Source: Auanema rhodensis (lineage: Eukaryota; Animalia; Nematoda). From it: a DNA stretch of 64,000 bases. The position numbers were made by a program, and so were the translations under genes. The stretch is taken from positions 11,904,001 through 11,968,000 of the forward strand of contig OZ059899.1 of the NCBI GenBank assembly GCA_964057225.1, written 5' to 3'. The notes under the pieces were generated by a model. It searched no databases and was not told where the DNA came from. It was given only the letters and a program-made list of their open reading frames with translations. Shown here piece after piece: positions 1 through 64,000 of the stretch; positions within the stretch are counted from its first letter, which is position 1; each line of letters begins with the position of its first letter.

Positions 1-225
1 AGTTTTCATAGCGACGTCCATAGCACTGTTGACAGCTTGACATAAGTTCATCTTAGTAAGATCTCCTCCTTAACAAAAAAGTTTATTTCTAATCGAAAGA
101 TATATACACGAACCATTAAGGCTAGGAGAAGCAACTGATGGTTGAAAAGTAAAATGAGCTGCCGATCGTGTTTGAGCTAATGGAATAACTCCCCTAGTTG
201 TTAAAGAAAGTACTCGTGAAGCCAT
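1..225 (-). CDS. bckd-1B: Branched-chain alpha-keto acid dehydrogenase E1 beta subunit, 5' part (runs off the window)
   Basis: Exon 1 gives MASRVLSLTTRGVIPLAQTRSAAHFTFQP (mitochondrial presequence plus the AHFTFQP motif of BCKDHB). The next exon gives TKMNLCQAVNSAMDVAMKT, the conserved E1-beta N-terminus. Confidence 0.9.
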
Positions 226-523
226 ATCTTAGATTAGTTCCATTAAAAGAAGAAAATTGTAAAAACAACGAAAGATACATGGCGTTATCACGCAATGAAA
301 GAAAAAAAAGGAAAAAGAAAAGTGCTCATTTATAATCATAAATAAGATGATACTCAAGAGCCACCACGGCTTGTAACCACCAATACAAAAAAAAAATTTC
401 AGCAAACGAAGATAATAATATTTCGTGCTAATAACAACGGACGTGCCCATTTAAAACAAAATAATTCTCTCAAAAGTTGAAATCTAACACGAATGAAAAT
501 GAAAATGAAATTTTCAATCAGCA

Positions 524-2072
524 TTAGCTTGCTGAGGCAGACGCGTCGTTTTCATCTTCAGAATCTAAGCCTTCTACGTCCTCTACGTCGAACAAATCTT
601 CATTGATAGCCATTTGGGCAACACCGGCTGCAAGTCAATTATTTTGAAAGCAGCGATAGCGTTGAAAACTAACCACCAAGAGCATCAGCGCCTGAAGCGG
701 CCTCCTCATCTTCGTCCATACCCTCAAACTTGAAGAAGTTGGCATCGATTTCAAAGATATTCTCATTAGCCTGTAAAAGGAATATACGAATTAAAATTAG
801 AGAAATAAATAACCTCGGCATCTTCTCTTTCATAACAGACATCATCAGCTTCGTCGTCGTCGGCAATAAGATCGGCGTTGAAAGTAAACAAATCTCTTCC
901 TGTCATTCCCAACTTAAATAATTAATAAAAATGACTGATAAAATCTCTAATTCAATTACAGCTTTTCCCATTTTAACTTTTTCCTTCTTGGCTTTCATAT
1001 CAGCTTCTTCTTTTTCTTTCTTCTCTCTCAGCTTCTTCTTCTTCCAGGCAACAAAGGATTGAAGGGTAATCTTGGTAAGATTCTTCGAAGAAAGAGCGGC
1101 TCGCTAAATATCAGATGTTAAATATATGCCAAAACTAAGCCTAATTTACTTCTTTCTCGATTAATTCTTCGAGACTGATCTCATTTTCCTTCTTCTGGTC
1201 TTCCATCTTCTTTCTATCCTTCTTCAGAATATATCTGACATTGAACAATGTAATTACTTTAACCATAAGTCTTCATACCCTTCTGGAAGACAATGACGAT
1301 ATTGGCATTTATCTCCACCATTGGGACACTCCCAGAACCATCCGTATTTAGATTCTTCTACAGCTTGAATGAAGTATTTGCACTGGAAAATAAACCAAAT
1401 TTAAGAATTATCTTAGGTTATACATACCACAATTGAAGTAAGAGCCTTATTAGCTGCAGTTTGTTTCTGATCAACAACGGTCTTCAATTTGTCTTCATCC
1501 CAGTCGTCCATGTTATCTAAAACTGTTCGTTATCAGAACTTTTAAAATAAAAAAAATTAAACCTGCTCCTTCTTCACCAAGATCTCTGCTGTCGACATAA
1601 AGATTCTTCTTAACAGTCTTCTGCTCTACGGCAAGATCGTGACTGAACTTACACTTGCTTCCCTTGTGGCACATACCTTGTTTGAAGAACAAACAAACTA
1701 TAGATTTAGGATCAACCTCTGCAGAACAGTAAAATAAACTGGGTAAAAGGCTGAACAAAACCTTTGCCAACTTTTTGTTCTACTGGTCTCAGGAGATTAT
1801 TCAGATCGAGAAGGGGATCAATATCCTTCTCCTTCTTCTTAGCTAGAGCATCTGCTAACAACTTCTCCTTACTCTGATTATTTCCACGAATCTTGAAAAT
1901 TAAAAATAGCTTAAACTTGGTAAAAATTAAACAGTACTTGACTTTGAACTTGTTGGACATATTTTTGATTCTTATTACCCTTCTTGTTTTTTAAACCAAA
2001 TGTTTTGTCCTCGATAATTTTCTCCTTACGTTTCTGCTCAGTTTTCTTACTTGCTTGTTGTTTGGGAGGCAT
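524..2072 (-). CDS. ZC3H15: ZC3H15/DFRP1 CCCH zinc-finger protein (multi-exon)
   Basis: [71 protein letters not shown], acidic tail; TAA at 524-526. Confidence 0.95.
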
Positions 2073-2333
2073 TTCGTAAAGCTAAAATAAATTGAAATTG
2101 AAATTAAAATCAACTGTTAAGAAGAATTAAAATTAAAATTTTAAGAAGTTAGGTAATGATAATCAAAAATTACGTCAGCACATTAAAGGCGCACTTCGAT
2201 TCCGTTGACGCAATTTGTTAAAACAGTTTTCTGTATTGGATAATATCATAAATACATGTTTTATTAAATTATTGTATTTAGCATTAAGGTATTCAAATTC
2301 TTTTTTTTCTATATAGTAGTTTAACATTTAGGC

Positions 2334-3042
2334 ATGTTTGGTAGCATGAGAAATTCTGAAAACACAGCAGAGTATAATAGAGAGGAGCAATCGAGCGGTT
2401 TTGGAGTTACTGCTGAAGCTCCAGCACAGGTTAATTTTCATTGAAATTGTATTGTCTATTATTTAATTATGTTGCAGACGCAAACTACATCATTATCATG
2501 GGAAACACGCATTCAGTGTTTTGTGGGGTGTTTTATTTTATCTATTATCAGCTCCTTCTGCGTACGTCCCTCTTTATATAAAAAAAATTATTTAAGACTT
2601 AAGCTTTAGGCTAATTACTTGTTGCTTCTAACTAAGCTCACGGGTTTCTGCATAATGACTTCTATTGGTGCTGTTTTGTCTTTATTGAGCACTTGCTTTT
2701 TGATGGGGCCTGTTGGACAGATTAAAAAAATGTTTGATAGCAGCCGCTGGTTGGCTTCCGTTTTGTATATAACTTTAATTCTAATGACACTTATATCAGG
2801 TAATCAAATCCTTTTATAAATACACGTTGTATTTCTACATTTATTTATTCTCTTTTATTTTAAGGACTTTTATTGAAGAATGCTCCGCTGGCCGTTATTT
2901 GTACAATTGGACAATATCTTGCTATGGCTTGGTACTCATTATCGTATATCCCATATGCCAGGTCATTCACTTTTTTTATTTCCACAATGATCTATTTTAT
3001 TTCAGAGAAACCGTAGCACGAGTAGTCTGCTCTTGTGTGTAA
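2334..3042 (+). CDS. SFT2/Got1-family vesicle transport protein (multi-exon)
   Basis: LSWETRIQCFVGCF, STCFLMGPVGQIKKMFD and QYLAMAWYSLSYIPYAR are SFT2D hallmark motifs; four hydrophobic segments. Confidence 0.93.
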
Positions 3043-5478
3043 AATCTTTGTACAGCTTTTTGCAAGATCACATCAAACTTTTGATTAGACATGTTTGTAA
3101 TTATTGTTTTTGCTTTCTTTCATTTTGAAATCATTTCCATGAGCTAAGTCGATATAATCTTAATATCATTCCTAATTAATTGTCGATTAATATTGATACA
3201 GATATATACATTTTAAGACATTTTTCTTATTTAATGACATTTGGTTCGATACCAAACAATATGTCTTTCTTGAATTTTAGCTGTCTATTTACTATGCTCA
3301 TCAATTTAATGCTGGATGTTATGAGGTAAGGATCTAATTCAAATAGTTCAACCAATCCGTCTGTTGTCTCTTCCTCTTCTCTGTCTTTTCCTCTGCGTCA
3401 CTACTAAAAAGGGCGCGTTCTCTTTGTCTTCTCCCAAGCAGTTGGGTAGCGATGCGCATGCCGATACCGTTTTTCGTGTAATTTTTCGATCATATCTTAT
3501 TTCTAGTTTCATAAGAAAGAACAAGCATTTGACCTATTCTGTTGATTTTATCCCATTTTTCAGTTTTACTCCCCCCATCGTTAAGCGAGAATTTACTTGT
3601 ACATTCATCATCCTTTCCAGCTTATGTTTAACATTATGTTTTATGGATCCCAGATTGTTGTTTGGAGCCTCTAATTACCCTCGAGGGGAAATCGGGCTTC
3701 ATCTGCCACTTGATTAGCTTTTCTAGCAGACTGGTAACGGGTTCTTTCGTAACTAGACTGAATTATTGTTTTTTCCTTTTTCTTGTTATAATGACTTCTT
3801 AATTGTAAGTGATAATGTAGCAATTTCTTCCGTTGTAATGTGGCGTCTGAGAAGAAAAATGTTGTTAGGTCATCACTTAAACATGGTCCAACAAATTTGT
3901 GGGAACGAGCCCATTAAATAGAAGACTGATCGGCATCTTCTTCCCGCTTTTCTTCTTCAACTGCGTGCCCGTCTTTAGTCGCCTTGAATTTAATGAGACA
4001 ATCAATAATCGTTGTCTAGCGACATCATGGACAATAGCAAAAGACCATTATTTAAAATTAAGTATTACCATGTGTAACTGAAATTTGAAATATGTCACAA
4101 GCTGGAGTGAGGCATTCATTTGCATGACGAGCTTGTAGCAGCCCTTTACTTTTTTTTTCAATATATGTTTTCGATTCTCATCAGTTTTTGCTTCTGTATT
4201 CTCTTTATTATCTATTAAAGTTTTGTTTGTTTATTTGTACACATGTATCTATGGTCGTCTGTTTCAAAAATCTTAGCAAATTCTGGAAAGACCTCCGATT
4301 GATTCAGATTTATGGTAATCAACTGTTTTTTTAATTATTCATTCTTTTAATACGACTAAAATATATTTGTATAAAACGGGATTAACGAGAATTAGTTTTT
4401 TTTATTTTAATATACTGATGTAAAATATAAATTCAGGTATTCAGTCATGGAGTATTCAAAATTTCCTAACTTCTTATTTATGGTGAATATAGTAAAAAGA
4501 GTAAATAATGAAACGATTCTACTATTAAAGTCTATTCCTAAGTATTCTCTAAATATTTTCATATCACTTTTATGCTAGGCATTTACAACTTTCTTATTCT
4601 TTGTATTCTTTATAAGCTTATTAACTTTCTCTTCGCCAATACTCTTATCTTTTTTAACTTTTCAATTCCAGAAAAGAACATTAGAAAGCTTACTGGATAT
4701 TAGTATCATAACATATGACCTTTTATTAATTTTATAAAAAAATAGATGAAATATGTTATAGCTGTTTTGAACATTATTCTTTTTTTTTAGAAATAAAATT
4801 GGGCGGGTTTTTCTGGCCCTTTCCTCATGTAAAAAATGCTCCGCAACTAAAATTTGACCCAATGTCATGAAAAATTAACTCAGCTATTAAGAGTGGAGCA
4901 TCATTTCCCGTTCTACGTTGTGTTTTAATTTTGAAAATTATGTGTTATATTTAATTTTTTGTATTTTTTTATTTTCCATAACCGAGTAAACTAACTTCTC
5001 TTCTTTATTATGTTTCAACAACATTTAGTTTACAAGACAAGCGTTGTAATATTCTGTTTTAAACGAGGTCAGTCATTGTGTGGGCCAGCAATCATTTTTG
5101 AAAATATTTTGATAATACTCTTTGACGTTACGATCTGTAGTTTTTTATGGTTAATGTTTATAAGAAGATTATCTTTGCTTTGCCGCATACGTAGCGCTCC
5201 ATGATTTAAGCATTATCTCAGGTTCATTTTTATGAAAATCTATAGTATGCTCTATATTTGTTTTTATATAATTTATTAAATTATTTTAGCGATGATAAGG
5301 CAAGCCTTAACCGCTGTCTTATGTTTGTACAGCCACTATCAATTAGTGCAAATTTATGTGCTTTAATCGATGTTCAACATGAAAACTCGTTTTTTTTTCT
5401 TTTTTTCTCTTTCTTTTACTTGATGTTCTTTTAGAGTAAATTATCATCGTTTAATTTTTCTTTCTATAGTATTGGCCG

Positions 5479-6920
5479 ATGTCACAGTTTCCTGACCATG
5501 TAGATGCAATTCAAAGGGAATTATCCCAATTGCATCAACAAATTCAGCAGAATAAGGAAAGAATTGAGCAAATGAAATCTGTAAGTTTTACTTTTACCCT
5601 TTTTTAGTTTCTTCCTTTTTTTTCAGGAAAATGCTGTTCAAAGTAAACAAGTTCAAAGCATGATAGAGCAACATCAAAATGGAACTGTATGAACCTAACT
5701 TTAGTTTTCCTTGCAATTGTTTTTTTCAGAGGGAACTTGGTACTGCACAAAAACAACAAGAGAAATTAATGGCTTTTCAAGCACAGTATTTACCTGTTGC
5801 CCCTCCTGAAATACAGGTAATTTTCTGATCAATCTTCTTTGAAAATTAATCTTTCCTTTTCAAGTTGTTAATAAGTGCGGAAATAGAAAAGGCGAAACAG
5901 CAATTGCAAGTTGAAATTCAAGCATCCGTCATGAATGGTATGATGGGAGGAGTTCATATGCCTGCAGCTGCCATGATGATGGCACAAGCTGCTCAGGCGC
6001 AAGCAGTTCAAGCTGCTGCAGCACAAGCACAAGCACAACACGTTGCTCAGTCTCAAGCTGCCAGGTAATTTATCTGTTTTAGTTTCGTGTTTATATTTTT
6101 TCTTAGAACTAATATGATGGGTGCTTCACCCAGAATGAGTAAGCCAAATGGTATGCCAAACGGTATGTCAGCTATGCAAGGTAAAGCTTAACCTTTCTTT
6201 GCTTTTTTCATCAGTCAATATAGGTATGAATGGGATGGCTGCTATGGCTATGCAGAGTCAAATGATGGCCCATATGCCACCTTCAATGGCGCAACAATTA
6301 CAAGGTTTGATTGAAATATTTATGTGCCTCCTCTAACTTTTATTTTAAAGCAATGGCCGCATTCAGCGGAATGGGAATGGGAATTCCACCGATGCCAGGA
6401 TTTTCACCAGCTCAAATGGCTGCACTTCAGGTGGGAAATACTCCTTACCTTTTTTAATTTTGATATCTAATCATTGTTTTTATTTTAGGGTATGAACGGA
6501 ATGCAACATCACATGATGCCTCCAATGAGTGCACCAAATCAAGCTGCTGCTGCAGCAATGGCTCAAGCTGCCGCTATGGCCCCACATGTAACACAATAAA
6601 CGTTTTAATTTTTTTCTATAGAGTATATTACAGATGAATCTCTCCGTGTCAACACCTTCTCGAAACCATTCAAATGGTCCCCTGTCCGGAACTCGCACTC
6701 CTCAAGCTATGAATTCTCCACGTCCAATGATTTCACAACAAAAGGTAAGTGAATTTCCCTGTCGCTGATACTCGGATGTCTTCAGACTGAGAGTCAGCCG
6801 CTACAGGTTATACCTTCTAATATTTGTGTTTCGGTGAAGGACGAACACAAAGAAAGGTCTCCTACCGAGGATAAGAAACAAATATCTCCCTCATCTGATG
6901 ATACAGTTGCTGTTGCCTAG
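5479..6920 (+). CDS. lsy-22: Groucho/AES-like corepressor with Q domain and no WD40 repeats (LSY-22-like), multi-exon
   Basis: MSQFPDHVDAIQRELSQLHQQIQQ...QAQYLPVAPPEIQLLISAEIEKAKQ aligns with the Groucho Q domain, followed by a Met/Ala/Gln/Pro-rich tail. Probable 5'UTR exon at ~3621-3733. Confidence 0.8.
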
Positions 6921-7555
6921 TCTGAAAACCATTTTTGGTTATTTCGTAAATGAGATTATGTTTATTTTATTAATTATCTCATCTTTTTACTCATCCGCTA
7001 CTTCTTATTGTAACATGTGAAACTTTATTCTTCGTAACGTAACATCTTTCTTAGAATCTTTAGTAGAAGTAGTAATAGGGATAGTCTGCCGCTCAAAAAA
7101 ATACCATCCTATGCTAGTTTGTCTTTGTTTCATACTTTGTTTATTGTTACTCCATCATATCGAAAAAGGAAACACGGGTCAGGTAATCCCGAGATCTTGT
7201 AATATAATATTCTAACCAACCTTACAAGCCTCTCTATATGGCATATTATCTGAATTTACTAATCTTCGTGCCTATATCTTATTTGTTTTAAACTCTTCGG
7301 TTAAAAACACTTCAGTTATAAAGATAATCGCGCGCAGCCAACAAATCACGTTGTACTTTGCGATGTGTAGTTTAAGAGTGATCTCTCGGGTGTTATTATG
7401 TTTTTTATGTCAATTGCAATGAAATTTTAAATATATTAATGTGTTCATATACAATTATATAATCAAATATTTATAATACCAGAAGAGTTTCTAAATACAC
7501 GTGGTGATGTAAAAAATATTTATAATCTAACTAAGATTCATAGTAGTTCACCCAT

Positions 7556-8943
<1,388 letters not shown>

Positions 8944-9393
8944 GCTAAATGAAATACGATTAATATGAAAAGTAAACTTTATATAATACAACACAAAGAA
9001 CTGAGCAAAATCCAAAGTCCGTTATCACGGGAATGGAAGAAAGAAGGAATAGAATCAGGGCGCGCTTTCTTAACAGACCTTTACTACTTAATATTTAATA
9101 TTGTATTCAACAAGCTTCTCATATAACAAAAACAAACCTTATCTACTTAAACTTCAGGATATGTAAGTGAAATGTTTTTTAAATAAAACTTTCCTAACAA
9201 TTTTATATTTTTTTCACATATTTTACCAAAATTAAAATATCAAAAACTTTTTTAACAAACAATGAACAATATTATTAAGAACAATAAGAGGAATGAAAAT
9301 AATAGCTGAAAATGATATTTCAAATGATAGATCAGGGAAACGGCATTTAAATTAAATAAAAACACAATTAAACGCAGCTAAAATAGAAGTATA

Positions 9394-10203
9394 TTATATG
9401 TCGCTATATGCAGTATGTCGGGTTCCTAATTTGGGCGGCTTAGGTTTAGTGTGAGGAGGAGGGGGAGCAGGGCGAGTTACAACCGTTTCTGACTGATGCT
9501 TTTTTTGATTTAAGTCGTAATCATTGAATAGTTCGAATGAATCTCTTTCTAATCGATTGAGAATGTTCTTTGTTTGTTGATCAGTATATACAATAGAAGA
9601 TCTTCTATAATGACCGTTCTCTGTAGGCATCAGTAGTATCACCTGAATTTTGATAAATGTTCTGATAAGAATAAATAAATGTGAAAACAATAACTTTTAG
9701 TTCGAATTGACTAAATCAAACAGCATTATCAACGGTTTTTTTCGATTTGAGAACATAACAGAACGCTTTTACCTGAGGTGTCGGACGATGTTCATTTACT
9801 TGTAGCCAATCTTTAGCTTTATAAAATAGACACCTCCATCCAAAAGCACTTAATCTTATAATAGCAAGAACCTAAAAAGCATTGTAAATTTTATGTTTAT
9901 TGTCTCAAAAAGCTTTTTTGATGATTCTATTTAGAAGTTTTAATGTGAGCATACCAATAAAACACATAAAAACACTAGGGTAATTTTAATGAAGGCTGAC
10001 AAGGAAATTGCTTCAGTTACTATAGCATCAACTTCTGCTGAAACTTTTAAAATGTAAATCTCAGGGATTGTTCAAAGATATTAACCTGTTATGTTTTGTG
10101 AGAGCCGTGTAAATTCGCTTTCAAATTTATCACCCAAATCTCCAGCTTTATCAGTTACTGATTTAAATAACTTAGTACCCAAATTATTTATCATACCACT
10201 CAT
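9394..10203 (-). CDS. Uncharacterised membrane protein with a Pro-rich tail (about 4 exons)
   Basis: GT-AG exon chain MSGMINNLGTKLF...AFIKITLVFLCVLL...LAIIRL...RPAPPPPHTKPKPP...YSDI*; one long hydrophobic segment; no family recognised. Confidence 0.7.
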
Positions 10204-11712
10204 TTACTATATAAAACTATTTTTTCATTTAAAAAAGAACGAAAAATAAGATCTGAAAGGCATCATTTGTTAAAAATCAAAGAACATTGAATTAGAGATG
10301 ACACATAGAACGAACAATAAACGTAAAAAAAACAAACAGTTCAAGTAAAATATGAAATATTAGTATTCAGAGAACGATTATGAACATATTTCGTTAAATA
10401 TACGGACGAAAATCTTTTGTCTTTCATAAACTTGACCATAAATCCATGTTATCTAGAGAAATTACAAAATAAAAAAGTTTGAAAAGACAAAACGTCCAAT
10501 ATTGTCTACAGAGTTCTTGTCAGAACGGAACTTGTTCCAACAAATCACATTAAAATTTTTGTTGATCAGACCTTTTGAAAGTATGAATGAATCACTGTTA
10601 TTTCTTCCAAATTCAAAGTTTCAGAATATTGTCTCCTTTTATGACATGTCATTTGACTTTATTTTTTATTGAAAAATAATCTAAAATTTGAAAAAAAAAA
10701 GAATTTCAATAGAATAGAGAATAGATTTGGGAAATGATTGTTTCTTTTTGTTCCTCAGATGGTATTATGTTCTTTGGCAACTAGTTTAGTTAGAAGATGA
10801 AAAAAGGTGTGAAAAAGCTTTGAAGTGGTAGTAATATCGGAATTTGGTTAAATAACGAGATGAATGGCTAAAAGAAGGAAGGAAAGAACCGGCTAACAGT
10901 ATATCGGAACATCTGTTTAAGTATAAGAAGTAAGTTAAACTTGTAAAAAGAAAAAGAATAAAAAAATCTCAAAAAAATCTGGAAAAAATAGTATTTTTCG
11001 TATATTTGTCATGATTTTCAAGTTGTTCATCGGAAGGCTTGAAAAAAGCGTTGAAGAAACTGTTGTGATGATGATGTTGTTTTGCGATTGTGACAGTTTG
11101 ACCACAACTTGTCCTCTAAGTTTAGTTTATTTTATTAAATCTCTATTATTTCAAACGTTCACAAAGAAATTAAGTACATTTTATAATATAATTTGCAAAT
11201 ATTGAGATAAAGATAGATGAAATATGGTTAAAACAAGAAGTTTTACCCTGTTAATCATTATTGTAACCGGTTATCTATTGAAACACTCGGTTATGGTTAT
11301 ATTCCCTCTTTTTATTTTTTGATCCTTGTTGAGGTTCTATATCAACAACCATGTGGTTGAGTCATCAAGGTATGATCTTCAGTACAAACATGGATTTTCA
11401 CGAGTAATGTTTAAAATTTTGAGCAAAAACGGAAAATTTTTTGAATTCTTTCAGGCAAGAAAAAACTAAAGCTAGAACTCTTTGGTTTTTCGCTGATCTC
11501 AATTTGACACATGAAGACCTGCAAACATCATGAAGTATAGTGCTTTGAACCAGAAATGACAGGGCTCCTGGAGAACAAATAGCAAAGCCAACAGCTTCCT
11601 CTTGGCCGTCAGACTCATTCAGACGATCTACATTCCAAGCAATACTATCATTTGGCACTTTTTCCTATACGAATTCAAACTTCTTTAAATTATTTGTTTA
11701 ATTCAGAGATAA

Positions 11713-12358
11713 ATGCTTTATATAACTCTTAGTTCACTATTATTTCTTGCCAATTTCGGGAACTGTTCTCCTGTTTCTAAGAAGCTATACTTGATATCAG
11801 TGGATGGAGATTTTGCCGATCCTGATATTTTTAAAATTCTGTTGAAACAAGCTTTAAAAGAGGAAATAGATTCTTCCCTGGGTTAGTTACTTCTTCCATA
11901 TCCTAAAATCAAAAATGAATTTACATTTAGAAAATGTTGTTACTGACAGTGAAGATACAACAGAAAAAAATAAAAAACTGTTATATCCAGAGTATGTTCA
12001 TAACTTCTTTGAGGTCAATATTTATAACTTTTTTCATTCCATTTTCGGGACTTATTTACAGAAAGCTGATCAAAACAGTGACGGACAAATATCATATCTA
12101 GAATCTGAGCAGTTTGCCGTAAACCATCTAAAGATAGCAAGTGATAAGAAGTGGAAACAGTTTTTCGACGATTTCGACAAAAATGGAGACGGGAATCTTG
12201 ACATCACAGGTGAATTTCAAATAACTTCGTTTAGTAAAGTTCAAGATTCAGAATTCGCGAAATTAATGACATCATGGTATCGGGGAGACCCTAATTTGAC
12301 TTTTATTGGATATAAAGAGAAATCATCTGAAGAAGATATAAGTGCAGCTGATGTTTAA
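11713..12358 (+). CDS. Secreted two-EF-hand calcium-binding protein (4 exons)
   Basis: Signal peptide MLYITLSSLLFLANFGNCS; EF loops DQNSDGQISYLE and DKNGDGNLDITE; TTCAG acceptor just before the ATG. Confidence 0.85.
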
Positions 12359-12466
12359 TAAAAATCTTTATAGGTTCTTAACATGTAAATATAAAAAATA
12401 AAATATTATGAAAACAAATACTGCGAATACAAACACTATTACAAGTATTTTTTTTCAAAGAATCTC

Positions 12467-13114
12467 TTATTCTTGCTCTAACTCCATAAGAACTCCACCG
12501 CAATCTTTAGGATGGAGGAACATTACCGGCTTTCCGTGGGCACCAATTTTTGGTTTTTCTCCTAAGGTTCTGATACCAAGAGATCTAACATGTTCGACGG
12601 CTTTATTGATATCATTGACTTCAATGCAAATATGATGCATACCTCCATCCTTGTTCTTGTTTAGAAAAGCCTTTAAGATTATTCTTATCAAGTTTCATGG
12701 AGCTTTCAAGAAAACCTGAATAGGAGACTTCTCTCCAAATGGGTGAAGAAGCTCAATTTTGGTGTTGGAAAGTTCAACAAAAACAGTATAAACCCCATGC
12801 TCAGGTTGTGGCTAAATACAATATAGTTTATCAGCCAATGTATAATATTACTAGCTCACCACAGCCTCACTGACAGTTGCCCCTAAGTTTCTATAAAAGT
12901 CAGAAGTTTTCTTGAGATCAGGAGTAGCGATGGCAACATGATTTAATCTTCCTAACATACCAACTAATGGATGAGAAGCCATATTCTTAAAAATAAACAA
13001 TATGTAATTTAATCAATATCACTGTACACAAGATTAGCGAATCTTCGAAAAAAAACTTACACGATGGGAAACAAATCTACCGAAGGAAGATCCAAAAAGT
13101 TTTAATACAGACAT
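12467..13114 (-). CDS. mce-1: Methylmalonyl-CoA epimerase, mitochondrial (4 exons)
   Basis: LGRLNHVAIATPD, PEHGVYTVFV, GGMHHICIEV, KIGAHGKPVMFLHPKDCGGVLMELEQ. Confidence 0.97.
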
Positions 13115-13457
13115 CTAAAAATAAACAAAATTAAATAAGCTCTTAAAGAATACTAATATAAAGATTCAATGAATATGATTTGATTAATTAAATGTTAAAA
13201 AACCATGTTTCAGCTAGTTATGCTCATTGAATTTCTGAGAATTTCATTTTATCACGGATTTATTTAAAACAACGACTTTTAAAATTACATGGTTTGCTGT
13301 TTACGCAATATTAGAGTGCATATGGATAAAAGAGACACAAAGAAATTAGTTTTCCTTGCAAACTGAAATATTTCTTATTATTTTGTTTTAAATTATTATA
13401 AATTAAGCTTTTATTTACTTTGTTATGTATTTTATATTCAAGTCATATTAATGTAGG

Positions 13458-13974
13458 ATGGGTACAAAGCTGTCAGTTTCATTGGAAGGTGCACTTCAAC
13501 CTGAAGTTGCCCCCCGTGTTGATAGGCCACCTACTTTTGACCCTCAATATGGTTTTGAAAAGAACAGGAAAGTAAGTTCAATTTGTTTAACTTATGTTAC
13601 TTCAATTTATTTAAGGTAAGAGAAATGAAGGCCACTTGGGAAGAGATGGAGCAATATAAATTGAAACCAGGGCAGCGTGATTATTGTGCTCATTTGCTGA
13701 TTCCTCTTATGAAATGTCAAGTAATTTTGCTGCAAATTGAATTATTTTTATATTTGTATGATAATATAGGCTCAAAATGCTCCTTTCGCTGGTCATGCTT
13801 GTGATAGTGAACGTACAGCCTGGGATTTGTGCGAGTATGATGATTATATCATGCGTATAAAGGTAATTTTTCAAGTTTAATCGAGTTTGCCATATAAATA
13901 ATTGTTTCAAGGAATTCGAACGTGAGCGAAGACTCTTGCAAAGAATGGCAAGGAAAGAAGCTCAATCGCATTAA
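13458..13974 (+). CDS. NDUFB7: NADH:ubiquinone oxidoreductase subunit NDUFB7 (B18), 4 exons
   Basis: MG start, PTFDPQYGF, REMKATWEEM, QRDYCAHLLI, CX9C pairs, RIKEFERERRLL. Confidence 0.96.
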
Positions 13975-14134
13975 GCTAGTTTAGTTGTTAGTATCGTGAC
14001 ATTGAAATTACAATTTTGTATAGATTTATGATTAAATTTCATTACTATATTATTCTGTTCATATTACTAGGTTTACATCCTATAATAACATTCTATAAAC
14101 CTTCTGAATATTATTGTTCAAATGATTCTTTAGT

Positions 14135-16421
14135 ATGGACAAATTGTATGAGCAGAGTGGTTCATTAAAAGATGAAGAAAAGCAAGTTGAGGTATGAATG
14201 ATAATAAGAATGGAAAATCAAACATTTTCCAGCTTTTTGAAAAATGCTTATTGAATGTTGCTCCCGGTAAAAACGAAGATATTAGAAACTTGGGCTGGTT
14301 AACTTTGGAACGAATGGTTCGAAGGTATGCATACAGGTTATGATAGTCATAGCGAATTTCTATTCTAGATGTACAACTCAAACTTTGAGAAAAGTGCAGT
14401 CTAGGTTGGCAAAGAGACTGCCTGATATATCAGCTAACCCAAATATATATTCAGGCTTATTTGTTCGTCAACTTTTGATTAAAAATCCTCAGGTATAAAA
14501 ATATTTTAAAAAATTATGTTTATCATTTTTAACTTTTGTTGTTTAAGGTTGGAGATTTACAAACACATGTTATAGATAAAATAATTTTTGATCTTTTGGA
14601 TGCTGGAATTTTTGATGATGATGCTAACATTCGGTTTAAAATATATTTATTTAATACACTGAATTTCGTTTTTTAGTGATCTAGCCATTGATATTTTCGC
14701 TATTCGACATGGAAGTTCCCAATCTGATAGAATTGTTGCTACTATTGTAGGATCCTTGAAAAATGGTTTAATTACACCTGAAGAGAGAATAGGTTTGTGT
14801 TAATTTAAAAGATTAGTTAAAATTGAAATTATTTGTCTTAGGAATGCTACCTTTGGGAGCGGTAGGCTCGAAAAAGGTTAGAGAGCAGTTGATTTGTGCT
14901 GCTATTGATTTGTTCGCACATTCTCTTAAATATAATCGTCAAGGTATTTTATTGTTTGAAAATATGAGATTTAAAATCTGAATTTAGGTTCCACTCTCAA
15001 TCGCGATAATATTTTTAATATGTTTGAAAAAACATTATCTGAACCTTTCTGCTACTCTGCTACTCTTAATGCTATATCTGCTCTCTGCTCAATTAGTAAA
15101 AATTCAATCTTACCATTTGTAAGTTATAAAATTTAAAAAAAATTGTAAATGCTTTATTTAGATTCCCAGATTAGTGTCCATGTTGGTAGTTAATTTAACT
15201 TCCCCTTCCGTCCAGTTGTTTGATACGATGACTGTTATTTGCGAGTTGTATGGTGCTTCTTCTACATTTTATAAGCATTTCTTTGTTATTTTTTCTGCTC
15301 TCAAACGACCATTAGCCCTACAGGTATGAAATCATGAGTTATGGAAAGCGTATGGTTCTTTTAGAGCTATGGAGCAGCAGCTGCGAATCTATTAGGAACA
15401 ATTATTAGGACTTCTGCTCCTATTTTAAAAGCTGAAGTGCTCATTTCTGTTCAGCGTACTATTCTTGAAGAAGCTGTACGTTCTGAAAACTTTGATGTGT
15501 ACGAAAGCGTGTTGGAAGCTATGCTGTCTAACAGTCATGAAGCTGTTCCTGTGCCAGTTCATGTTAGTTGCTTTTTTGTTATTATCTTCATGAGCTGCTT
15601 TTAAGATTGTACGAAACATTATTAATAGACAAATGTCTTCTAATAAGTGCAGATATTTGATTGCTCTATGCGACACCGTTACTCGTCCTCGTTTACAAGT
15701 TAGATATACATTCTCCCATTTAATATTAGCTTTTTTCTTATCAGAATTTAGCAGATTCAGTTGTTAGAAACTTAGCAGCATCAGAAACATCGGCCAATCG
15801 ATTATCGAAAGAAGTAAGTGCTTTCACAAATTATTTTGATTATTGATATTTTCTATTACTCTGTAGGATTGCTTAGAGGAGGAGACATTCCACGAGAAAG
15901 TTCAAAATGTACTCAATGAAGTAAGAGCGTTACCTGTTGAACAGCCTACTGTTATGACAATTGAAGACGAAAAAACCGAAGATGTTGTTGAAGTAGATGT
16001 AAGTGCTTTTGTTTTCTAAAGTTACGCTTCTGCTTAGTTCATAGTGCAACCGAGTTCAGGTACATGCTCTTTTGAAATTAAAGTTCCACGTGTCAGCAAG
16101 TTCACGTCACATTTATTCATTATTTTATATTTTTTTTAATTCTGAATAATCAATTTTATGCATTTTGAAGGTTATTAATGCTCCTGCCCCCGAGCCTGAA
16201 AAAAAGAACGCTACACCATGCCTGGTGCCTCAACAACCCAAACGTTCTGGAAGTGATAGTAATCAAGTTCCCTCTAAAAAGTTGAAGAAAAAGAAGAATG
16301 ACGCAGTTAAGGTAATTTTAACCAATTGAGTCTAAAATTGATTAAATTATTCCAGAGTACTGTTCTAAAAGCGGGTGAAGCATCTGTTGAGGACATTCTA
16401 AGTACTTTCTGTCCTTCATAG
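14135..16421 (+). CDS. PELP1/Rix1-like helical-repeat protein (rixosome scaffold), multi-exon
   Basis: Continuous spliced frame. VYESVLEAMLSNSHEAVPVPVH...LCDTVTRPR resembles the end of the PELP1 Rix1 domain (LLLAPSPRCPPP...CAALTHPR); acidic/Pro linker; C-terminal EDILSTF. Confidence 0.65.
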
Positions 16422-16709
16422 ATTTGTTTTATTTTTTTTTGATTTTGTTGTTGGTTCCTTTGTTGTTATCATTTGTTATTAATCACGAAAATGAAAGATT
16501 TTTCAAGGCAAGTTTATTCTACATCAGTCTATAAAAATAATTGTAATAATTCACATTCAGAACATATGTACAGTTGTTACACAACCACTATTGTAGTTAT
16601 AAAAAAAAAGATTGTGAGAAAAAAGTGGATACATGCAAATTAGATTCAAAAAAAAGAATTATTCTTCAAATAAATTATAAAGATCTTGGTGGTGATATAC
16701 CTGCTTTAT

Positions 16710-18939
16710 CTACATGGCAGCAGCTGCAGCTGTAGCCTGGTTGACTTGTCTTTTCGCATACTCTACGGACCCGCCGAGAACAGCATCTCTGATAAATCAA
16801 AACCTTTCTTTCAGATAAATTTTAATTCTCACCTAGTGACATGGATTCCTTCAATATCACTTCCTGGGACAGTGAACTTAGCATCGAGAAGCACAGCTTC
16901 TAAAATCGAACGCAGAGCACGAGCACCTAATTATAATTGGTAAGAGTGTAAATTACAAAACAAAACTACCTGTCTTTCTTTCTAAAGCTAACTTAGCAAC
17001 CTCCTCTAAAGCATCAGCAGAGAATGATAGGTCAACCTAAAGAAAATCTTCGTTAAAATAGAAAAACAAACAAACAAACATTATCAATAGCAAATTGAAG
17101 CTTTAACTGAGCTAAAAGAGAATTCTGAGGTTCAGTCAATACACGTACAAGCATCTGAATGAAGATTTAATTAACTGTTAAAATTTTAAATACTAACCTC
17201 TGTGTCGAAAGAATGGAAAGGTACAAGAACAGGGAATCTGCCCACTAATTCTGGTACAATTCCAAAATTAATGAGATCGCCTTGATCAGCTCTTAAAAAA
17301 TATTACTTAGAATATTGAAATAAGAGATAACATACTGAGCTAACAGGGAGTCTCGTTTTCTTGCAGCTTCAGAATTGCTGTCATCAGTGGATACCCTTAT
17401 TTCACCAGAAGAAGACCCAAAACCTAAAGATTTCTTATCAAGACGTCTTCCAACAATTTTATCTAGTGTAGTGAAGGCTCCGGATGCAACGAACAGAATA
17501 TCAGAAGTATCAATCTGAACAAATAACATAAAAATATTTTTTTACAATCATTTACACCTGTACTGTATCTTGTTGAGCACCAACACCCTTACGACCACTT
17601 TTAACATTGACAACAGTTCCTTCGACTAACTTCAACAACGCATGCTGTACACCTTCTCCAGAAACATCACGATAAGCAGGAGAATGTCCCTCATGAGCAG
17701 CAGCGATCTATACAACAGTACAATAGAAAAAACTAACAGAAATGTAAGGAACCTTGTCAACTTCATCCAAAAATACTATTCCCTGTTGAGCTCTTTCAGC
17801 ATTTCCTCCTGCAGCTTGAACTAACTTCTGGATTACGCTTTCAACATCTTCACCAACATAACCAGCTTGGGTTAAGGATGTACAATCACACATGGCGATT
17901 GGAACATCGAGAACGCTTGAATTTAGAAAAACAGATTACTAAGAACATAGTATAGGATTACCGGGCCAAAGTCTGAGTGAGATATGTTTTACCCACACCG
18001 GATGGTCCAATAAGCAGAATATTGGATTTCTCAAGTCGAACAGCAGCTTCCTTCTCAGGAATAGAACGAAAAACTGGGGGAGCACGACGAGCAATAGATT
18101 GAGTTGATATGTTAGATATCTGTTGTGACTGAACAAGAAAGCATAATATATTAAAACTGGTTTCACGGTTGTACCTGTAAGTATGGGCTAGGAGAAGAAC
18201 GTAAGTCTGTGGGCGCCATATGGCCTAATCTAACTTCGTCCTTCAAATAGAACAGATGATTAATGAAGACGAAAAATAATTAATCTTACTTGGAACATGA
18301 CCCCACGCGGGAGCTTGGATTCTTCTTTTGGTAAAGGTACAGTGGTTGCTCCAGTTTCAATATTATGCTCTAGTCTCCTATATTAGCATACATTACGTGA
18401 TGTAGAATGATAATTTGTACCGATAATGCTGATAAACACCGACAGCTAATGTTTTCTTGGCTTGCTTTTGTCCAACAACAAATCGATCCAAATAATCAGA
18501 AATCTTTAAAAGATCGGTTAAAATTAGAACAAAAAGATTTTTAAACCTGAGTAGGATAAGGTGGTGAACGTCTTTGTTCCGTTTTTAAATTCCATTGCTT
18601 TGTATTCTCCTCAATGAAATTGCTTATGTACAAATTGTTACAGCTATTGCAGTAAATATAACGGTTAGTTGCTAAAATCATTGGCATAAAACAAATATCC
18701 TTTTTCACAAACTTACGTGTAAATGTGGGGGCAGGTTTCAATGGTTTTTCACAGTACTTACAATTGCCGAAAGAACGAGTTGGCACCTTTGAAGAGCTTG
18801 TAGTTAAATCTCCCCCATTATTGTCTTTATTATTTCCGTTATCCCCGGAATCTGAACAATAGTTTACGGCAAACGGCCGCAACTTTCGGGGAACACTGCA
18901 TCTGCGAGCCAAAAGAAAACAACGCGTTGAACGATGCAT
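16710..18939 (-). CDS. clpx-1: Mitochondrial ClpX AAA+ chaperone (multi-exon)
   Basis: C4 zinc motif (CKYC...CNSC), [17 protein letters not shown] (Walker A), [27 protein letters not shown] (Walker B), [24 protein letters not shown]. Confidence 0.97.
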
Positions 18940-20175
18940 ATGTATATTGGGTCTAAACTAATAGAAGAATTTTTAAAGAACATTTCAATCGATTAATTTA
19001 AAGATGAAGTTCAAGACAAAATCGGAGGTTTGTACCATGGCATTGACAATGAGTGTAATGATAGATATAATGGTTAAAGGTGCTCAAACAACAAAACAAA
19101 GTACGCCAGTAATTCTTGAAGTGTATTAACATCATGTGATATGCATCAATATATACATAGCACCTGTTCAAATTGGCATGAACCATTTCTTTAGCTGATC
19201 CTGTCTTAGATCACTACTTACAGTTATATGACATCTTGGCTGTGAAACTAGTAACAGATGTTTGTTTATATAATTGCACTTCTATTAATTACGCAAAAAA
19301 ATGAAAAAACTTGAAAAGGAATGACAACAAGGTACTTCAGGGTAGTAGTACCTAACCTAGCGTCAGCAATGGTGACAGCTAATAAATATGATTTCGCATG
19401 AAAGGCTCTTTTACCATACAAAAGTCGAACCGACATGTTCGTCGAATCAAAAAGAGCATGTGTACTGTACGCAATAAATATAATTTAAAAATAATATTTG
19501 AAATAATGCCAACGATGTCCTGAAATTAATCGTGTGTATATACTATACATATTAGTAATCATAAACTCAAACAATTAAATCTTATTATAATAGTTTTTTG
19601 TTCAAGTATGAATTAATTAAATTTGTACTCATTTTGAGTTGATTAAATTTTCATTTTTTAAAAATTGTGTTTCTTATTTAAACTAAAATATATCTTTCTC
19701 TTTGTTTTCCAACTTTCCTCGAATAATATTCGAAAAAATAGAAATATTCAAACAATTATTTTAATCATCCCACGTATTTTGCGTACAGAGTGATTATAGC
19801 GATCATGAAACATTGATTAGTACATAGCCTAACTTCAAAATTTCATTAAATGTTTTGCGAAATGATTGGCTGCTTGCGCTCTATGCTCCATGTCATGCTT
19901 GTGATCGGTCTATATAGCCTATTCCAATAAATCTTTTATTCCCCGGGGGAAGCTATAGGAGGAAACACTATTGACATCCGTTAGCCTTCTTGCTCCATTT
20001 CAATTTCTTCAGTATAAATTGTATGATGAAGAAGTTATCGATACCGAGTGGCTAGATGCTATTTTTTTGTATTTCTTGCTCAATAATTCTATTTTCATCG
20101 CGTTCTCGTCAATCTTTGTAATATTTTTTTATAATTAGATATTCTAGAACCTTTGGTTCTGTCTGGTGATGGGTC

Positions 20176-22424
<2,249 letters not shown>

Positions 22425-22710
22425 TCTCACTTACCAATTTTGCAGCATTTTTTAACAACTTATCCAAGCTTATAATCTTTTCTACCTTTCTATCATTTAA
22501 TTATTTCGGATGTTTTAGTATTTATTTTTGCTACGGCTAGTCGTTTATCTCTGATGGTTCCTCACATTTGGGTTAATAAACATTTCGGCACTAAAGATTT
22601 ATTTCGTATGAAAAATAATGTACAAAGTTGAGATTAAAGTCTTTCATGCGTAGAAAATTGTATAAAATATATAAAAAAGTTATAATTGTAGAGATAGAAG
22701 TATTCCTGAA

Positions 22711-24967
22711 TTAACGTATATCAACAGACTCCCCATACATTTCCTTCAATTGATTAATCTTATCTTCTTTTTCAGATGCAGAGAATTTTACAGACTTTAA
22801 ATAGATTTTATTATGAATATTCTAACAACTCAATGTTCTACCTCTATTATTCCTTTAACAAGCTCGCGCATATGTTTTATCATTTCATCTGGCGATTCTG
22901 TAGTTGTTCTTTGACAGAAACTTACAGGAGCCCGAAGAATGCCCCTTTGCCTTTCCAAAACTTCTTCCCTAACTTCTGGAGGAATTACATCTAAGTTGTG
23001 TTTTTCCCTCAAATGAAGGAATATCTAGAATAAGTTGTCAATAATGTCAACAAAGAATAGGTTAAACCTCAATAACCGAATTCTGTTGAAAAACTGAAAA
23101 ACCGGGGGGAATTATAAACCTACGAAGCTCCGTTAAACAAAGAAAATAATTGTCATTATTAGTACCATACTGAAATAATTTTTTAGTTTTCAATAATGTA
23201 AGACCTAAATTACCTTTTTCCCAAAAAAGTATGGATCTTTTATTGAGAAGAACTCATCAGTTCCATTACAACATGCTAAGAAACGGAAAACTAGGTTCAA
23301 GTGATCTCTCATCTTCGATGGTATTATAAGCCAAAGAAGCCAAAAAGCTACATCGCGTTTCTTCTTTGTTCTTTGATTATCGCATAATTGCTCAACTATA
23401 GCCAAAAGAAGAGTTTTAAATTCAACAGGAATGAGAGTAGATTGCCCATTTCTGGTCCATGCAGAGCATTGGTCAACTACCTACAACATGAAAAACATTA
23501 ACAAGCAAGATAACACTATCTCATACAGCTTTCAAAGTTTGCTTGGCCCATTCGTACGTTTGCATTCCTTCAGTAATACCTTCCCTTCTATGGAAAGTTA
23601 ACGACGGAGCAACACATACTCCTGCCCGGAACCAGTCAACAACAACAGTTTTACCGCTGAACACGAGTGTAATTAGAGTAAATCAACAGTCTAGCTTTAC
23701 CTTAAATATAGATTATCTTGTAAAAGTGTATGAACAGCAATGTCTTTTGGACGATTTTCTGATCCAAAACCCATTTTCTTCATTAAATTAGAGAGCAGAT
23801 TTCCCTTAAAATTAATGATGTTATAATAACTGATATCATTAAACAAAACTTACATAATTACCAGATTCATATTTAGTTGCAAGAATGTCATCAACAAATT
23901 CACATTCTATCTCACATAATAATCTAGCTAAAGCCACTTCAAATAATGCACCGTCATCTACATCTAGAACAGTACACGGTTTACCGAATAAAACAAAAAA
24001 TAATATACCATTGATATCATTTCTTGATTGGCTTTTCGAAAACAACGATTTTCTGGGAATCTCTAACTCATCATCTTCAAAGTCTAATGTGACCGCTGCT
24101 TCTAAACATGGTACATTTAACACTAAAGTATAACAGCTCAACTGTTACCTCTTTTCTCAACAGGCTCTCTCTGATTAAAACCAAACAGACGTTTGAAAGA
24201 ACCTTTACGCATAGGTTTTCTTTCACGACTACCCGATGATGAACGATGAACACTAGAAGTGCCAGGTGTCATGGGTACCACTCTGAACGAACAAAGACAT
24301 AGAAATAATGAAAGAATTGTTCACATACACATGCATATCAAATGGATTAACCAGATAAAAAACTTTTTTGTTTGGAACATAAGGGGGTGGCGAATCATCT
24401 TTTCGCAAATCAACTTGACGTATAACATTTTCTATTAGCCAATGATCAAGGCACTGAAAAAACTATGAAAATAAGGAAATTGAGCAAAGCAACTAACTCT
24501 AATAGCTTTGTCTTCTGCATCTTCCTTAGTTAAACTAAAGTTATTATTCTGCTGAATTAAAATTACTAAAGCTTCAAGACCAGTTAAGCCACAAAATGCA
24601 GAATTTTCACTAAATTGCTGCGTTAATGATAGGAAAAACTTAAGAACTATTACTCAGCTCCTTCAACACGCTCTTTGAACTCTGATATTAATCTTGTACG
24701 AGATCCAAAAGCAGTTAGTTTAGTACATTTAGTATACGTGTTAGTAGGAGTTTTATCAATGTTTTCTGAAGAAAAAAAAAGGTTTAAAAAAACAATTAAG
24801 CAACAACATACCTATATTTGAAACATCTGCCATTGGTGTTACCTTGAGAGCTTCGCGTGTTTTGCCTCTTGGAGGTTTAGGAGGAGGATTTCCTAGAAGA
24901 AAACTAATGTTGAAGTACATCAAGGTACAAAATAAATACTTTTCTTATTTTGTTCCTCTAGGTTCAT
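22711..24967 (-). CDS. DEPDC-family (LET-99/DEPDC1/DEPDC7-like) protein with a RhoGAP-like domain, multi-exon
   Basis: LVLNVPCLE, VVVDWFRAGV, LLWLIIPSKMRDHLNLVFRFL and SFCQR...KHMRELV resemble DEPDC1/7 segments; the DEP region is divergent. Confidence 0.7.
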
Positions 24968-25390
24968 AGGCGACCATAACGAATAACTAGCCTTCATATA
25001 ATCTGAACAATAAGATCAACCTGATTAGATAAAGAAAATGTTTCTGAATAACTAGTACTAAACGCCTGTTATAGCTACCGTGTTTATCTAATGAGGCGTG
25101 CAAGATAAGCTGCTAATTTGAATTTTGGATGTTCCCGCCAGGATAATCCACGCCCATTTGCGTACAAAAATTATATCCCTAGATGACATTGACAGTTCTA
25201 GGTCTATGTTTACCAGATGATTGTTTCGCAATAGTCTCCACCCATTTAACATTTACAATTTATTTTTTTGTGTAGTTGTCACGAGTACTTCTCAAGTTTA
25301 TAATTAATTTTTTCATTTTGCCAAAAAATCGTTTAAGTCAGTTTGATCTGCTTGTTTTCCTCAAATTAATATACATATTCCTGTTTTAGG

Positions 25391-25818
25391 ATGGTTGATG
25401 CTGCTGTTCTTAAAAAAATAAAAATCAATACTGGTGTATTGAAAAGAATGGTGAAGGTTTGACTATATATTTGAACTGTATACAATGAATGTTTAAACAG
25501 GAACATGCCTCCTATGTTAAGGAAGTAGAAAACCTCAAAGTAAAGATTGAGAAGATGAAGAGTGAATCCAAAAATGAGGATGATGAGTACGCCATCAAAA
25601 AGACTGGAGAAGTCCTTGTTGTAAGGAATGTGAAACTGTTTCTGTTTAATTATTTTTGGTAGGAGACAAACGGTATGATTGGTGATGCTGCTCGTCGTTG
25701 TGGTTCATATTTGGATGAACTGAAGAGGTTGGTAAGCGAACATGAGTCAGAAGATCTCCAAGAAATTGCTGATGCTAAAGAGCAAATTCTGGCTGCTGAA
25801 GCTCTTTCAGCTGCTTAA
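25391..25818 (+). CDS. TBCA: Tubulin-specific chaperone A (3 exons)
   Basis: LKKIKINTGVLKRMVKEHASYVKE...DEYAIKKTGEVLVETNGMIGDAARR matches the TBCA consensus. Confidence 0.93.
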
Positions 25819-25927
25819 ATGTTCATAATTTTTCTACTTTTTGCTGGTTTTATGCTTTGCTATGTCTCATAATCGGTGATGTCTTTAAAATGCCTTCATG
25901 TTTTAATAAATATGCGATTTTAATTTT

Positions 25928-27629
25928 TTATTGCGTGGAATTCGTTTTCTTCTGGATATCTTGTAACTGTTCAACAATTTGATTTTGTTGCTCTTTCAAG
26001 TGTGCGATCTGCAGAACAAAAAAGTAAATAAAGATGGATGGGAAGAGAATAGCTTGAGCTTACATCATTTTTTATGGGCTCTAAAGCCTTATCGAGAATA
26101 CTTTGCATAAGAGATTGTAGTCGAATTTCTAATCGATCCATCTCTATACCAACAACCCGATGCATAATAGAGTAGTCTTCAACAGTCGAACATTTCTAAA
26201 TAGTTTCTTATTGAAGTATTAAGGATTAATGCTATACCAAATTAGGCGTAACACTGCTGGTCAAAGTGTTTTGATCTTCCGATATCATTGTTCTCTGGGT
26301 TGGAACTGGATCTTTATTCTCATTCACTGTATCATAAGTATTATTCGAGCTTATATTTTCTTGGTTAAGATTAGCCATTGGGAATATAGGTTGACCTAAC
26401 CGAGCCATCCGTGATTTTATAGATGACCCTTCACTTGATGATTCAAAGTCTGGAGCCTTAAGCAAACCAACCCACATGTTGCAGTGTAACAAGAAATTAC
26501 CTCACTATTTTTAGTTTCTTGGGGGATAGTATCTGTATCAGCATCCAAAATAACATTTGGGACTTCCAAACAGTCGACCTCATTCCTACAAACGATCAAA
26601 TCGTTAGATTGCGAAATCACAGAAACATTATGAATCATACCTTTGAGTTTCGTTTTCAGTTTTCGTCTGGTTTTTCCATTTTAAAAGTTCAAATATAATC
26701 ACATGACTTGGAGATATCGATAAAATAAGTATTTCGCCCTTTTGCATCCCTTCAGCGTTTTTAATGTAATCCTCGGCATCTTCCGAAATTTTAGCTGTTG
26801 TTATTGATGAAGATGGTTCAATCTAAATGTATATGATGTTAGTTCCAAAACAGATTCTGAGATTGTTTTTACTTTAGGAACATGATCGGCAAAATTAATA
26901 GTGCGAATACTGTACTTGATTAAAACATTCAAGGAACACTTGTCCCCATCTCCCTCCTTTACAATTAATTTGGGAATATTGCAGTAATACATAATCTTGA
27001 AAGAATTTGTCATTAAAAACAATTTTTAGAAAACACACCATAGCACAAACATCTTGTAGAGCTAAAAATTCTTTGAAGAATAAAGAACAAGAAATAGTGG
27101 AGGAACTGATGTTAACATATAGATCTTTCACCGTGAGTGAAAGATAGTCTTTTTGAAGTATGAAATGAACTAATTTCTGCTTAGCTGCATTATAAACAAT
27201 AAGAAATATCTGCAAAAAAAGTCAGCTTGTTACCCCTTTGTACAATTTTTTTCATCGAAACTTACGTTGTTATTTTGTTTGATGATTGCTAACCCGCATT
27301 TTCCTTTATGGACATGAACATTATTTTCCAAAATGAATAGATCTATCACAGCAGAATATAAGGAATAATTTCCTTTTGACGATGGTGTCGTGTTCAGAGA
27401 AGATGTAGCTGAATCCTGCAACACAGCTTCAGGCTTTTTCTGAGATTCATTACCGAAAATTCGAGCAAGATTGGAACTAAATGTCACTTCTATTAGTATT
27501 CGACTGATTCGTATTCAACTACCTAACTGCACGTCCACTATTGTTTCCTATAGACTCTTCATCGTCACTCGACGATGAAACAAAACCACGTTCTTTTGTA
27601 AATTGACTAATATCCAGAACATTATTCAT
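25928..27629 (-). CDS. FKBP15/WAFL-like protein: WH1-like domain, degenerate FKBP domain, short coiled coil
   Basis: Acidic N-terminus, NLARIFG, HKGKCGLAII...IFLIVY...KQK, IVKEGDG...GMQKGEILILSISP and IKSRMARLGQPIFP parallel FKBP15 motifs in the same order. Confidence 0.7.
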
Positions 27630-28072
27630 ATTTCATGCTATAAAGATAAGAGTATGTATTGAATTCATAAAAAGAAATCAGTGGAAGTACTTATAAAGTA
27701 GTTTAAGCTTGTATGTATTGTTTAAAAAAGTATATTTCCTTATATTGACGCCAAGTTTATTGGCGTGAACACTGTGCCCAGACCTAATATTACCAAATTC
27801 GATTATAATGGAATTTGCTTTCAAAAAGCATAAAAAAATATGTTAAATGGCTTAAATCTGTAATGTATACTTAAATTATAAATATTATGTGTAACTCTAG
27901 TCTTTATGCTATACGTGAACTTTGACAGGAATCTACGTGAAAGTTCACGTATGAGGCAAAGTCTGTAGCTTGATATGTTTAATTATATTGTAAGTATTTT
28001 AATGAAAAAATCTTATTGACAAAAATATTTATTTAATAAACAAAGCCAAAGAACATAAGAGTTATGAATGAA

Positions 28073-28192
28073 TTATACTACATAATCGTTCATGAAAGAA
28101 GTAAGTAAATTTATGGTAACAACGTTGAAAACGGCGGGAAGATTAGAAAGCGCTTGGACAAGTTGAAACTGAGAAATTAGTTCATTGTTCAT
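28073..28192 (-). CDS. Candidate 39-aa micropeptide MNNELISQFQLVQALSNLPAVFNVVTINLLTSFMNDYVV (or the last exon of a longer gene)
   Basis: TTCCAG acceptor 18 nt before the ATG, open frame from the acceptor, AATAAA about 40 nt after the stop; below the ORF-track cutoff. Confidence 0.45.
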   Translation of the reverse strand: MNNELISQFQLVQALSNLPAVFNVVTINLLTSFMNDYVV

Positions 28193-30654
28193 GAAGAGCT
28201 GTACGTATAGCTGGAATATAAAATTATTGTTACATAAAGTGAGACGAGAAGAATCAAAAGATGGATTATGATGAATGAGATAGCGAGTTCATTAGCACGA
28301 TTGAAAAGATGGAACATTGAGTGAAAAAGCCAGATAAAATTTTTTATTGGATTATAAATCTTTCAGATTTATTAATATTCGAAAAGAAGAAAGGAGAAAA
28401 GAAAGACGAGTAAGAAAGCTGAGAGAAAGAAGTCGTAAGAGAAGAGTTGAGTGAAAGAGACTCATGCTTTTAAGTAAGTAATTCTAAATAAGAGACTAAC
28501 GAAATACGTTTTCTTCATAAATACGTGAAATATTGTGATTTCTTCTTCATTGTGAATGTCTATTTCATCTTTTGCTGTCAGTTTTTGAGTGAAAATCTAA
28601 TATCAGAACACGATAACAATGAGTTTTCATCATTAACACTATCGTTGTCAGTCACTCATTAGTATCTTTTCTGTTAATTTCGTATATAACATCTCGAGCG
28701 TTGTATCATCAATGAAGATGTAATAGTAACTTCTACTTCTTGAAATTAATCTTGATTCTACTATCTTCATAAATTTCTATTTTTAATTATTTTTTTTTGT
28801 ATTTTTGAGTGTCTTTTCAGCTGGTTTTATCTTCCTCTAGTGCTCCAATTAATTTGAATTAATTTTATTCTTTTTCTTCCATTTTTTTAAATTTCAATTC
28901 TAGTCAAGTAAATGCCAGAGACAGAAAAATGATAGAAAGAAATGGAAAAAATAGATCGTAGAATAGCGAGAAAACAAAAAAAAAATATTTGACATGGTTA
29001 AGTAAAGAAGAAGAAATAGCTCCCATCATACTGATGAGTTTTTCAATGTTATTAAGGTTTTTGGTAGTTAAAGAGTGAGGGAAAGACGTCGTAAGAGCTA
29101 TAGTGCTTAAAAATTAGTTGAAATATTAGCTAAGCGAATACGTTTCAAGAAAAAGTTTTAAATGCTTTGTTCAGCATATGACCATTCTGAGTAGTTTTTG
29201 AACTTTGTTTCAGTATAAGTGTTGCCCCTTGTGATGGAAGAATAAAAGGAAGTGGCAGTCTGTGAATTGCGAGGAACACAGTTGAAAGATGATAGAACGA
29301 TTATGTTAGTTAAATGACATTTCATCTGCATTTGGTCCGAAACGAGGACCGAGATTTCCAAACGCCCAGAGAGAGCATCACTATGTAAGTGGAGATGACG
29401 AGAATTAGAGAAACAAATCGTGAGAGAGGGTTGTAACGGAGGATGGAAGAGGTAAGAACTTCGGCTAAAGGACATAGAGCAGGAAGCTTCTGAGTCACGG
29501 CCTCATCACGCTCTTCAAGTCTTTCCCCCATTATGGAGACAATACCGCTCCAGTTGAATGCAATCTAAGCTTGGCTTCGACTTATCCCCACAATCATAAA
29601 CTTTCTTTGGCCTCATTGTACATCATATCCGCGTGAAATGCTTAAAATGTCACGGCTAACTTTTATTTTTCCCAAAACTTTCTTCTCAAAGCTGAGCTTT
29701 TGGATTGTCTGATCGTATTTCACTTTCCATCTTTCATCTGCATTATTCATTTCAAATTCGAATGAAATATTCGTCAATGATAGAAGAAATTTATTTATAA
29801 AAAGAAAGTATGATAATGATTTACAAATATTATATTAGAATAATATTTGTTCGATGACATCATATCCCATTTTCCTCCTCACGTGTCTTTAATAGTTTCT
29901 TTTAAATTTTCAATTTAAAATAATGGATATAATCTATGTGTATGAATGTATTCACATTAGATATCTACCTCCAGGGATTCTGAATAAGCTATTTTGTCCT
30001 TATTGGGAACAATTAGAGGTAAATTCAGAGTGATACAAGAGTGGCTGCCGTATATAATAAGTTAGAGAGAGGTGTGTCTTATACACATGCAGCCTTCCCA
30101 CTCACAACTCAAATCTCAATACTTAAATCTGCTTGTTTGTATGAAGCATAGTTTAATATAAACTATGCGTTATGCTATTTGAAAGGATAGGCTACTAATA
30201 ACTTTTTTCTGCCAATTTATATTCTTCCGGTTCAAACCGATAATGGATCAGAGCTCAGAGATTTCAATTTTCAATAGAAATTACATATTTTCTTCAACAA
30301 AAATCATGTTGGCTGTCATATTGCATGCAGCATAGGAAGTCGACAAACTAACAGAAACTCTTTTAAAATCTTTTCTCTCAAAGCTTCGTAATAATTAATT
30401 GGACATTCGTTTAAAAAATAGTTGTTTTGTTATTATCATTCATAACAAACCTATGCTTTAAGGTTCAATTAAGTTAAACAATTATGTTTTCGTGTTTGTA
30501 GTACGCGTTCATATGTGAGATGTGATTTCTTAACCTCATATCCGGTATAGCTATTCATAGTTATATATAATAGAAGAAACGTTCCAATACATAAACTTGA
30601 AAACACTATTCTGAGTACTAGTGCAATGCTCTTAGTTTTCTTTTAATCTTTTCT

Positions 30655-30711
30655 ATCTCTCTCTCTCCCTCTCTCTCTTTCTCTCTCTCCCTCTCCCTCT
30701 CTCTCTCTCTC
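30655..30711. repeat. Imperfect (CT)n microsatellite
   Basis: Seen directly; a shorter tract lies at ~31256-31281. Confidence 0.9.
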
Positions 30712-31250
30712 TTACACATTTGCTCTCCACTTCCATTCTTTTATTCTCTCCTTTTTCTGTTCTTTCTGTGTTGTTCTCCGCTTTGTCTATTCTTAACCTT
30801 GTTGTGTCTGTTTTTTCATTTCTATTAATATTTCAAAACAAAACTCCCCCCTTTTTAGTTTTTTAGTTTGATTACAAAGAGTTTCGAGAAAAACTCTTGA
30901 AAATCCGTGCCGGCATAAATTTTGTCATTTCTGGGCAAAAAATCAACAAAAAAGGCAAAAAACTCTTTAATATTAAGTTTGTCTCTTATCTTTTATCTTC
31001 AATTATTATATTTATTTCAATAAATGATTCCTATTTTTAGAGATTTAATATCGGAACCAATTTTCATTTTTTAAAGGAAAAGCAAAATTAAAATATAAGT
31101 TTTTCATTTTTATCAAAGTTTTTGTTTGATCGTTTTTTCATCTTTCAATTTTATATTGTTAATATCTTCATTTTTTTTTGGAAATATTAGTTTTCCCTTC
31201 TAAGCCTATTTCTTTCATATTACTTCCTCATTTACCCATTGTCGTGTTCT

Positions 31251-31281
<31 letters not shown>

Positions 31282-31622
31282 CTTATTAGATGCTTTATCA
31301 ATTTGGTTTTTCATCATCAGAAGCAAATTTTTAATAAGTTTTATTTACTTAATAGCTGATTTAAACTTTTTCTGGAGAGATAATGAAACATAAGTTGAGA
31401 CTAAAGGAGCAAGTAATGGAATATTAAACAAATACTGAGAAGCTCATTCACCAAACTCATTTCTATTCCAGGATCAAATACCTTTCATTTCCTTCTTTTC
31501 TTTTTGTTACTATTTTTTATTTTTTTTCTCAAATTCTATTTCTACTCATTCATATTCAATTCATTTTTTCCAGGAAGATAAGCAATGCGATTAGACTGGC
31601 TATATCAGATCAGAAGCAGAGA

Positions 31623-34600
31623 ATGAACGACCCAGACGATTTGGTATGAGTTGAAATCTCAGATTATTTTTAAAAAAATTCTTATAAAACATTTTTTCTA
31701 AAATTGATGCCAAGAAGGAAAAAAAATCTTTTTTTCAGTCCTCATTATTGTAGTAGAGAGATATAACTAGGGATGCATATATTTTGTTTTTTTTTCTTCC
31801 TTGAATCTGATCACTCTCTCTCTTTTAGCCAATTTCAGAAAATTTCGCTAAATCCGGAAGTTATGTAGAAGAGGATATTGCGTGCCTTATCTAGTCTCTG
31901 AAACTTCCATTGTTTAATGCTTCATCTTATTCGTTGTAGGACCTTTTGTGTGATTGTAGGACCTTTTGTGCGTAGAAAAGTAATAGTTGAAGATGATCAT
32001 AAGAGCAACCAACATTTCTCTTTTGAAAGTCTTAATCAATTTCGTGTTCCTCTCCCTTTTTCTCCATTTTACTATTCATTTTATTGAGATTTGTACTTCA
32101 ATCAAATCTCTGAAGCATCAATGTTGTTCTATCAATCGTCACAGCAACAACATACTCATTTCGCATAGACTACAATACATCCACATAGATGAATGTATAT
32201 GTACATCTATACATACTTTTCTTCATTTTCTATGGATTTTTCCTTATTTTTTTATGTTCGAACAGAAAAGATTTTTTTTTTACAGCCAGATGGGATAAAA
32301 TCAAATTTTCTCTCAATGAACTTTGAATCGGGACAAAAAATGCTTGAAAGAAGCTCTAAACATCTGCTTAATCCTTTATATCTTCCATTGAGCAGACATG
32401 AAAACATGAAACTTTTGAATAAATTTAGAACCATAGTATCCACGTGAGATATACATACGTGTGTGAACATACACGTATCATTTTGCATTTTAGTTGTGTG
32501 TGACGCAGATAATCGGTTGGTTTTTCATAAGTTATTTCATCTGAATAGATATCTATATGCATATTTGATGAAATTAGAAATATAATTAAATTCTTGTAAA
32601 AACAATATTTTTGATTTAATTTTACGAAAAATTTGAATTTTGGCTCTTATCCGTCTTCGACTTTTTTTTCAAATTTGAAAAGCTGCTAGTAATGGATTAT
32701 GAGAAGCCATCAAACTCAGGTTTTTTTTATTCAAAAAATTCCATTTAGGGTAATAATGTGGAAGAGACGAAACGAAGTTAGCTTGAAAACCCATAGTTTA
32801 GTAGCTTTTTAGTGTTTTTTAAATAGAAAATGTGGAAAATATATTTTCAATCACATAGTAAAGAATTGAAATATATTTTTTGGTTGAAAGAATCTAGTAG
32901 TATGATCATGAATATGTGCTTTATCTCATGCTTTTCTTCTTTTTCGTTGCTTCTTATGAAAACAAAAAAAAAAGAAATTAATTTTCTTATAATTCATTGT
33001 AGAATACGATGAAACGAAACTGATGATCATCGTCATCTATTTCACATCTGAATCTTCTTTTATTTGTTTCTCAGAGTTTCTTCTATGAAACTGGATATTA
33101 GAGTCTGAGTTTTCCTCCTTTATTTGGCATCTATAGGCTACTTCTCGTATCGTTATTCTTTCTATTGCATCATTGTATTGTATATTCAACCTTTCGAACA
33201 TATCTAACTTTCTAACTAATTATATTTCATTTTACTAAGAAAGAAGAAGAAAAAAGAAGAAGAATATTATATAGTTAGTTATAATATTTATAAAACTTAT
33301 TAATTATTACAAAATGACATTCCCATAAACTTTTATAACAATCATCTAACCATTGTTCTCTATTCTGAAAGATAAATTAGCTGGCCATTTAAAGTAAAAT
33401 AGTCGTTTAACTACTTTAAAGAGAAAGATTCTTCTTTTCAATAACTTCTTTTCTTTCAAAAAAAAATGAAGAAAAAGAATGAAAAATTCCTTTTAAGCTG
33501 TACAAACTATGATTTACATGATGTAAATAATCTTAGTTGTCAACTATTTTGCCTTAGTAGAACTCTGTGTCTATATGTTTGTATTTCAGGTAGCAACATT
33601 CAATTCAAGATTGTATGAAACTAATAACAATATTATTATAAAATCTACTAGGAAATACAATATATTTGGAAGATCGTATCATAATTTCAAGTTCATTATG
33701 TTTATAAATGTTTTATTGCTTGTTCATAATGCTGTATTAGCTTCTGAAGAATATGGGTAAATTTCTTTTTTTTTGTTGTTAAGTTATTATATAATTTTAT
33801 TCTTTTTATTATAGATATGAAAAGTTATTGGATGAACAAAGAATTATTCGAAATTTATTGGAACGATCTGATTATGATTGGCGAGTTCGTCCACGTGGCA
33901 CGTTGGACCAAAATCTTCAGGAGCTTGAACAACCAGTGAAGATTGTTGCGAACATGTACCTCAGGTTTGTTTTAAACAACTTTCAAAGCATTTAAAGAAA
34001 AAAAGAAAATTTGAGAATAAGAGAATTCAAATGAATAAGCATAAGTACATGATCAAGTTCAAAGATTAAAACCTTTATTTCAGAAGTATATCGAAAGTAG
34101 ATGATGTAAATATGGAATATTCTTTACATTTCACATTTCGTGAAGAATGGGTTGATGAACGTTTATATTTTAATAGTCCAACGTTAAAACATATTGTTTT
34201 ATCACCAGGACAGAAAATTTGGGTAAAATTTTCTTTTTTTTTTTAATTAAAATTCAATGTCTACAGGTTCCTGATACATTTTTTCAAAATGAAAAAGATG
34301 GAAAGAAGCATGATATTGATACTCCAAATATCTTAATTCGTGTTTATAATGGAACAGCTCGTATTCTATATTCTTGTCGTTTAACTTTAACATTAAGTTG
34401 TCCAATGAGGTTTGATTTTTTTTCTTCTATTTCTTAGCTTAAATGTGTTTGTTGCTTGGGGGGATGGGTGTAGTTAAAGGGGGGGGGCAGGGTTCAGCAA
34501 TATAGAAAATCTAAGAGAAGTGGGGAAGAGTGAGTGTTTAGTAGTGTATTACAGTAATTTTTATTTTGTTTTTGAATTAGAAAATATTTTTATTGTTTGT

Positions 34601-35784
34601 ATTTTAGATTGGCTGATTATCCGTTGGATGTACAAACGTGTGTTGTAGATTTTGCTTCATATGCTTATACAACTCAAGATATAGGTATAGTTATCTCTGT
34701 TTTTGAGTTTTAACTGAAAGTAATTTCTAGAATATGGATGGAAAAGTGAAAATCCTATTCAAATTAAAGATGGTTTAAGACAATCTTTACCATCTTTTCT
34801 TCTTAATAGTGTTCGAACTGGAAATTGTACTTCAGTTACAAATACTGGAGCATATTCATGTTTAAGAACAATTCTCGAATTAAAAAGAGAATTTAGTTAT
34901 TATCTTCTTCAATTATATATTCCATCTTTCATGTTGGTAGCTGTATCATGGGTTAGCTTTTGGTATGTTTTTCCCTTTCATTTTTCAAAATTTGAAGAAA
35001 AAGTTTGAATTTAAGGCTTGACAAGGACAGCGTTCCGGCTCGTGTTACACTTGGAGTTACAACACTTCTAACAATGACAACTCAAGCTTCTGGAGTTAAT
35101 GCAAACCTACCACCAGTTAGCTATACTAAAGCCATAGATATATGGATAGGAGTCTGTTTAGGTGAATCTTTTTTCTAATAATTCATTGAAAACATAAAGC
35201 CATTCATCATTTATGACTCCACCTTCACAGATGAAATTTGGGGCTAGAAAAAGAATTTTTTCTTGCCTTACAGTAAAGAAAGTCTTTTTAGCTTTCATCT
35301 TTGGTGCTTTATTGGAATTTGCTCTAGTTAATTGGGCTGCCCGACAAGATATTGTTCGACAAGGATATCGTAATCGTCGACAACCAAATAATATATTTTT
35401 CAGGTTATTATTAACTATATTAACTATATTAATTATATTATTTTAGACCAACAAATCAGGATCCATTCTATTCTGCTGTACCACCAGAAGTATTGAAAAT
35501 TAAAATTTAAAGTTTATTTTTCTTTAATTATTTACAGATCTTAGCTTCAGAGCAACAACATGGAGCTCGTTCATGCTGGGAACGTATCTGGCTATCTCGA
35601 ACTATGGAACATTCACGTCGAATTGATCTCATATCTCGGATAATGTTTCCTGTTTTCTTTGTAATATTCAATATTACCGTACGTTTGTTGATAGATATTT
35701 CTTTCTAAAAATTCTTAAACATTTCAGTATTGGTGGAGGTACCTGTTACCGTATTTAGCTGTTCAAGCTCAGACGTCATTGTGA
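31623..35784 (+). CDS. glc-5: Glutamate-gated chloride channel alpha subunit, GLC-5 (HcGluCla) type; signal-peptide Met at 33698, optional upstream exon starting 31623
   Basis: [48 protein letters not shown], Cys loop [17 protein letters not shown]2 [19 protein letters not shown]3 DIWIGVC. These match my recollection of Haemonchus GLC-5 much better than AVR-14 or GLC-2. Confidence 0.88.
31934..31970 (+). repeat. Tandem duplication of 17-nt TTGTAGGACCTTTTGTG, period 20
   Basis: Two exact copies at 31934 and 31954. Confidence 0.9.
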
Positions 35785-36683
35785 AATATATAGAAACGGG
35801 TGATGGCTTCTGTTGGATGTCCAAATTTCAAGAAATACCATATAATATTCTTTTTTTTTGTTTTTACTTTAATCTATTCAAGTTTAGAAGATTTTTTAAA
35901 GTTTTTTCTAAGTTCAACTATATCATATCAGCATTTTCTGTTACAAGAAGCTTAGATATTTTCCTTTAATACTATATGCTTATCATTTGATCAAAGATTA
36001 TAACAGCTTGTTATCAGTTAATATGAGTGAGCTATGATGATGAGATGTCTTTTTTCATAAAAAAAGAATTATCTAATATATATGTTTTACATATAAATAT
36101 CATATCTTAACGATATTTATCATTTTTTTTTATTTTTAAATAAATAATTTACATCCAAATGTATTACTGTAAATCAAATTGCAGAATAAGTTTTACATTA
36201 TAAACTTAAATTGAAAATATGAAATAGATGTTATAAAACTTCAATAAAAATTCTTTAAGATATGATTATATAATTATCTCTGATTAGCGTTATGATAGGA
36301 ATATTCTCTGAAATTTCAGAGATTATCTAATAGAAGGGCGTTGTCTGACATGACATGCACATATGCTGCTTTGAATTTCAAAATAAGAGAAAAGCGAAAA
36401 AAATCAGCCGATAACACTGGAAAGTGAATATGTCCGAGAGCTTTTTATTATCTTATTAACTTCTTTTCGACAATTTCAAACCTATTATGACTGCAAAAGC
36501 ACGCTATTTGCTTAAATGGGTGTGGCGTTCAAGATGAATTACACAGAAAGTTCTTCGGATGCTCCTCATGATAAGAGCTTTCAGACATAAATACTCTTCG
36601 TCTCTACCAGGCTGCATTGTAGCATCATATGAACTGTATGTCATACAGAAGAACAAAAGAGAATTGAAAATCTTAATGTAGAC

Positions 36684-36756
<73 letters not shown>
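36684..36756. repeat. (GA)n microsatellite
   Basis: Seen directly. Confidence 0.95.
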
Positions 36757-37079
36757 AACAGAGGTAGATGAAACACTTATCAACTGACAACAAGATGTAT
36801 ATTGATTTTTCCATGTAGCTTAATGTTATCATGTCATTTTAATTTCAACTCTGACCTCATTAATACATTGTAAGCTATTGATTCAAGATTTTTTAACTAT
36901 GCTATTTATAATTAATTAAATTTCAATAATGTTTCAAATATTTTTTTTTTAATTTCAATTATTAGTCACCTCTTAAGTTGATATGAGATATCATTTTTCA
37001 TTTACATTTTTACTCATTTTCATCCTCTTTTTTTCGTTTTTCTTGTCTTAACAAAGTTTTTATTCTATTATTTTAAAGA

Positions 37080-40000
37080 ATGGAAGCTTCAATAGCTATT
37101 ATTCAACATTCTGCAACATATCGTAATAATCATTTCCCAACGTCACCCCAAGATTATGACATCATTGTATTAGATGAACCGTCACGTCCAAGTACAAGTT
37201 ATCAAAAAAATATAACAGAGTCAAATGTATATATTATATTTTAATTTATTAATTTATTAATTAATTTTAAAGCATTATATAACAAAAAGAAGAACTGTTG
37301 GTAGTATTATGAAATTACCCTATGTTATAACTTCCGATAATGATACTAGTTTATCTGAATCTGTACTTCAAGCTGTTTATTCAAAAACTAGGTTAGAATA
37401 TTCCTTTCCTTGATTTTAATAATGTTTTCTACTCAAGATTACAAATGAATCGAGCTGTTCCTGTTCCATTATTTGATGATCGTTCTAAACAAAATATTGT
37501 TAAGCGTTCTTCCATCAATTTAAAAGTTGGTACTATTCTTATGTGTGTACCTGTTCCTTCAAAAGGTTTTCTGTTTTTAAAACTGTTTCTTATCAATATT
37601 TATAGAACGTTTCAACTATCCTTATGGCCGTCCTGAAAATTTAGCTCGTTTAGTTCATTATTCTTTGAATTTCCCTGAACTTTTGGATGTTCAAACACGT
37701 CACATGATCATTCGTTTTGAGGAGTAAGTTTTCAATCTAAATCGATTTCTAGATTCAATCATGAATATTAGAAATTCCAAGATTTGACATGTGTAATCAA
37801 TAAACTGTTTAGATGGTTAGGACATGCACAACTATCGAGTAATCTCTTCCTTCCCTCATTATTCTCCGTTCCTCCAGCCAGACTTCGTATCTTATGTTGT
37901 GTTCATAATCCAGCATTTGTTTGTGAAAATTATAATGGATGTATCAATGATAAACGAAGGTATATCATATATCATTTTTCTTCAAAAAAGCTTTTAAAAT
38001 ATTTTTTTTCTCAGGGGAAAAATGGAAAACTCTCGTAACATTAGTGTATCATTTGATTTAGATGATAAAGTTCGTATCGGAAATTTAGCGAGAGTTAAGT
38101 TAATATCATATAATAAATATAATACATTAATTATGAATCCATTATTTGGTCTTCAAATATCAAATGTTGAAAAAGTAAGTTAATCAATAAATCTATATGA
38201 ATAGTTTATATTTTATGTTTTTATTATTATAGAATATTCCAAATTATTTTGTTTTGGGATCAGATAATCACAAAGATGAAGCAAATACTGCAAATTCGTT
38301 AGTAAAATCTGATGAAAAAACTGATTTTGCCCTTCGTTATCCATTACATTATGCTGCACTGAAGGATGATATTGATTCGATTAAGTATTTCATATATTTC
38401 TTTTAATTTTTATTTAAAAAATTATTTTTGAAGGCATTTAATTCAACGTGGACATGATGTTAATGAACGTGATCGTGATTTATGGACTCCATTACATTAT
38501 GCTTGTTTCTATCGCCAAATAAGAGCTACAGATGCTCTGCTTACTGGAGCCCGAGCTGATGTAAGTATATCAATCTTTCTAGTTTATCTGAATATTATCT
38601 TATGCAACCGTTCTAACACTGAACTATTTTCTGAAAATCAAGCCAACTATTTTGGAAAAAGTTCACGTGAAACTTGATTTTTTTATGCTAATTAGTCATT
38701 ATATTGATTAAAGGTTAATGTGCGGAATAAAGGAGGTTCAACAGCACTTCATATGGCTGCCATAAACGGAAATGAATATCTTATCGAACTATTACTGAGT
38801 CATCCGAAGCTCGATGTTGTAGGTTTTTCTTTTTAAAAATATTTATTAATCTTAGTTATTATAATATACATATTATCATCACAGTATAAAATACGATAAA
38901 AGGCAAGATAAATTATAATTAATTATTTTTATAGCCTAGGGGCTATCTTTTTTTTTTTGTTCGCAAGAGCTTAGAAGACAAATTAAAATGATAACGGGCT
39001 TACTGAGAATGAACTCATAGATGAACATGAAAAAGTGTGAAAAGTTGTTTATTTTAGAACATTATGAATAATGAAGGACGTACGGCATATGACTTGTGTG
39101 CTGCCGATCCAAAGCCAGCTTATCAGACTTGTGCTTTTCTACTTCGAGAAGTAGCTGTACCAAAAAAAATTCAGGTTCGTAAATCTTCTTATTAAATTAA
39201 TTTAGATTGATGCTTTTCTTTAAATTAATCTTTTGACTTCTTTGCGTCACAGGTTGATTTAATCAATGGCGGTACTTTGATGGTACTACTGTCACATGGC
39301 CGAGAAACAACTGCTGGGAGTATTCTTAAACAAATTGCCATCGAGTTCGAAATCGATGCATCGGCTTTATCAGTCTTTGGATTATGGATATATTCAGATA
39401 ATCTTAGTCAGTTTCTAATAATTTATAAGAAAAGCACAGTTGAAACTTAAGGTGTTCAATTACGGCCAGATATGAAAGTTTGGCCAAAAATAAAGAATTG
39501 GCCACAGTCAGTTGTTGAATACTCAGATGGTGTTCTAAAAGAAAATGAGCAAGGAAAACTAATATTTCGAAGAAATGCACATGCTAGTCAGGATAATGAA
39601 CATGAGGTAAGTGATTGAGCTTTCAAAAAAAAGTTGAAAAAATCTTGTTCCCTTTATAAAAACTTAATTAACTCTAACTTGACTAGACTAGATAATTTTA
39701 AAACAAAGCAAAAAACATTGACCGGACATATGTTAACCCACTATGAGCAAAATGAAAATAATAATAAAATGAAAGCTCACAAATAATCTTTCGTTCTTTT
39801 TTCTTTTTCTTTTAATTTTTAAAATATAATGTTTCGAAGAAAAAAGGCAATTGAAAGCGATGTGATTAGAAAATTATAGCTTTTCGATGTATGATTGATA
39901 CAATCTCCATTTGGACATGCTTCACTGCAAACCTGTAAATAATATAAACTCAGTTTCTTTTTCGTTTGGGGACCAATTAACCTCCACAAATACAACAGCG

Positions 40001-43000
40001 CTTTCTCTTGGCTTCGATATATCACTACCAAAATCTGTATCCCGATTGATAAGATGACGACGAACCTATAGAATTTTAATAATTTTAAAGAATTTTCTAT
40101 GAAAGTACAACCTTTCGCTGAATAATTTTCGAATTATAAATGGTACATCCAGTAGCATCTTCTGGTCCACCACATTTTCTCTCCGTAACTGTTCGAACTG
40201 AAAATTAAAAAATAATTTTGTTTACATATGATTAGTTATATGATGACATGGTATCCTACAATTAAATATAATTATGTTTCTCTTCATATTCTATTGTATA
40301 AATAGAATATGCTTGTCACATCTTCTTTTCCTTATTGTCTAATTTCTTATAAGATTTATAAGTATTAATTAGTATATATGTAAAGGCTATTATATGTGTC
40401 GGGACGTTAAATATCCCCCTCTGTGACGACCCGACATCTTTCTTTAACATATACAACAGTAGCATACACATGTATGAACACTAACTAACTATTTCCCTAT
40501 TAGTTGAGGTCATTGACAGCATTGTTGGCATTAAGCCAGAATATTTTCAAAATATATCAAAATATTTGTTCTCATGAGACATATCATATAATCATTTGTG
40601 CAAGACAATGATGGATTTTAATTATATCATATAGTTAATCTCTAGAGATCATGTACATATCGTTGATACATATCTATCTATGTATATATTTCTTTTTCTA
40701 AACCTTTGTATTTCTCAGCTAAAGCGTTTGATAACTAAAAAGAAAAGTTTTACCTGATGCTCCACCATTACGATACCAACTAACAATACAATGAGTATGG
40801 CTTGAATTCTGGCATTTAGTTGGAACTATAGCTCCTTGTTGGCAAGCTTCAACATGTTTCTCGTGTTCTTCCTCGGAATACCAACCACTATGTTTATCAC
40901 ATTGAATACAATGTAATGAATTTGCTAAAACAGTAATCATCATCATTCAAACAAAAAGTTTTTTTTGAATATTTAGTAGCATACGTACGCAGTTGTGTGA
41001 TTAGGCTTTGTTATTGAAATTCTACGCAGGTGGCCTGCACTAAGATTTTTGGAAGAAAAAGTTAAAAGAATATAGGACATATGTTCATTTGCGCTAAATT
41101 CTTTGTTTTTTTTATTTCAAAATTATAAAAACATAATTACTAATCGACATTCTTACCGTAATGTATAATACAGACGATTAGAAAAAGGAATAATTTCATT
41201 CTTACTAAGAAGATTAGAAAAGACGAAAAGTTGAATTGAATTCCAAATGAGAGTTTGATCTGAAATGAAAATGTTTTTTTTTGTGGAAAAACTTGAATAA
41301 GATGTAAAATAAATCATCAAGAATATAATATAATTACGAAATAATATTTAATAACTATTTAAGATGAATCAATTTTGCCAATCATTGCTATATCATGAGG
41401 CTGAACAACACTTCTTGTCTGGAGGACTTCCCGCTCTTCCTGAGAAGACTATTCTCAAGCTGTCAGCTATATTAGCTCGAATACTATATGGAGATATGAC
41501 GAAAACAATGTAAGATTTTTTCAAATTTTATACAAAAAATATGCGAAAAAGCTGAAAACCGACTGTAGCGAATAGAGAAATATAGAGAATAGCTGGTGAA
41601 TATTGAGATTAGTGGGATGTAATATGATCAGAGCTCAAGAGAAATGTTCACGAATGGCCTTTTTGAGGTGAGAGGTAAATCAATGCAGATGGTAGGATTA
41701 TGATGAAAAAAGAGTAAAAGAATTGGAATAAAAGAAGATAAATGAAGTGGACATAGAAATTGTTTGAAAAATGAATATTAAAAGTGAATATATGTACATA
41801 GATAGAAGGGGAGGGATGAATGGACAATATAATGAGTGTAGGAGGAGAGGAAGGAGGTTAAAATGAAGAAAAGAGGCGGGCAGATTAGAAAAAAATAGAA
41901 TTTTTGTCATCTTCACTCAGACAAAACATGAACGAATGATTAAAGAAGGAAGAGAAATAAAAATAAAACGAAACAGCTTCTGGTAAAAGGTAGTTGATTG
42001 GCTAGTTGAACACTGGGTCAACGGGGCAAAAATTAGCTTAAAAATGAAAATTAGACGAAGCTTGTCCACTTAACTACATGTACTGCTTAAATGAAAAAAA
42101 AGCTTAAACATTTGTACTCATCGTTTAAGTTAAAAAGCTTTTCTTTTTGTTTTTTCGACAAAAAAAAAAGAAAAATAAAGGAAAAAACTCAATTGTGGTG
42201 GTCTGCATAGCAGTAGTTATTAGCATGGGCTAGCAGAGCAAGCATCATCATCATCATAGCCTCATCATCATCAACATGCTGTAGCTTTAGCTTTCATGTT
42301 GGAGCTCTCATTGCAATTTTGCTTTTGATTTTACTGATACTATTGAATGAGAATGTCGAAACATGTAGTATCGTGTGTTAGCGCATAAGTTAATTAAAAC
42401 GTGAATATATTTACTTGAAAGGATCTGATGGTCAATCCGTCTTTTGAATTATTCTATTGGCTACTCATCCAAATATCTCTTCATCCATCTCTCTAGTCCT
42501 CTCTCTCTTTCTCTCCCTCTCTCTTTTAACTCTCGTATAGAATTATCTATAAAAATGAGTCGAATCATATAGTAAAAGTAAAATTGAAATATCATAGATA
42601 TATATTTGTATATAAAAAAATAAAAAAGACCAAAAGTGACTGCAATCCTATGATGCTTCACATGCATGCAACCGCTCACTTCGACTAAAATATCCCAAAT
42701 GAAATAGCAAAGGATGTTACACGTGAAATAACGTGAGTTATTGCTATTATATGATAATTTGGATTAAACTTTAATGACGCAAATCAAAATATTTCTAAAT
42801 GTATGCTCAGCTGTCAATTCGAATTATAATATACAGGTCATGAAGCATAATTAAGAAATTATTGTATTAAACATATAAAAAAACGAATGAAAGTAGATTT
42901 TTTATGCTAAGTTTACACAAAATACTGAAAGGATTACGAGATGCTCAAAATAAGGTTTTCGGATGTTTCTATACCAACTCTTGCAACCCCATGAGCTCTT

Positions 43001-44313
43001 CAGTTGCGCACTATGACATGCAACGGATTCTTGCCGCCAAATAGGAAAATCGGCTTATCTAGAGCGAAGCGTAAAAAGATGTTAGATATAAAGCTCAAAT
43101 TTTGAATTGAAAATGAAGATTCTGAAAGAAAAAAAATCTCAGTTTATCCGTCAAAGTTTTTCTTCAAATTGTTGAAACTTGAAGGAAGAATGATTGTAAT
43201 TTCTGCTGATATATTGAGAAAATCAGAAGCAGAACCAAATCTGTTGAACATAGGATTATAAGCTTAAAGTATCATCTCACGGGAATATGTATGATCAGAT
43301 ACATCTTGATGAAGTTTAGCGTCTAAAACCTGATAAAGCTTGAACTAAGGAAGAATGAAAAAGACAACAAGTTGGGTTATATATAGGAAAAGTGCTCCAA
43401 GAAAGTACCTTTGAAAACAGTCATTACACAGAGAAAAACTAAAAAAAGAAAGAAATAGAGTAAGAAACTAGAAGAAATAGAGGGAAAGAGAAAGAACAGA
43501 AGAGAATGAACGGAAAATCATAAAACAAGAAAGCTATCAGCAGATATTTCCATTAATAGCTTACTTCCTTTTATGAATAAAGCAGTCTGTTCAAAAGCAC
43601 ATTAGAACGACATGTCAAGTTCTCTTCACAATGCTATAAACTATATATTCTATATATTTAAAAAATTGTAGAAATCATATATTAAACAAAAGTATCGTTT
43701 TGGTTTTCTGTGTAAGACCATATTTAAATGTATCTTGATGGTTCTTATACATAACCACGATAAAGCTTATAAGAATTGTTTATGTTCTATTCCATGAAGG
43801 TAATGAGCATGGGAGGTATGGTTTGTATAGAAGTCTAATTAAACATATGTACATATATCCCAATAATAAATGGATATTGTTTATAAATATAAACAGATAA
43901 ACAAAATTTTGAGGAAATATAAGAAGATAAAGAAATGAAATTCGGATTGATTTAGAGATATTATAAAGAATAGTAGCAAAAGGTAAAGAGAAGCCTAATA
44001 CCATGTTCTCCAATAAAATCTCATCGACCCTTACTCCTTTAATCTCTCTTTCAGTCTCATTCTCTCTTTCTTAGTCAATGTCTTTCTATCCAGTCTTCTA
44101 TCTCTTTCTCTATTTCTATTTCTCAGATTAATCTGGTCAATCCTGGCCAAATAGTCAATGTAGACAGCCTTAAAGCATTATAAGGTAAAATGTGTCAGAT
44201 ATAAAGGAAAAAGTATGTAAGGAAGTAAGCGGATTGAATAAGCATCTCATAATAAGGATTAGAAACCATCATTACCCTGGTTTATTAATTAGCATATATC
44301 AATAGACTCACAC

Positions 44314-44352
<39 letters not shown>

Positions 44353-44632
44353 TTTTCTCTTTCCCTCTCTATCTGTCTCTCCATTTTTCTTACTTTCTAG
44401 GTTACTCAGGATGACTAACCTAACACATCCTTAGGGGTCAAACGGATGAGGTTGAAAGCTCATGGAAAATCCAATGTTTATAAAAGGTTGTCTGCTGCTC
44501 TGCTTTAGCCCTGCATTCACACCTCCCATAGGGGTAATGGTATGATGATGAGGGTCAAAGACAACATTGGTTTAGATGAGGGAATAGAGGGCAAGGAGGC
44601 AGGTGTCATCATCTCCTATAACAAACTATTCT

Positions 44633-44688
<56 letters not shown>

Positions 44689-45371
44689 TCCTCTTTCTCT
44701 CTCTCCCATTCAAACTCAGCTTATATGGAATATTACCAGCCGTATCAAATATTAGACTACCGAAATTAGCATATTCTAATTTGGTGTCAGATTGATCTAT
44801 CTATCAGAAAATTTTGAAATATAGAGATCTACATGTATACGGATATTCAAGGTATAATGAAATGTTTTTATGTGAAAATTTATGGGAAAAAAACTCAAAA
44901 TGGAAAGATGAGAGAATCGGATTGGTTAGAAAATATGAAAGGTGTGAATTGAAAGATCATTATTGACAGGATAGAAAGAACAAATATTTTTTGAAGAAAT
45001 CAAATAATGAAATACATGAAGAAGACATTATGAATATTCTTAAGATTTCTTTATTGAAACATTTGAATATGTCATCTATGTGACAATATACTTCTTTCTT
45101 TTATTTAAATTTCAATATATTTACAGAATATTTTTATTTAATTTGAATAAATATTCGAAAATCTGTCATAATCTCTAATCAAATAGAGAATATTGATCAG
45201 CTAGTTTCTTTCAATTTCACGCTGAATCTAAGTATCGGTTTGTTTCATTTAAATTCTGAATGCCAAGTTGAACGGTTGTTCTTAGAAATACGAAAGCATC
45301 CCGTTTTCTATTTCGAAAGCCCAATGAAATTAAGACACATTCTAGGATTTGAACTCTTAGTTACTTATACA

Positions 45372-45415
<44 letters not shown>

Positions 45416-45834
45416 AAATATATGTATATTGTGTTCCATTTATGGTTATAGATTACATGGAAAATGAATTGTGAATTTAAGAATATGACTATGAACGAGG
45501 GAGAATGAGAGTGCAAGGAAGTATGAGAAGGAACGGATAGGGAAGCTTGTAAAAAGAGTAGCTGAAACAGAGAGAATGAGAACTAGAGAGAGAAAAGGGA
45601 AGGGAGACTAATTATATGTTTGGGCTTGTCATATTGTTCCTCATCGTTGTCTTTTCCTTTCTTGATGACAAACCGTCGTCACAAAGCTTCATGAAGATGT
45701 GTGAATGTATTTGTAATTAAATAAATTAATAAGTTTTTAAGTTAGAAGAAATTGAAACAGTAAAATCTTATGATAATGATCTTAATATATCAAGATCAAT
45801 TGAAAGCAGTAAAGAGAGAGAGAGAGAATAAGAA

Positions 45835-45885
<51 letters not shown>

Positions 45886-48800
45886 GAGAAAGAGAGGGAG
45901 AATTGATGGTGGATGTGTGTGAGAGGTGAATAAGAGGTTGAGATTGAAGAATTCGTTAGTATGTGACACATCTGTCATATGTCTCTGTATAATATATAAT
46001 GGTAATGGTTAGAATACAGAAGATAGAAAACCAGTAAAAATGGATTTTAATGATCATCAGGTGGCCATTCGAATGTCTGTTTTTAGACTGAAAAGAACAA
46101 AATGAAATATAAAATTTACGGTATGTCTATGAAAGACTTTGAAAAAGTTTCAAAGTAAAAGAAAAATATTAATTTAAAGAAAAAATGTTTACAAAGTTGG
46201 TAAAAGCGGAAGAACCTAGACATCTTACTTACTTGAATGTCCGATAATAAGTTTGAAGTTGGAAGGATAGGAGGAGTTTAGATGGATGATAGACTGAACG
46301 TTGCCAACACGTGCATAAGAGAGAAGAGAGAGAGATATGACTGGAAGGATAGATGAATAGAAAAGCCTAAATAAAGTAAATGGAAAGAAGATATAAGTAT
46401 GTATATGGTTGTTGAACAAGATGAGAAAATAAAATTTTAATAATTTTTCTTGAAAATTAAATAAATTTTTATGAGAAAATGAGTATAAGTGGATAGTATG
46501 TGAAGGAGATAGAATAGATAGAAAGGATAAGATCATATAGTATAATAATGAAAATATACTATATGAATATGTAAAGAACAACCGTTCAATTTGATAATAA
46601 TATCAAAAAATAAATTTTAAAAGATTGACGTGACTGTTCACGTAAATTTGATTCAAATGAAATGAAGAAGATCTTAATGAGATTTGAAGAGATAAAGATG
46701 AAATAAAGTATTATTGACTTTGCACGGAGCCAGGCCTGAAAAGCCACTCCAAAACATTTTCTAAGAAGCACAATCATTAGAAAGTAGATGTTGATGATGA
46801 TGTTGATGATGATGTAGTAAAAAGTCCAATAAGTGCATGTATTCATTGTATAAGTTAGTAAGAGTAAAATAATTATAATATTATCACAATAGAAATTATT
46901 GTAAAAACAGCATTATCTAACGTTTTCAAGTTTTTACGAATCGTATGGCTTAATGCATGCCATAATCTTCGTTTCTTCAGCTAATTCAAGACTTTTTTTG
47001 TGAAAATCTTTAAGACAAATTATTTGAAATGAAGGAAAATGTATTGCTGTGAACTAATTCTGTATCCAATTACTTTCTTTAGTTGAAAAAGAAGAGTTTG
47101 GGGGCAAAAAGAATGAAAACGAAGAGTATATAAGGCTCACTAAAGGCTGAAAACTATTTATTTTTCTTCTGTTCAACAAAGAGAGATCAAAGAATAGAAT
47201 CTGCATTATACTTCTTAATATCAAAATTGAGAAAAACGGGAAAAACTTGGGTTAACTAGAGGAATTTAAAGAAATTCCTATGAATACCACAACTATGCTC
47301 CAACAGTGGCTTGGGTTCAAAAGCTTAGAATCGGATGTTGCTTTCAAATTTCATGTATAAAAGGAATTGCTTTTTGGATGAAAGCTGCCGACAGATCTTT
47401 CAGATGAGTCCACGTCTCTCTCTTCTCGCTTAGACAGATGAATAAGTGAGCGAGTGAGAGAAAAAGAGAGGCAGGGAAAAAGAGAAAGAGGGAAATAGGT
47501 TAAAATCCAAAAGAGAAAAAAGAGAGAGAGAGGCAAAAAGAGAGAGAGAGAAACTTAACTGGAGGGATCAACTCAACTTTCTAGAGAAGAATTTCTCTTG
47601 TATGTACGTCGTTCATCTTTGTAATTCCTTTCGTCAACGTAAAAATGTAAAAATAGCCAAAAATTGAAAAAAGTTTATAAGAATGGAAGGATTAGATAGA
47701 CATTTGTCAACACACTAACTATTAAAATGAAATATTCGTTTAGTTTACTATAGCAAATTGAGATGAGAAATGATAAATGATGATGGTTATGACTCGGGAC
47801 AAAGCCGAGAAACGTTTTCGAGAATTTGTAAAGGGTTAAGAAGTTCAATACCGTTAAAACCTTGCAAGAAAATAGAAAGATATTCCAATCTCTTTGAGGA
47901 ATGGCAGCCTAAGAGACTGGGAGGAATGGCAGAACGAAAGGATAGAGAACAGAAGGTATTGGTGCATGGGAGGACCTGGGGTACTTCTTCAGCTGTGGTC
48001 AATTTCAGGACAACACATGTTGCCAAACAGGTTGTGAATGCTGGTGAATTCGCAATTAAGTCCTTCTGATGACAAGCCTGGTCATAGAGAATGAGTCTTG
48101 AAAATGCTCTCATTGAAATCATAGATGTAGTTAGCTTTCAATGCTCAACATAGCTTTTTCAGCTGGAAATAAGTTTTAATTTGAGGCTTAAAAGAAACTT
48201 TTCCTGCTTAAACAGTAATTTGTCAGAAATCTGCTTTCATGTCTGTCTGCTTCTCTACCTTTCTCTTCTAGTTCCTCGTTTTCTCGATCTCTCATTGTCT
48301 TCGAAATGCTCAAATTATAATATTGTAAATAGAATTTGAAGTTTAAATATTTATTGAAAATCATTTATTACATATAGTAATTGAAGCGTGATTGAACACG
48401 TGAACCTGAAGGCTTTAAAGAGCAGTCGTCCGGAATTTCGATCTGACCGCATCACAGCCGGAAAAGGTTGGCCGGAAATGCCCCTAGGGCATTAAGTTTG
48501 TTCATGCTGACTGACCTACGAGCTTTCTCTCTCTCTCTTCCTCTTTCTTTCTTTTTTTCTCTCTTTCTCTCTCGCTTTCTCTCTATCTCTAGCTTTCGTC
48601 TTTGCTTGTTGCTGTGCATCAGAATCGTTCGCACTTGAGGTTATTTGACTATGTGGTAGCTTAAACCACCCCGAGAGAACAATAAAAGACCATATATGGT
48701 AAATTGCCATCAATGGAACATATAACAAAGTCTAAAGAGCCAGATGAAAGACATAGAATAATGAACGATAGGCTCTTTCTGATGCTTGGAGACATCAATG

Positions 48801-50930
48801 GTGTTAGAAGTCGCTCAACTGAATACCGAAATTTACATTTTACTTATTCATCTATAACTATATAGTAACTATACTATAAAAGTATTTATAAATATATTTT
48901 CAGATCAAGCACACAGTTATCAAAGTTGTTACCACAGCCACTTTTACAAGATAAATCTGTAGATTGGGAGGGTAAAGTTAATAAAGCTTTTAAGGTTAAT
49001 TTCAAGTTTTAACAGAAATAAAAAGTATATTTGAATCATTTCAGAAAGCTAAAGATGGAACATTAAACATCGTATTACTTGAATATGAGTTCCTACAGAT
49101 CTGTCGCGAACTCCGAATATATGGATCAACCTACTTTACAGCCAACTTTTTTGGAGAAAAAGTTAGTTTTTGAAACTTTTTTCGGTTGAAAAAATAGATT
49201 AATCTCCATATAATCTAGTAAACGAAGAAACAAATGTTAAAGATTGATGTCAATACATTAATTTTAAAAACTTGTAAAAGAAAGAAGAAACGAGAGAGAA
49301 ATAGAAGAAAAAGATATCTAGTAGTGTGTAGGGATAATAGTTGTAATTCATCATTTTTGTTACTTTTTAAAGAAAAAAAAAGAAAAATATGAGAAGTAAG
49401 TTAAACAGATGTTAATGCTGTTAAACGAAGGAAACGAGGAAAAGTTCAGTGAAGTAGAAAAACTCCCTAGAGATTGTACTTGAAAGTTGAGAAAGTTAAG
49501 GAAAAATGAGGTAAAAGATGAAAGAAATAGAAAAAAGAAGGGAGATCTGGTAAACAATTGATATGTCAATGTAAAAAATAGATAATCTTCATTTGTAAGT
49601 GGGAATCATGCGATTGAAAAAGAGAGATAATGAAGCTGAGGTTGAGGTTGAGTTTGAGGTTGAAGTTGAAAAGTCATTGAAATATAGAAGAGGTTCAATG
49701 TTTCAAGTTTTCCTTGAAATATCAACACATTTCCCACGAAGAAGCATTTAGTCCTTTAATAAGAAAGTATTTGTATTTAAGTAATTCATTGAGTGTCCAT
49801 TTGGTTCTAAAAAGGGAAACAATATACTCTTTTGGATAGAATAAAGGAAAGGAAAGAGGAGGGCAGAAGCATTGACAAGTACCTAAGAACATGATGGTCC
49901 ATTAGACATACTTTGTAATTCTTTTTGATTTTCCTGAATAAAAGTGACTATTCTTTCAAAATAAGCTAAAATGTGGATGAATTTATGAGGTTATGGGGTC
50001 ATACTGATTGTATGTGTCATCAAAATGGAAGGTATGAGTGTCGGGATCTGTTTCGATACCAAAAAGGATGAAGATAGTTGAATAAAGAAAAGACAAAACA
50101 TTTACTTACATGAAAGAAAAATAGAAAAAACTTTATCTGTTTATTATTTCAAATAAAATATAAAAGAACTGTAAGAAAGATGAATAAAGAATTATGAAAA
50201 GAGGTAAAAGAGAGTAAAAGGGCAGTAGAGAGCATGTCTAGATGACCAAAATTGCTATTCATTCGTCTGTGACTAATGCAAAAATCGCTTCTCAGTTAAC
50301 TCGCTAGCTATTTCATCTAATATAATTTTTATTTAAAAAAAAAACATGAAAAAAGACCATATTTACAGATATGCTGTATAATATATAATTTATAAATATT
50401 ACGAAGAAATAAAAATGAATTAAAAGAACATATTCTAATATAAACACTTGAAAAGAAAAGAAGTTAATAAGTACTTTTGTTTAGAAAAAATAAAGAGATT
50501 TTCATTTACTTACTAACCATATGTTTAAGTGGAATATTTCTTTATAAATAGAATCTTCCATAATCAATTATATTTTTTTCAGCCAATTATGTATCAAGAT
50601 AGAGTACGGTGTGCTATAAACGATCAAGGACTTCATATAATTAGTCTTACTCGTAATATATTGACAGCAACTTATGGTTATAAGTAATTATTATTTATGG
50701 TTCATCTTTATTATTTTTTGATATTTATTACAGAGAACTTTTTGTACTTGAGAAACAAAAGCCTGATCAGCATACCTTGTGCATGAAAGATCGAGCTCGT
50801 GGTCACACTTTCTACATTAAGACTAAACAAGTTTGATAATTCTTCATCATTTTTGTATTTTAATCCAACTATTTAGGTTAAACTTATGCTTCGACTAATG
50901 GAAAAAATTGGAAATATTAAAATAATATGA
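37080..50930 (+). CDS. kri-1: KRIT1/CCM1 orthologue (NPxF motifs, ankyrin repeats, FERM domain), about 18 exons
   Basis: VHNPAF and IMNPLFG motifs, ankyrins YPLHYAA/WTPLHYACFY/STALHMAA, FERM segments (VFGLWIYSDNLSVQLRP, FLQICRELRIYGSTYF). Long introns at 39607-41363, 41510-48903 and ~49162-50582. Confidence 0.93.
39819..41199 (-). CDS. Ly6/uPAR (three-finger) GPI-anchored protein, ODR-2/HOT-like, nested antisense in a kri-1 intron (5 exons)
   Basis: Signal MKLFLFLIVCIIHYANS, LHCIQC start, ten Cys, VTERKC, terminal CSEACPNGDCIN followed by a hydrophobic GPI-type tail. Confidence 0.88.
44317..44705. repeat. Two (CT)n microsatellites (~44317-44380 and ~44630-44705) in the kri-1 intron
   Basis: Seen directly. 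Confidence 0.9.
45374..45413. repeat. (TA)n microsatellite
   Basis: Seen directly. Confidence 0.95.
45812..45900. repeat. (GA)n microsatellite
   Basis: Seen directly. Confidence 0.95.
47787..48122 (-). CDS. Uncharacterised single-exon 111-aa Cys-containing protein nested antisense in the 7.4-kb kri-1 intron
   Basis: GC-enriched island relative to its flanks, TTTCCAG acceptor 40 nt upstream, uninterrupted ORF. Confidence 0.6.
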   Translation of the reverse strand: MISMRAFSRLILYDQACHQKDLIANSPAFTTCLATCVVLKLTTAEEVPQVLPCTNTFCSLSFRSAIPPSLLGCHSSKRLEYLSIFLQGFNGIELLNPLQILENVSRLCPES

Positions 50931-51794
50931 ATACACGAAAAGCATTAAACAAACCTAAAACAGATTGTGATCTTATTTGCATAACTTTTTAAAGTATAGA
51001 ATATACATGAAGATGATCATTCCCGCAATTTTTTAAGATATAATTTATTACATGTATATATTTATATAATTATATATAAAAATATTGTATTAACTGAATA
51101 TTTTTGAAATTTTAATAAGGAATATACCCTTTTACGCAATTTTCACGTACAATTCATACACATTCTTTATAAATTAAACGCACAGAGAGGTTGTTTTTCA
51201 ATTTTAACAATATCAATAATAATCATACATCAATATACTCATGTTCATATGTGTATTGTTTATTCTGAAATACTTAAGTTCAAAAGATTTTGAACTTGCA
51301 TAAAAACTCTTATAACGAAAAGAGAATAATGTTTTTTTGCAATTTCTATTCATTTATAAGAGTTCTATCCATTTTGTAAGATATTCAAGCTTTTATTCTT
51401 TGTCAATTTCAACACAATAGCTTAAATCATCTTGATATTCGTATTTTTTTACGTTATATCTTTAACCCGATAATTCATAAAACTAAATTGAATCTGAAAG
51501 AGGGACAAATATTAAATTAGATATACGTAGCATTATTTTAATAAAAATATATTTCTTCACAAATCATACATCATGATAATCAAATGCACAATCATAAAAA
51601 CACAAAATATCGTCCCATTTTGAATTTTGGCTTCAATAACATGTTATGATGCAAACTATATTCTTTCTTCCTTTTTTTGAAAGCTACAACGTACAACTTG
51701 AAAACAAATGACTGAATATCTTGTAATAAATTCGTTAAATCTGATGAAACACTAGTTCAATAACTAGAGGATCTTGTTACACTGAAATGTTCTC

Positions 51795-51875
51795 ACGTCA
51801 TTCACGTGTGTCACGTGTGTCACGTACTCATTATATTTATTCAAAATAATAATTTCTGTGAAACGGTTGGTTTCA
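51795..51875 (+). promoter_or_regulatory. Four TCACGT units at 9-nt period plus CGGTTGGTTTCA upstream of the multipass membrane gene
   Basis: ACGT at 51795, 51804, 51813 and 51822; CGGTTG at 51864. Confidence 0.6.
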
Positions 51876-51929
51876 AGCTTATATCACTTTATTTATTATT
51901 AAAACCTCAGTATATGTAGTTTTTAGGAA

Positions 51930-53145
51930 ATGATTGAAACGCTATTGATTACTTTTGAGCAAATTTATACTACAACTGAGACATTACGAAGAGGGTTACT
52001 CAATGTTTCTGATAAAATCATAAATCTGGGTGAACAAGCTTTCGGACATGTTGAACAAATTCAAAAAAGTATAGAGCCAGTTACATTAGATGGAATAGAT
52101 TATGTAGGATATTTGAACTTAATCTTTGAAAAAAACATTAGTATATTATATATATGTATAGTTAACAACAGCATGGAGTATGAAAGAGCCAGTAAGCAAA
52201 GTGAAATTAGAATCACGCAATATCATTGTGGAACATTATCTTTCTATCACAGTATGGCAATGTATTCTGAATCCCTTGTATGAAGTGTCAAAATTTCAGA
52301 CTTTGATTCTTGCTCTGATTTTCGGAGAAATGGCTGGTGTACTAACTTTTTCATATCTGCCTGATATTAGCATTATCTATCAGAGCATTGCATTTGGATT
52401 TCTCATAAGATATGCATATATACGTGTACACACAGGTATTTAATTTATATTTTTCTTATGTAGTAATTGTAATTATTATCAAAGCTCTTGATGAAATCGA
52501 ATGTCGCAACATTACTATAACCTTGGCACTTCTTTCGGGTGTTTTTATCGGATATAACATTGGCCCTAAGCTATTGAGTTTGGCACCAACATCCTTGTTT
52601 ATTTCTCCGTTTTTACTAGCTGTATCAGTATGTTATATTTTAAAACAATATCCTCTCAAAATATTTTATCAGATTGATAATAATTTTGTGAATAACGTCT
52701 TTCCTCATATGGATCGTCCATCGTTTTTAACTTTTTTGTCAACATTTTCAGCTATACTTAGCACTTCATCAGGTATCTTCTTAGGGTGTTTCTGAGACAT
52801 TTAAAATTCTCATTTACAGCATCTATAACCGGAAATGAATTTTCTGTCGCAATTTGCATATTATCCTTATGTCATTCCGTTATATTGGCTGTTCATACTC
52901 AGGTCTTTTGAAAATTTATTTTGAGCTCATCTAGTCAATTATTTTAAAGATTAATTTCCAACTTCTTTCACAAAAAGCATTCCGTGCTTATGAATCCCAA
53001 CTTGCTTATCTTATAGCCATCTGCATGCTTCAAGTAAGATTTTTCTTTTGTATCAGCAATTTCTCATATAGAACTACAACCAAGTAAATTCATTGTCTAG
53101 GTTTCACTAACATTACTCTTTGGTCTCAATCCCATCCTAAATTAG
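51930..53145 (+). CDS. Multipass membrane protein, possibly a divergent Bax inhibitor-1/TMBIM fold (about 8 exons)
   Basis: About 7 hydrophobic segments; RNITITLALLSGVFIGYNIGP and ILAVHTQINFQ echo the BI-1 R..L..FA...G...GP and VLFDTQLI motifs. Confidence 0.7.
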
Positions 53146-53696
53146 CTAAACATAGCAATAAATAGATGTTTTCATCAATCAACAAGCTCAATGTACAACT
53201 TTTACTTGAAAAATTCAAACAATCAATAAATAGTTTAAGAAGTTTAAAATTTAAAAATTTAAGAGACTTGGTAATAAATAAATTTATTGGAAACAAAAGT
53301 ATCTAAGAACGCGATATAATTCAAAGCAACGACGATGAAGGAGAGACAGAGGTGGAAAGTCGAACTTCACACAATATATAGAAATATTGGTAAAGATGAC
53401 GAAATAGGCCACATTTGAAAGCAATTCGAAAATTTTCTTATTAAAAGAGGAAACAAAGTTCAATAATCTTCTCATACGTGGCACACAATTGGTCCGCTCA
53501 AGAGCTGGCCGTGGGAAACTAGTTAACAATCACGGTGGGACTGATCTTGAAACAGAACAGTACAGAAGTAAAAAGCTAATCTATTTTAAGAGATAAATCG
53601 GATTGCAGTAGCTATAATAGAACAACTCGAAGATAGTAAGAGATAATGGTTGTTTAAGAGGGGGAAATTTAGATGTTAGAGAGATGAAAAAGGAAA

Positions 53697-53699
<3 letters not shown>

Positions 53700-53762
<63 letters not shown>

Positions 53763-53773
53763 GAGAGTGAGAG
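53700..53773. repeat. (GA)n microsatellite downstream of ppk-1
   Basis: Seen directly. Confidence 0.95.
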
Positions 53774-55117
53774 ATTTAGAGGGAGAGAGCAGAAAAGAGA
53801 GTAAGAATTTAGACAAGAGGTGGCTTCGGATGGTTCGTTTTTAGAGATACATGACGACTGCTCAGGCAAAGGCAGAAAATATTGTATATACTTGATACTT
53901 ACAGATAAACTATGAACTCAAAAAAAGAAATATAAAGTTAATATAAATGATTGTGCTACAGTTGACTACCTACAATTTATATTATAACTTATTAGGAACA
54001 TCTTCAAATACACAAATGATGATTCATTAGAACATGAAACATCTAACAACAGGAGTCAATATTTAAACACAACTTTTGTTAAATTACTAGTAAAGAGTGT
54101 GAAAAGAGGAATTTGGATATACGAAGAGTATTCAACAAGTGTAGTTACTACTAAAATAAATTAGTATACAATTCTATGAACATTTCTTGGCACGCGGTAG
54201 ATACTATCTCGTACCAATTAGGCATCACCGGATGTAGGTACCCTGTAACCATAAAGGAACTGCTTCGAAAATCAATATATTGAGATAAAAATTACTTTTT
54301 TTAAAATTTAGGAAAGATTATTGCATATATAAGGCTTTTTTAGTGGCTGAGTAGCTGTATAGCCCATGACCACGCAACAAATCACTTTTTGTAGTGCTTC
54401 AAAAAAGCTCATAGTGAGATTTTCAAAAAGCAGTTTCTTTACAGTTCGCTTTGGTGTCTAGATGGCTCCTTCCAAAAATGGATTGGACTTGTTTTCAAGC
54501 AAGTGTCTTATGAAATAAAGCTAGAGACAGTAGCAAATGTCCTTTTCATCAAAAGCCATTTCAAGAAAAAAGTCGAAAAAAACAAATTTTAACGCACCGA
54601 AACGTAAAGAATTCGCGAAATATAAATTAAAGGACTGTTTTTTTCATAATTTTTTTTCGAAATTTTCTTCTAAATTGACTATGGGCAGCCAGAGAGCTTT
54701 GGACCCCTAAAGGAAAGATGGACGAGGAAAGATGATCATGGAAATATGATTCAAACATGAAAACTTGGAATACGTGAATGGATCTGCTGTTTCATTTATC
54801 GTGCAATAAAGCATGTATGGCTTTTGGACAGAGAAGAAGGAAAAGAAGAAGGTAGAAGAAGTCGACGAGAGAGGCACACTGTTATTATATTATGCGTGCG
54901 CAATACACACAAGGAACGTTAGCCGCGACGGAAATGCAGGATCATGAAGATCATCATAGACGAGTCTGAAGGCACGATTATCGATCAGTGATTATTGAGA
55001 AAGAAAGAAATCCTTAAGATAGGGAGAAAACCAAAGAAGGAGAATAATCGGACTTCGGACAGGTACATCTACATGAACCATGGAAGAAAATGAAGATGCT
55101 TCAGCCAAGGCAGCTTG

Positions 55118-55318
55118 GGGCACTGTTTGGATGACTACTCTGTCCTAGTGGCAGAATGCTGTTATGCCCACCAGACTACTAATTACGGAATGGATTGGTT
55201 TAGAGTTTTTAGCCGTGTCAAAAAATGGATGATTTATTATAATTTTTAAAAATAACCAAGAATATCACCAATTTTATTAATTTGAGTTACAGGAGTCTAG
55301 TCATCCAAACAAGCGCCC
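55118..55318 (-). other. Long-range inverted repeat (RNA duplex) in the ppk-1 3' region
   Basis: 55118-55143 is complementary to 55289-55318 with a 14-bp perfect core. Confidence 0.8.
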
Positions 55319-55537
55319 GAGTTTGCATGCAGAACACTCAAATACCTTCTTCTTTCTGGCACTATGCGGGATTGTATACTGTGCGTTAGTAGGAGCATTT
55401 TGTGCAAAAATAAAAAAGGAGCAGATACGGGAGTGATTAATCGAGGATAATACAGAGAAACAAAATCCTAAAAGGGTACAAGCAGTTCTAGTTAGCTACA
55501 GAACTTAGGTTGCAGGATAGAACAAAACCCCAAACGA

Positions 55538-58500
55538 TTACAGCTGTCCAGGCGCTGGTCGTGTACTCACAATCTCTTCCTCTTCTTGCAGTGCTTCACG
55601 TTCCTCGGGCTTCGAGCTTGCAAACAATCGTTCGGTCTAAAAGAACAAGAAGAATAAAAAGGAATTAGGTAAAGATTTCAATATCAGGAAAAATGTATGA
55701 GGGAAATACCATGCATTGGTGCAAGATTAAAACTTGAGCACTTGCATAGCCCTTCGATTTCTTTTGAATAGAATCTTCACAAACCTTTTTTTCCTTCTTT
55801 TCCGCTGTAATTGTGTCCGCTCGATAAGAGCGTCGCAGAGGAACTCTGGTAACATTATTCTGCGGAATAATGGGATTGACATCTCGACTAGAGATAGGAG
55901 GTTCGTCATCTCCAACACTCTTCCGAGTACGCCGCCGAGAAGGCGATGATTTCAATGCTGAAAACAAAACGTATATTTTCTCATACACTTCTGTTGAAAA
56001 TAAATAAAAAAAACAATACAAGTGATAGACAGTACTAAAGAGCAACAGCACATTGGTACTACTTCATACACGACTTCCTTGGAGTATTCTACAGTTTTCG
56101 ATCGTTGGCATTAGGTAAGGAAGGAACACAACAAAAATAACGCTGTTTAAGTCAAAGTTCAACACATTCACGAACGGTATGAAAAGCACCACTGACACTT
56201 ATGTTAAAAAGCTTCCCGAAAACCGTTACTAAAGCACCCAATGAGCACACAATATAGAACGCTGATTATGTATTTAAATGAAAACTAAGTTCAGCAAACA
56301 TAAATAAAGAAATAGCATATCCATTTATACCCATAACTACCAGGGGTTAGGTTAGAAGATTGAAAAGGGTGAGAAGAACATGAATTACTATCGAATTGAC
56401 TCAAGATTATTATTCTCATAGAATGGGAACACTTCACACCAACGATACATTGAAATTATTGACACAACAATAAGATCTACTGTCAGAACACTTTGTTTTA
56501 AACTTAATTTTGAAAAAAAGATACCTTGAATAGAACGATGAAGACAAAAAGCACAATTCACGATTAAAGGAAGATTATCTTTCTTTCTTATTTAAAACTA
56601 ACGACATATAAGCGAACTGACAGGATGTTTAAAAGTATAAAGGATACCGAGGTATGAGTGGACGAGGGTTCGGAATTTCGCATTCGCCTTTCGATCAGCT
56701 GTAAACAGAGGGGGCACACTTAGGTTGAAAGATTAGAAGAGATAATTGTCATAATTTAAGCCCACACTCGGATTCTTTCAAAGAACATTAGCTTAATTAA
56801 TTAAAAAACACTTTTTAATTCAACACTCCGTTGCGATTAAGAGCACTAGCTTCCAAAATTAATTAAATCTTAATATTGGATAATGAATTCTCCTACCTGT
56901 TCCTTTTTTAAATATATGTTCTGACATGAAAGACAGAAAACGTTGAGCATAAAAGCTCGGGTTATGCACAGATATCGTGTCCTAAATCATGAATTCAAAA
57001 ATTATAGACATAACACAAAAAACTGACCCCATCATGGAGTATGGCCTTCCAGGTGTGCTCCATTTTTTTCAATAAGCGATAGTTTTGGAGAATATCAATT
57101 ATACCTGCACAAACTTGGGTAAAACAAAAAAAGAAGGAATCTTACCCAAATACAAAATGATTCGATCACCATTTTCGTTTCTAGCTGGAACACCGCCATG
57201 AGGAATTGTTCCTTCATCAGTATCCCAAACCGAAAACTTGGAATGAAGTGTCTGAAGAAGAGAGAGATCAGCAAAGATAAGATTGTACTGATTAAAACCT
57301 TTTTTTCACTATCTCGGCTAGTGCTTGGTTGGTCATCGCCGGCGCCATCGTCATCTTCACTCTCGACACGCTGTCTGGAGCCAGCAGCCAATTCCATATT
57401 ATGTATCCCAACTAGCAATGAATAATCCATAATTTTAAACGATTCCAAAACCTAAAGAGTTTACTGTGAGTATGCGCGTACGCTATTGATTCTTACCAAG
57501 CAATCGCGGCTGATAGTCTTCATCAAAGCATCTAAAGCTACTGGATCAACAAATAGTCCATCTTTATGGTTTTCCAAAAAATCGAGATCTTTTAATGTAG
57601 GATGAGTCTGCAAATAATTGTAAAGTAAACATAAAAAACGATGTTAAGAAACCTTAGCTCGTTCGTTCTTAGAAGCTGCTCTCTTGTACGTTGAGCCTTT
57701 TAAATCATATTTTTCATGCATGACAAGTGCTTGAGGTAACAAGTTGTTCATGACAAGCAATCTAATGTTTTTACCCAAGCTCTAGAAATATTCTTTGCGT
57801 AAACTTGTGATTAAATTAAGAATTACCTGATAACAGAACAACCCAAAAAACTTTGGTAGCAAAGTACGAGGATTTTGATTGAGATTCTAAATTAAGAACA
57901 TTCCAGATGATTTAATTGCTAAAACAGTTACCATATAATACCCAGGAAGCAGCTTTTGCAAAAATTCGGCTTCTTTATGTTGAACTGTTTTAATGATGAA
58001 TTGATCATCTTGAGATACATAGAAAATTGAACCAGAAGCTCCAGCATTCGATAATTCCCGAAGAGGTTCGGTACAAATTGAACGCTGGAATCGAAGAGAG
58101 GTATTACTAAACACGAAAGGAAGTTAATACCAAGAAATCAGCAGGTTTAATATGAAATAGTTCACGGAAATATCTGAAAGCAATTGGAGCATAGGTTTTG
58201 AATCGGAAATCTCCAAAAGAATGAGAAGGCGTCACTCCTGATCCTTGTCTAAACATTTTCTTTACACCTGTCATTTACGTTCAAACATACGCAGGAAATG
58301 CCACAGTTTCAATTTTTTGAAAATCTTGCAACAACAAATCCCTATTAGGCAAGGAAGCCAAACTTCCTATAGAATTAGCAATTCCTAATTGAATAGCGCT
58401 CATTAACGCATTTGTTGGAACTTTTTTATAGCTGACCTAAAGCAATTTCAACTCATTGAACCAAGTATGAAATCAAATAACGTACTTCTCCTTGCTCATC

Positions 58501-58629
58501 GATTCTTCTATGACCTAACTTCTGCTTTTCGCCTGGAACACCTTCCTTTACATCCCGATCCCTTGCAGAATCTTCCGAGGATGCCGCGGCACCGGATAGT
58601 GGCTTGAAAGTCACCACTGCCGATGACAT
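55538..58629 (-). CDS. ppk-1: Type I phosphatidylinositol-4-phosphate 5-kinase; shortest C-terminus shown, alternative 3' exons extend to ~55000 and possibly ~54220
   Basis: [75 protein letters not shown]. Confidence 0.96.
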
Positions 58630-60529
58630 GGCTTACTCCTTAAATGAAATGGAACAGTATCTTAAAACGTTCGTTATTTAAAAAGAAGGAAAAACAAAGA
58701 AAAAATATGAAGCGAGATGAAACTTAATGAAAAAATCGATGAAAGCAGAAAATAAAATACCGCACAGAGGCGTTAAAGAAGTTTATGTGACTCATATGAA
58801 TCGAGAAACTATGGTTGCAATTGGTAATGATATGAAACAATCTTCCAAATTAGAGTTAAAGAAATTGGAATGATGTGTAAGCAAAATGAACCAAGCAGAT
58901 TCAAGTGCGCAATACACTGGCTGATTGCGCATCCAAAAGAAAAATTGCATCCAATATTTAATCCAAGTAAATTCAAGGAAAAGCTTATTGCAAAAATCAA
59001 TTTTTAAAGATGGTTGAAAGCAAAAAAATGTTTTTATTTGGACAAGAAAAACTAAAATAAAAAAGATAAAATAGCAAAAACGGATGAAGTATTATTATGA
59101 TTATGCGACTAAGAGGAATCGGCTCTAGGTTCTAAAGAGCTTCCATGGAGAAGAAAGGGGTGGAGAGGTTCGATTTTTGGAGGCCGCGCTTGTGGACCCT
59201 ATGGCACTCACACTAAACATAAGAAGACAATGATGGAGCTGAGTATTGACGATAACAACAGAAAAAATGCAAGTTAATGCCATAGAAGGAAATGTTTCGA
59301 ATGAGTTTCCGTTTTGTCCCTTTTCACCTAGAAAAATTCCTAACCCCGTAAATTGAATGCAAGCAAATATACAACGCAAAAACAAGAATCAAAAATCGAT
59401 TTAGCAACAACACTGGGTGAAAAGGGTTTCGAATAGCGCAGAGCGCACACAGCATGGCACATCAAATCAACATACACTTTTGATATATCCGATTACTCTT
59501 ACTGAATTATAAGTTCAAACTTTTTATGATCATCTTCCACATAAATTAGTTGATTAATGCAGCTAATTCCTAATGAGGAATTGCATTGCGTGATAATCAA
59601 AGAGGAGTAGTAGAAATTGATTTTGTATAGCCTGTTTAGTTACATATGAAGAGAAAAAAAAAGAAAGTTTATGTTTCAAAAAAATCTTATAGAATTATTC
59701 AGTTAACCTTGGACATATACCTTTGGTGAAACTTTTATTATTTTTAACGTCAACTAGCATTGGTTTTGTATTAATATCCCGTTGAATTCTGTTTCAAAAA
59801 GAAGAAAAAACAAATCGAAAATAAATAAATATAAGCAATCTTCATAAGGGGAACTCTAGATTGCACGACGCGTTTAGGCATGACACCGACTGCGCCCCCA
59901 CGACAGGAAAAATTAGCACCGCCCCTTTTAATGTGCGCTTCTTGCTCTAATTAAAATGAATCGCTATTATAAAAAAAAGTTACATCTGAACACTACTTGA
60001 GTTTGAACTCTCAATAATTATTTGATTCACGTAACTAAGCAATTTTTTTTGACTTTTTTCAATATTTTTTTTAAAAAATGAACATAATTTTTCTTATCTA
60101 GCTAATATTTAGAAAATTTATATATTTGGTATAAGATTTTATAATTCTAGTAACTTTGTTGAATAAACCAAATTGGAACAATATTGCTTCAATTAGCTGC
60201 TGCACTAATGCACTATAACAAATATTTAATTTTAAAAAAAAGCTTAGAGTTCCTACGTCCTGAATTATTTTATTTCTTAACATAAGATGAAATGAACATA
60301 TCATCGGTATTTAGATCTTAAATGCACATGAAATAATATTATTAATAAGAAACTATTTCTTCGTGTTTTTGAGATAATAATCCGAACGCATACTACCTAG
60401 AAACAGAAAAACAATTGTTTTCATATTAAACGGCTATTAGGAAAATAATATTTTCCGATAATAATATCATTGATGTTTTGGATACCAGTTCATTATACTA
60501 GTATTAGTACTCAAGAAAAAACTCTTGCC

Positions 60530-60616
60530 ACGATTGGCCGATTTCCAAGAGTTGGATGTGCAAAAGGGGCGTGGCTACCACCATGATTGGTTGTTTTTTG
60601 GCGCCTTCAGTTGAAT
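60530..60616 (+). promoter_or_regulatory. ANP32 proximal promoter: two inverted CCAAT boxes, GC box, E2F-like site
   Basis: GATTGG twice, GGGGCGTGGC at ~60566, TTTTGGCGCC at ~60596, all within 145 nt of the ATG. Confidence 0.55.
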
Positions 60617-60673
60617 TAAAAGAATAATCCACCTTCTGTACCAAGGGTTGATTCCTTGCAAACATAACCAATT

Positions 60674-61587
60674 ATGTCTACATCGATGGAGGCTCGCTTA
60701 CAACTTGAACTCCGTGATCGTGATCCAGCCACTGTTGAGGATTTAATTCTTGATAACTGCTCTGATGGAAAAATCGTTGGACTCGATGACAAGCTAATCA
60801 ATTTGCAGGTATTATATGAGTTTCTTTGTGTTTTCAATTTATATCTTACAGACATTGAGTTTAATTTCTTGTGATTTGCACACTATCGAAGGACTTCCAG
60901 TACTCCCAGCCCTCACTAATTTAGATCTTTCCAACAATAACATTAGCGGTGGCTTGGATATTCTTGCTAAGAATTGCCCCAATCTTCTTCATTTAAATTT
61001 GGCTAACAATAAGTCTCTTTTTGTGAAGTTTGACTTTTTATCTTTTATTTATTCAGAATTTCTGACACCAGCATTTTCGAGTGCTTAAAAGGTAGCAAGC
61101 TTTGCGAACTCGAACTCTTCTCTAACAGTTTCGAGGGGGAGGATGCTTACAGGTTTGTCTGACAATTCTTTTTCGAATTATGGAAATTTTTTATAGAGAC
61201 AAGTTGTTCGCTTTAATCCCAAGTCTTCAAATTCTCGATGGCTGCGACGCTAAGGGAGATGAGGTTGAAGATCAACTTACTGATTCCGAAGGAGTTAGTT
61301 TTTCTTAAACTTCTGGTGGTTAGTGTTTTGTTATAGGAAGGTTCTGCTGGAGAAGACCTTTCTGACGAAGACGGATCCGAGGATGAAGGACCAGGATTGA
61401 GCTATTTGGACAACAGTCAATTGGTAACAAATAAACAATTTTTTTTTATTACTAAAACGAAAACGTGTAGGACGAGGATGAAACTGAAGACTATAATCCA
61501 GAAGAAGCAGAAAAGAGAGGAAAGAAGCGTGCTGCTGATGGAGAGAACTCTGATGAACCCCAAAGCAAGAAGGACGCCGATGAATAA
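60674..61587 (+). CDS. ANP32-family acidic leucine-rich nuclear phosphoprotein (multi-exon)
   Basis: LQLELRDRDPATVEDLILDNC, LRRs, YRDKLFALIPSLQILDG cap, acidic tail with GLSYL and an RGKKR NLS. Confidence 0.94.
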
Positions 61588-62163
61588 GTCTGTATTTATA
61601 TTTGATCTTGTACTATTTCCGGTTTTGAATTTTTGTATCAGTTTTCTATGTTTTACACTGTGATGTCTTTGGCATCTCAGGTCTGCATATTCGATCTATA
61701 CGGTGGTTAATTCAATCTCTATTTTACGAGTTATATTAATCGTAATAAACATCTCTCACTTGTTTTTCTTTATATATATAAATGTAAAAAGTCATTCAAA
61801 TACTTTGAGAATGTAATGAAAGTTCCAAATATAATTGTGCTATATGGTAGTAGTGTTGCGTAGAAAATTTGCTGACCTGTATAAAGGCGTGGGATTGCGT
61901 CCTTTAGTCTTGGCGCCTTCGAATTTGCTCAACGAGGGGAGCAACTGTTCTGCCAATATTTCAAATCTTCTACCTTTTAGGTATGTTTATCGATTTTTTC
62001 TTAATTTAAAATACTTGATATAACTTGAATGTTAAATACATTTATATATATCCAATAAATCTTCACTTCTTATCTTCAATTATTTTTTTTGCTGCAAATG
62101 TATATTTTCATTGTTATATCTCTGCCTTTTCTTTAAAAGTATCTTATTTTTATTTAAATTAGG

Positions 62164-63009
62164 ATGGGGAGAAAGGCTTGCGATGAAGCCGCTGTTGGGC
62201 GAGCCCGACGTGGAAGACCGAGCAAGCATAAAAAAGATGACAACGTAACTAGAACTGGTTTCGATGGTCACTCAACCCCACCTTGGTAAGAACCACAATA
62301 TTTTTGCACTATAGGATATCCATTTAAGGAGAAAAACGGTATCAGTTTATAAACAGCCAGTAACACTCGTTATGACAACAAGTAAGGATACTAAAAGAGG
62401 TCCACAAGAAGATAAAATGAAAAAGACTACTAACAAATCCGAGTTTAAGCCCTTTCCAGTTTGTTTACCACTATTCTTCTTGTTTAATAATGATATGTTA
62501 GGTTTTATGGGCCAAATCCTTGGAAGGTTTATCTTCATGTACCCCACTTAATGTAGCTGACAAGGTATACTTATCATTGTACACATTTTGACAAAAAAAT
62601 TTAGTTGGATTTGAAAAAAGTCGAATATACTTCTGATCACTTACAAGTAGTTGGGAAGATGGATAAAGCATGTAACGTTATGGATGATGTATCAACGGCT
62701 GCTTCCCTATTTAATACTTTGCACAACCCATTGCAACCAGGGTTTGATTGACACATTTTGCCAGTTTATATCAAGATTTTGCAGAGCATTTGGACAAAAA
62801 GCCGATAAGGAAAAACTAGATAGTAATATTTGTTTACATGTAAATCCTGATCAGCCTATGCTAACGGTTTGAATTTTACTAGTTTGCATTGAACTTATTT
62901 TCACTCATTCTAGGCGATTACAATATCTTCCGAAGAAATTCTTCACCAAGAAAAGCGAGTGTTAGATGCTCGAAAACGTTTGCAAGAAGTACTGAAACAT
63001 TTTGGATAA
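62164..63009 (+). CDS. mbd-2: MBD2/3 family NuRD subunit lacking a recognisable methyl-CpG-binding domain (6 exons)
   Basis: PWRKTVSVYKQPVT (MBD2 PIRQTASIFKQPVT), VLWAKSLEGL (LFWEKRLQGL), C-terminal coiled coil EILHQEKRVLDARKRLQEVL. Confidence 0.9.
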
Positions 63010-63270
63010 TAATTTACTTCAATTGGGTCTCTTACGCATATTCATATAATTTTGTAACATTTTGTATATATTGTTTGTATTCCTAACTTATTCGTGCACG
63101 TGTGCAGATAGTTCTGAACGTAGGTGCCAATTTTTTTATTGAATGTGACTTGTACATCACCCAATTTCCGTTCTTATATATAACTTGTTGTAATTTGTAA
63201 TAAATCCATCTTCTAAACGATCCACATATTATTTTACCGATTGTAAATAGAAAGCTGGTTGTTTTTATAA

Positions 63271-63320
63271 ACGTGAATGCACGTGATGTTTCACGTTACA
63301 CGTAGATGTAGAGTATATAA
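63271..63320 (+). promoter_or_regulatory. Four ACGT cores followed by a TATA box upstream of the SSP-like gene
   Basis: ACGT at 63271, 63281, 63293 and 63300; TATATAA at ~63314; ATG at 63363. Confidence 0.65.
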
Positions 63321-63362
63321 GCTCAAAAAGAAGTAATATTCATCATTTTCACACCAAGCGAA

Positions 63363-63820
63363 ATGGCCTCTGTTGAGCCAAAATGTGCCCAATTCCCAGC
63401 AAATGGTGGAGTTGTTTCCCTTACTGTTACCAACCCAACTGGAGACCGGCTAGCTTTCAAGGTACTTAGAGACTAAGACGACACCATTAACAAAGGTTGA
63501 GATTTAAGGTTAAATCTTCAAATAACGCTCTCTTCACAGTCGGACCAGTGTATGGATTTGTTAACCCTGGTGAAAATGCAACTATTCAAGTTACCAGCAA
63601 AGGACCTTTGACCAAGGAGGAGAAAAAAATTGTCCAGTTTATTAATGCTGCCGGAGTCTCCGATGCTGCTGTCGCTTTTAATGGAAAGACTCCTCAATCG
63701 TCTGTAACTGTTCAATGTGTCATGGAAACCGCTGCCCCAGCTCCAGCCCCTGAGCAAGATCCTAACATGCCACCTCCTGATGCAGGTGCAGTGGAACAAG
63801 GTCAACCAGAAGAAAATTAA
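63363..63820 (+). CDS. MSP-domain sperm-specific class P (SSP-like) protein with a Pro/acidic tail, 2 exons
   Basis: VEPKCAQFPANGG...RLAFK|VKSSNN.LF.V.PVYGFV.PG; intron 63462-63508. Confidence 0.92.
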
Positions 63821-64000
63821 ATAATGGAATCAATGTCAGCAATGTAGAATTTAAAAATTTTGCAAAAGAAAAATAAAGTTTGCAAGCCACAATTTCAAAA
63901 TTATGCATCAAAGGATTTTAAAAAGATTTCCTTGATAACTCAAACCAGATTATATTATTCAAATTTTACTTGTTTTCAAAATTAGAAAACATACTAGAAT

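Follow-up and report, generated by a model that had tools for sequence, protein, structure and literature searches.

Why two short motifs, CGGTTG and ACGT, recur at a nearly constant distance, mostly within introns, was the question raised by a stretch of the Auanema rhodensis genome (contig OZ059899.1, positions 11,904,001 to 11,968,000). The 64,000 nt analysed are referred to below as the window.

Occurrence and orientation of the module

The whole window contains 12 CAACCG/CGGTTG hexamers. Four of these (8116, 8487, 9480 and 18166) fall within apparent coding sequence, as called by reading frames without gene models, which leaves the eight non-coding hexamers of the original prediction. The window count also reproduced the six hexamers with an ACGT 57–62 nt away on one side (57, 60, 62 and 61 nt on the plus strand; 59 and 62 nt on the minus strand), the second ACGT at 41–53 nt in five of the six and the hexamer outside the pattern at 49183 (previously given as 49184). 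Degenerate copies had been proposed at 45219-45278 and 51134-51200, and both were found: the copy at 45273 has, at the correct distance, CACGC where CACGT would be expected, and an AGGTTG version occupies 51188-51193. The extended cores read CGGTTGCA (three times), CGGTTGGTTTCA and CGGTTGGTTTTTCA, as reported earlier. The spacers had been described as sharing no sequence; they are indeed otherwise unlike, but a fixed initiator-like (C)ATTT was found about 26 nt before CGGTTG.

The dispersed bipartite element is real. The module spans about 70 bases, is rigid in layout and occurs in seven to nine copies in the window; it is oriented, promoter-like and similar to protein sites instead of a repeat family, as had been proposed. 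Read from ACGT to CGGTTG, four copies are antisense within introns, two of them occupying short introns, and two are sense, upstream of plus-strand genes. The copies are listed below, with the CGGTTG-containing box designated box B and the predicted start designated A+1.

16047..16107, minus strand: cassette 1, within a 172-nt intron (15999-16170) of a PELP1-like plus-strand gene and antisense to it; box B CGGTTG 16052-16047; predicted A+1 16078 (TAATTT, 5/6 initiator letters); ACGT boxes 16088 and 16104.
38605..38668, minus strand: cassette 2, antisense in a 153-nt intron (38561-38713) of the kri-1-like (ankyrin) gene; box B GAACGGTTGC; initiator-like TGATTT displaced by 2 nt from the exact spacing; TCACGTGAAC box 38663-38672.
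42669..42734, minus strand: cassette 3, within the large intron of the kri-1-like gene and antisense to it; ACGT boxes 42721 and 42731; perfect TCATTT, predicted A+1 42700, with the +28 spacing to GGTTG exact.
46579..46643, minus strand: cassette 4, also antisense and within this large kri-1-like intron; ACGT boxes 46628 and 46640; box B TGAACGGTTGT; initiator-like TTATTT 1 nt off.
32442..32519, plus strand: cassette 5, sense; ACGT boxes 32442, 32457 and 32473; GCATTT initiator, predicted A+1 ~32487; box B 32514-32519; ~1.2 kb 5' of a possible signal-peptide ATG (33698) and ~1.4 kb 5' of a ligand-gated channel exon at ~33.87 kb.
51795..51875, plus strand: cassette 6, sense; four ACGT boxes at 9-nt steps (51795-51825); initiator-like TTATTC, predicted A+1 ~51838-51839; box B AAACGGTTGG 51861-51870; ATG of a plus-strand open reading frame at 51930, 92 nt downstream of the predicted start at 51838.
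45218..45278, plus strand: cassette 7, sense in the kri-1-like intron; upstream half degenerate, with CACGC (45218) replacing CACGT; perfect TCATTT, predicted A+1 45247; box B TGAACGGTTGT.
51145..51193, plus strand: degenerate copy; ACGT 51145; ACATTC initiator at exact spacing, predicted A+1 51162; AGGTTGT 51188-51194.
48386..48470, plus strand: possible degenerate copy; GCGTGA and ACGTGAAC boxes (48386-48405); AGGTTG 48465; spacer unusually GC-rich.
63271..63365, plus strand: promoter used for comparison and not counted as a cassette; four ACGT boxes (63271-63303); TATATAAG at 63314; TCATTT with A+1 63345; ATG 63363 of an MSP-domain gene.

A predicted core promoter with a downstream box

In this orientation the layout has three parts: one or more ACGT boxes at about -30 (-29 to -34), a TCATTY initiator at +1 and (G)AACGGTTGY at +24 to +33. 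The fly initiator consensus TCAKTY (-2 to +4) was scored at 54 offsets, and the score peaked exactly where GGTTG has its first G at +28. At this offset the copies summed to 30/42, with perfect TCATTT in two copies (42669 and 45273), and an initiator match of at least 5/6 was present within 2 nt in all seven copies. Fly DPE function requires exact spacing from the initiator, so the inexact spacing in four of the seven copies counts against a fly-type reading; the spacing is exact in three, 1 nt off in three and 2 nt off in one.

The DPE consensus is DSWYVY at +28 to +33, and the 3' end of the MTE is AACGS at +25 to +29 (PMC4581360). GGTTGY lies within the DPE range in 5/7 copies, and its first five letters do so in 7/7. 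AACGG coincides with the MTE 3' end in 4/7 copies, and G is found at +24 in 4/7. By hand count, two copies match the full MTE, CSARCSSAACGS (+18 to +29), at 9/12 positions; the 5' half is not conserved. No TATAWAAR was seen at -31 to -24 of the copies, where the ACGT box stands instead. To our knowledge, no described core-promoter element places ACGT where TATA would be, which also counts against a core-promoter reading.

Since hexamer–tetramer pairs are numerous, the pair count was judged against all complex combinations of hexamer, tetramer and 6-nt distance bin. CGGTTG/ACGT ranked first (p=1.3e-8); the best pairs in nine block-wise dinucleotide shuffles reached 4e-9 to 2e-7. The count alone therefore fails against the look-elsewhere effect, shuffled windows giving equally small best p values. 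Conditional on CGGTTG, GTGAAC adjoins ACGT in 4/7 copies at -57 to -51 from the hexamer (p=4e-11), ACGTG is present in 5/7 and ATTT in 7/7 at -32 to -23. This flanking consensus, together with an initiator at a pre-specified offset, carries the pattern beyond the look-elsewhere effect. In the random-anchor control an initiator sum of at least 30 was never reached (P = 0 in 200,000 draws); at least two perfect initiators gave P = 1.4e-4 and initiators within 2 nt in 7/7 gave p=5.6e-7. Neither an ACGT nor an initiator match accompanies any of the five non-cassette CGGTTG sites. Over all 79 GGTTG sites of the window no general initiator peak was found, so that initiator and box go together in the CGGTTG cassettes only.

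The MSP-domain gene served as a comparison. A search with its exon returned a sole match, in Auanema sp. JU1783 (53% identity); two open reading frames of the window queried for orthologues returned no match. ACGT boxes, TATA and TCATTY form a layout common to the gene and this orthologue: TCATTY lies 30–31 nt after the TATA box in both species, with ACGT boxes upstream in both. Both motif types are thus used in ordinary promoters of the group.

Judged from these sequence features, each copy is probably a compact TATA-less Pol II core-promoter cassette, which would fire from ACGT towards CGGTTG. The CGGTTG box appears better explained as a putative downstream core-promoter element (DPE plus the 3' end of the MTE) than by the binding sites first suggested for it, and the ACGT boxes as candidate E-box/CRE-type activator sites. 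In the proposed mechanism the ACGT box or boxes at -29 to -34 (consensus TCACGTGAAC) would bind an activator, probably of bHLH or bZIP type, and the TCATTY initiator would set the start. Fly MTE and DPE are contacted by TFIID; (G)AACGGTTGY at +24 to +33 is the predicted downstream element for such contact (TAF6/TAF9), and a box read in this way would fix the 57–62 nt spacing. Copies upstream of genes (51864; probably 32514) may serve as gene promoters, and the antisense intronic copies may start unannotated transcripts, possibly short or paused. Four of the nine copies aim, on the antisense strand, at exons of their host genes and have no gene that they could serve, which counts against a promoter role. 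So does precedent: a survey of start sites in C. elegans reported no enrichment of DPE or MTE (PMC3730108). Four sequencing runs that look like RNA contained 0.61–0.70 of the words of 51700-58200; for the intronic stretch 42000-48000 the share in such runs was ~0, a further point against.

Alternative explanations

Myb cores have the form CNGTTR, which CGGTTG, often as AACGGTT, fits. The module might accordingly be a composite site or enhancer without initiation of its own, in which a protein complex would keep a Myb-type site and E-box/CRE sites a constant distance apart, with a role in regulation or chromatin architecture. The ACGT boxes are clustered and at times tandem, like activator sites, and ACGT clusters without CGGTTG occur at 27913-27950 and 63271-63303. 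However, this leaves unexplained an initiator at exactly the fly initiator-to-DPE distance, the Y following GGTTG and the two sense copies just upstream of genes, and we consider it unlikely. When RFX X-box, Grainyhead (AACCGGTT), Pax, nuclear-receptor half-sites and forkhead sites were compared by eye, none fitted all copies. A literature search for CGGTTG, AACGGTTG and CAACCGTT returned primers only.

The original prediction was of possible male-germline mini-promoters for piRNAs or other short RNAs, and brought up SNAPc/Myb and SAND/SPE-44 sites. The sequence tests speak against standard piRNA genes. GTTTCA is present in only one or two copies (after CGGTTG in one, within the spacer of another), and in neither place does it precede a candidate 5' U by about 42 nt. 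Nematode piRNA loci are reported to show high and then low melting (start to +19, then +20 to +40), and in that study GC-rich downstream sequence reduced piRNA output (PMC6436959); the GC content of the copies, 0.26 and then 0.41 over the same intervals, is the reverse. No sequence sign of a SNAPc/Myb site was seen, and Rfam gave no snRNA-type gene downstream; a SAND/SPE-44 or male-germline link likewise left no sequence sign. Rfam (E <= 1) and ARAGORN gave no match at the copies, and a shared fold was absent across the element and downstream of the copies.

A modified version would make the cassettes mini-genes of this lineage for piRNAs or other short capped RNAs, either replacing Ruby-motif piRNA genes or forming a new gene class; we regard it as quite improbable. 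CATT would be the YRNT, with U at +3, and the GC-rich box at +25 to +33 would stall Pol II to yield precursors of ~28–35 nt. The activator box at -30, the initiator and a DPE- or pause-button-like box would then make Pol II start and stall, giving ~30-nt precursors from thousands of intronic sites. The copies are dispersed, mostly intronic and on either strand, like Pristionchus-type piRNA loci (PMC6436959), and most have no gene to serve. The YRNT test gave CATT, which is compatible, in 3/7 copies and AATT, TATT or GATT in the rest. Against this, no GTTTC stands at a fixed place ~42 nt upstream, the low-then-high GC opposes the piRNA pausing signature and two copies suit ordinary gene promoters.

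Very little probability is given to relics of a mobile or intron-creating element, with the two boxes as its conserved ends. Two copies do fill introns of 153 and 172 nt, where a neighbouring intron has ~45 nt, and the hexamer lies 44–48 nt from the 5' splice site in both. Yet the copies occur in both orientations, some outside introns. The original prediction had named alignable flanks with terminal repeats as the mark of a transposon, and neither was found: outside the motifs MAFFT found nothing that aligned as a block (mean column identity 44%), which also speaks against a repeat family, and terminal inverted repeats, target duplications and a shared fold were not seen. That the pattern was chosen by eye from chance matches, as the equally small p values for hexamer–tetramer pairs in shuffled windows might suggest, is hardly credible in view of the flanking consensus, the initiator at an offset set beforehand and the clean separation of cassette from non-cassette CGGTTG sites.

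Significance and relation to known systems

Fly-type downstream elements are generally regarded as missing from nematodes or of no importance there; the C. elegans survey reported no DPE/MTE enrichment (PMC3730108). If the core-promoter reading is true, a rigid initiator-plus-DPE cassette every few kilobases in a nematode, with an activator box taking the place of TATA, would imply a promoter grammar that is older or more widely reused than supposed, and thousands of start sites in the A. rhodensis genome, for which no protein annotation was found, could be predicted by sequence only. What the many orphan antisense intronic copies transcribe then becomes a question of its own; should those copies make short paused RNAs, they would bear directly on the origin of piRNA-like mini-genes.

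The cassette resembles the TATA-less initiator plus MTE/DPE promoters of Drosophila in its TCAKTY-type initiator, GGTTGY in the DPE range with the first G at +28, AACGG at the MTE 3' end, the lack of a TATA box and the rigid spacing of its parts. It differs in spacing that shifts by 1–2 nt in four copies, the missing 5' half of the MTE, the ACGT box that stands where TATA would be and the nematode host; many of its copies lie in introns as antisense orphans, and its initiation and TFIID binding are predictions.

With the Ruby-motif 21U-RNA mini-genes of Pristionchus type it shares short, autonomous promoter-like units, an initiator that could be YRNT and dense dispersal in introns on both strands. 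In contrast to those loci, it has no GTTTC core at the standard distance, and its downstream box is GC-rich, not low-melting; its upstream box is ACGT, where those loci carry a SNAPc-derived motif.

The E-box/CRE clusters in the TATA promoters of the MSP-domain gene of both species likewise combine TCACGTGA-type boxes 5' of the core with a TCATTY initiator. There the boxes occupy -45 to -74, TATA is at -31 and CGGTTG is absent, whereas in the cassette the boxes stand near -30 and the role of TATA would pass to the downstream box.

Hexamer and ACGT pairs and their flanks

The window is AT-rich and nematode-like in composition (GC 0.327) and contains 12 CAACCG/CGGTTG hexamers, four of which (8116, 8487, 9480 and 18166) lie in apparent coding sequence, as assigned by reading frames rather than gene models. 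As originally predicted, an ACGT was found 57–62 nt away on the same side in six of the eight non-coding hexamers (16047, 38605, 42669 and 46579 on the + strand; 32519 and 51869 on the − strand), with a second ACGT at 41–53 nt in five of the six. The degenerate sites were also recovered, at 45273 (CACGC replacing CACGT) and 51188 (AGGTTG), and the hexamer at 49183 again fell outside the pattern.

A pair scan of the window covered all combinations of a complex hexamer and a complex tetramer in 6-nt distance bins from 20 to 150 nt. CAACCG followed by ACGT at 57–62 nt ranked first (6/12, expected 0.15, p = 1.3e-8). The top pairs in nine block-wise dinucleotide shuffles of the window gave p between 4e-9 and 2e-7; the pair count alone is thus not decisive, since random sequence yields an equally good pair when any pair may be picked. 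(CT)n/(GA)n microsatellites, very abundant throughout the window (208 CTCTCT hexamers; for example 30636–31390, 36507–36776, 44509–44766 and 53672–53917), dominate any naive spacing statistic.

What lifts the pattern beyond chance is a set of features not used in the original prediction, namely the motifs flanking CGGTTG. Seven copies, named by hexamer position (16047, 38605, 42669, 46579, 32514, 51864 and 45273), were anchored on CGGTTG and oriented from ACGT to CGGTTG. ACGTG occurred at −61 to −55 in five of the seven, GTGAAC at −57 to −51 in four (p = 4e-11, still significant once corrected for roughly a million tests) and ATTT at −32 to −23 in all seven. The five CGGTTG sites outside this set carried none of the three features. 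The observation is real and is refined here to an oriented three-part cassette of ACGT box(es), initiator and CGGTTG box.

The ACGT box has the consensus TCACGTGAAC(TT), an E-box/CRE-type site; it is often doubled and once stands in four tandem copies at 9-nt spacing (51795–51825). CGGTTG sits within the longer box (G)AACGGTTG, the next base being C or T in 5/7 copies. MAFFT alignment of the copies gave 44% mean column identity with no common blocks. The claim that the spacers share no sequence held in so far as the copies could not be aligned outside the boxes, and failed in that an ATTT-type initiator is fixed between them. Since nothing aligns beyond the two boxes and the initiator, the copies are not a repeat family. 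No RNA fold was common to the copies, either over the element itself or over the 143 nt that follow it, and Rfam and ARAGORN gave no match at the copies.

Several neighbouring features were recorded. A perfect 12-bp inverted repeat (46533–46566, − strand; fold z = −4.2) lies 18–52 nt downstream of the 46579 CGGTTG and is absent from the other copies. A GC-rich stretch with repeated CCGGAA (48400–48515) lies after GCGTGA and ACGTGAAC boxes and has an AGGTTG near its end; the other copies, by contrast, have AT-rich spacers. This stretch has no Rfam match. An ACGT-box cluster at 27913–27950, including the palindrome ACGTGAAAGTTCACGT, is not paired with CGGTTG in either direction. Two overlapping ACGTG at 33893–33903 fall in a ligand-gated channel coding exon (codons for RVRPRG), so coding constraints also generate ACGT clusters.

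Initiator spacing

The cassette sequence GGTTGY agrees with the functional range given for the downstream promoter element of flies (DPE; DSWYVY at +28 to +33), and AACGG matches the 3′ end of the fly motif ten element (MTE; AACGS at +25 to +29) (PMC4581360, Table 1). If the box is a DPE/MTE, the initiator TCAKTY (−2 to +4, A being the predicted start) is expected to have its first base exactly 28 nt upstream of the C in CGGTTG. TCAKTY was scored in the copies at each of the 54 offsets between −60 and −7. The score peaked at −28 (sum 30/42), with −29 as runner-up. At −28, copies 42669 and 45273 have a perfect match (TCATTT) and copy 16047 one of 5/6; the spacing was exact in only three of the seven copies, and all seven had a match of 5/6 or better within two nt of the predicted place. 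Of 200,000 draws with random anchors from this region, none reached a sum of 30 at any one fixed offset; two perfect matches had p = 1.4e-4 and seven of seven within two nt had p = 5.6e-7. In the degenerate copy 51188, ACATTC likewise stands exactly where predicted. The predicted starts are 16078, 38636–38638, 42700 and 46610–46611 on the − strand and 32487–32488, 45247, 51162 and 51838–51839 on the + strand.

Relative to these starts, one ACGT box per copy falls at −29 to −34, the TATA-box position, where no TATA box was seen in the copies. On balance, the cassette is most likely a TATA-less core promoter that combines an initiator and a DPE with an activator box at −30.

A comparison promoter was available upstream of an MSP-domain gene, for which the only homologue found was in Auanema sp. 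JU1783 (53% identity), where the gene order ppk-1, LRR gene, MSP-domain gene is kept.

Features of the MSP-domain gene promoter in the window and in Auanema sp. JU1783
Window, 63271–63365 region: four ACGT boxes, upstream part of the promoter
Window, 63314: TATATAAG, TATA box
Window, A at 63345: TCATTT initiator, placing the TATA box at −31
Window, 63363: ATG
JU1783, L001 9920–10003: promoter boxes CACGTCA, CGTGAG and TTCACGTGAG
JU1783, L001:9962: TATATAAA, TATA element
JU1783, A at 9992: TCATTC initiator; ATG at 10001

Both promoters have an ACGT/E-box cluster, TATATAA, TCATTY 30–31 nt later and then the ATG. This layout in both species makes TCATTY very likely the working initiator of this nematode group, and the ACGT boxes are predicted from it to be conserved promoter-proximal activator sites. 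The cassette is absent from the 20-kb JU1783 locus, which is too small a sample to prove that it is confined to one lineage.

Position relative to genes

Copy 51864 has its predicted start at 51838, 92 nt upstream of the ATG (51930) that opens an ORF on the + strand, and the degenerate copy lies about 650 nt farther upstream in the same sense. Copy 32514, also in sense, precedes a possible signal-peptide ATG (33698) by about 1.2 kb and the ligand-gated channel exon with YDWRVRP by about 1.4 kb; it may be the channel gene promoter rather than an element in the first intron.

Copies 16047, 38605, 42669 and 46579 are antisense to their host genes. Two of them fill short introns of 172 nt (15999–16170) and 153 nt (38561–38713), with 48 and 44 nt, respectively, from hexamer to 5′ splice site. 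These two introns consist largely of one cassette each and are about three times as long as a neighbouring one (about 45 nt). The predicted transcripts of these two copies would enter the upstream exon in antisense. Both introns interrupt coding sequence between GAT and GTTA, probably by chance, as GADVN is the usual codon context in the ankyrin gene. The large kri-1-like intron contains, in antisense, a cysteine-rich ORF starting MMMITV (40722–40946, − strand) with a weak RING-H2-like Pfam match (E = 0.0034). The predicted start of 42669 lies about 1.75 kb upstream of this ORF, which may represent a nested gene that the 42669 cassette serves.

Short RNAs and known promoter systems

The original prediction had proposed male-germline promoters for piRNAs or other short RNAs. 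Published piRNA loci of nematodes carry a GTTTC core some 42 nt ahead of the 21U, start at YRNT and show a melting profile that is high from the start to +19 and low from +20 to +40; GC-rich downstream sequence reduced piRNA output in that study (PMC6436959). Among the cassettes, three copies have YRNT. GTTTC has no fixed place and mean GC runs the opposite way (0.26 from the start to +19, 0.41 from +20 to +40), which argues against standard piRNA loci. Like Pristionchus-type piRNA loci, the cassettes are dispersed, intronic and on two strands, and the predicted initiator places T at +3; short-RNA output is therefore possible, but not the best-supported reading. RNA-like sequencing runs share 0.61–0.70 of the words of 51700–58200 and next to none of those of 42000–48000, a contrast that fits exon-rich versus intronic DNA and is uninformative on short RNAs. 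The sequence offers no support for a link to SNPC-4, SPE-44 or male-germline use.

As for the initiator-plus-DPE reading, neither the DPE nor the MTE is enriched at start sites in C. elegans (PMC3730108), which calls for caution; if correct, the fly-like arrangement would be unusual for a nematode.

Follow-up and report, generated by a model that had tools for sequence, protein, structure and literature searches.

The alternative terminal intron of ppk-1 in the nematode Auanema rhodensis: two predicted C-termini and a hairpin absent from Auanema sp. JU1783

The window analyzed here, a stretch of 64,000 nucleotides of A. rhodensis contig OZ059899.1 within which all positions below are counted, carries on its minus strand a nematode type I PIP5K gene, ppk-1. 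Its identity was determined by per-exon comparison with database proteins; one exon, used as the search query, retrieved nematode type I PIP5K proteins. The closest was protein P0152 of Auanema sp. JU1783, the nearest relative available for this rhabditid nematode, with per-exon identities to the window gene of 73–95%. P0152 bears the PIPK domain (PF01504), and the exons of the window were orthologous to nematode PPK-1. When the C-terminal part of a Pristionchus protein served as query in a word search, matches came from Pristionchus only. The gene was single-copy in the A. rhodensis genome (181 Mb, 112 contigs).

RNA data were Logan contigs from four public runs, all belonging to one study; they matched the locus with at least 99% identity and were spliced, and thus represent RNA of A. 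rhodensis. Such contigs omit minor variants and are blind to 3' ends, cleavage sites, local depth, and partial editing. The ppk-1 exons were delimited by 11 GT..AG joints in these contigs. The 3' part of the gene was organized as follows:

55785 to 55957, minus strand: penultimate ppk-1 coding exon, ending AEKKEKK, with GT..AG joints 55957/56897 and 55636/55785 in all four runs.
55637 to 55784, minus strand: intron of 148 nt with a conserved UGCAUG at 55715-55710; joint found in four runs.
55571 to 55636, minus strand: last coding segment common to all isoforms, 22 residues, phase 0 at both ends, delimited by sequence and frame.
55538 to 55570, minus strand: read-through tail of 10 residues and TAA, the C-terminus of the dominant intron-retaining mRNA, across which the contig is unbroken.
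53737 to 54953, minus strand: 3'UTR common to both isoforms, as far as the contigs reach.

The penultimate exon was 73% identical to residues 416-489 of P0152, and the last common coding segment was 94% identical to the C-terminal segment of the same protein. In each of the four runs, one contig contained the joint 55785/55636 and then continued without interruption from 55636 to 54300 and a further 565 nt or so (563–567 nt), stopping at a (CT)n run. The depth of this read-through contig was 55–88, compared with 42–93 over the upstream exons; being comparable to the latter, it does not reflect a mere trace of pre-mRNA. No joint starting at 55570 was found in the assembled contigs of the four runs. 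The assembled mRNA reads across a GTGAGT motif at this position, and its open reading frame is closed by the 10-residue tail and TAA (55570-55538). An earlier reading of the locus, made from the sequence only, had proposed that non-use of a donor at 55570 would give a read-through tail, and precisely this form was assembled in 4/4 runs. The 3'UTR probably continues to a conserved distal AAUAAA at 53288: among the blocks that the window shares with the JU1783 3'UTR is 53330-53273, which contains AATAAA.

The same sequence-only reading had proposed the GTGAGT at 55570 as an alternative phase-0 donor, and this proposal was confirmed by comparison of nine nematode loci: the window, Auanema sp. JU1783, P. 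fissidentatus, D. pachys, N. americanus, A. duodenale, C. remanei, C. angaria, and M. spiculigera. Scanning downstream of this donor revealed a terminal exon that the reading had overlooked. The features concerned are:

55565 to 55570, minus strand: alternative 5' splice site GTGAGT, phase 0, directly after gaagagatt.
54966 to 55570, minus strand: alternative terminal intron of 605 nt, retained in the assembled mRNA and spliced in the TRL isoform of relatives, holding the whole hairpin region described below.
54954 to 54965, minus strand: terminal micro-exon with the coding part ACT CGT CTA TGA (TRL-stop), behind the acceptor ccttcag, phase 0.

In 9/9 loci, a GTGAGT or GTAAGT donor occupied the same codon boundary, just past the acidic EE[IFV] of the ERLFA exon, and was accompanied by a T[RH]L-stop exon behind a good acceptor (also 9/9). 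The conserved partner of the donor is, therefore, the TRL-stop exon at 54965 rather than either of the two candidate exons (A and B, below) to which the sequence-only reading had joined it. In the window, the junction reads ccttcag/ACTCGTCTATGA at 54965, and the stretch comprising acceptor and exon, tcgataatcgtgccttcag/ACTCGTCTATGATGA, was identical to that of JU1783. Among the seven free-living species, the terminal intron measured 360–766 nt in all but D. pachys, where it reached 1124 nt; it was 2.2–2.9 kb long in hookworms, where a long-tail exon, i.e., a third, mid-intron tail exon, lies between the donor and the T[RH]L exon.

The codon boundary of the 55570 donor is precisely the point past which nematode PPK-1 C-termini can no longer be aligned; the tails beyond it fall into three classes. 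Read-through tails beginning with 'VS…' form the first class: EEIVSGDATTA in Caenorhabditis, EFVSKPMSGQL in hookworms, and the 10-residue tail in Auanema. The A. rhodensis tail was identical to that of the JU1783 isoform P0152, and the hookworm tail (VSKPMSGQL followed by a stop) was similar. The second class, THL or TRL, was found in Pristionchus, Parascaris, Plectus, and strongylids, and the third, a long tail, in strongylids. Database annotations list TRL or THL isoforms for six species and, in the case of Auanema sp. JU1783, C. briggsae, C. nigoni, and Pristionchus, both C-termini. The annotated JU1783 isoforms (GenBank CAI4229942/43/44) comprise a protein of 520 aa with the read-through tail and two of 513 and 530 aa ending …ITRL; those of C. 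briggsae and C. nigoni have 628/623 and 613/608 aa. A TRL form and a long-tail form are annotated in N. brasiliensis, TRL in H. contortus, and THL and VVSGV in P. pacificus. The relatives' PPK-1 isoforms thus share with the window the phase-0 donor after EE[IFV], the 'VS…' tail, and the three-residue T[RH]L-stop exon. JU1783 differs from the window in the length of the intron (360 nt versus 605 nt) and in lacking the 201-nt segment bounded by a 26-bp inverted repeat.

One ppk-1 pre-mRNA would accordingly be expected to give two C-termini, depending on whether the 605-nt terminal intron is retained or removed, with a shared 3'UTR downstream. With the donor at 55570 unused, the protein ends in the read-through tail and its stop, and the intron, the TRL exon, and everything downstream together make up a 3'UTR of about 2 kb, as in the mRNA assembled from the contigs. 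With the donor used, it would be joined to the acceptor at 54966/54965, and the protein would end with TRL-stop. The retained form was assembled in 4/4 A. rhodensis runs, and the TRL junction was absent from the contigs, which omit minor variants; we infer its use in this species from conservation in the nine loci and from the isoforms annotated in relatives. The splicing event itself is an ordinary one, already annotated in relatives. The papers searched contained nothing on PPK-1 C-terminal isoforms or on RNA structure at this locus. The ppk-1 gene model should carry two C-termini, the read-through tail and TRL, the latter contributed by an easily overlooked three-codon exon that is conserved from Plectus to Caenorhabditis.

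Judged by its residues, the T-R/H-L end resembles a docking motif of the PDZ type (class I PDZ ligand), and with such an end, isoform-specific localization of PIP2 synthesis becomes a testable idea. In mammals, the C-terminal splice variants of PIP5K1C (PIPKI-gamma) differ only in a short tail, which can provide a possible protein-docking motif. The nematode gene resembles PIP5K1C in that both encode a type I PIP5K with isoforms distinguished solely by a short C-terminal tail; however, the sequences and exon structures are unrelated, and the nematode form involves retention of the last intron and a three-residue T-R/H-L tail.

The terminal intron also contains an inverted repeat, around which the sequence-only reading had built the hypothesis of an RNA switch: the repeat, by competing folding, would select between two alternative last exons, A and B, and together with the read-through form would give at least three C-termini. 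The elements of this hypothesis, together with two polyadenylation-type hexamers in the loop, are located as follows:

55385 to 55391, minus strand: TACTAAC, a match to the STAR-protein/branch-site consensus.
55301 to 55378, minus strand: candidate exon A, open reading frame YTIPHSARKKKVFECSACKLGRLFG followed by a stop codon; not supported.
55326 to 55331, minus strand: UGCAUG, a Fox-1/ASD-1-type motif, 8 nt 5' of the stem.
55289 to 55318, minus strand: 5' arm of the inverted repeat, GGGCGCTTGTTTGGATGACTAGACTCCTGT, recognized by sequence and pairing.
55233 to 55278, minus strand: two AAUAAA hexamers (55278-55273 and 55238-55233) inside the AT-rich loop, the only canonical ones in the 605-nt intron.
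55118 to 55143, minus strand: 3' arm of the inverted repeat, ACAGAGTAGTCATCCAAACAGTGCCC, recognized by sequence and pairing.
54992 to 55144, minus strand: open reading frame of candidate exon B; not supported.

The arms (55318-55289 and 55143-55118), the TACTAAC (55391-55385), the AG at 55380-55379, the A and B open reading frames, and the two UGCAUG motifs (55331-55326 and 55715-55710) were all present as the hypothesis had described them. The contig being unbroken past 55570, the inverted repeat sits in the retained intron, that is, in the 3'UTR of the assembled mRNA.

The stem of about 26 bp is real (duplex energy −39.5 kcal/mol), but it is not the near-perfect 26-mer that had been assumed, but a helix interrupted by a bulge and a loop. 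It is built of 6 bp (one of them G-U), a 1-nt bulge, a perfect core of 14 bp, a 2-nt loop, and then about 6 weaker bp, and it closes an AT-rich apex loop of about 145 nt. Among 4261 segments of the minus strand scanned over the 64-kb window, the arm duplex was the best, the next non-repeat value being −33.4. None of 60 dinucleotide shuffles of the intron reached its energy (shuffles −26.4 ± 2.7; z about −4.8). The sequence-only reading had pointed to a G-U pair specific to the transcribed strand; the pair exists, but the energy of the opposite strand was −37.1 kcal/mol, and a difference of just 2.4 kcal/mol makes the argument from strand a weak one. Folding of the region 55400-55100 placed the stem pairing in both the MFE and the centroid structures, whereas the whole 301-nt region folded no better than shuffles (z = −0.94). 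The nested hairpin said to bury the AG of exon B was present with a modest energy of −10.5 kcal/mol.

We failed to find a competing, mutually exclusive pairing, of the kind a switch implies, by comparison of folds and by a genome search for the core; a single pairing dominated. The second-best partner of the 3' arm gave −31.4 kcal/mol with large loops, and the 14-mer core was present in the 181-Mb genome only at the two arms. The 145-nt interior was neither palindromic nor folded better than shuffles; a palindrome extending over the whole element was, therefore, rejected. A comparison with Rfam gave no credible match, the single hit (54284-54463) lying outside the repeat and scoring far below the gathering threshold.

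In a comparison with JU1783 (locus L017), the two ends of the intron (55641-55444 and 55039-54951) each showed an identity of about 81%. The middle 404 nt (55443-55040), where the repeat and the greater part of both candidate exons are located, had no significant match to the corresponding 163 nt of JU1783, and both arms were absent from the JU1783 locus. The best duplex within the JU1783 intron had an energy of −22.5 against a shuffle mean of −23.6, i.e., there was no stem above chance. The corresponding introns of P. fissidentatus and C. angaria contained stems of −34.9 and −36.7, respectively, which beat the shuffles, yet were not outliers in their own loci, and C. remanei had no such stem. 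A stem conserved across species was rejected on these grounds, and the conservation or covariation of the arms that a switch would lead one to expect was not found: the arms are missing from JU1783, which has both isoforms.

Removal of 55318-55118 shortens the intron to 404 nt, not far from the 360 nt found in JU1783, and by this comparison the repeat probably arose locally in one lineage, through an insertion or an inverted duplication that added about 200 nt; with two species compared, it may instead have been lost in JU1783. The segment resembles a MITE or foldback element in its size (~200 bp), its terminal inverted repeats of 26–30, its unrelated AT-rich interior, and its absence from the orthologous site of the sister species. 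It differs from such elements in being single-copy, short of the copy number that defines them, and in having no visible target-site duplication, as no direct repeat flanks the ends of the arms. Membership in a transposon family was rejected: the 241-nt element and its 14-mer core occurred at one place only in the 181-Mb genome.

Neither candidate exon behaved as a real one. No RNA contig of the four runs, in an assembly that omits minor variants, joined 55570 to 55378 or to 55144. A T-rich tract at −7..−3 was present in 11/11 RNA-verified ppk-1 acceptors and in the TRL acceptor, but in neither candidate acceptor, aacgcacag for exon A and tgccactag for exon B. The branch A of the TACTAAC lies only about 7 nt from the AG of exon A. 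That AG belongs to CAG in the window and is replaced by CAT in JU1783, and the peptides encoded downstream are unrelated. The 5' part of the exon B reading frame could not be aligned to JU1783, and its alignable 3' part contained indels of 5 nt and 6 nt, the former breaking the frame. When the exon B peptide was compared with 20 ortholog tails, the lowest p value was 0.01 (Aphelenchoides), which was not significant after correction; for the exon A peptide, the low-p matches (P0195, P0171, and P0179) consisted of a KKKV lysine run and a short RLF match. Exons A and B are not supported as real exons, given the lack of an RNA joint, the weakness of their acceptors, and the lack of conservation of the AG of exon A and of both peptides; they are probably chance ORFs behind weak AGs.

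A TACTAAC followed by an AG within 6–14 nt recurs in three lineages, so that a real, weak 3' splice site may exist near the position of exon A. Given the loss of minor variants from the contigs, exon A, exon B, or the TRL exon may also have minor or tissue-specific use.

We consider it probable that the hairpin is a lineage-specific feature of unproven function inside an ordinary, annotated alternative terminal intron, that it is not needed for isoform choice, and that exons A and B are chance ORFs. The stem is regarded as unnecessary for the choice because JU1783, whose 360-nt intron lacks a stem, has both isoforms all the same. Most likely, the effect of the stem would be passive: the repeat would fold on itself and loop out the AT-rich segment of about 145 nt, so that the extra 200 nt would be kept aside and an effective intron of 404 nt would remain, compared with 360 nt in JU1783. 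A more active role, as a species-specific functional clamp, appears rather unlikely. Such a clamp would hide or loop out the two AAUAAA hexamers and bring the UACUAAC/UGCAUG block near the acceptor, keeping both read-through to the distal poly(A) signal and TRL splicing. It would account for the location of both canonical AAUAAA hexamers of the intron inside the loop, in a gene whose intron has none in five other free-living species (JU1783, P. fissidentatus, C. remanei, C. angaria, and M. spiculigera), whose distal AAUAAA at 53288 is conserved with JU1783, and whose RNA contigs read through the loop. The length of the intron with the stem closed (404 nt against 360 nt in JU1783) and a stem energy far beyond chance are also consistent with it. 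More generally, so strong a stem, adjoining a conserved UGCAUG and surrounding both hexamers, may have gained some species-specific function. Nevertheless, AAUAAA in AT-rich sequence is often silent, and the inverted repeat may merely have come with the inserted segment. The corresponding evolutionary scenario is, in our estimate, unlikely: an insert of about 200 nt would recently have brought two AAUAAA into an intron that nematodes otherwise keep free of poly(A) signals, and its 26-bp repeat would act as a self-insulating clamp, preventing premature intronic polyadenylation, restoring the spacing from UACUAAC/UGCAUG to the TRL acceptor, and preserving both PPK-1 C-termini.

The position of the stem in the 3'UTR of the intron-retaining mRNA, about 220 nt past the stop codon of the assembled form, would also suit a dsRNA platform, on which a Staufen- or ADAR-type protein would affect the stability, localization, or editing of that isoform only. 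The stem exceeds the length of at least about 19 bp proper to such 3'UTR stems, and its 20 solid bp, 6 weaker bp, and apex of some 145 nt give it a geometry like that of the Staufen-binding site in mammalian ARF1 mRNA. We nevertheless hold this explanation to be quite improbable, as the RNA contigs showed no base differences, although they hide partial editing, and JU1783 has no stem. The least probable explanation, with a very slight chance of being correct, is the original one: exons A and B would be real alternative last exons, and the stem, through its overlap with the stop codon of A and the beginning of B and by masking the AG of B, would be a switch producing three C-termini. The coordinates, phases, and reading frames are as it describes, the donor at 55570 is truly alternative, three lineages share a TACTAAC with an AG close by at this position, and hookworms do have a mid-intron tail exon. 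These points are outweighed by the lack of an RNA joint to either exon in four runs, acceptors without T-rich tracts, a branch A about 7 nt from the AG of exon A, and the state of JU1783, with CAT in place of the AG of A, a frame-breaking indel in B, and no arms. Moreover, neither peptide matched an ortholog tail after correction, 0/3 annotated JU1783 isoforms use such an exon, and the conserved TRL exon is left out of account. Of the proposal of three C-termini chosen by folding, the part that stands is that this gene family makes alternative C-termini; a competing pairing was not found, and A and B were not in the contigs. An RNA switch between exons A and B is thus not supported: neither exon occurs in assembled transcripts, and the arms neither are conserved nor covary.

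RNA structures are known to control splicing in other genes, through docking and selector pairs in Dscam exon 6 and 14-3-3-zeta and through the stem at MAPT exon 10. The ppk-1 stem resembles these in being intronic, in lying in an alternatively processed region, and in having one arm that overlaps AG dinucleotides; it differs from them in the lack of a competing pairing, in arms that are not conserved or covarying, and in supposed exons that are unused in assembled RNA. If true, the switch would have been a rare nematode case of RNA folding choosing the last exons of a key PIP2-synthesizing kinase; the evidence does not bear this out. The hairpin rather illustrates that a stem, however strong and statistically significant, can be confined to one lineage and dispensable for a nearby splicing choice, and calls for caution in structure-first readings of introns in this genome.

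Several linear motifs of the region were better conserved than the stem. The TACTAAC island, CTACTAACGCACA, was identical at 13/13 positions in JU1783, and TACTAAC was also found 164–204 nt past the donor in P. fissidentatus and C. angaria, with about 0.04 occurrences per intron expected. UGCAUG is a Fox-family site; within the terminal intron, it lies 240 nt past the donor in the window and 228 nt past it in JU1783, and it was absent from the terminal intron of the other free-living species examined. The stretch ATGCATGGT, with the UGCAUG of the upstream intron (55715-55710), formed an aligned conserved island in comparison with JU1783, the rest of that intron being poorly conserved. UACUAAC contains the STAR-binding hexamer UACUAA (PMC2905418), and both SF1 and QKI read UACUAAC, competing for this motif (PMC13004596). 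In common with elements recognized by STAR proteins (GLD-1/ASD-2/QKI) and Fox-1/ASD-1, the UACUAAC and UGCAUG of ppk-1 are conserved islands in a diverged intron; they differ in being known as motif matches alone and in being positioned outside the stem. More plausibly, then, isoform choice would be controlled by such linear elements, namely, the UGCAUG motifs flanking the last common exon, the UACUAAC located some 180 nt from the start of the intron, and the invariant block at the acceptor. Judged by their conservation, UACUAAC and UGCAUG appear to be better candidates than the stem for regulating the choice, and these islands suggest proteins of the Fox and STAR families as candidate regulators.

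The alternative donor of ppk-1, GTGAGT at 55570 on the minus strand, is followed by a very short terminal exon, recognized from its sequence and conservation:

54954-54965, minus strand: three-codon terminal exon ending in TRL-stop (acceptor 54966-54972)

In the comparison of ppk-1 loci, a T[RH]L-stop exon followed the same alternative donor in nine nematode loci, and the stretch covering the TRL acceptor and exon showed no differences between the window and Auanema sp. JU1783. Judged from its residues, the TRL tail would resemble a class I PDZ ligand (S/T-x-hydrophobic-COOH). Hookworms possess a third tail exon, located between the alternative donor and the TRL exon:

L012 (N. americanus locus), 16767, and L013 (A. 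duodenale locus), 13133: third tail exon, I[LF]LEREPSMT.SSLLLDEIPFID…QQS*

Strongylids therefore have three PPK-1 C-termini. No homolog of this hookworm exon was detectable in the window.

Two types of short motifs were found around the alternative donor:

55710-55715 and 55326-55331, minus strand: UGCAUG, one on each side of the last common exon
55385-55391, minus strand: TACTAAC, identified by motif comparison also in JU1783 (L017, ~9076) and two other nematode ppk-1 loci (L010, ~14249; L015, ~10800)

Both UGCAUG motifs were conserved islands when the window was aligned to JU1783, which suggests putative control by a Fox-family protein (ASD-1/FOX-1). TACTAAC was situated 164–204 nt past the alternative donor in four species representing three lineages, with an AG 6–14 nt beyond it in each of these species; the alternative intron of C. 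angaria contained UACUAACUAAC and additional CUAAC copies. On motif grounds, the TACTAAC copies could be sites for STAR proteins (GLD-1, ASD-2) or a weak conserved 3' splice site.

Regarding poly(A) signals, only three canonical AAUAAA hexamers were present from the stop codon to 53000; the inverted repeat carried two of them in its loop, and the third was a distal site:

55273-55278, 55233-55238, and 53283-53288, minus strand: AAUAAA
~53700-53770, minus strand: long (CT)n run in the ppk-1 3'UTR

The distal signal was also kept in JU1783, and no AAUAAA was found in the alternative intron of the five other free-living species searched. Every RNA contig in the ppk-1 3'UTR ended at the (CT)n run; thus, the distal 3'UTR lies outside contig coverage.

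The alternative intron of A. duodenale (L013, ~14284-14496) contained a near-perfect inverted repeat of ~36 bp (-64.6 kcal/mol). This repeat shows that strong stems accumulate in the alternative intron of other lineages too; these stems are probably transposon-derived.

A cassette exon was identified further upstream:

56648-56698, minus strand: 51-nt cassette exon (RNA contig joint 56897/56698)

Two of the four RNA runs contained this joint, with low depth; the contig carrying it continued unspliced through the intron downstream of the exon. The 17-aa insert of the JU1783 isoform P0268 matched the cassette peptide, and P. pacificus had HKFRSLVHSYMALK at the equivalent position.

Among C. briggsae annotations, a 926-aa product (P0277, P0281) shared a 90% cluster with 306-aa proteins (P0270-P0272). 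Judging by its size, it may be PPK-1 fused with the product of the adjacent 306-aa gene; this putative fusion may reflect read-through transcription or an annotation artefact.
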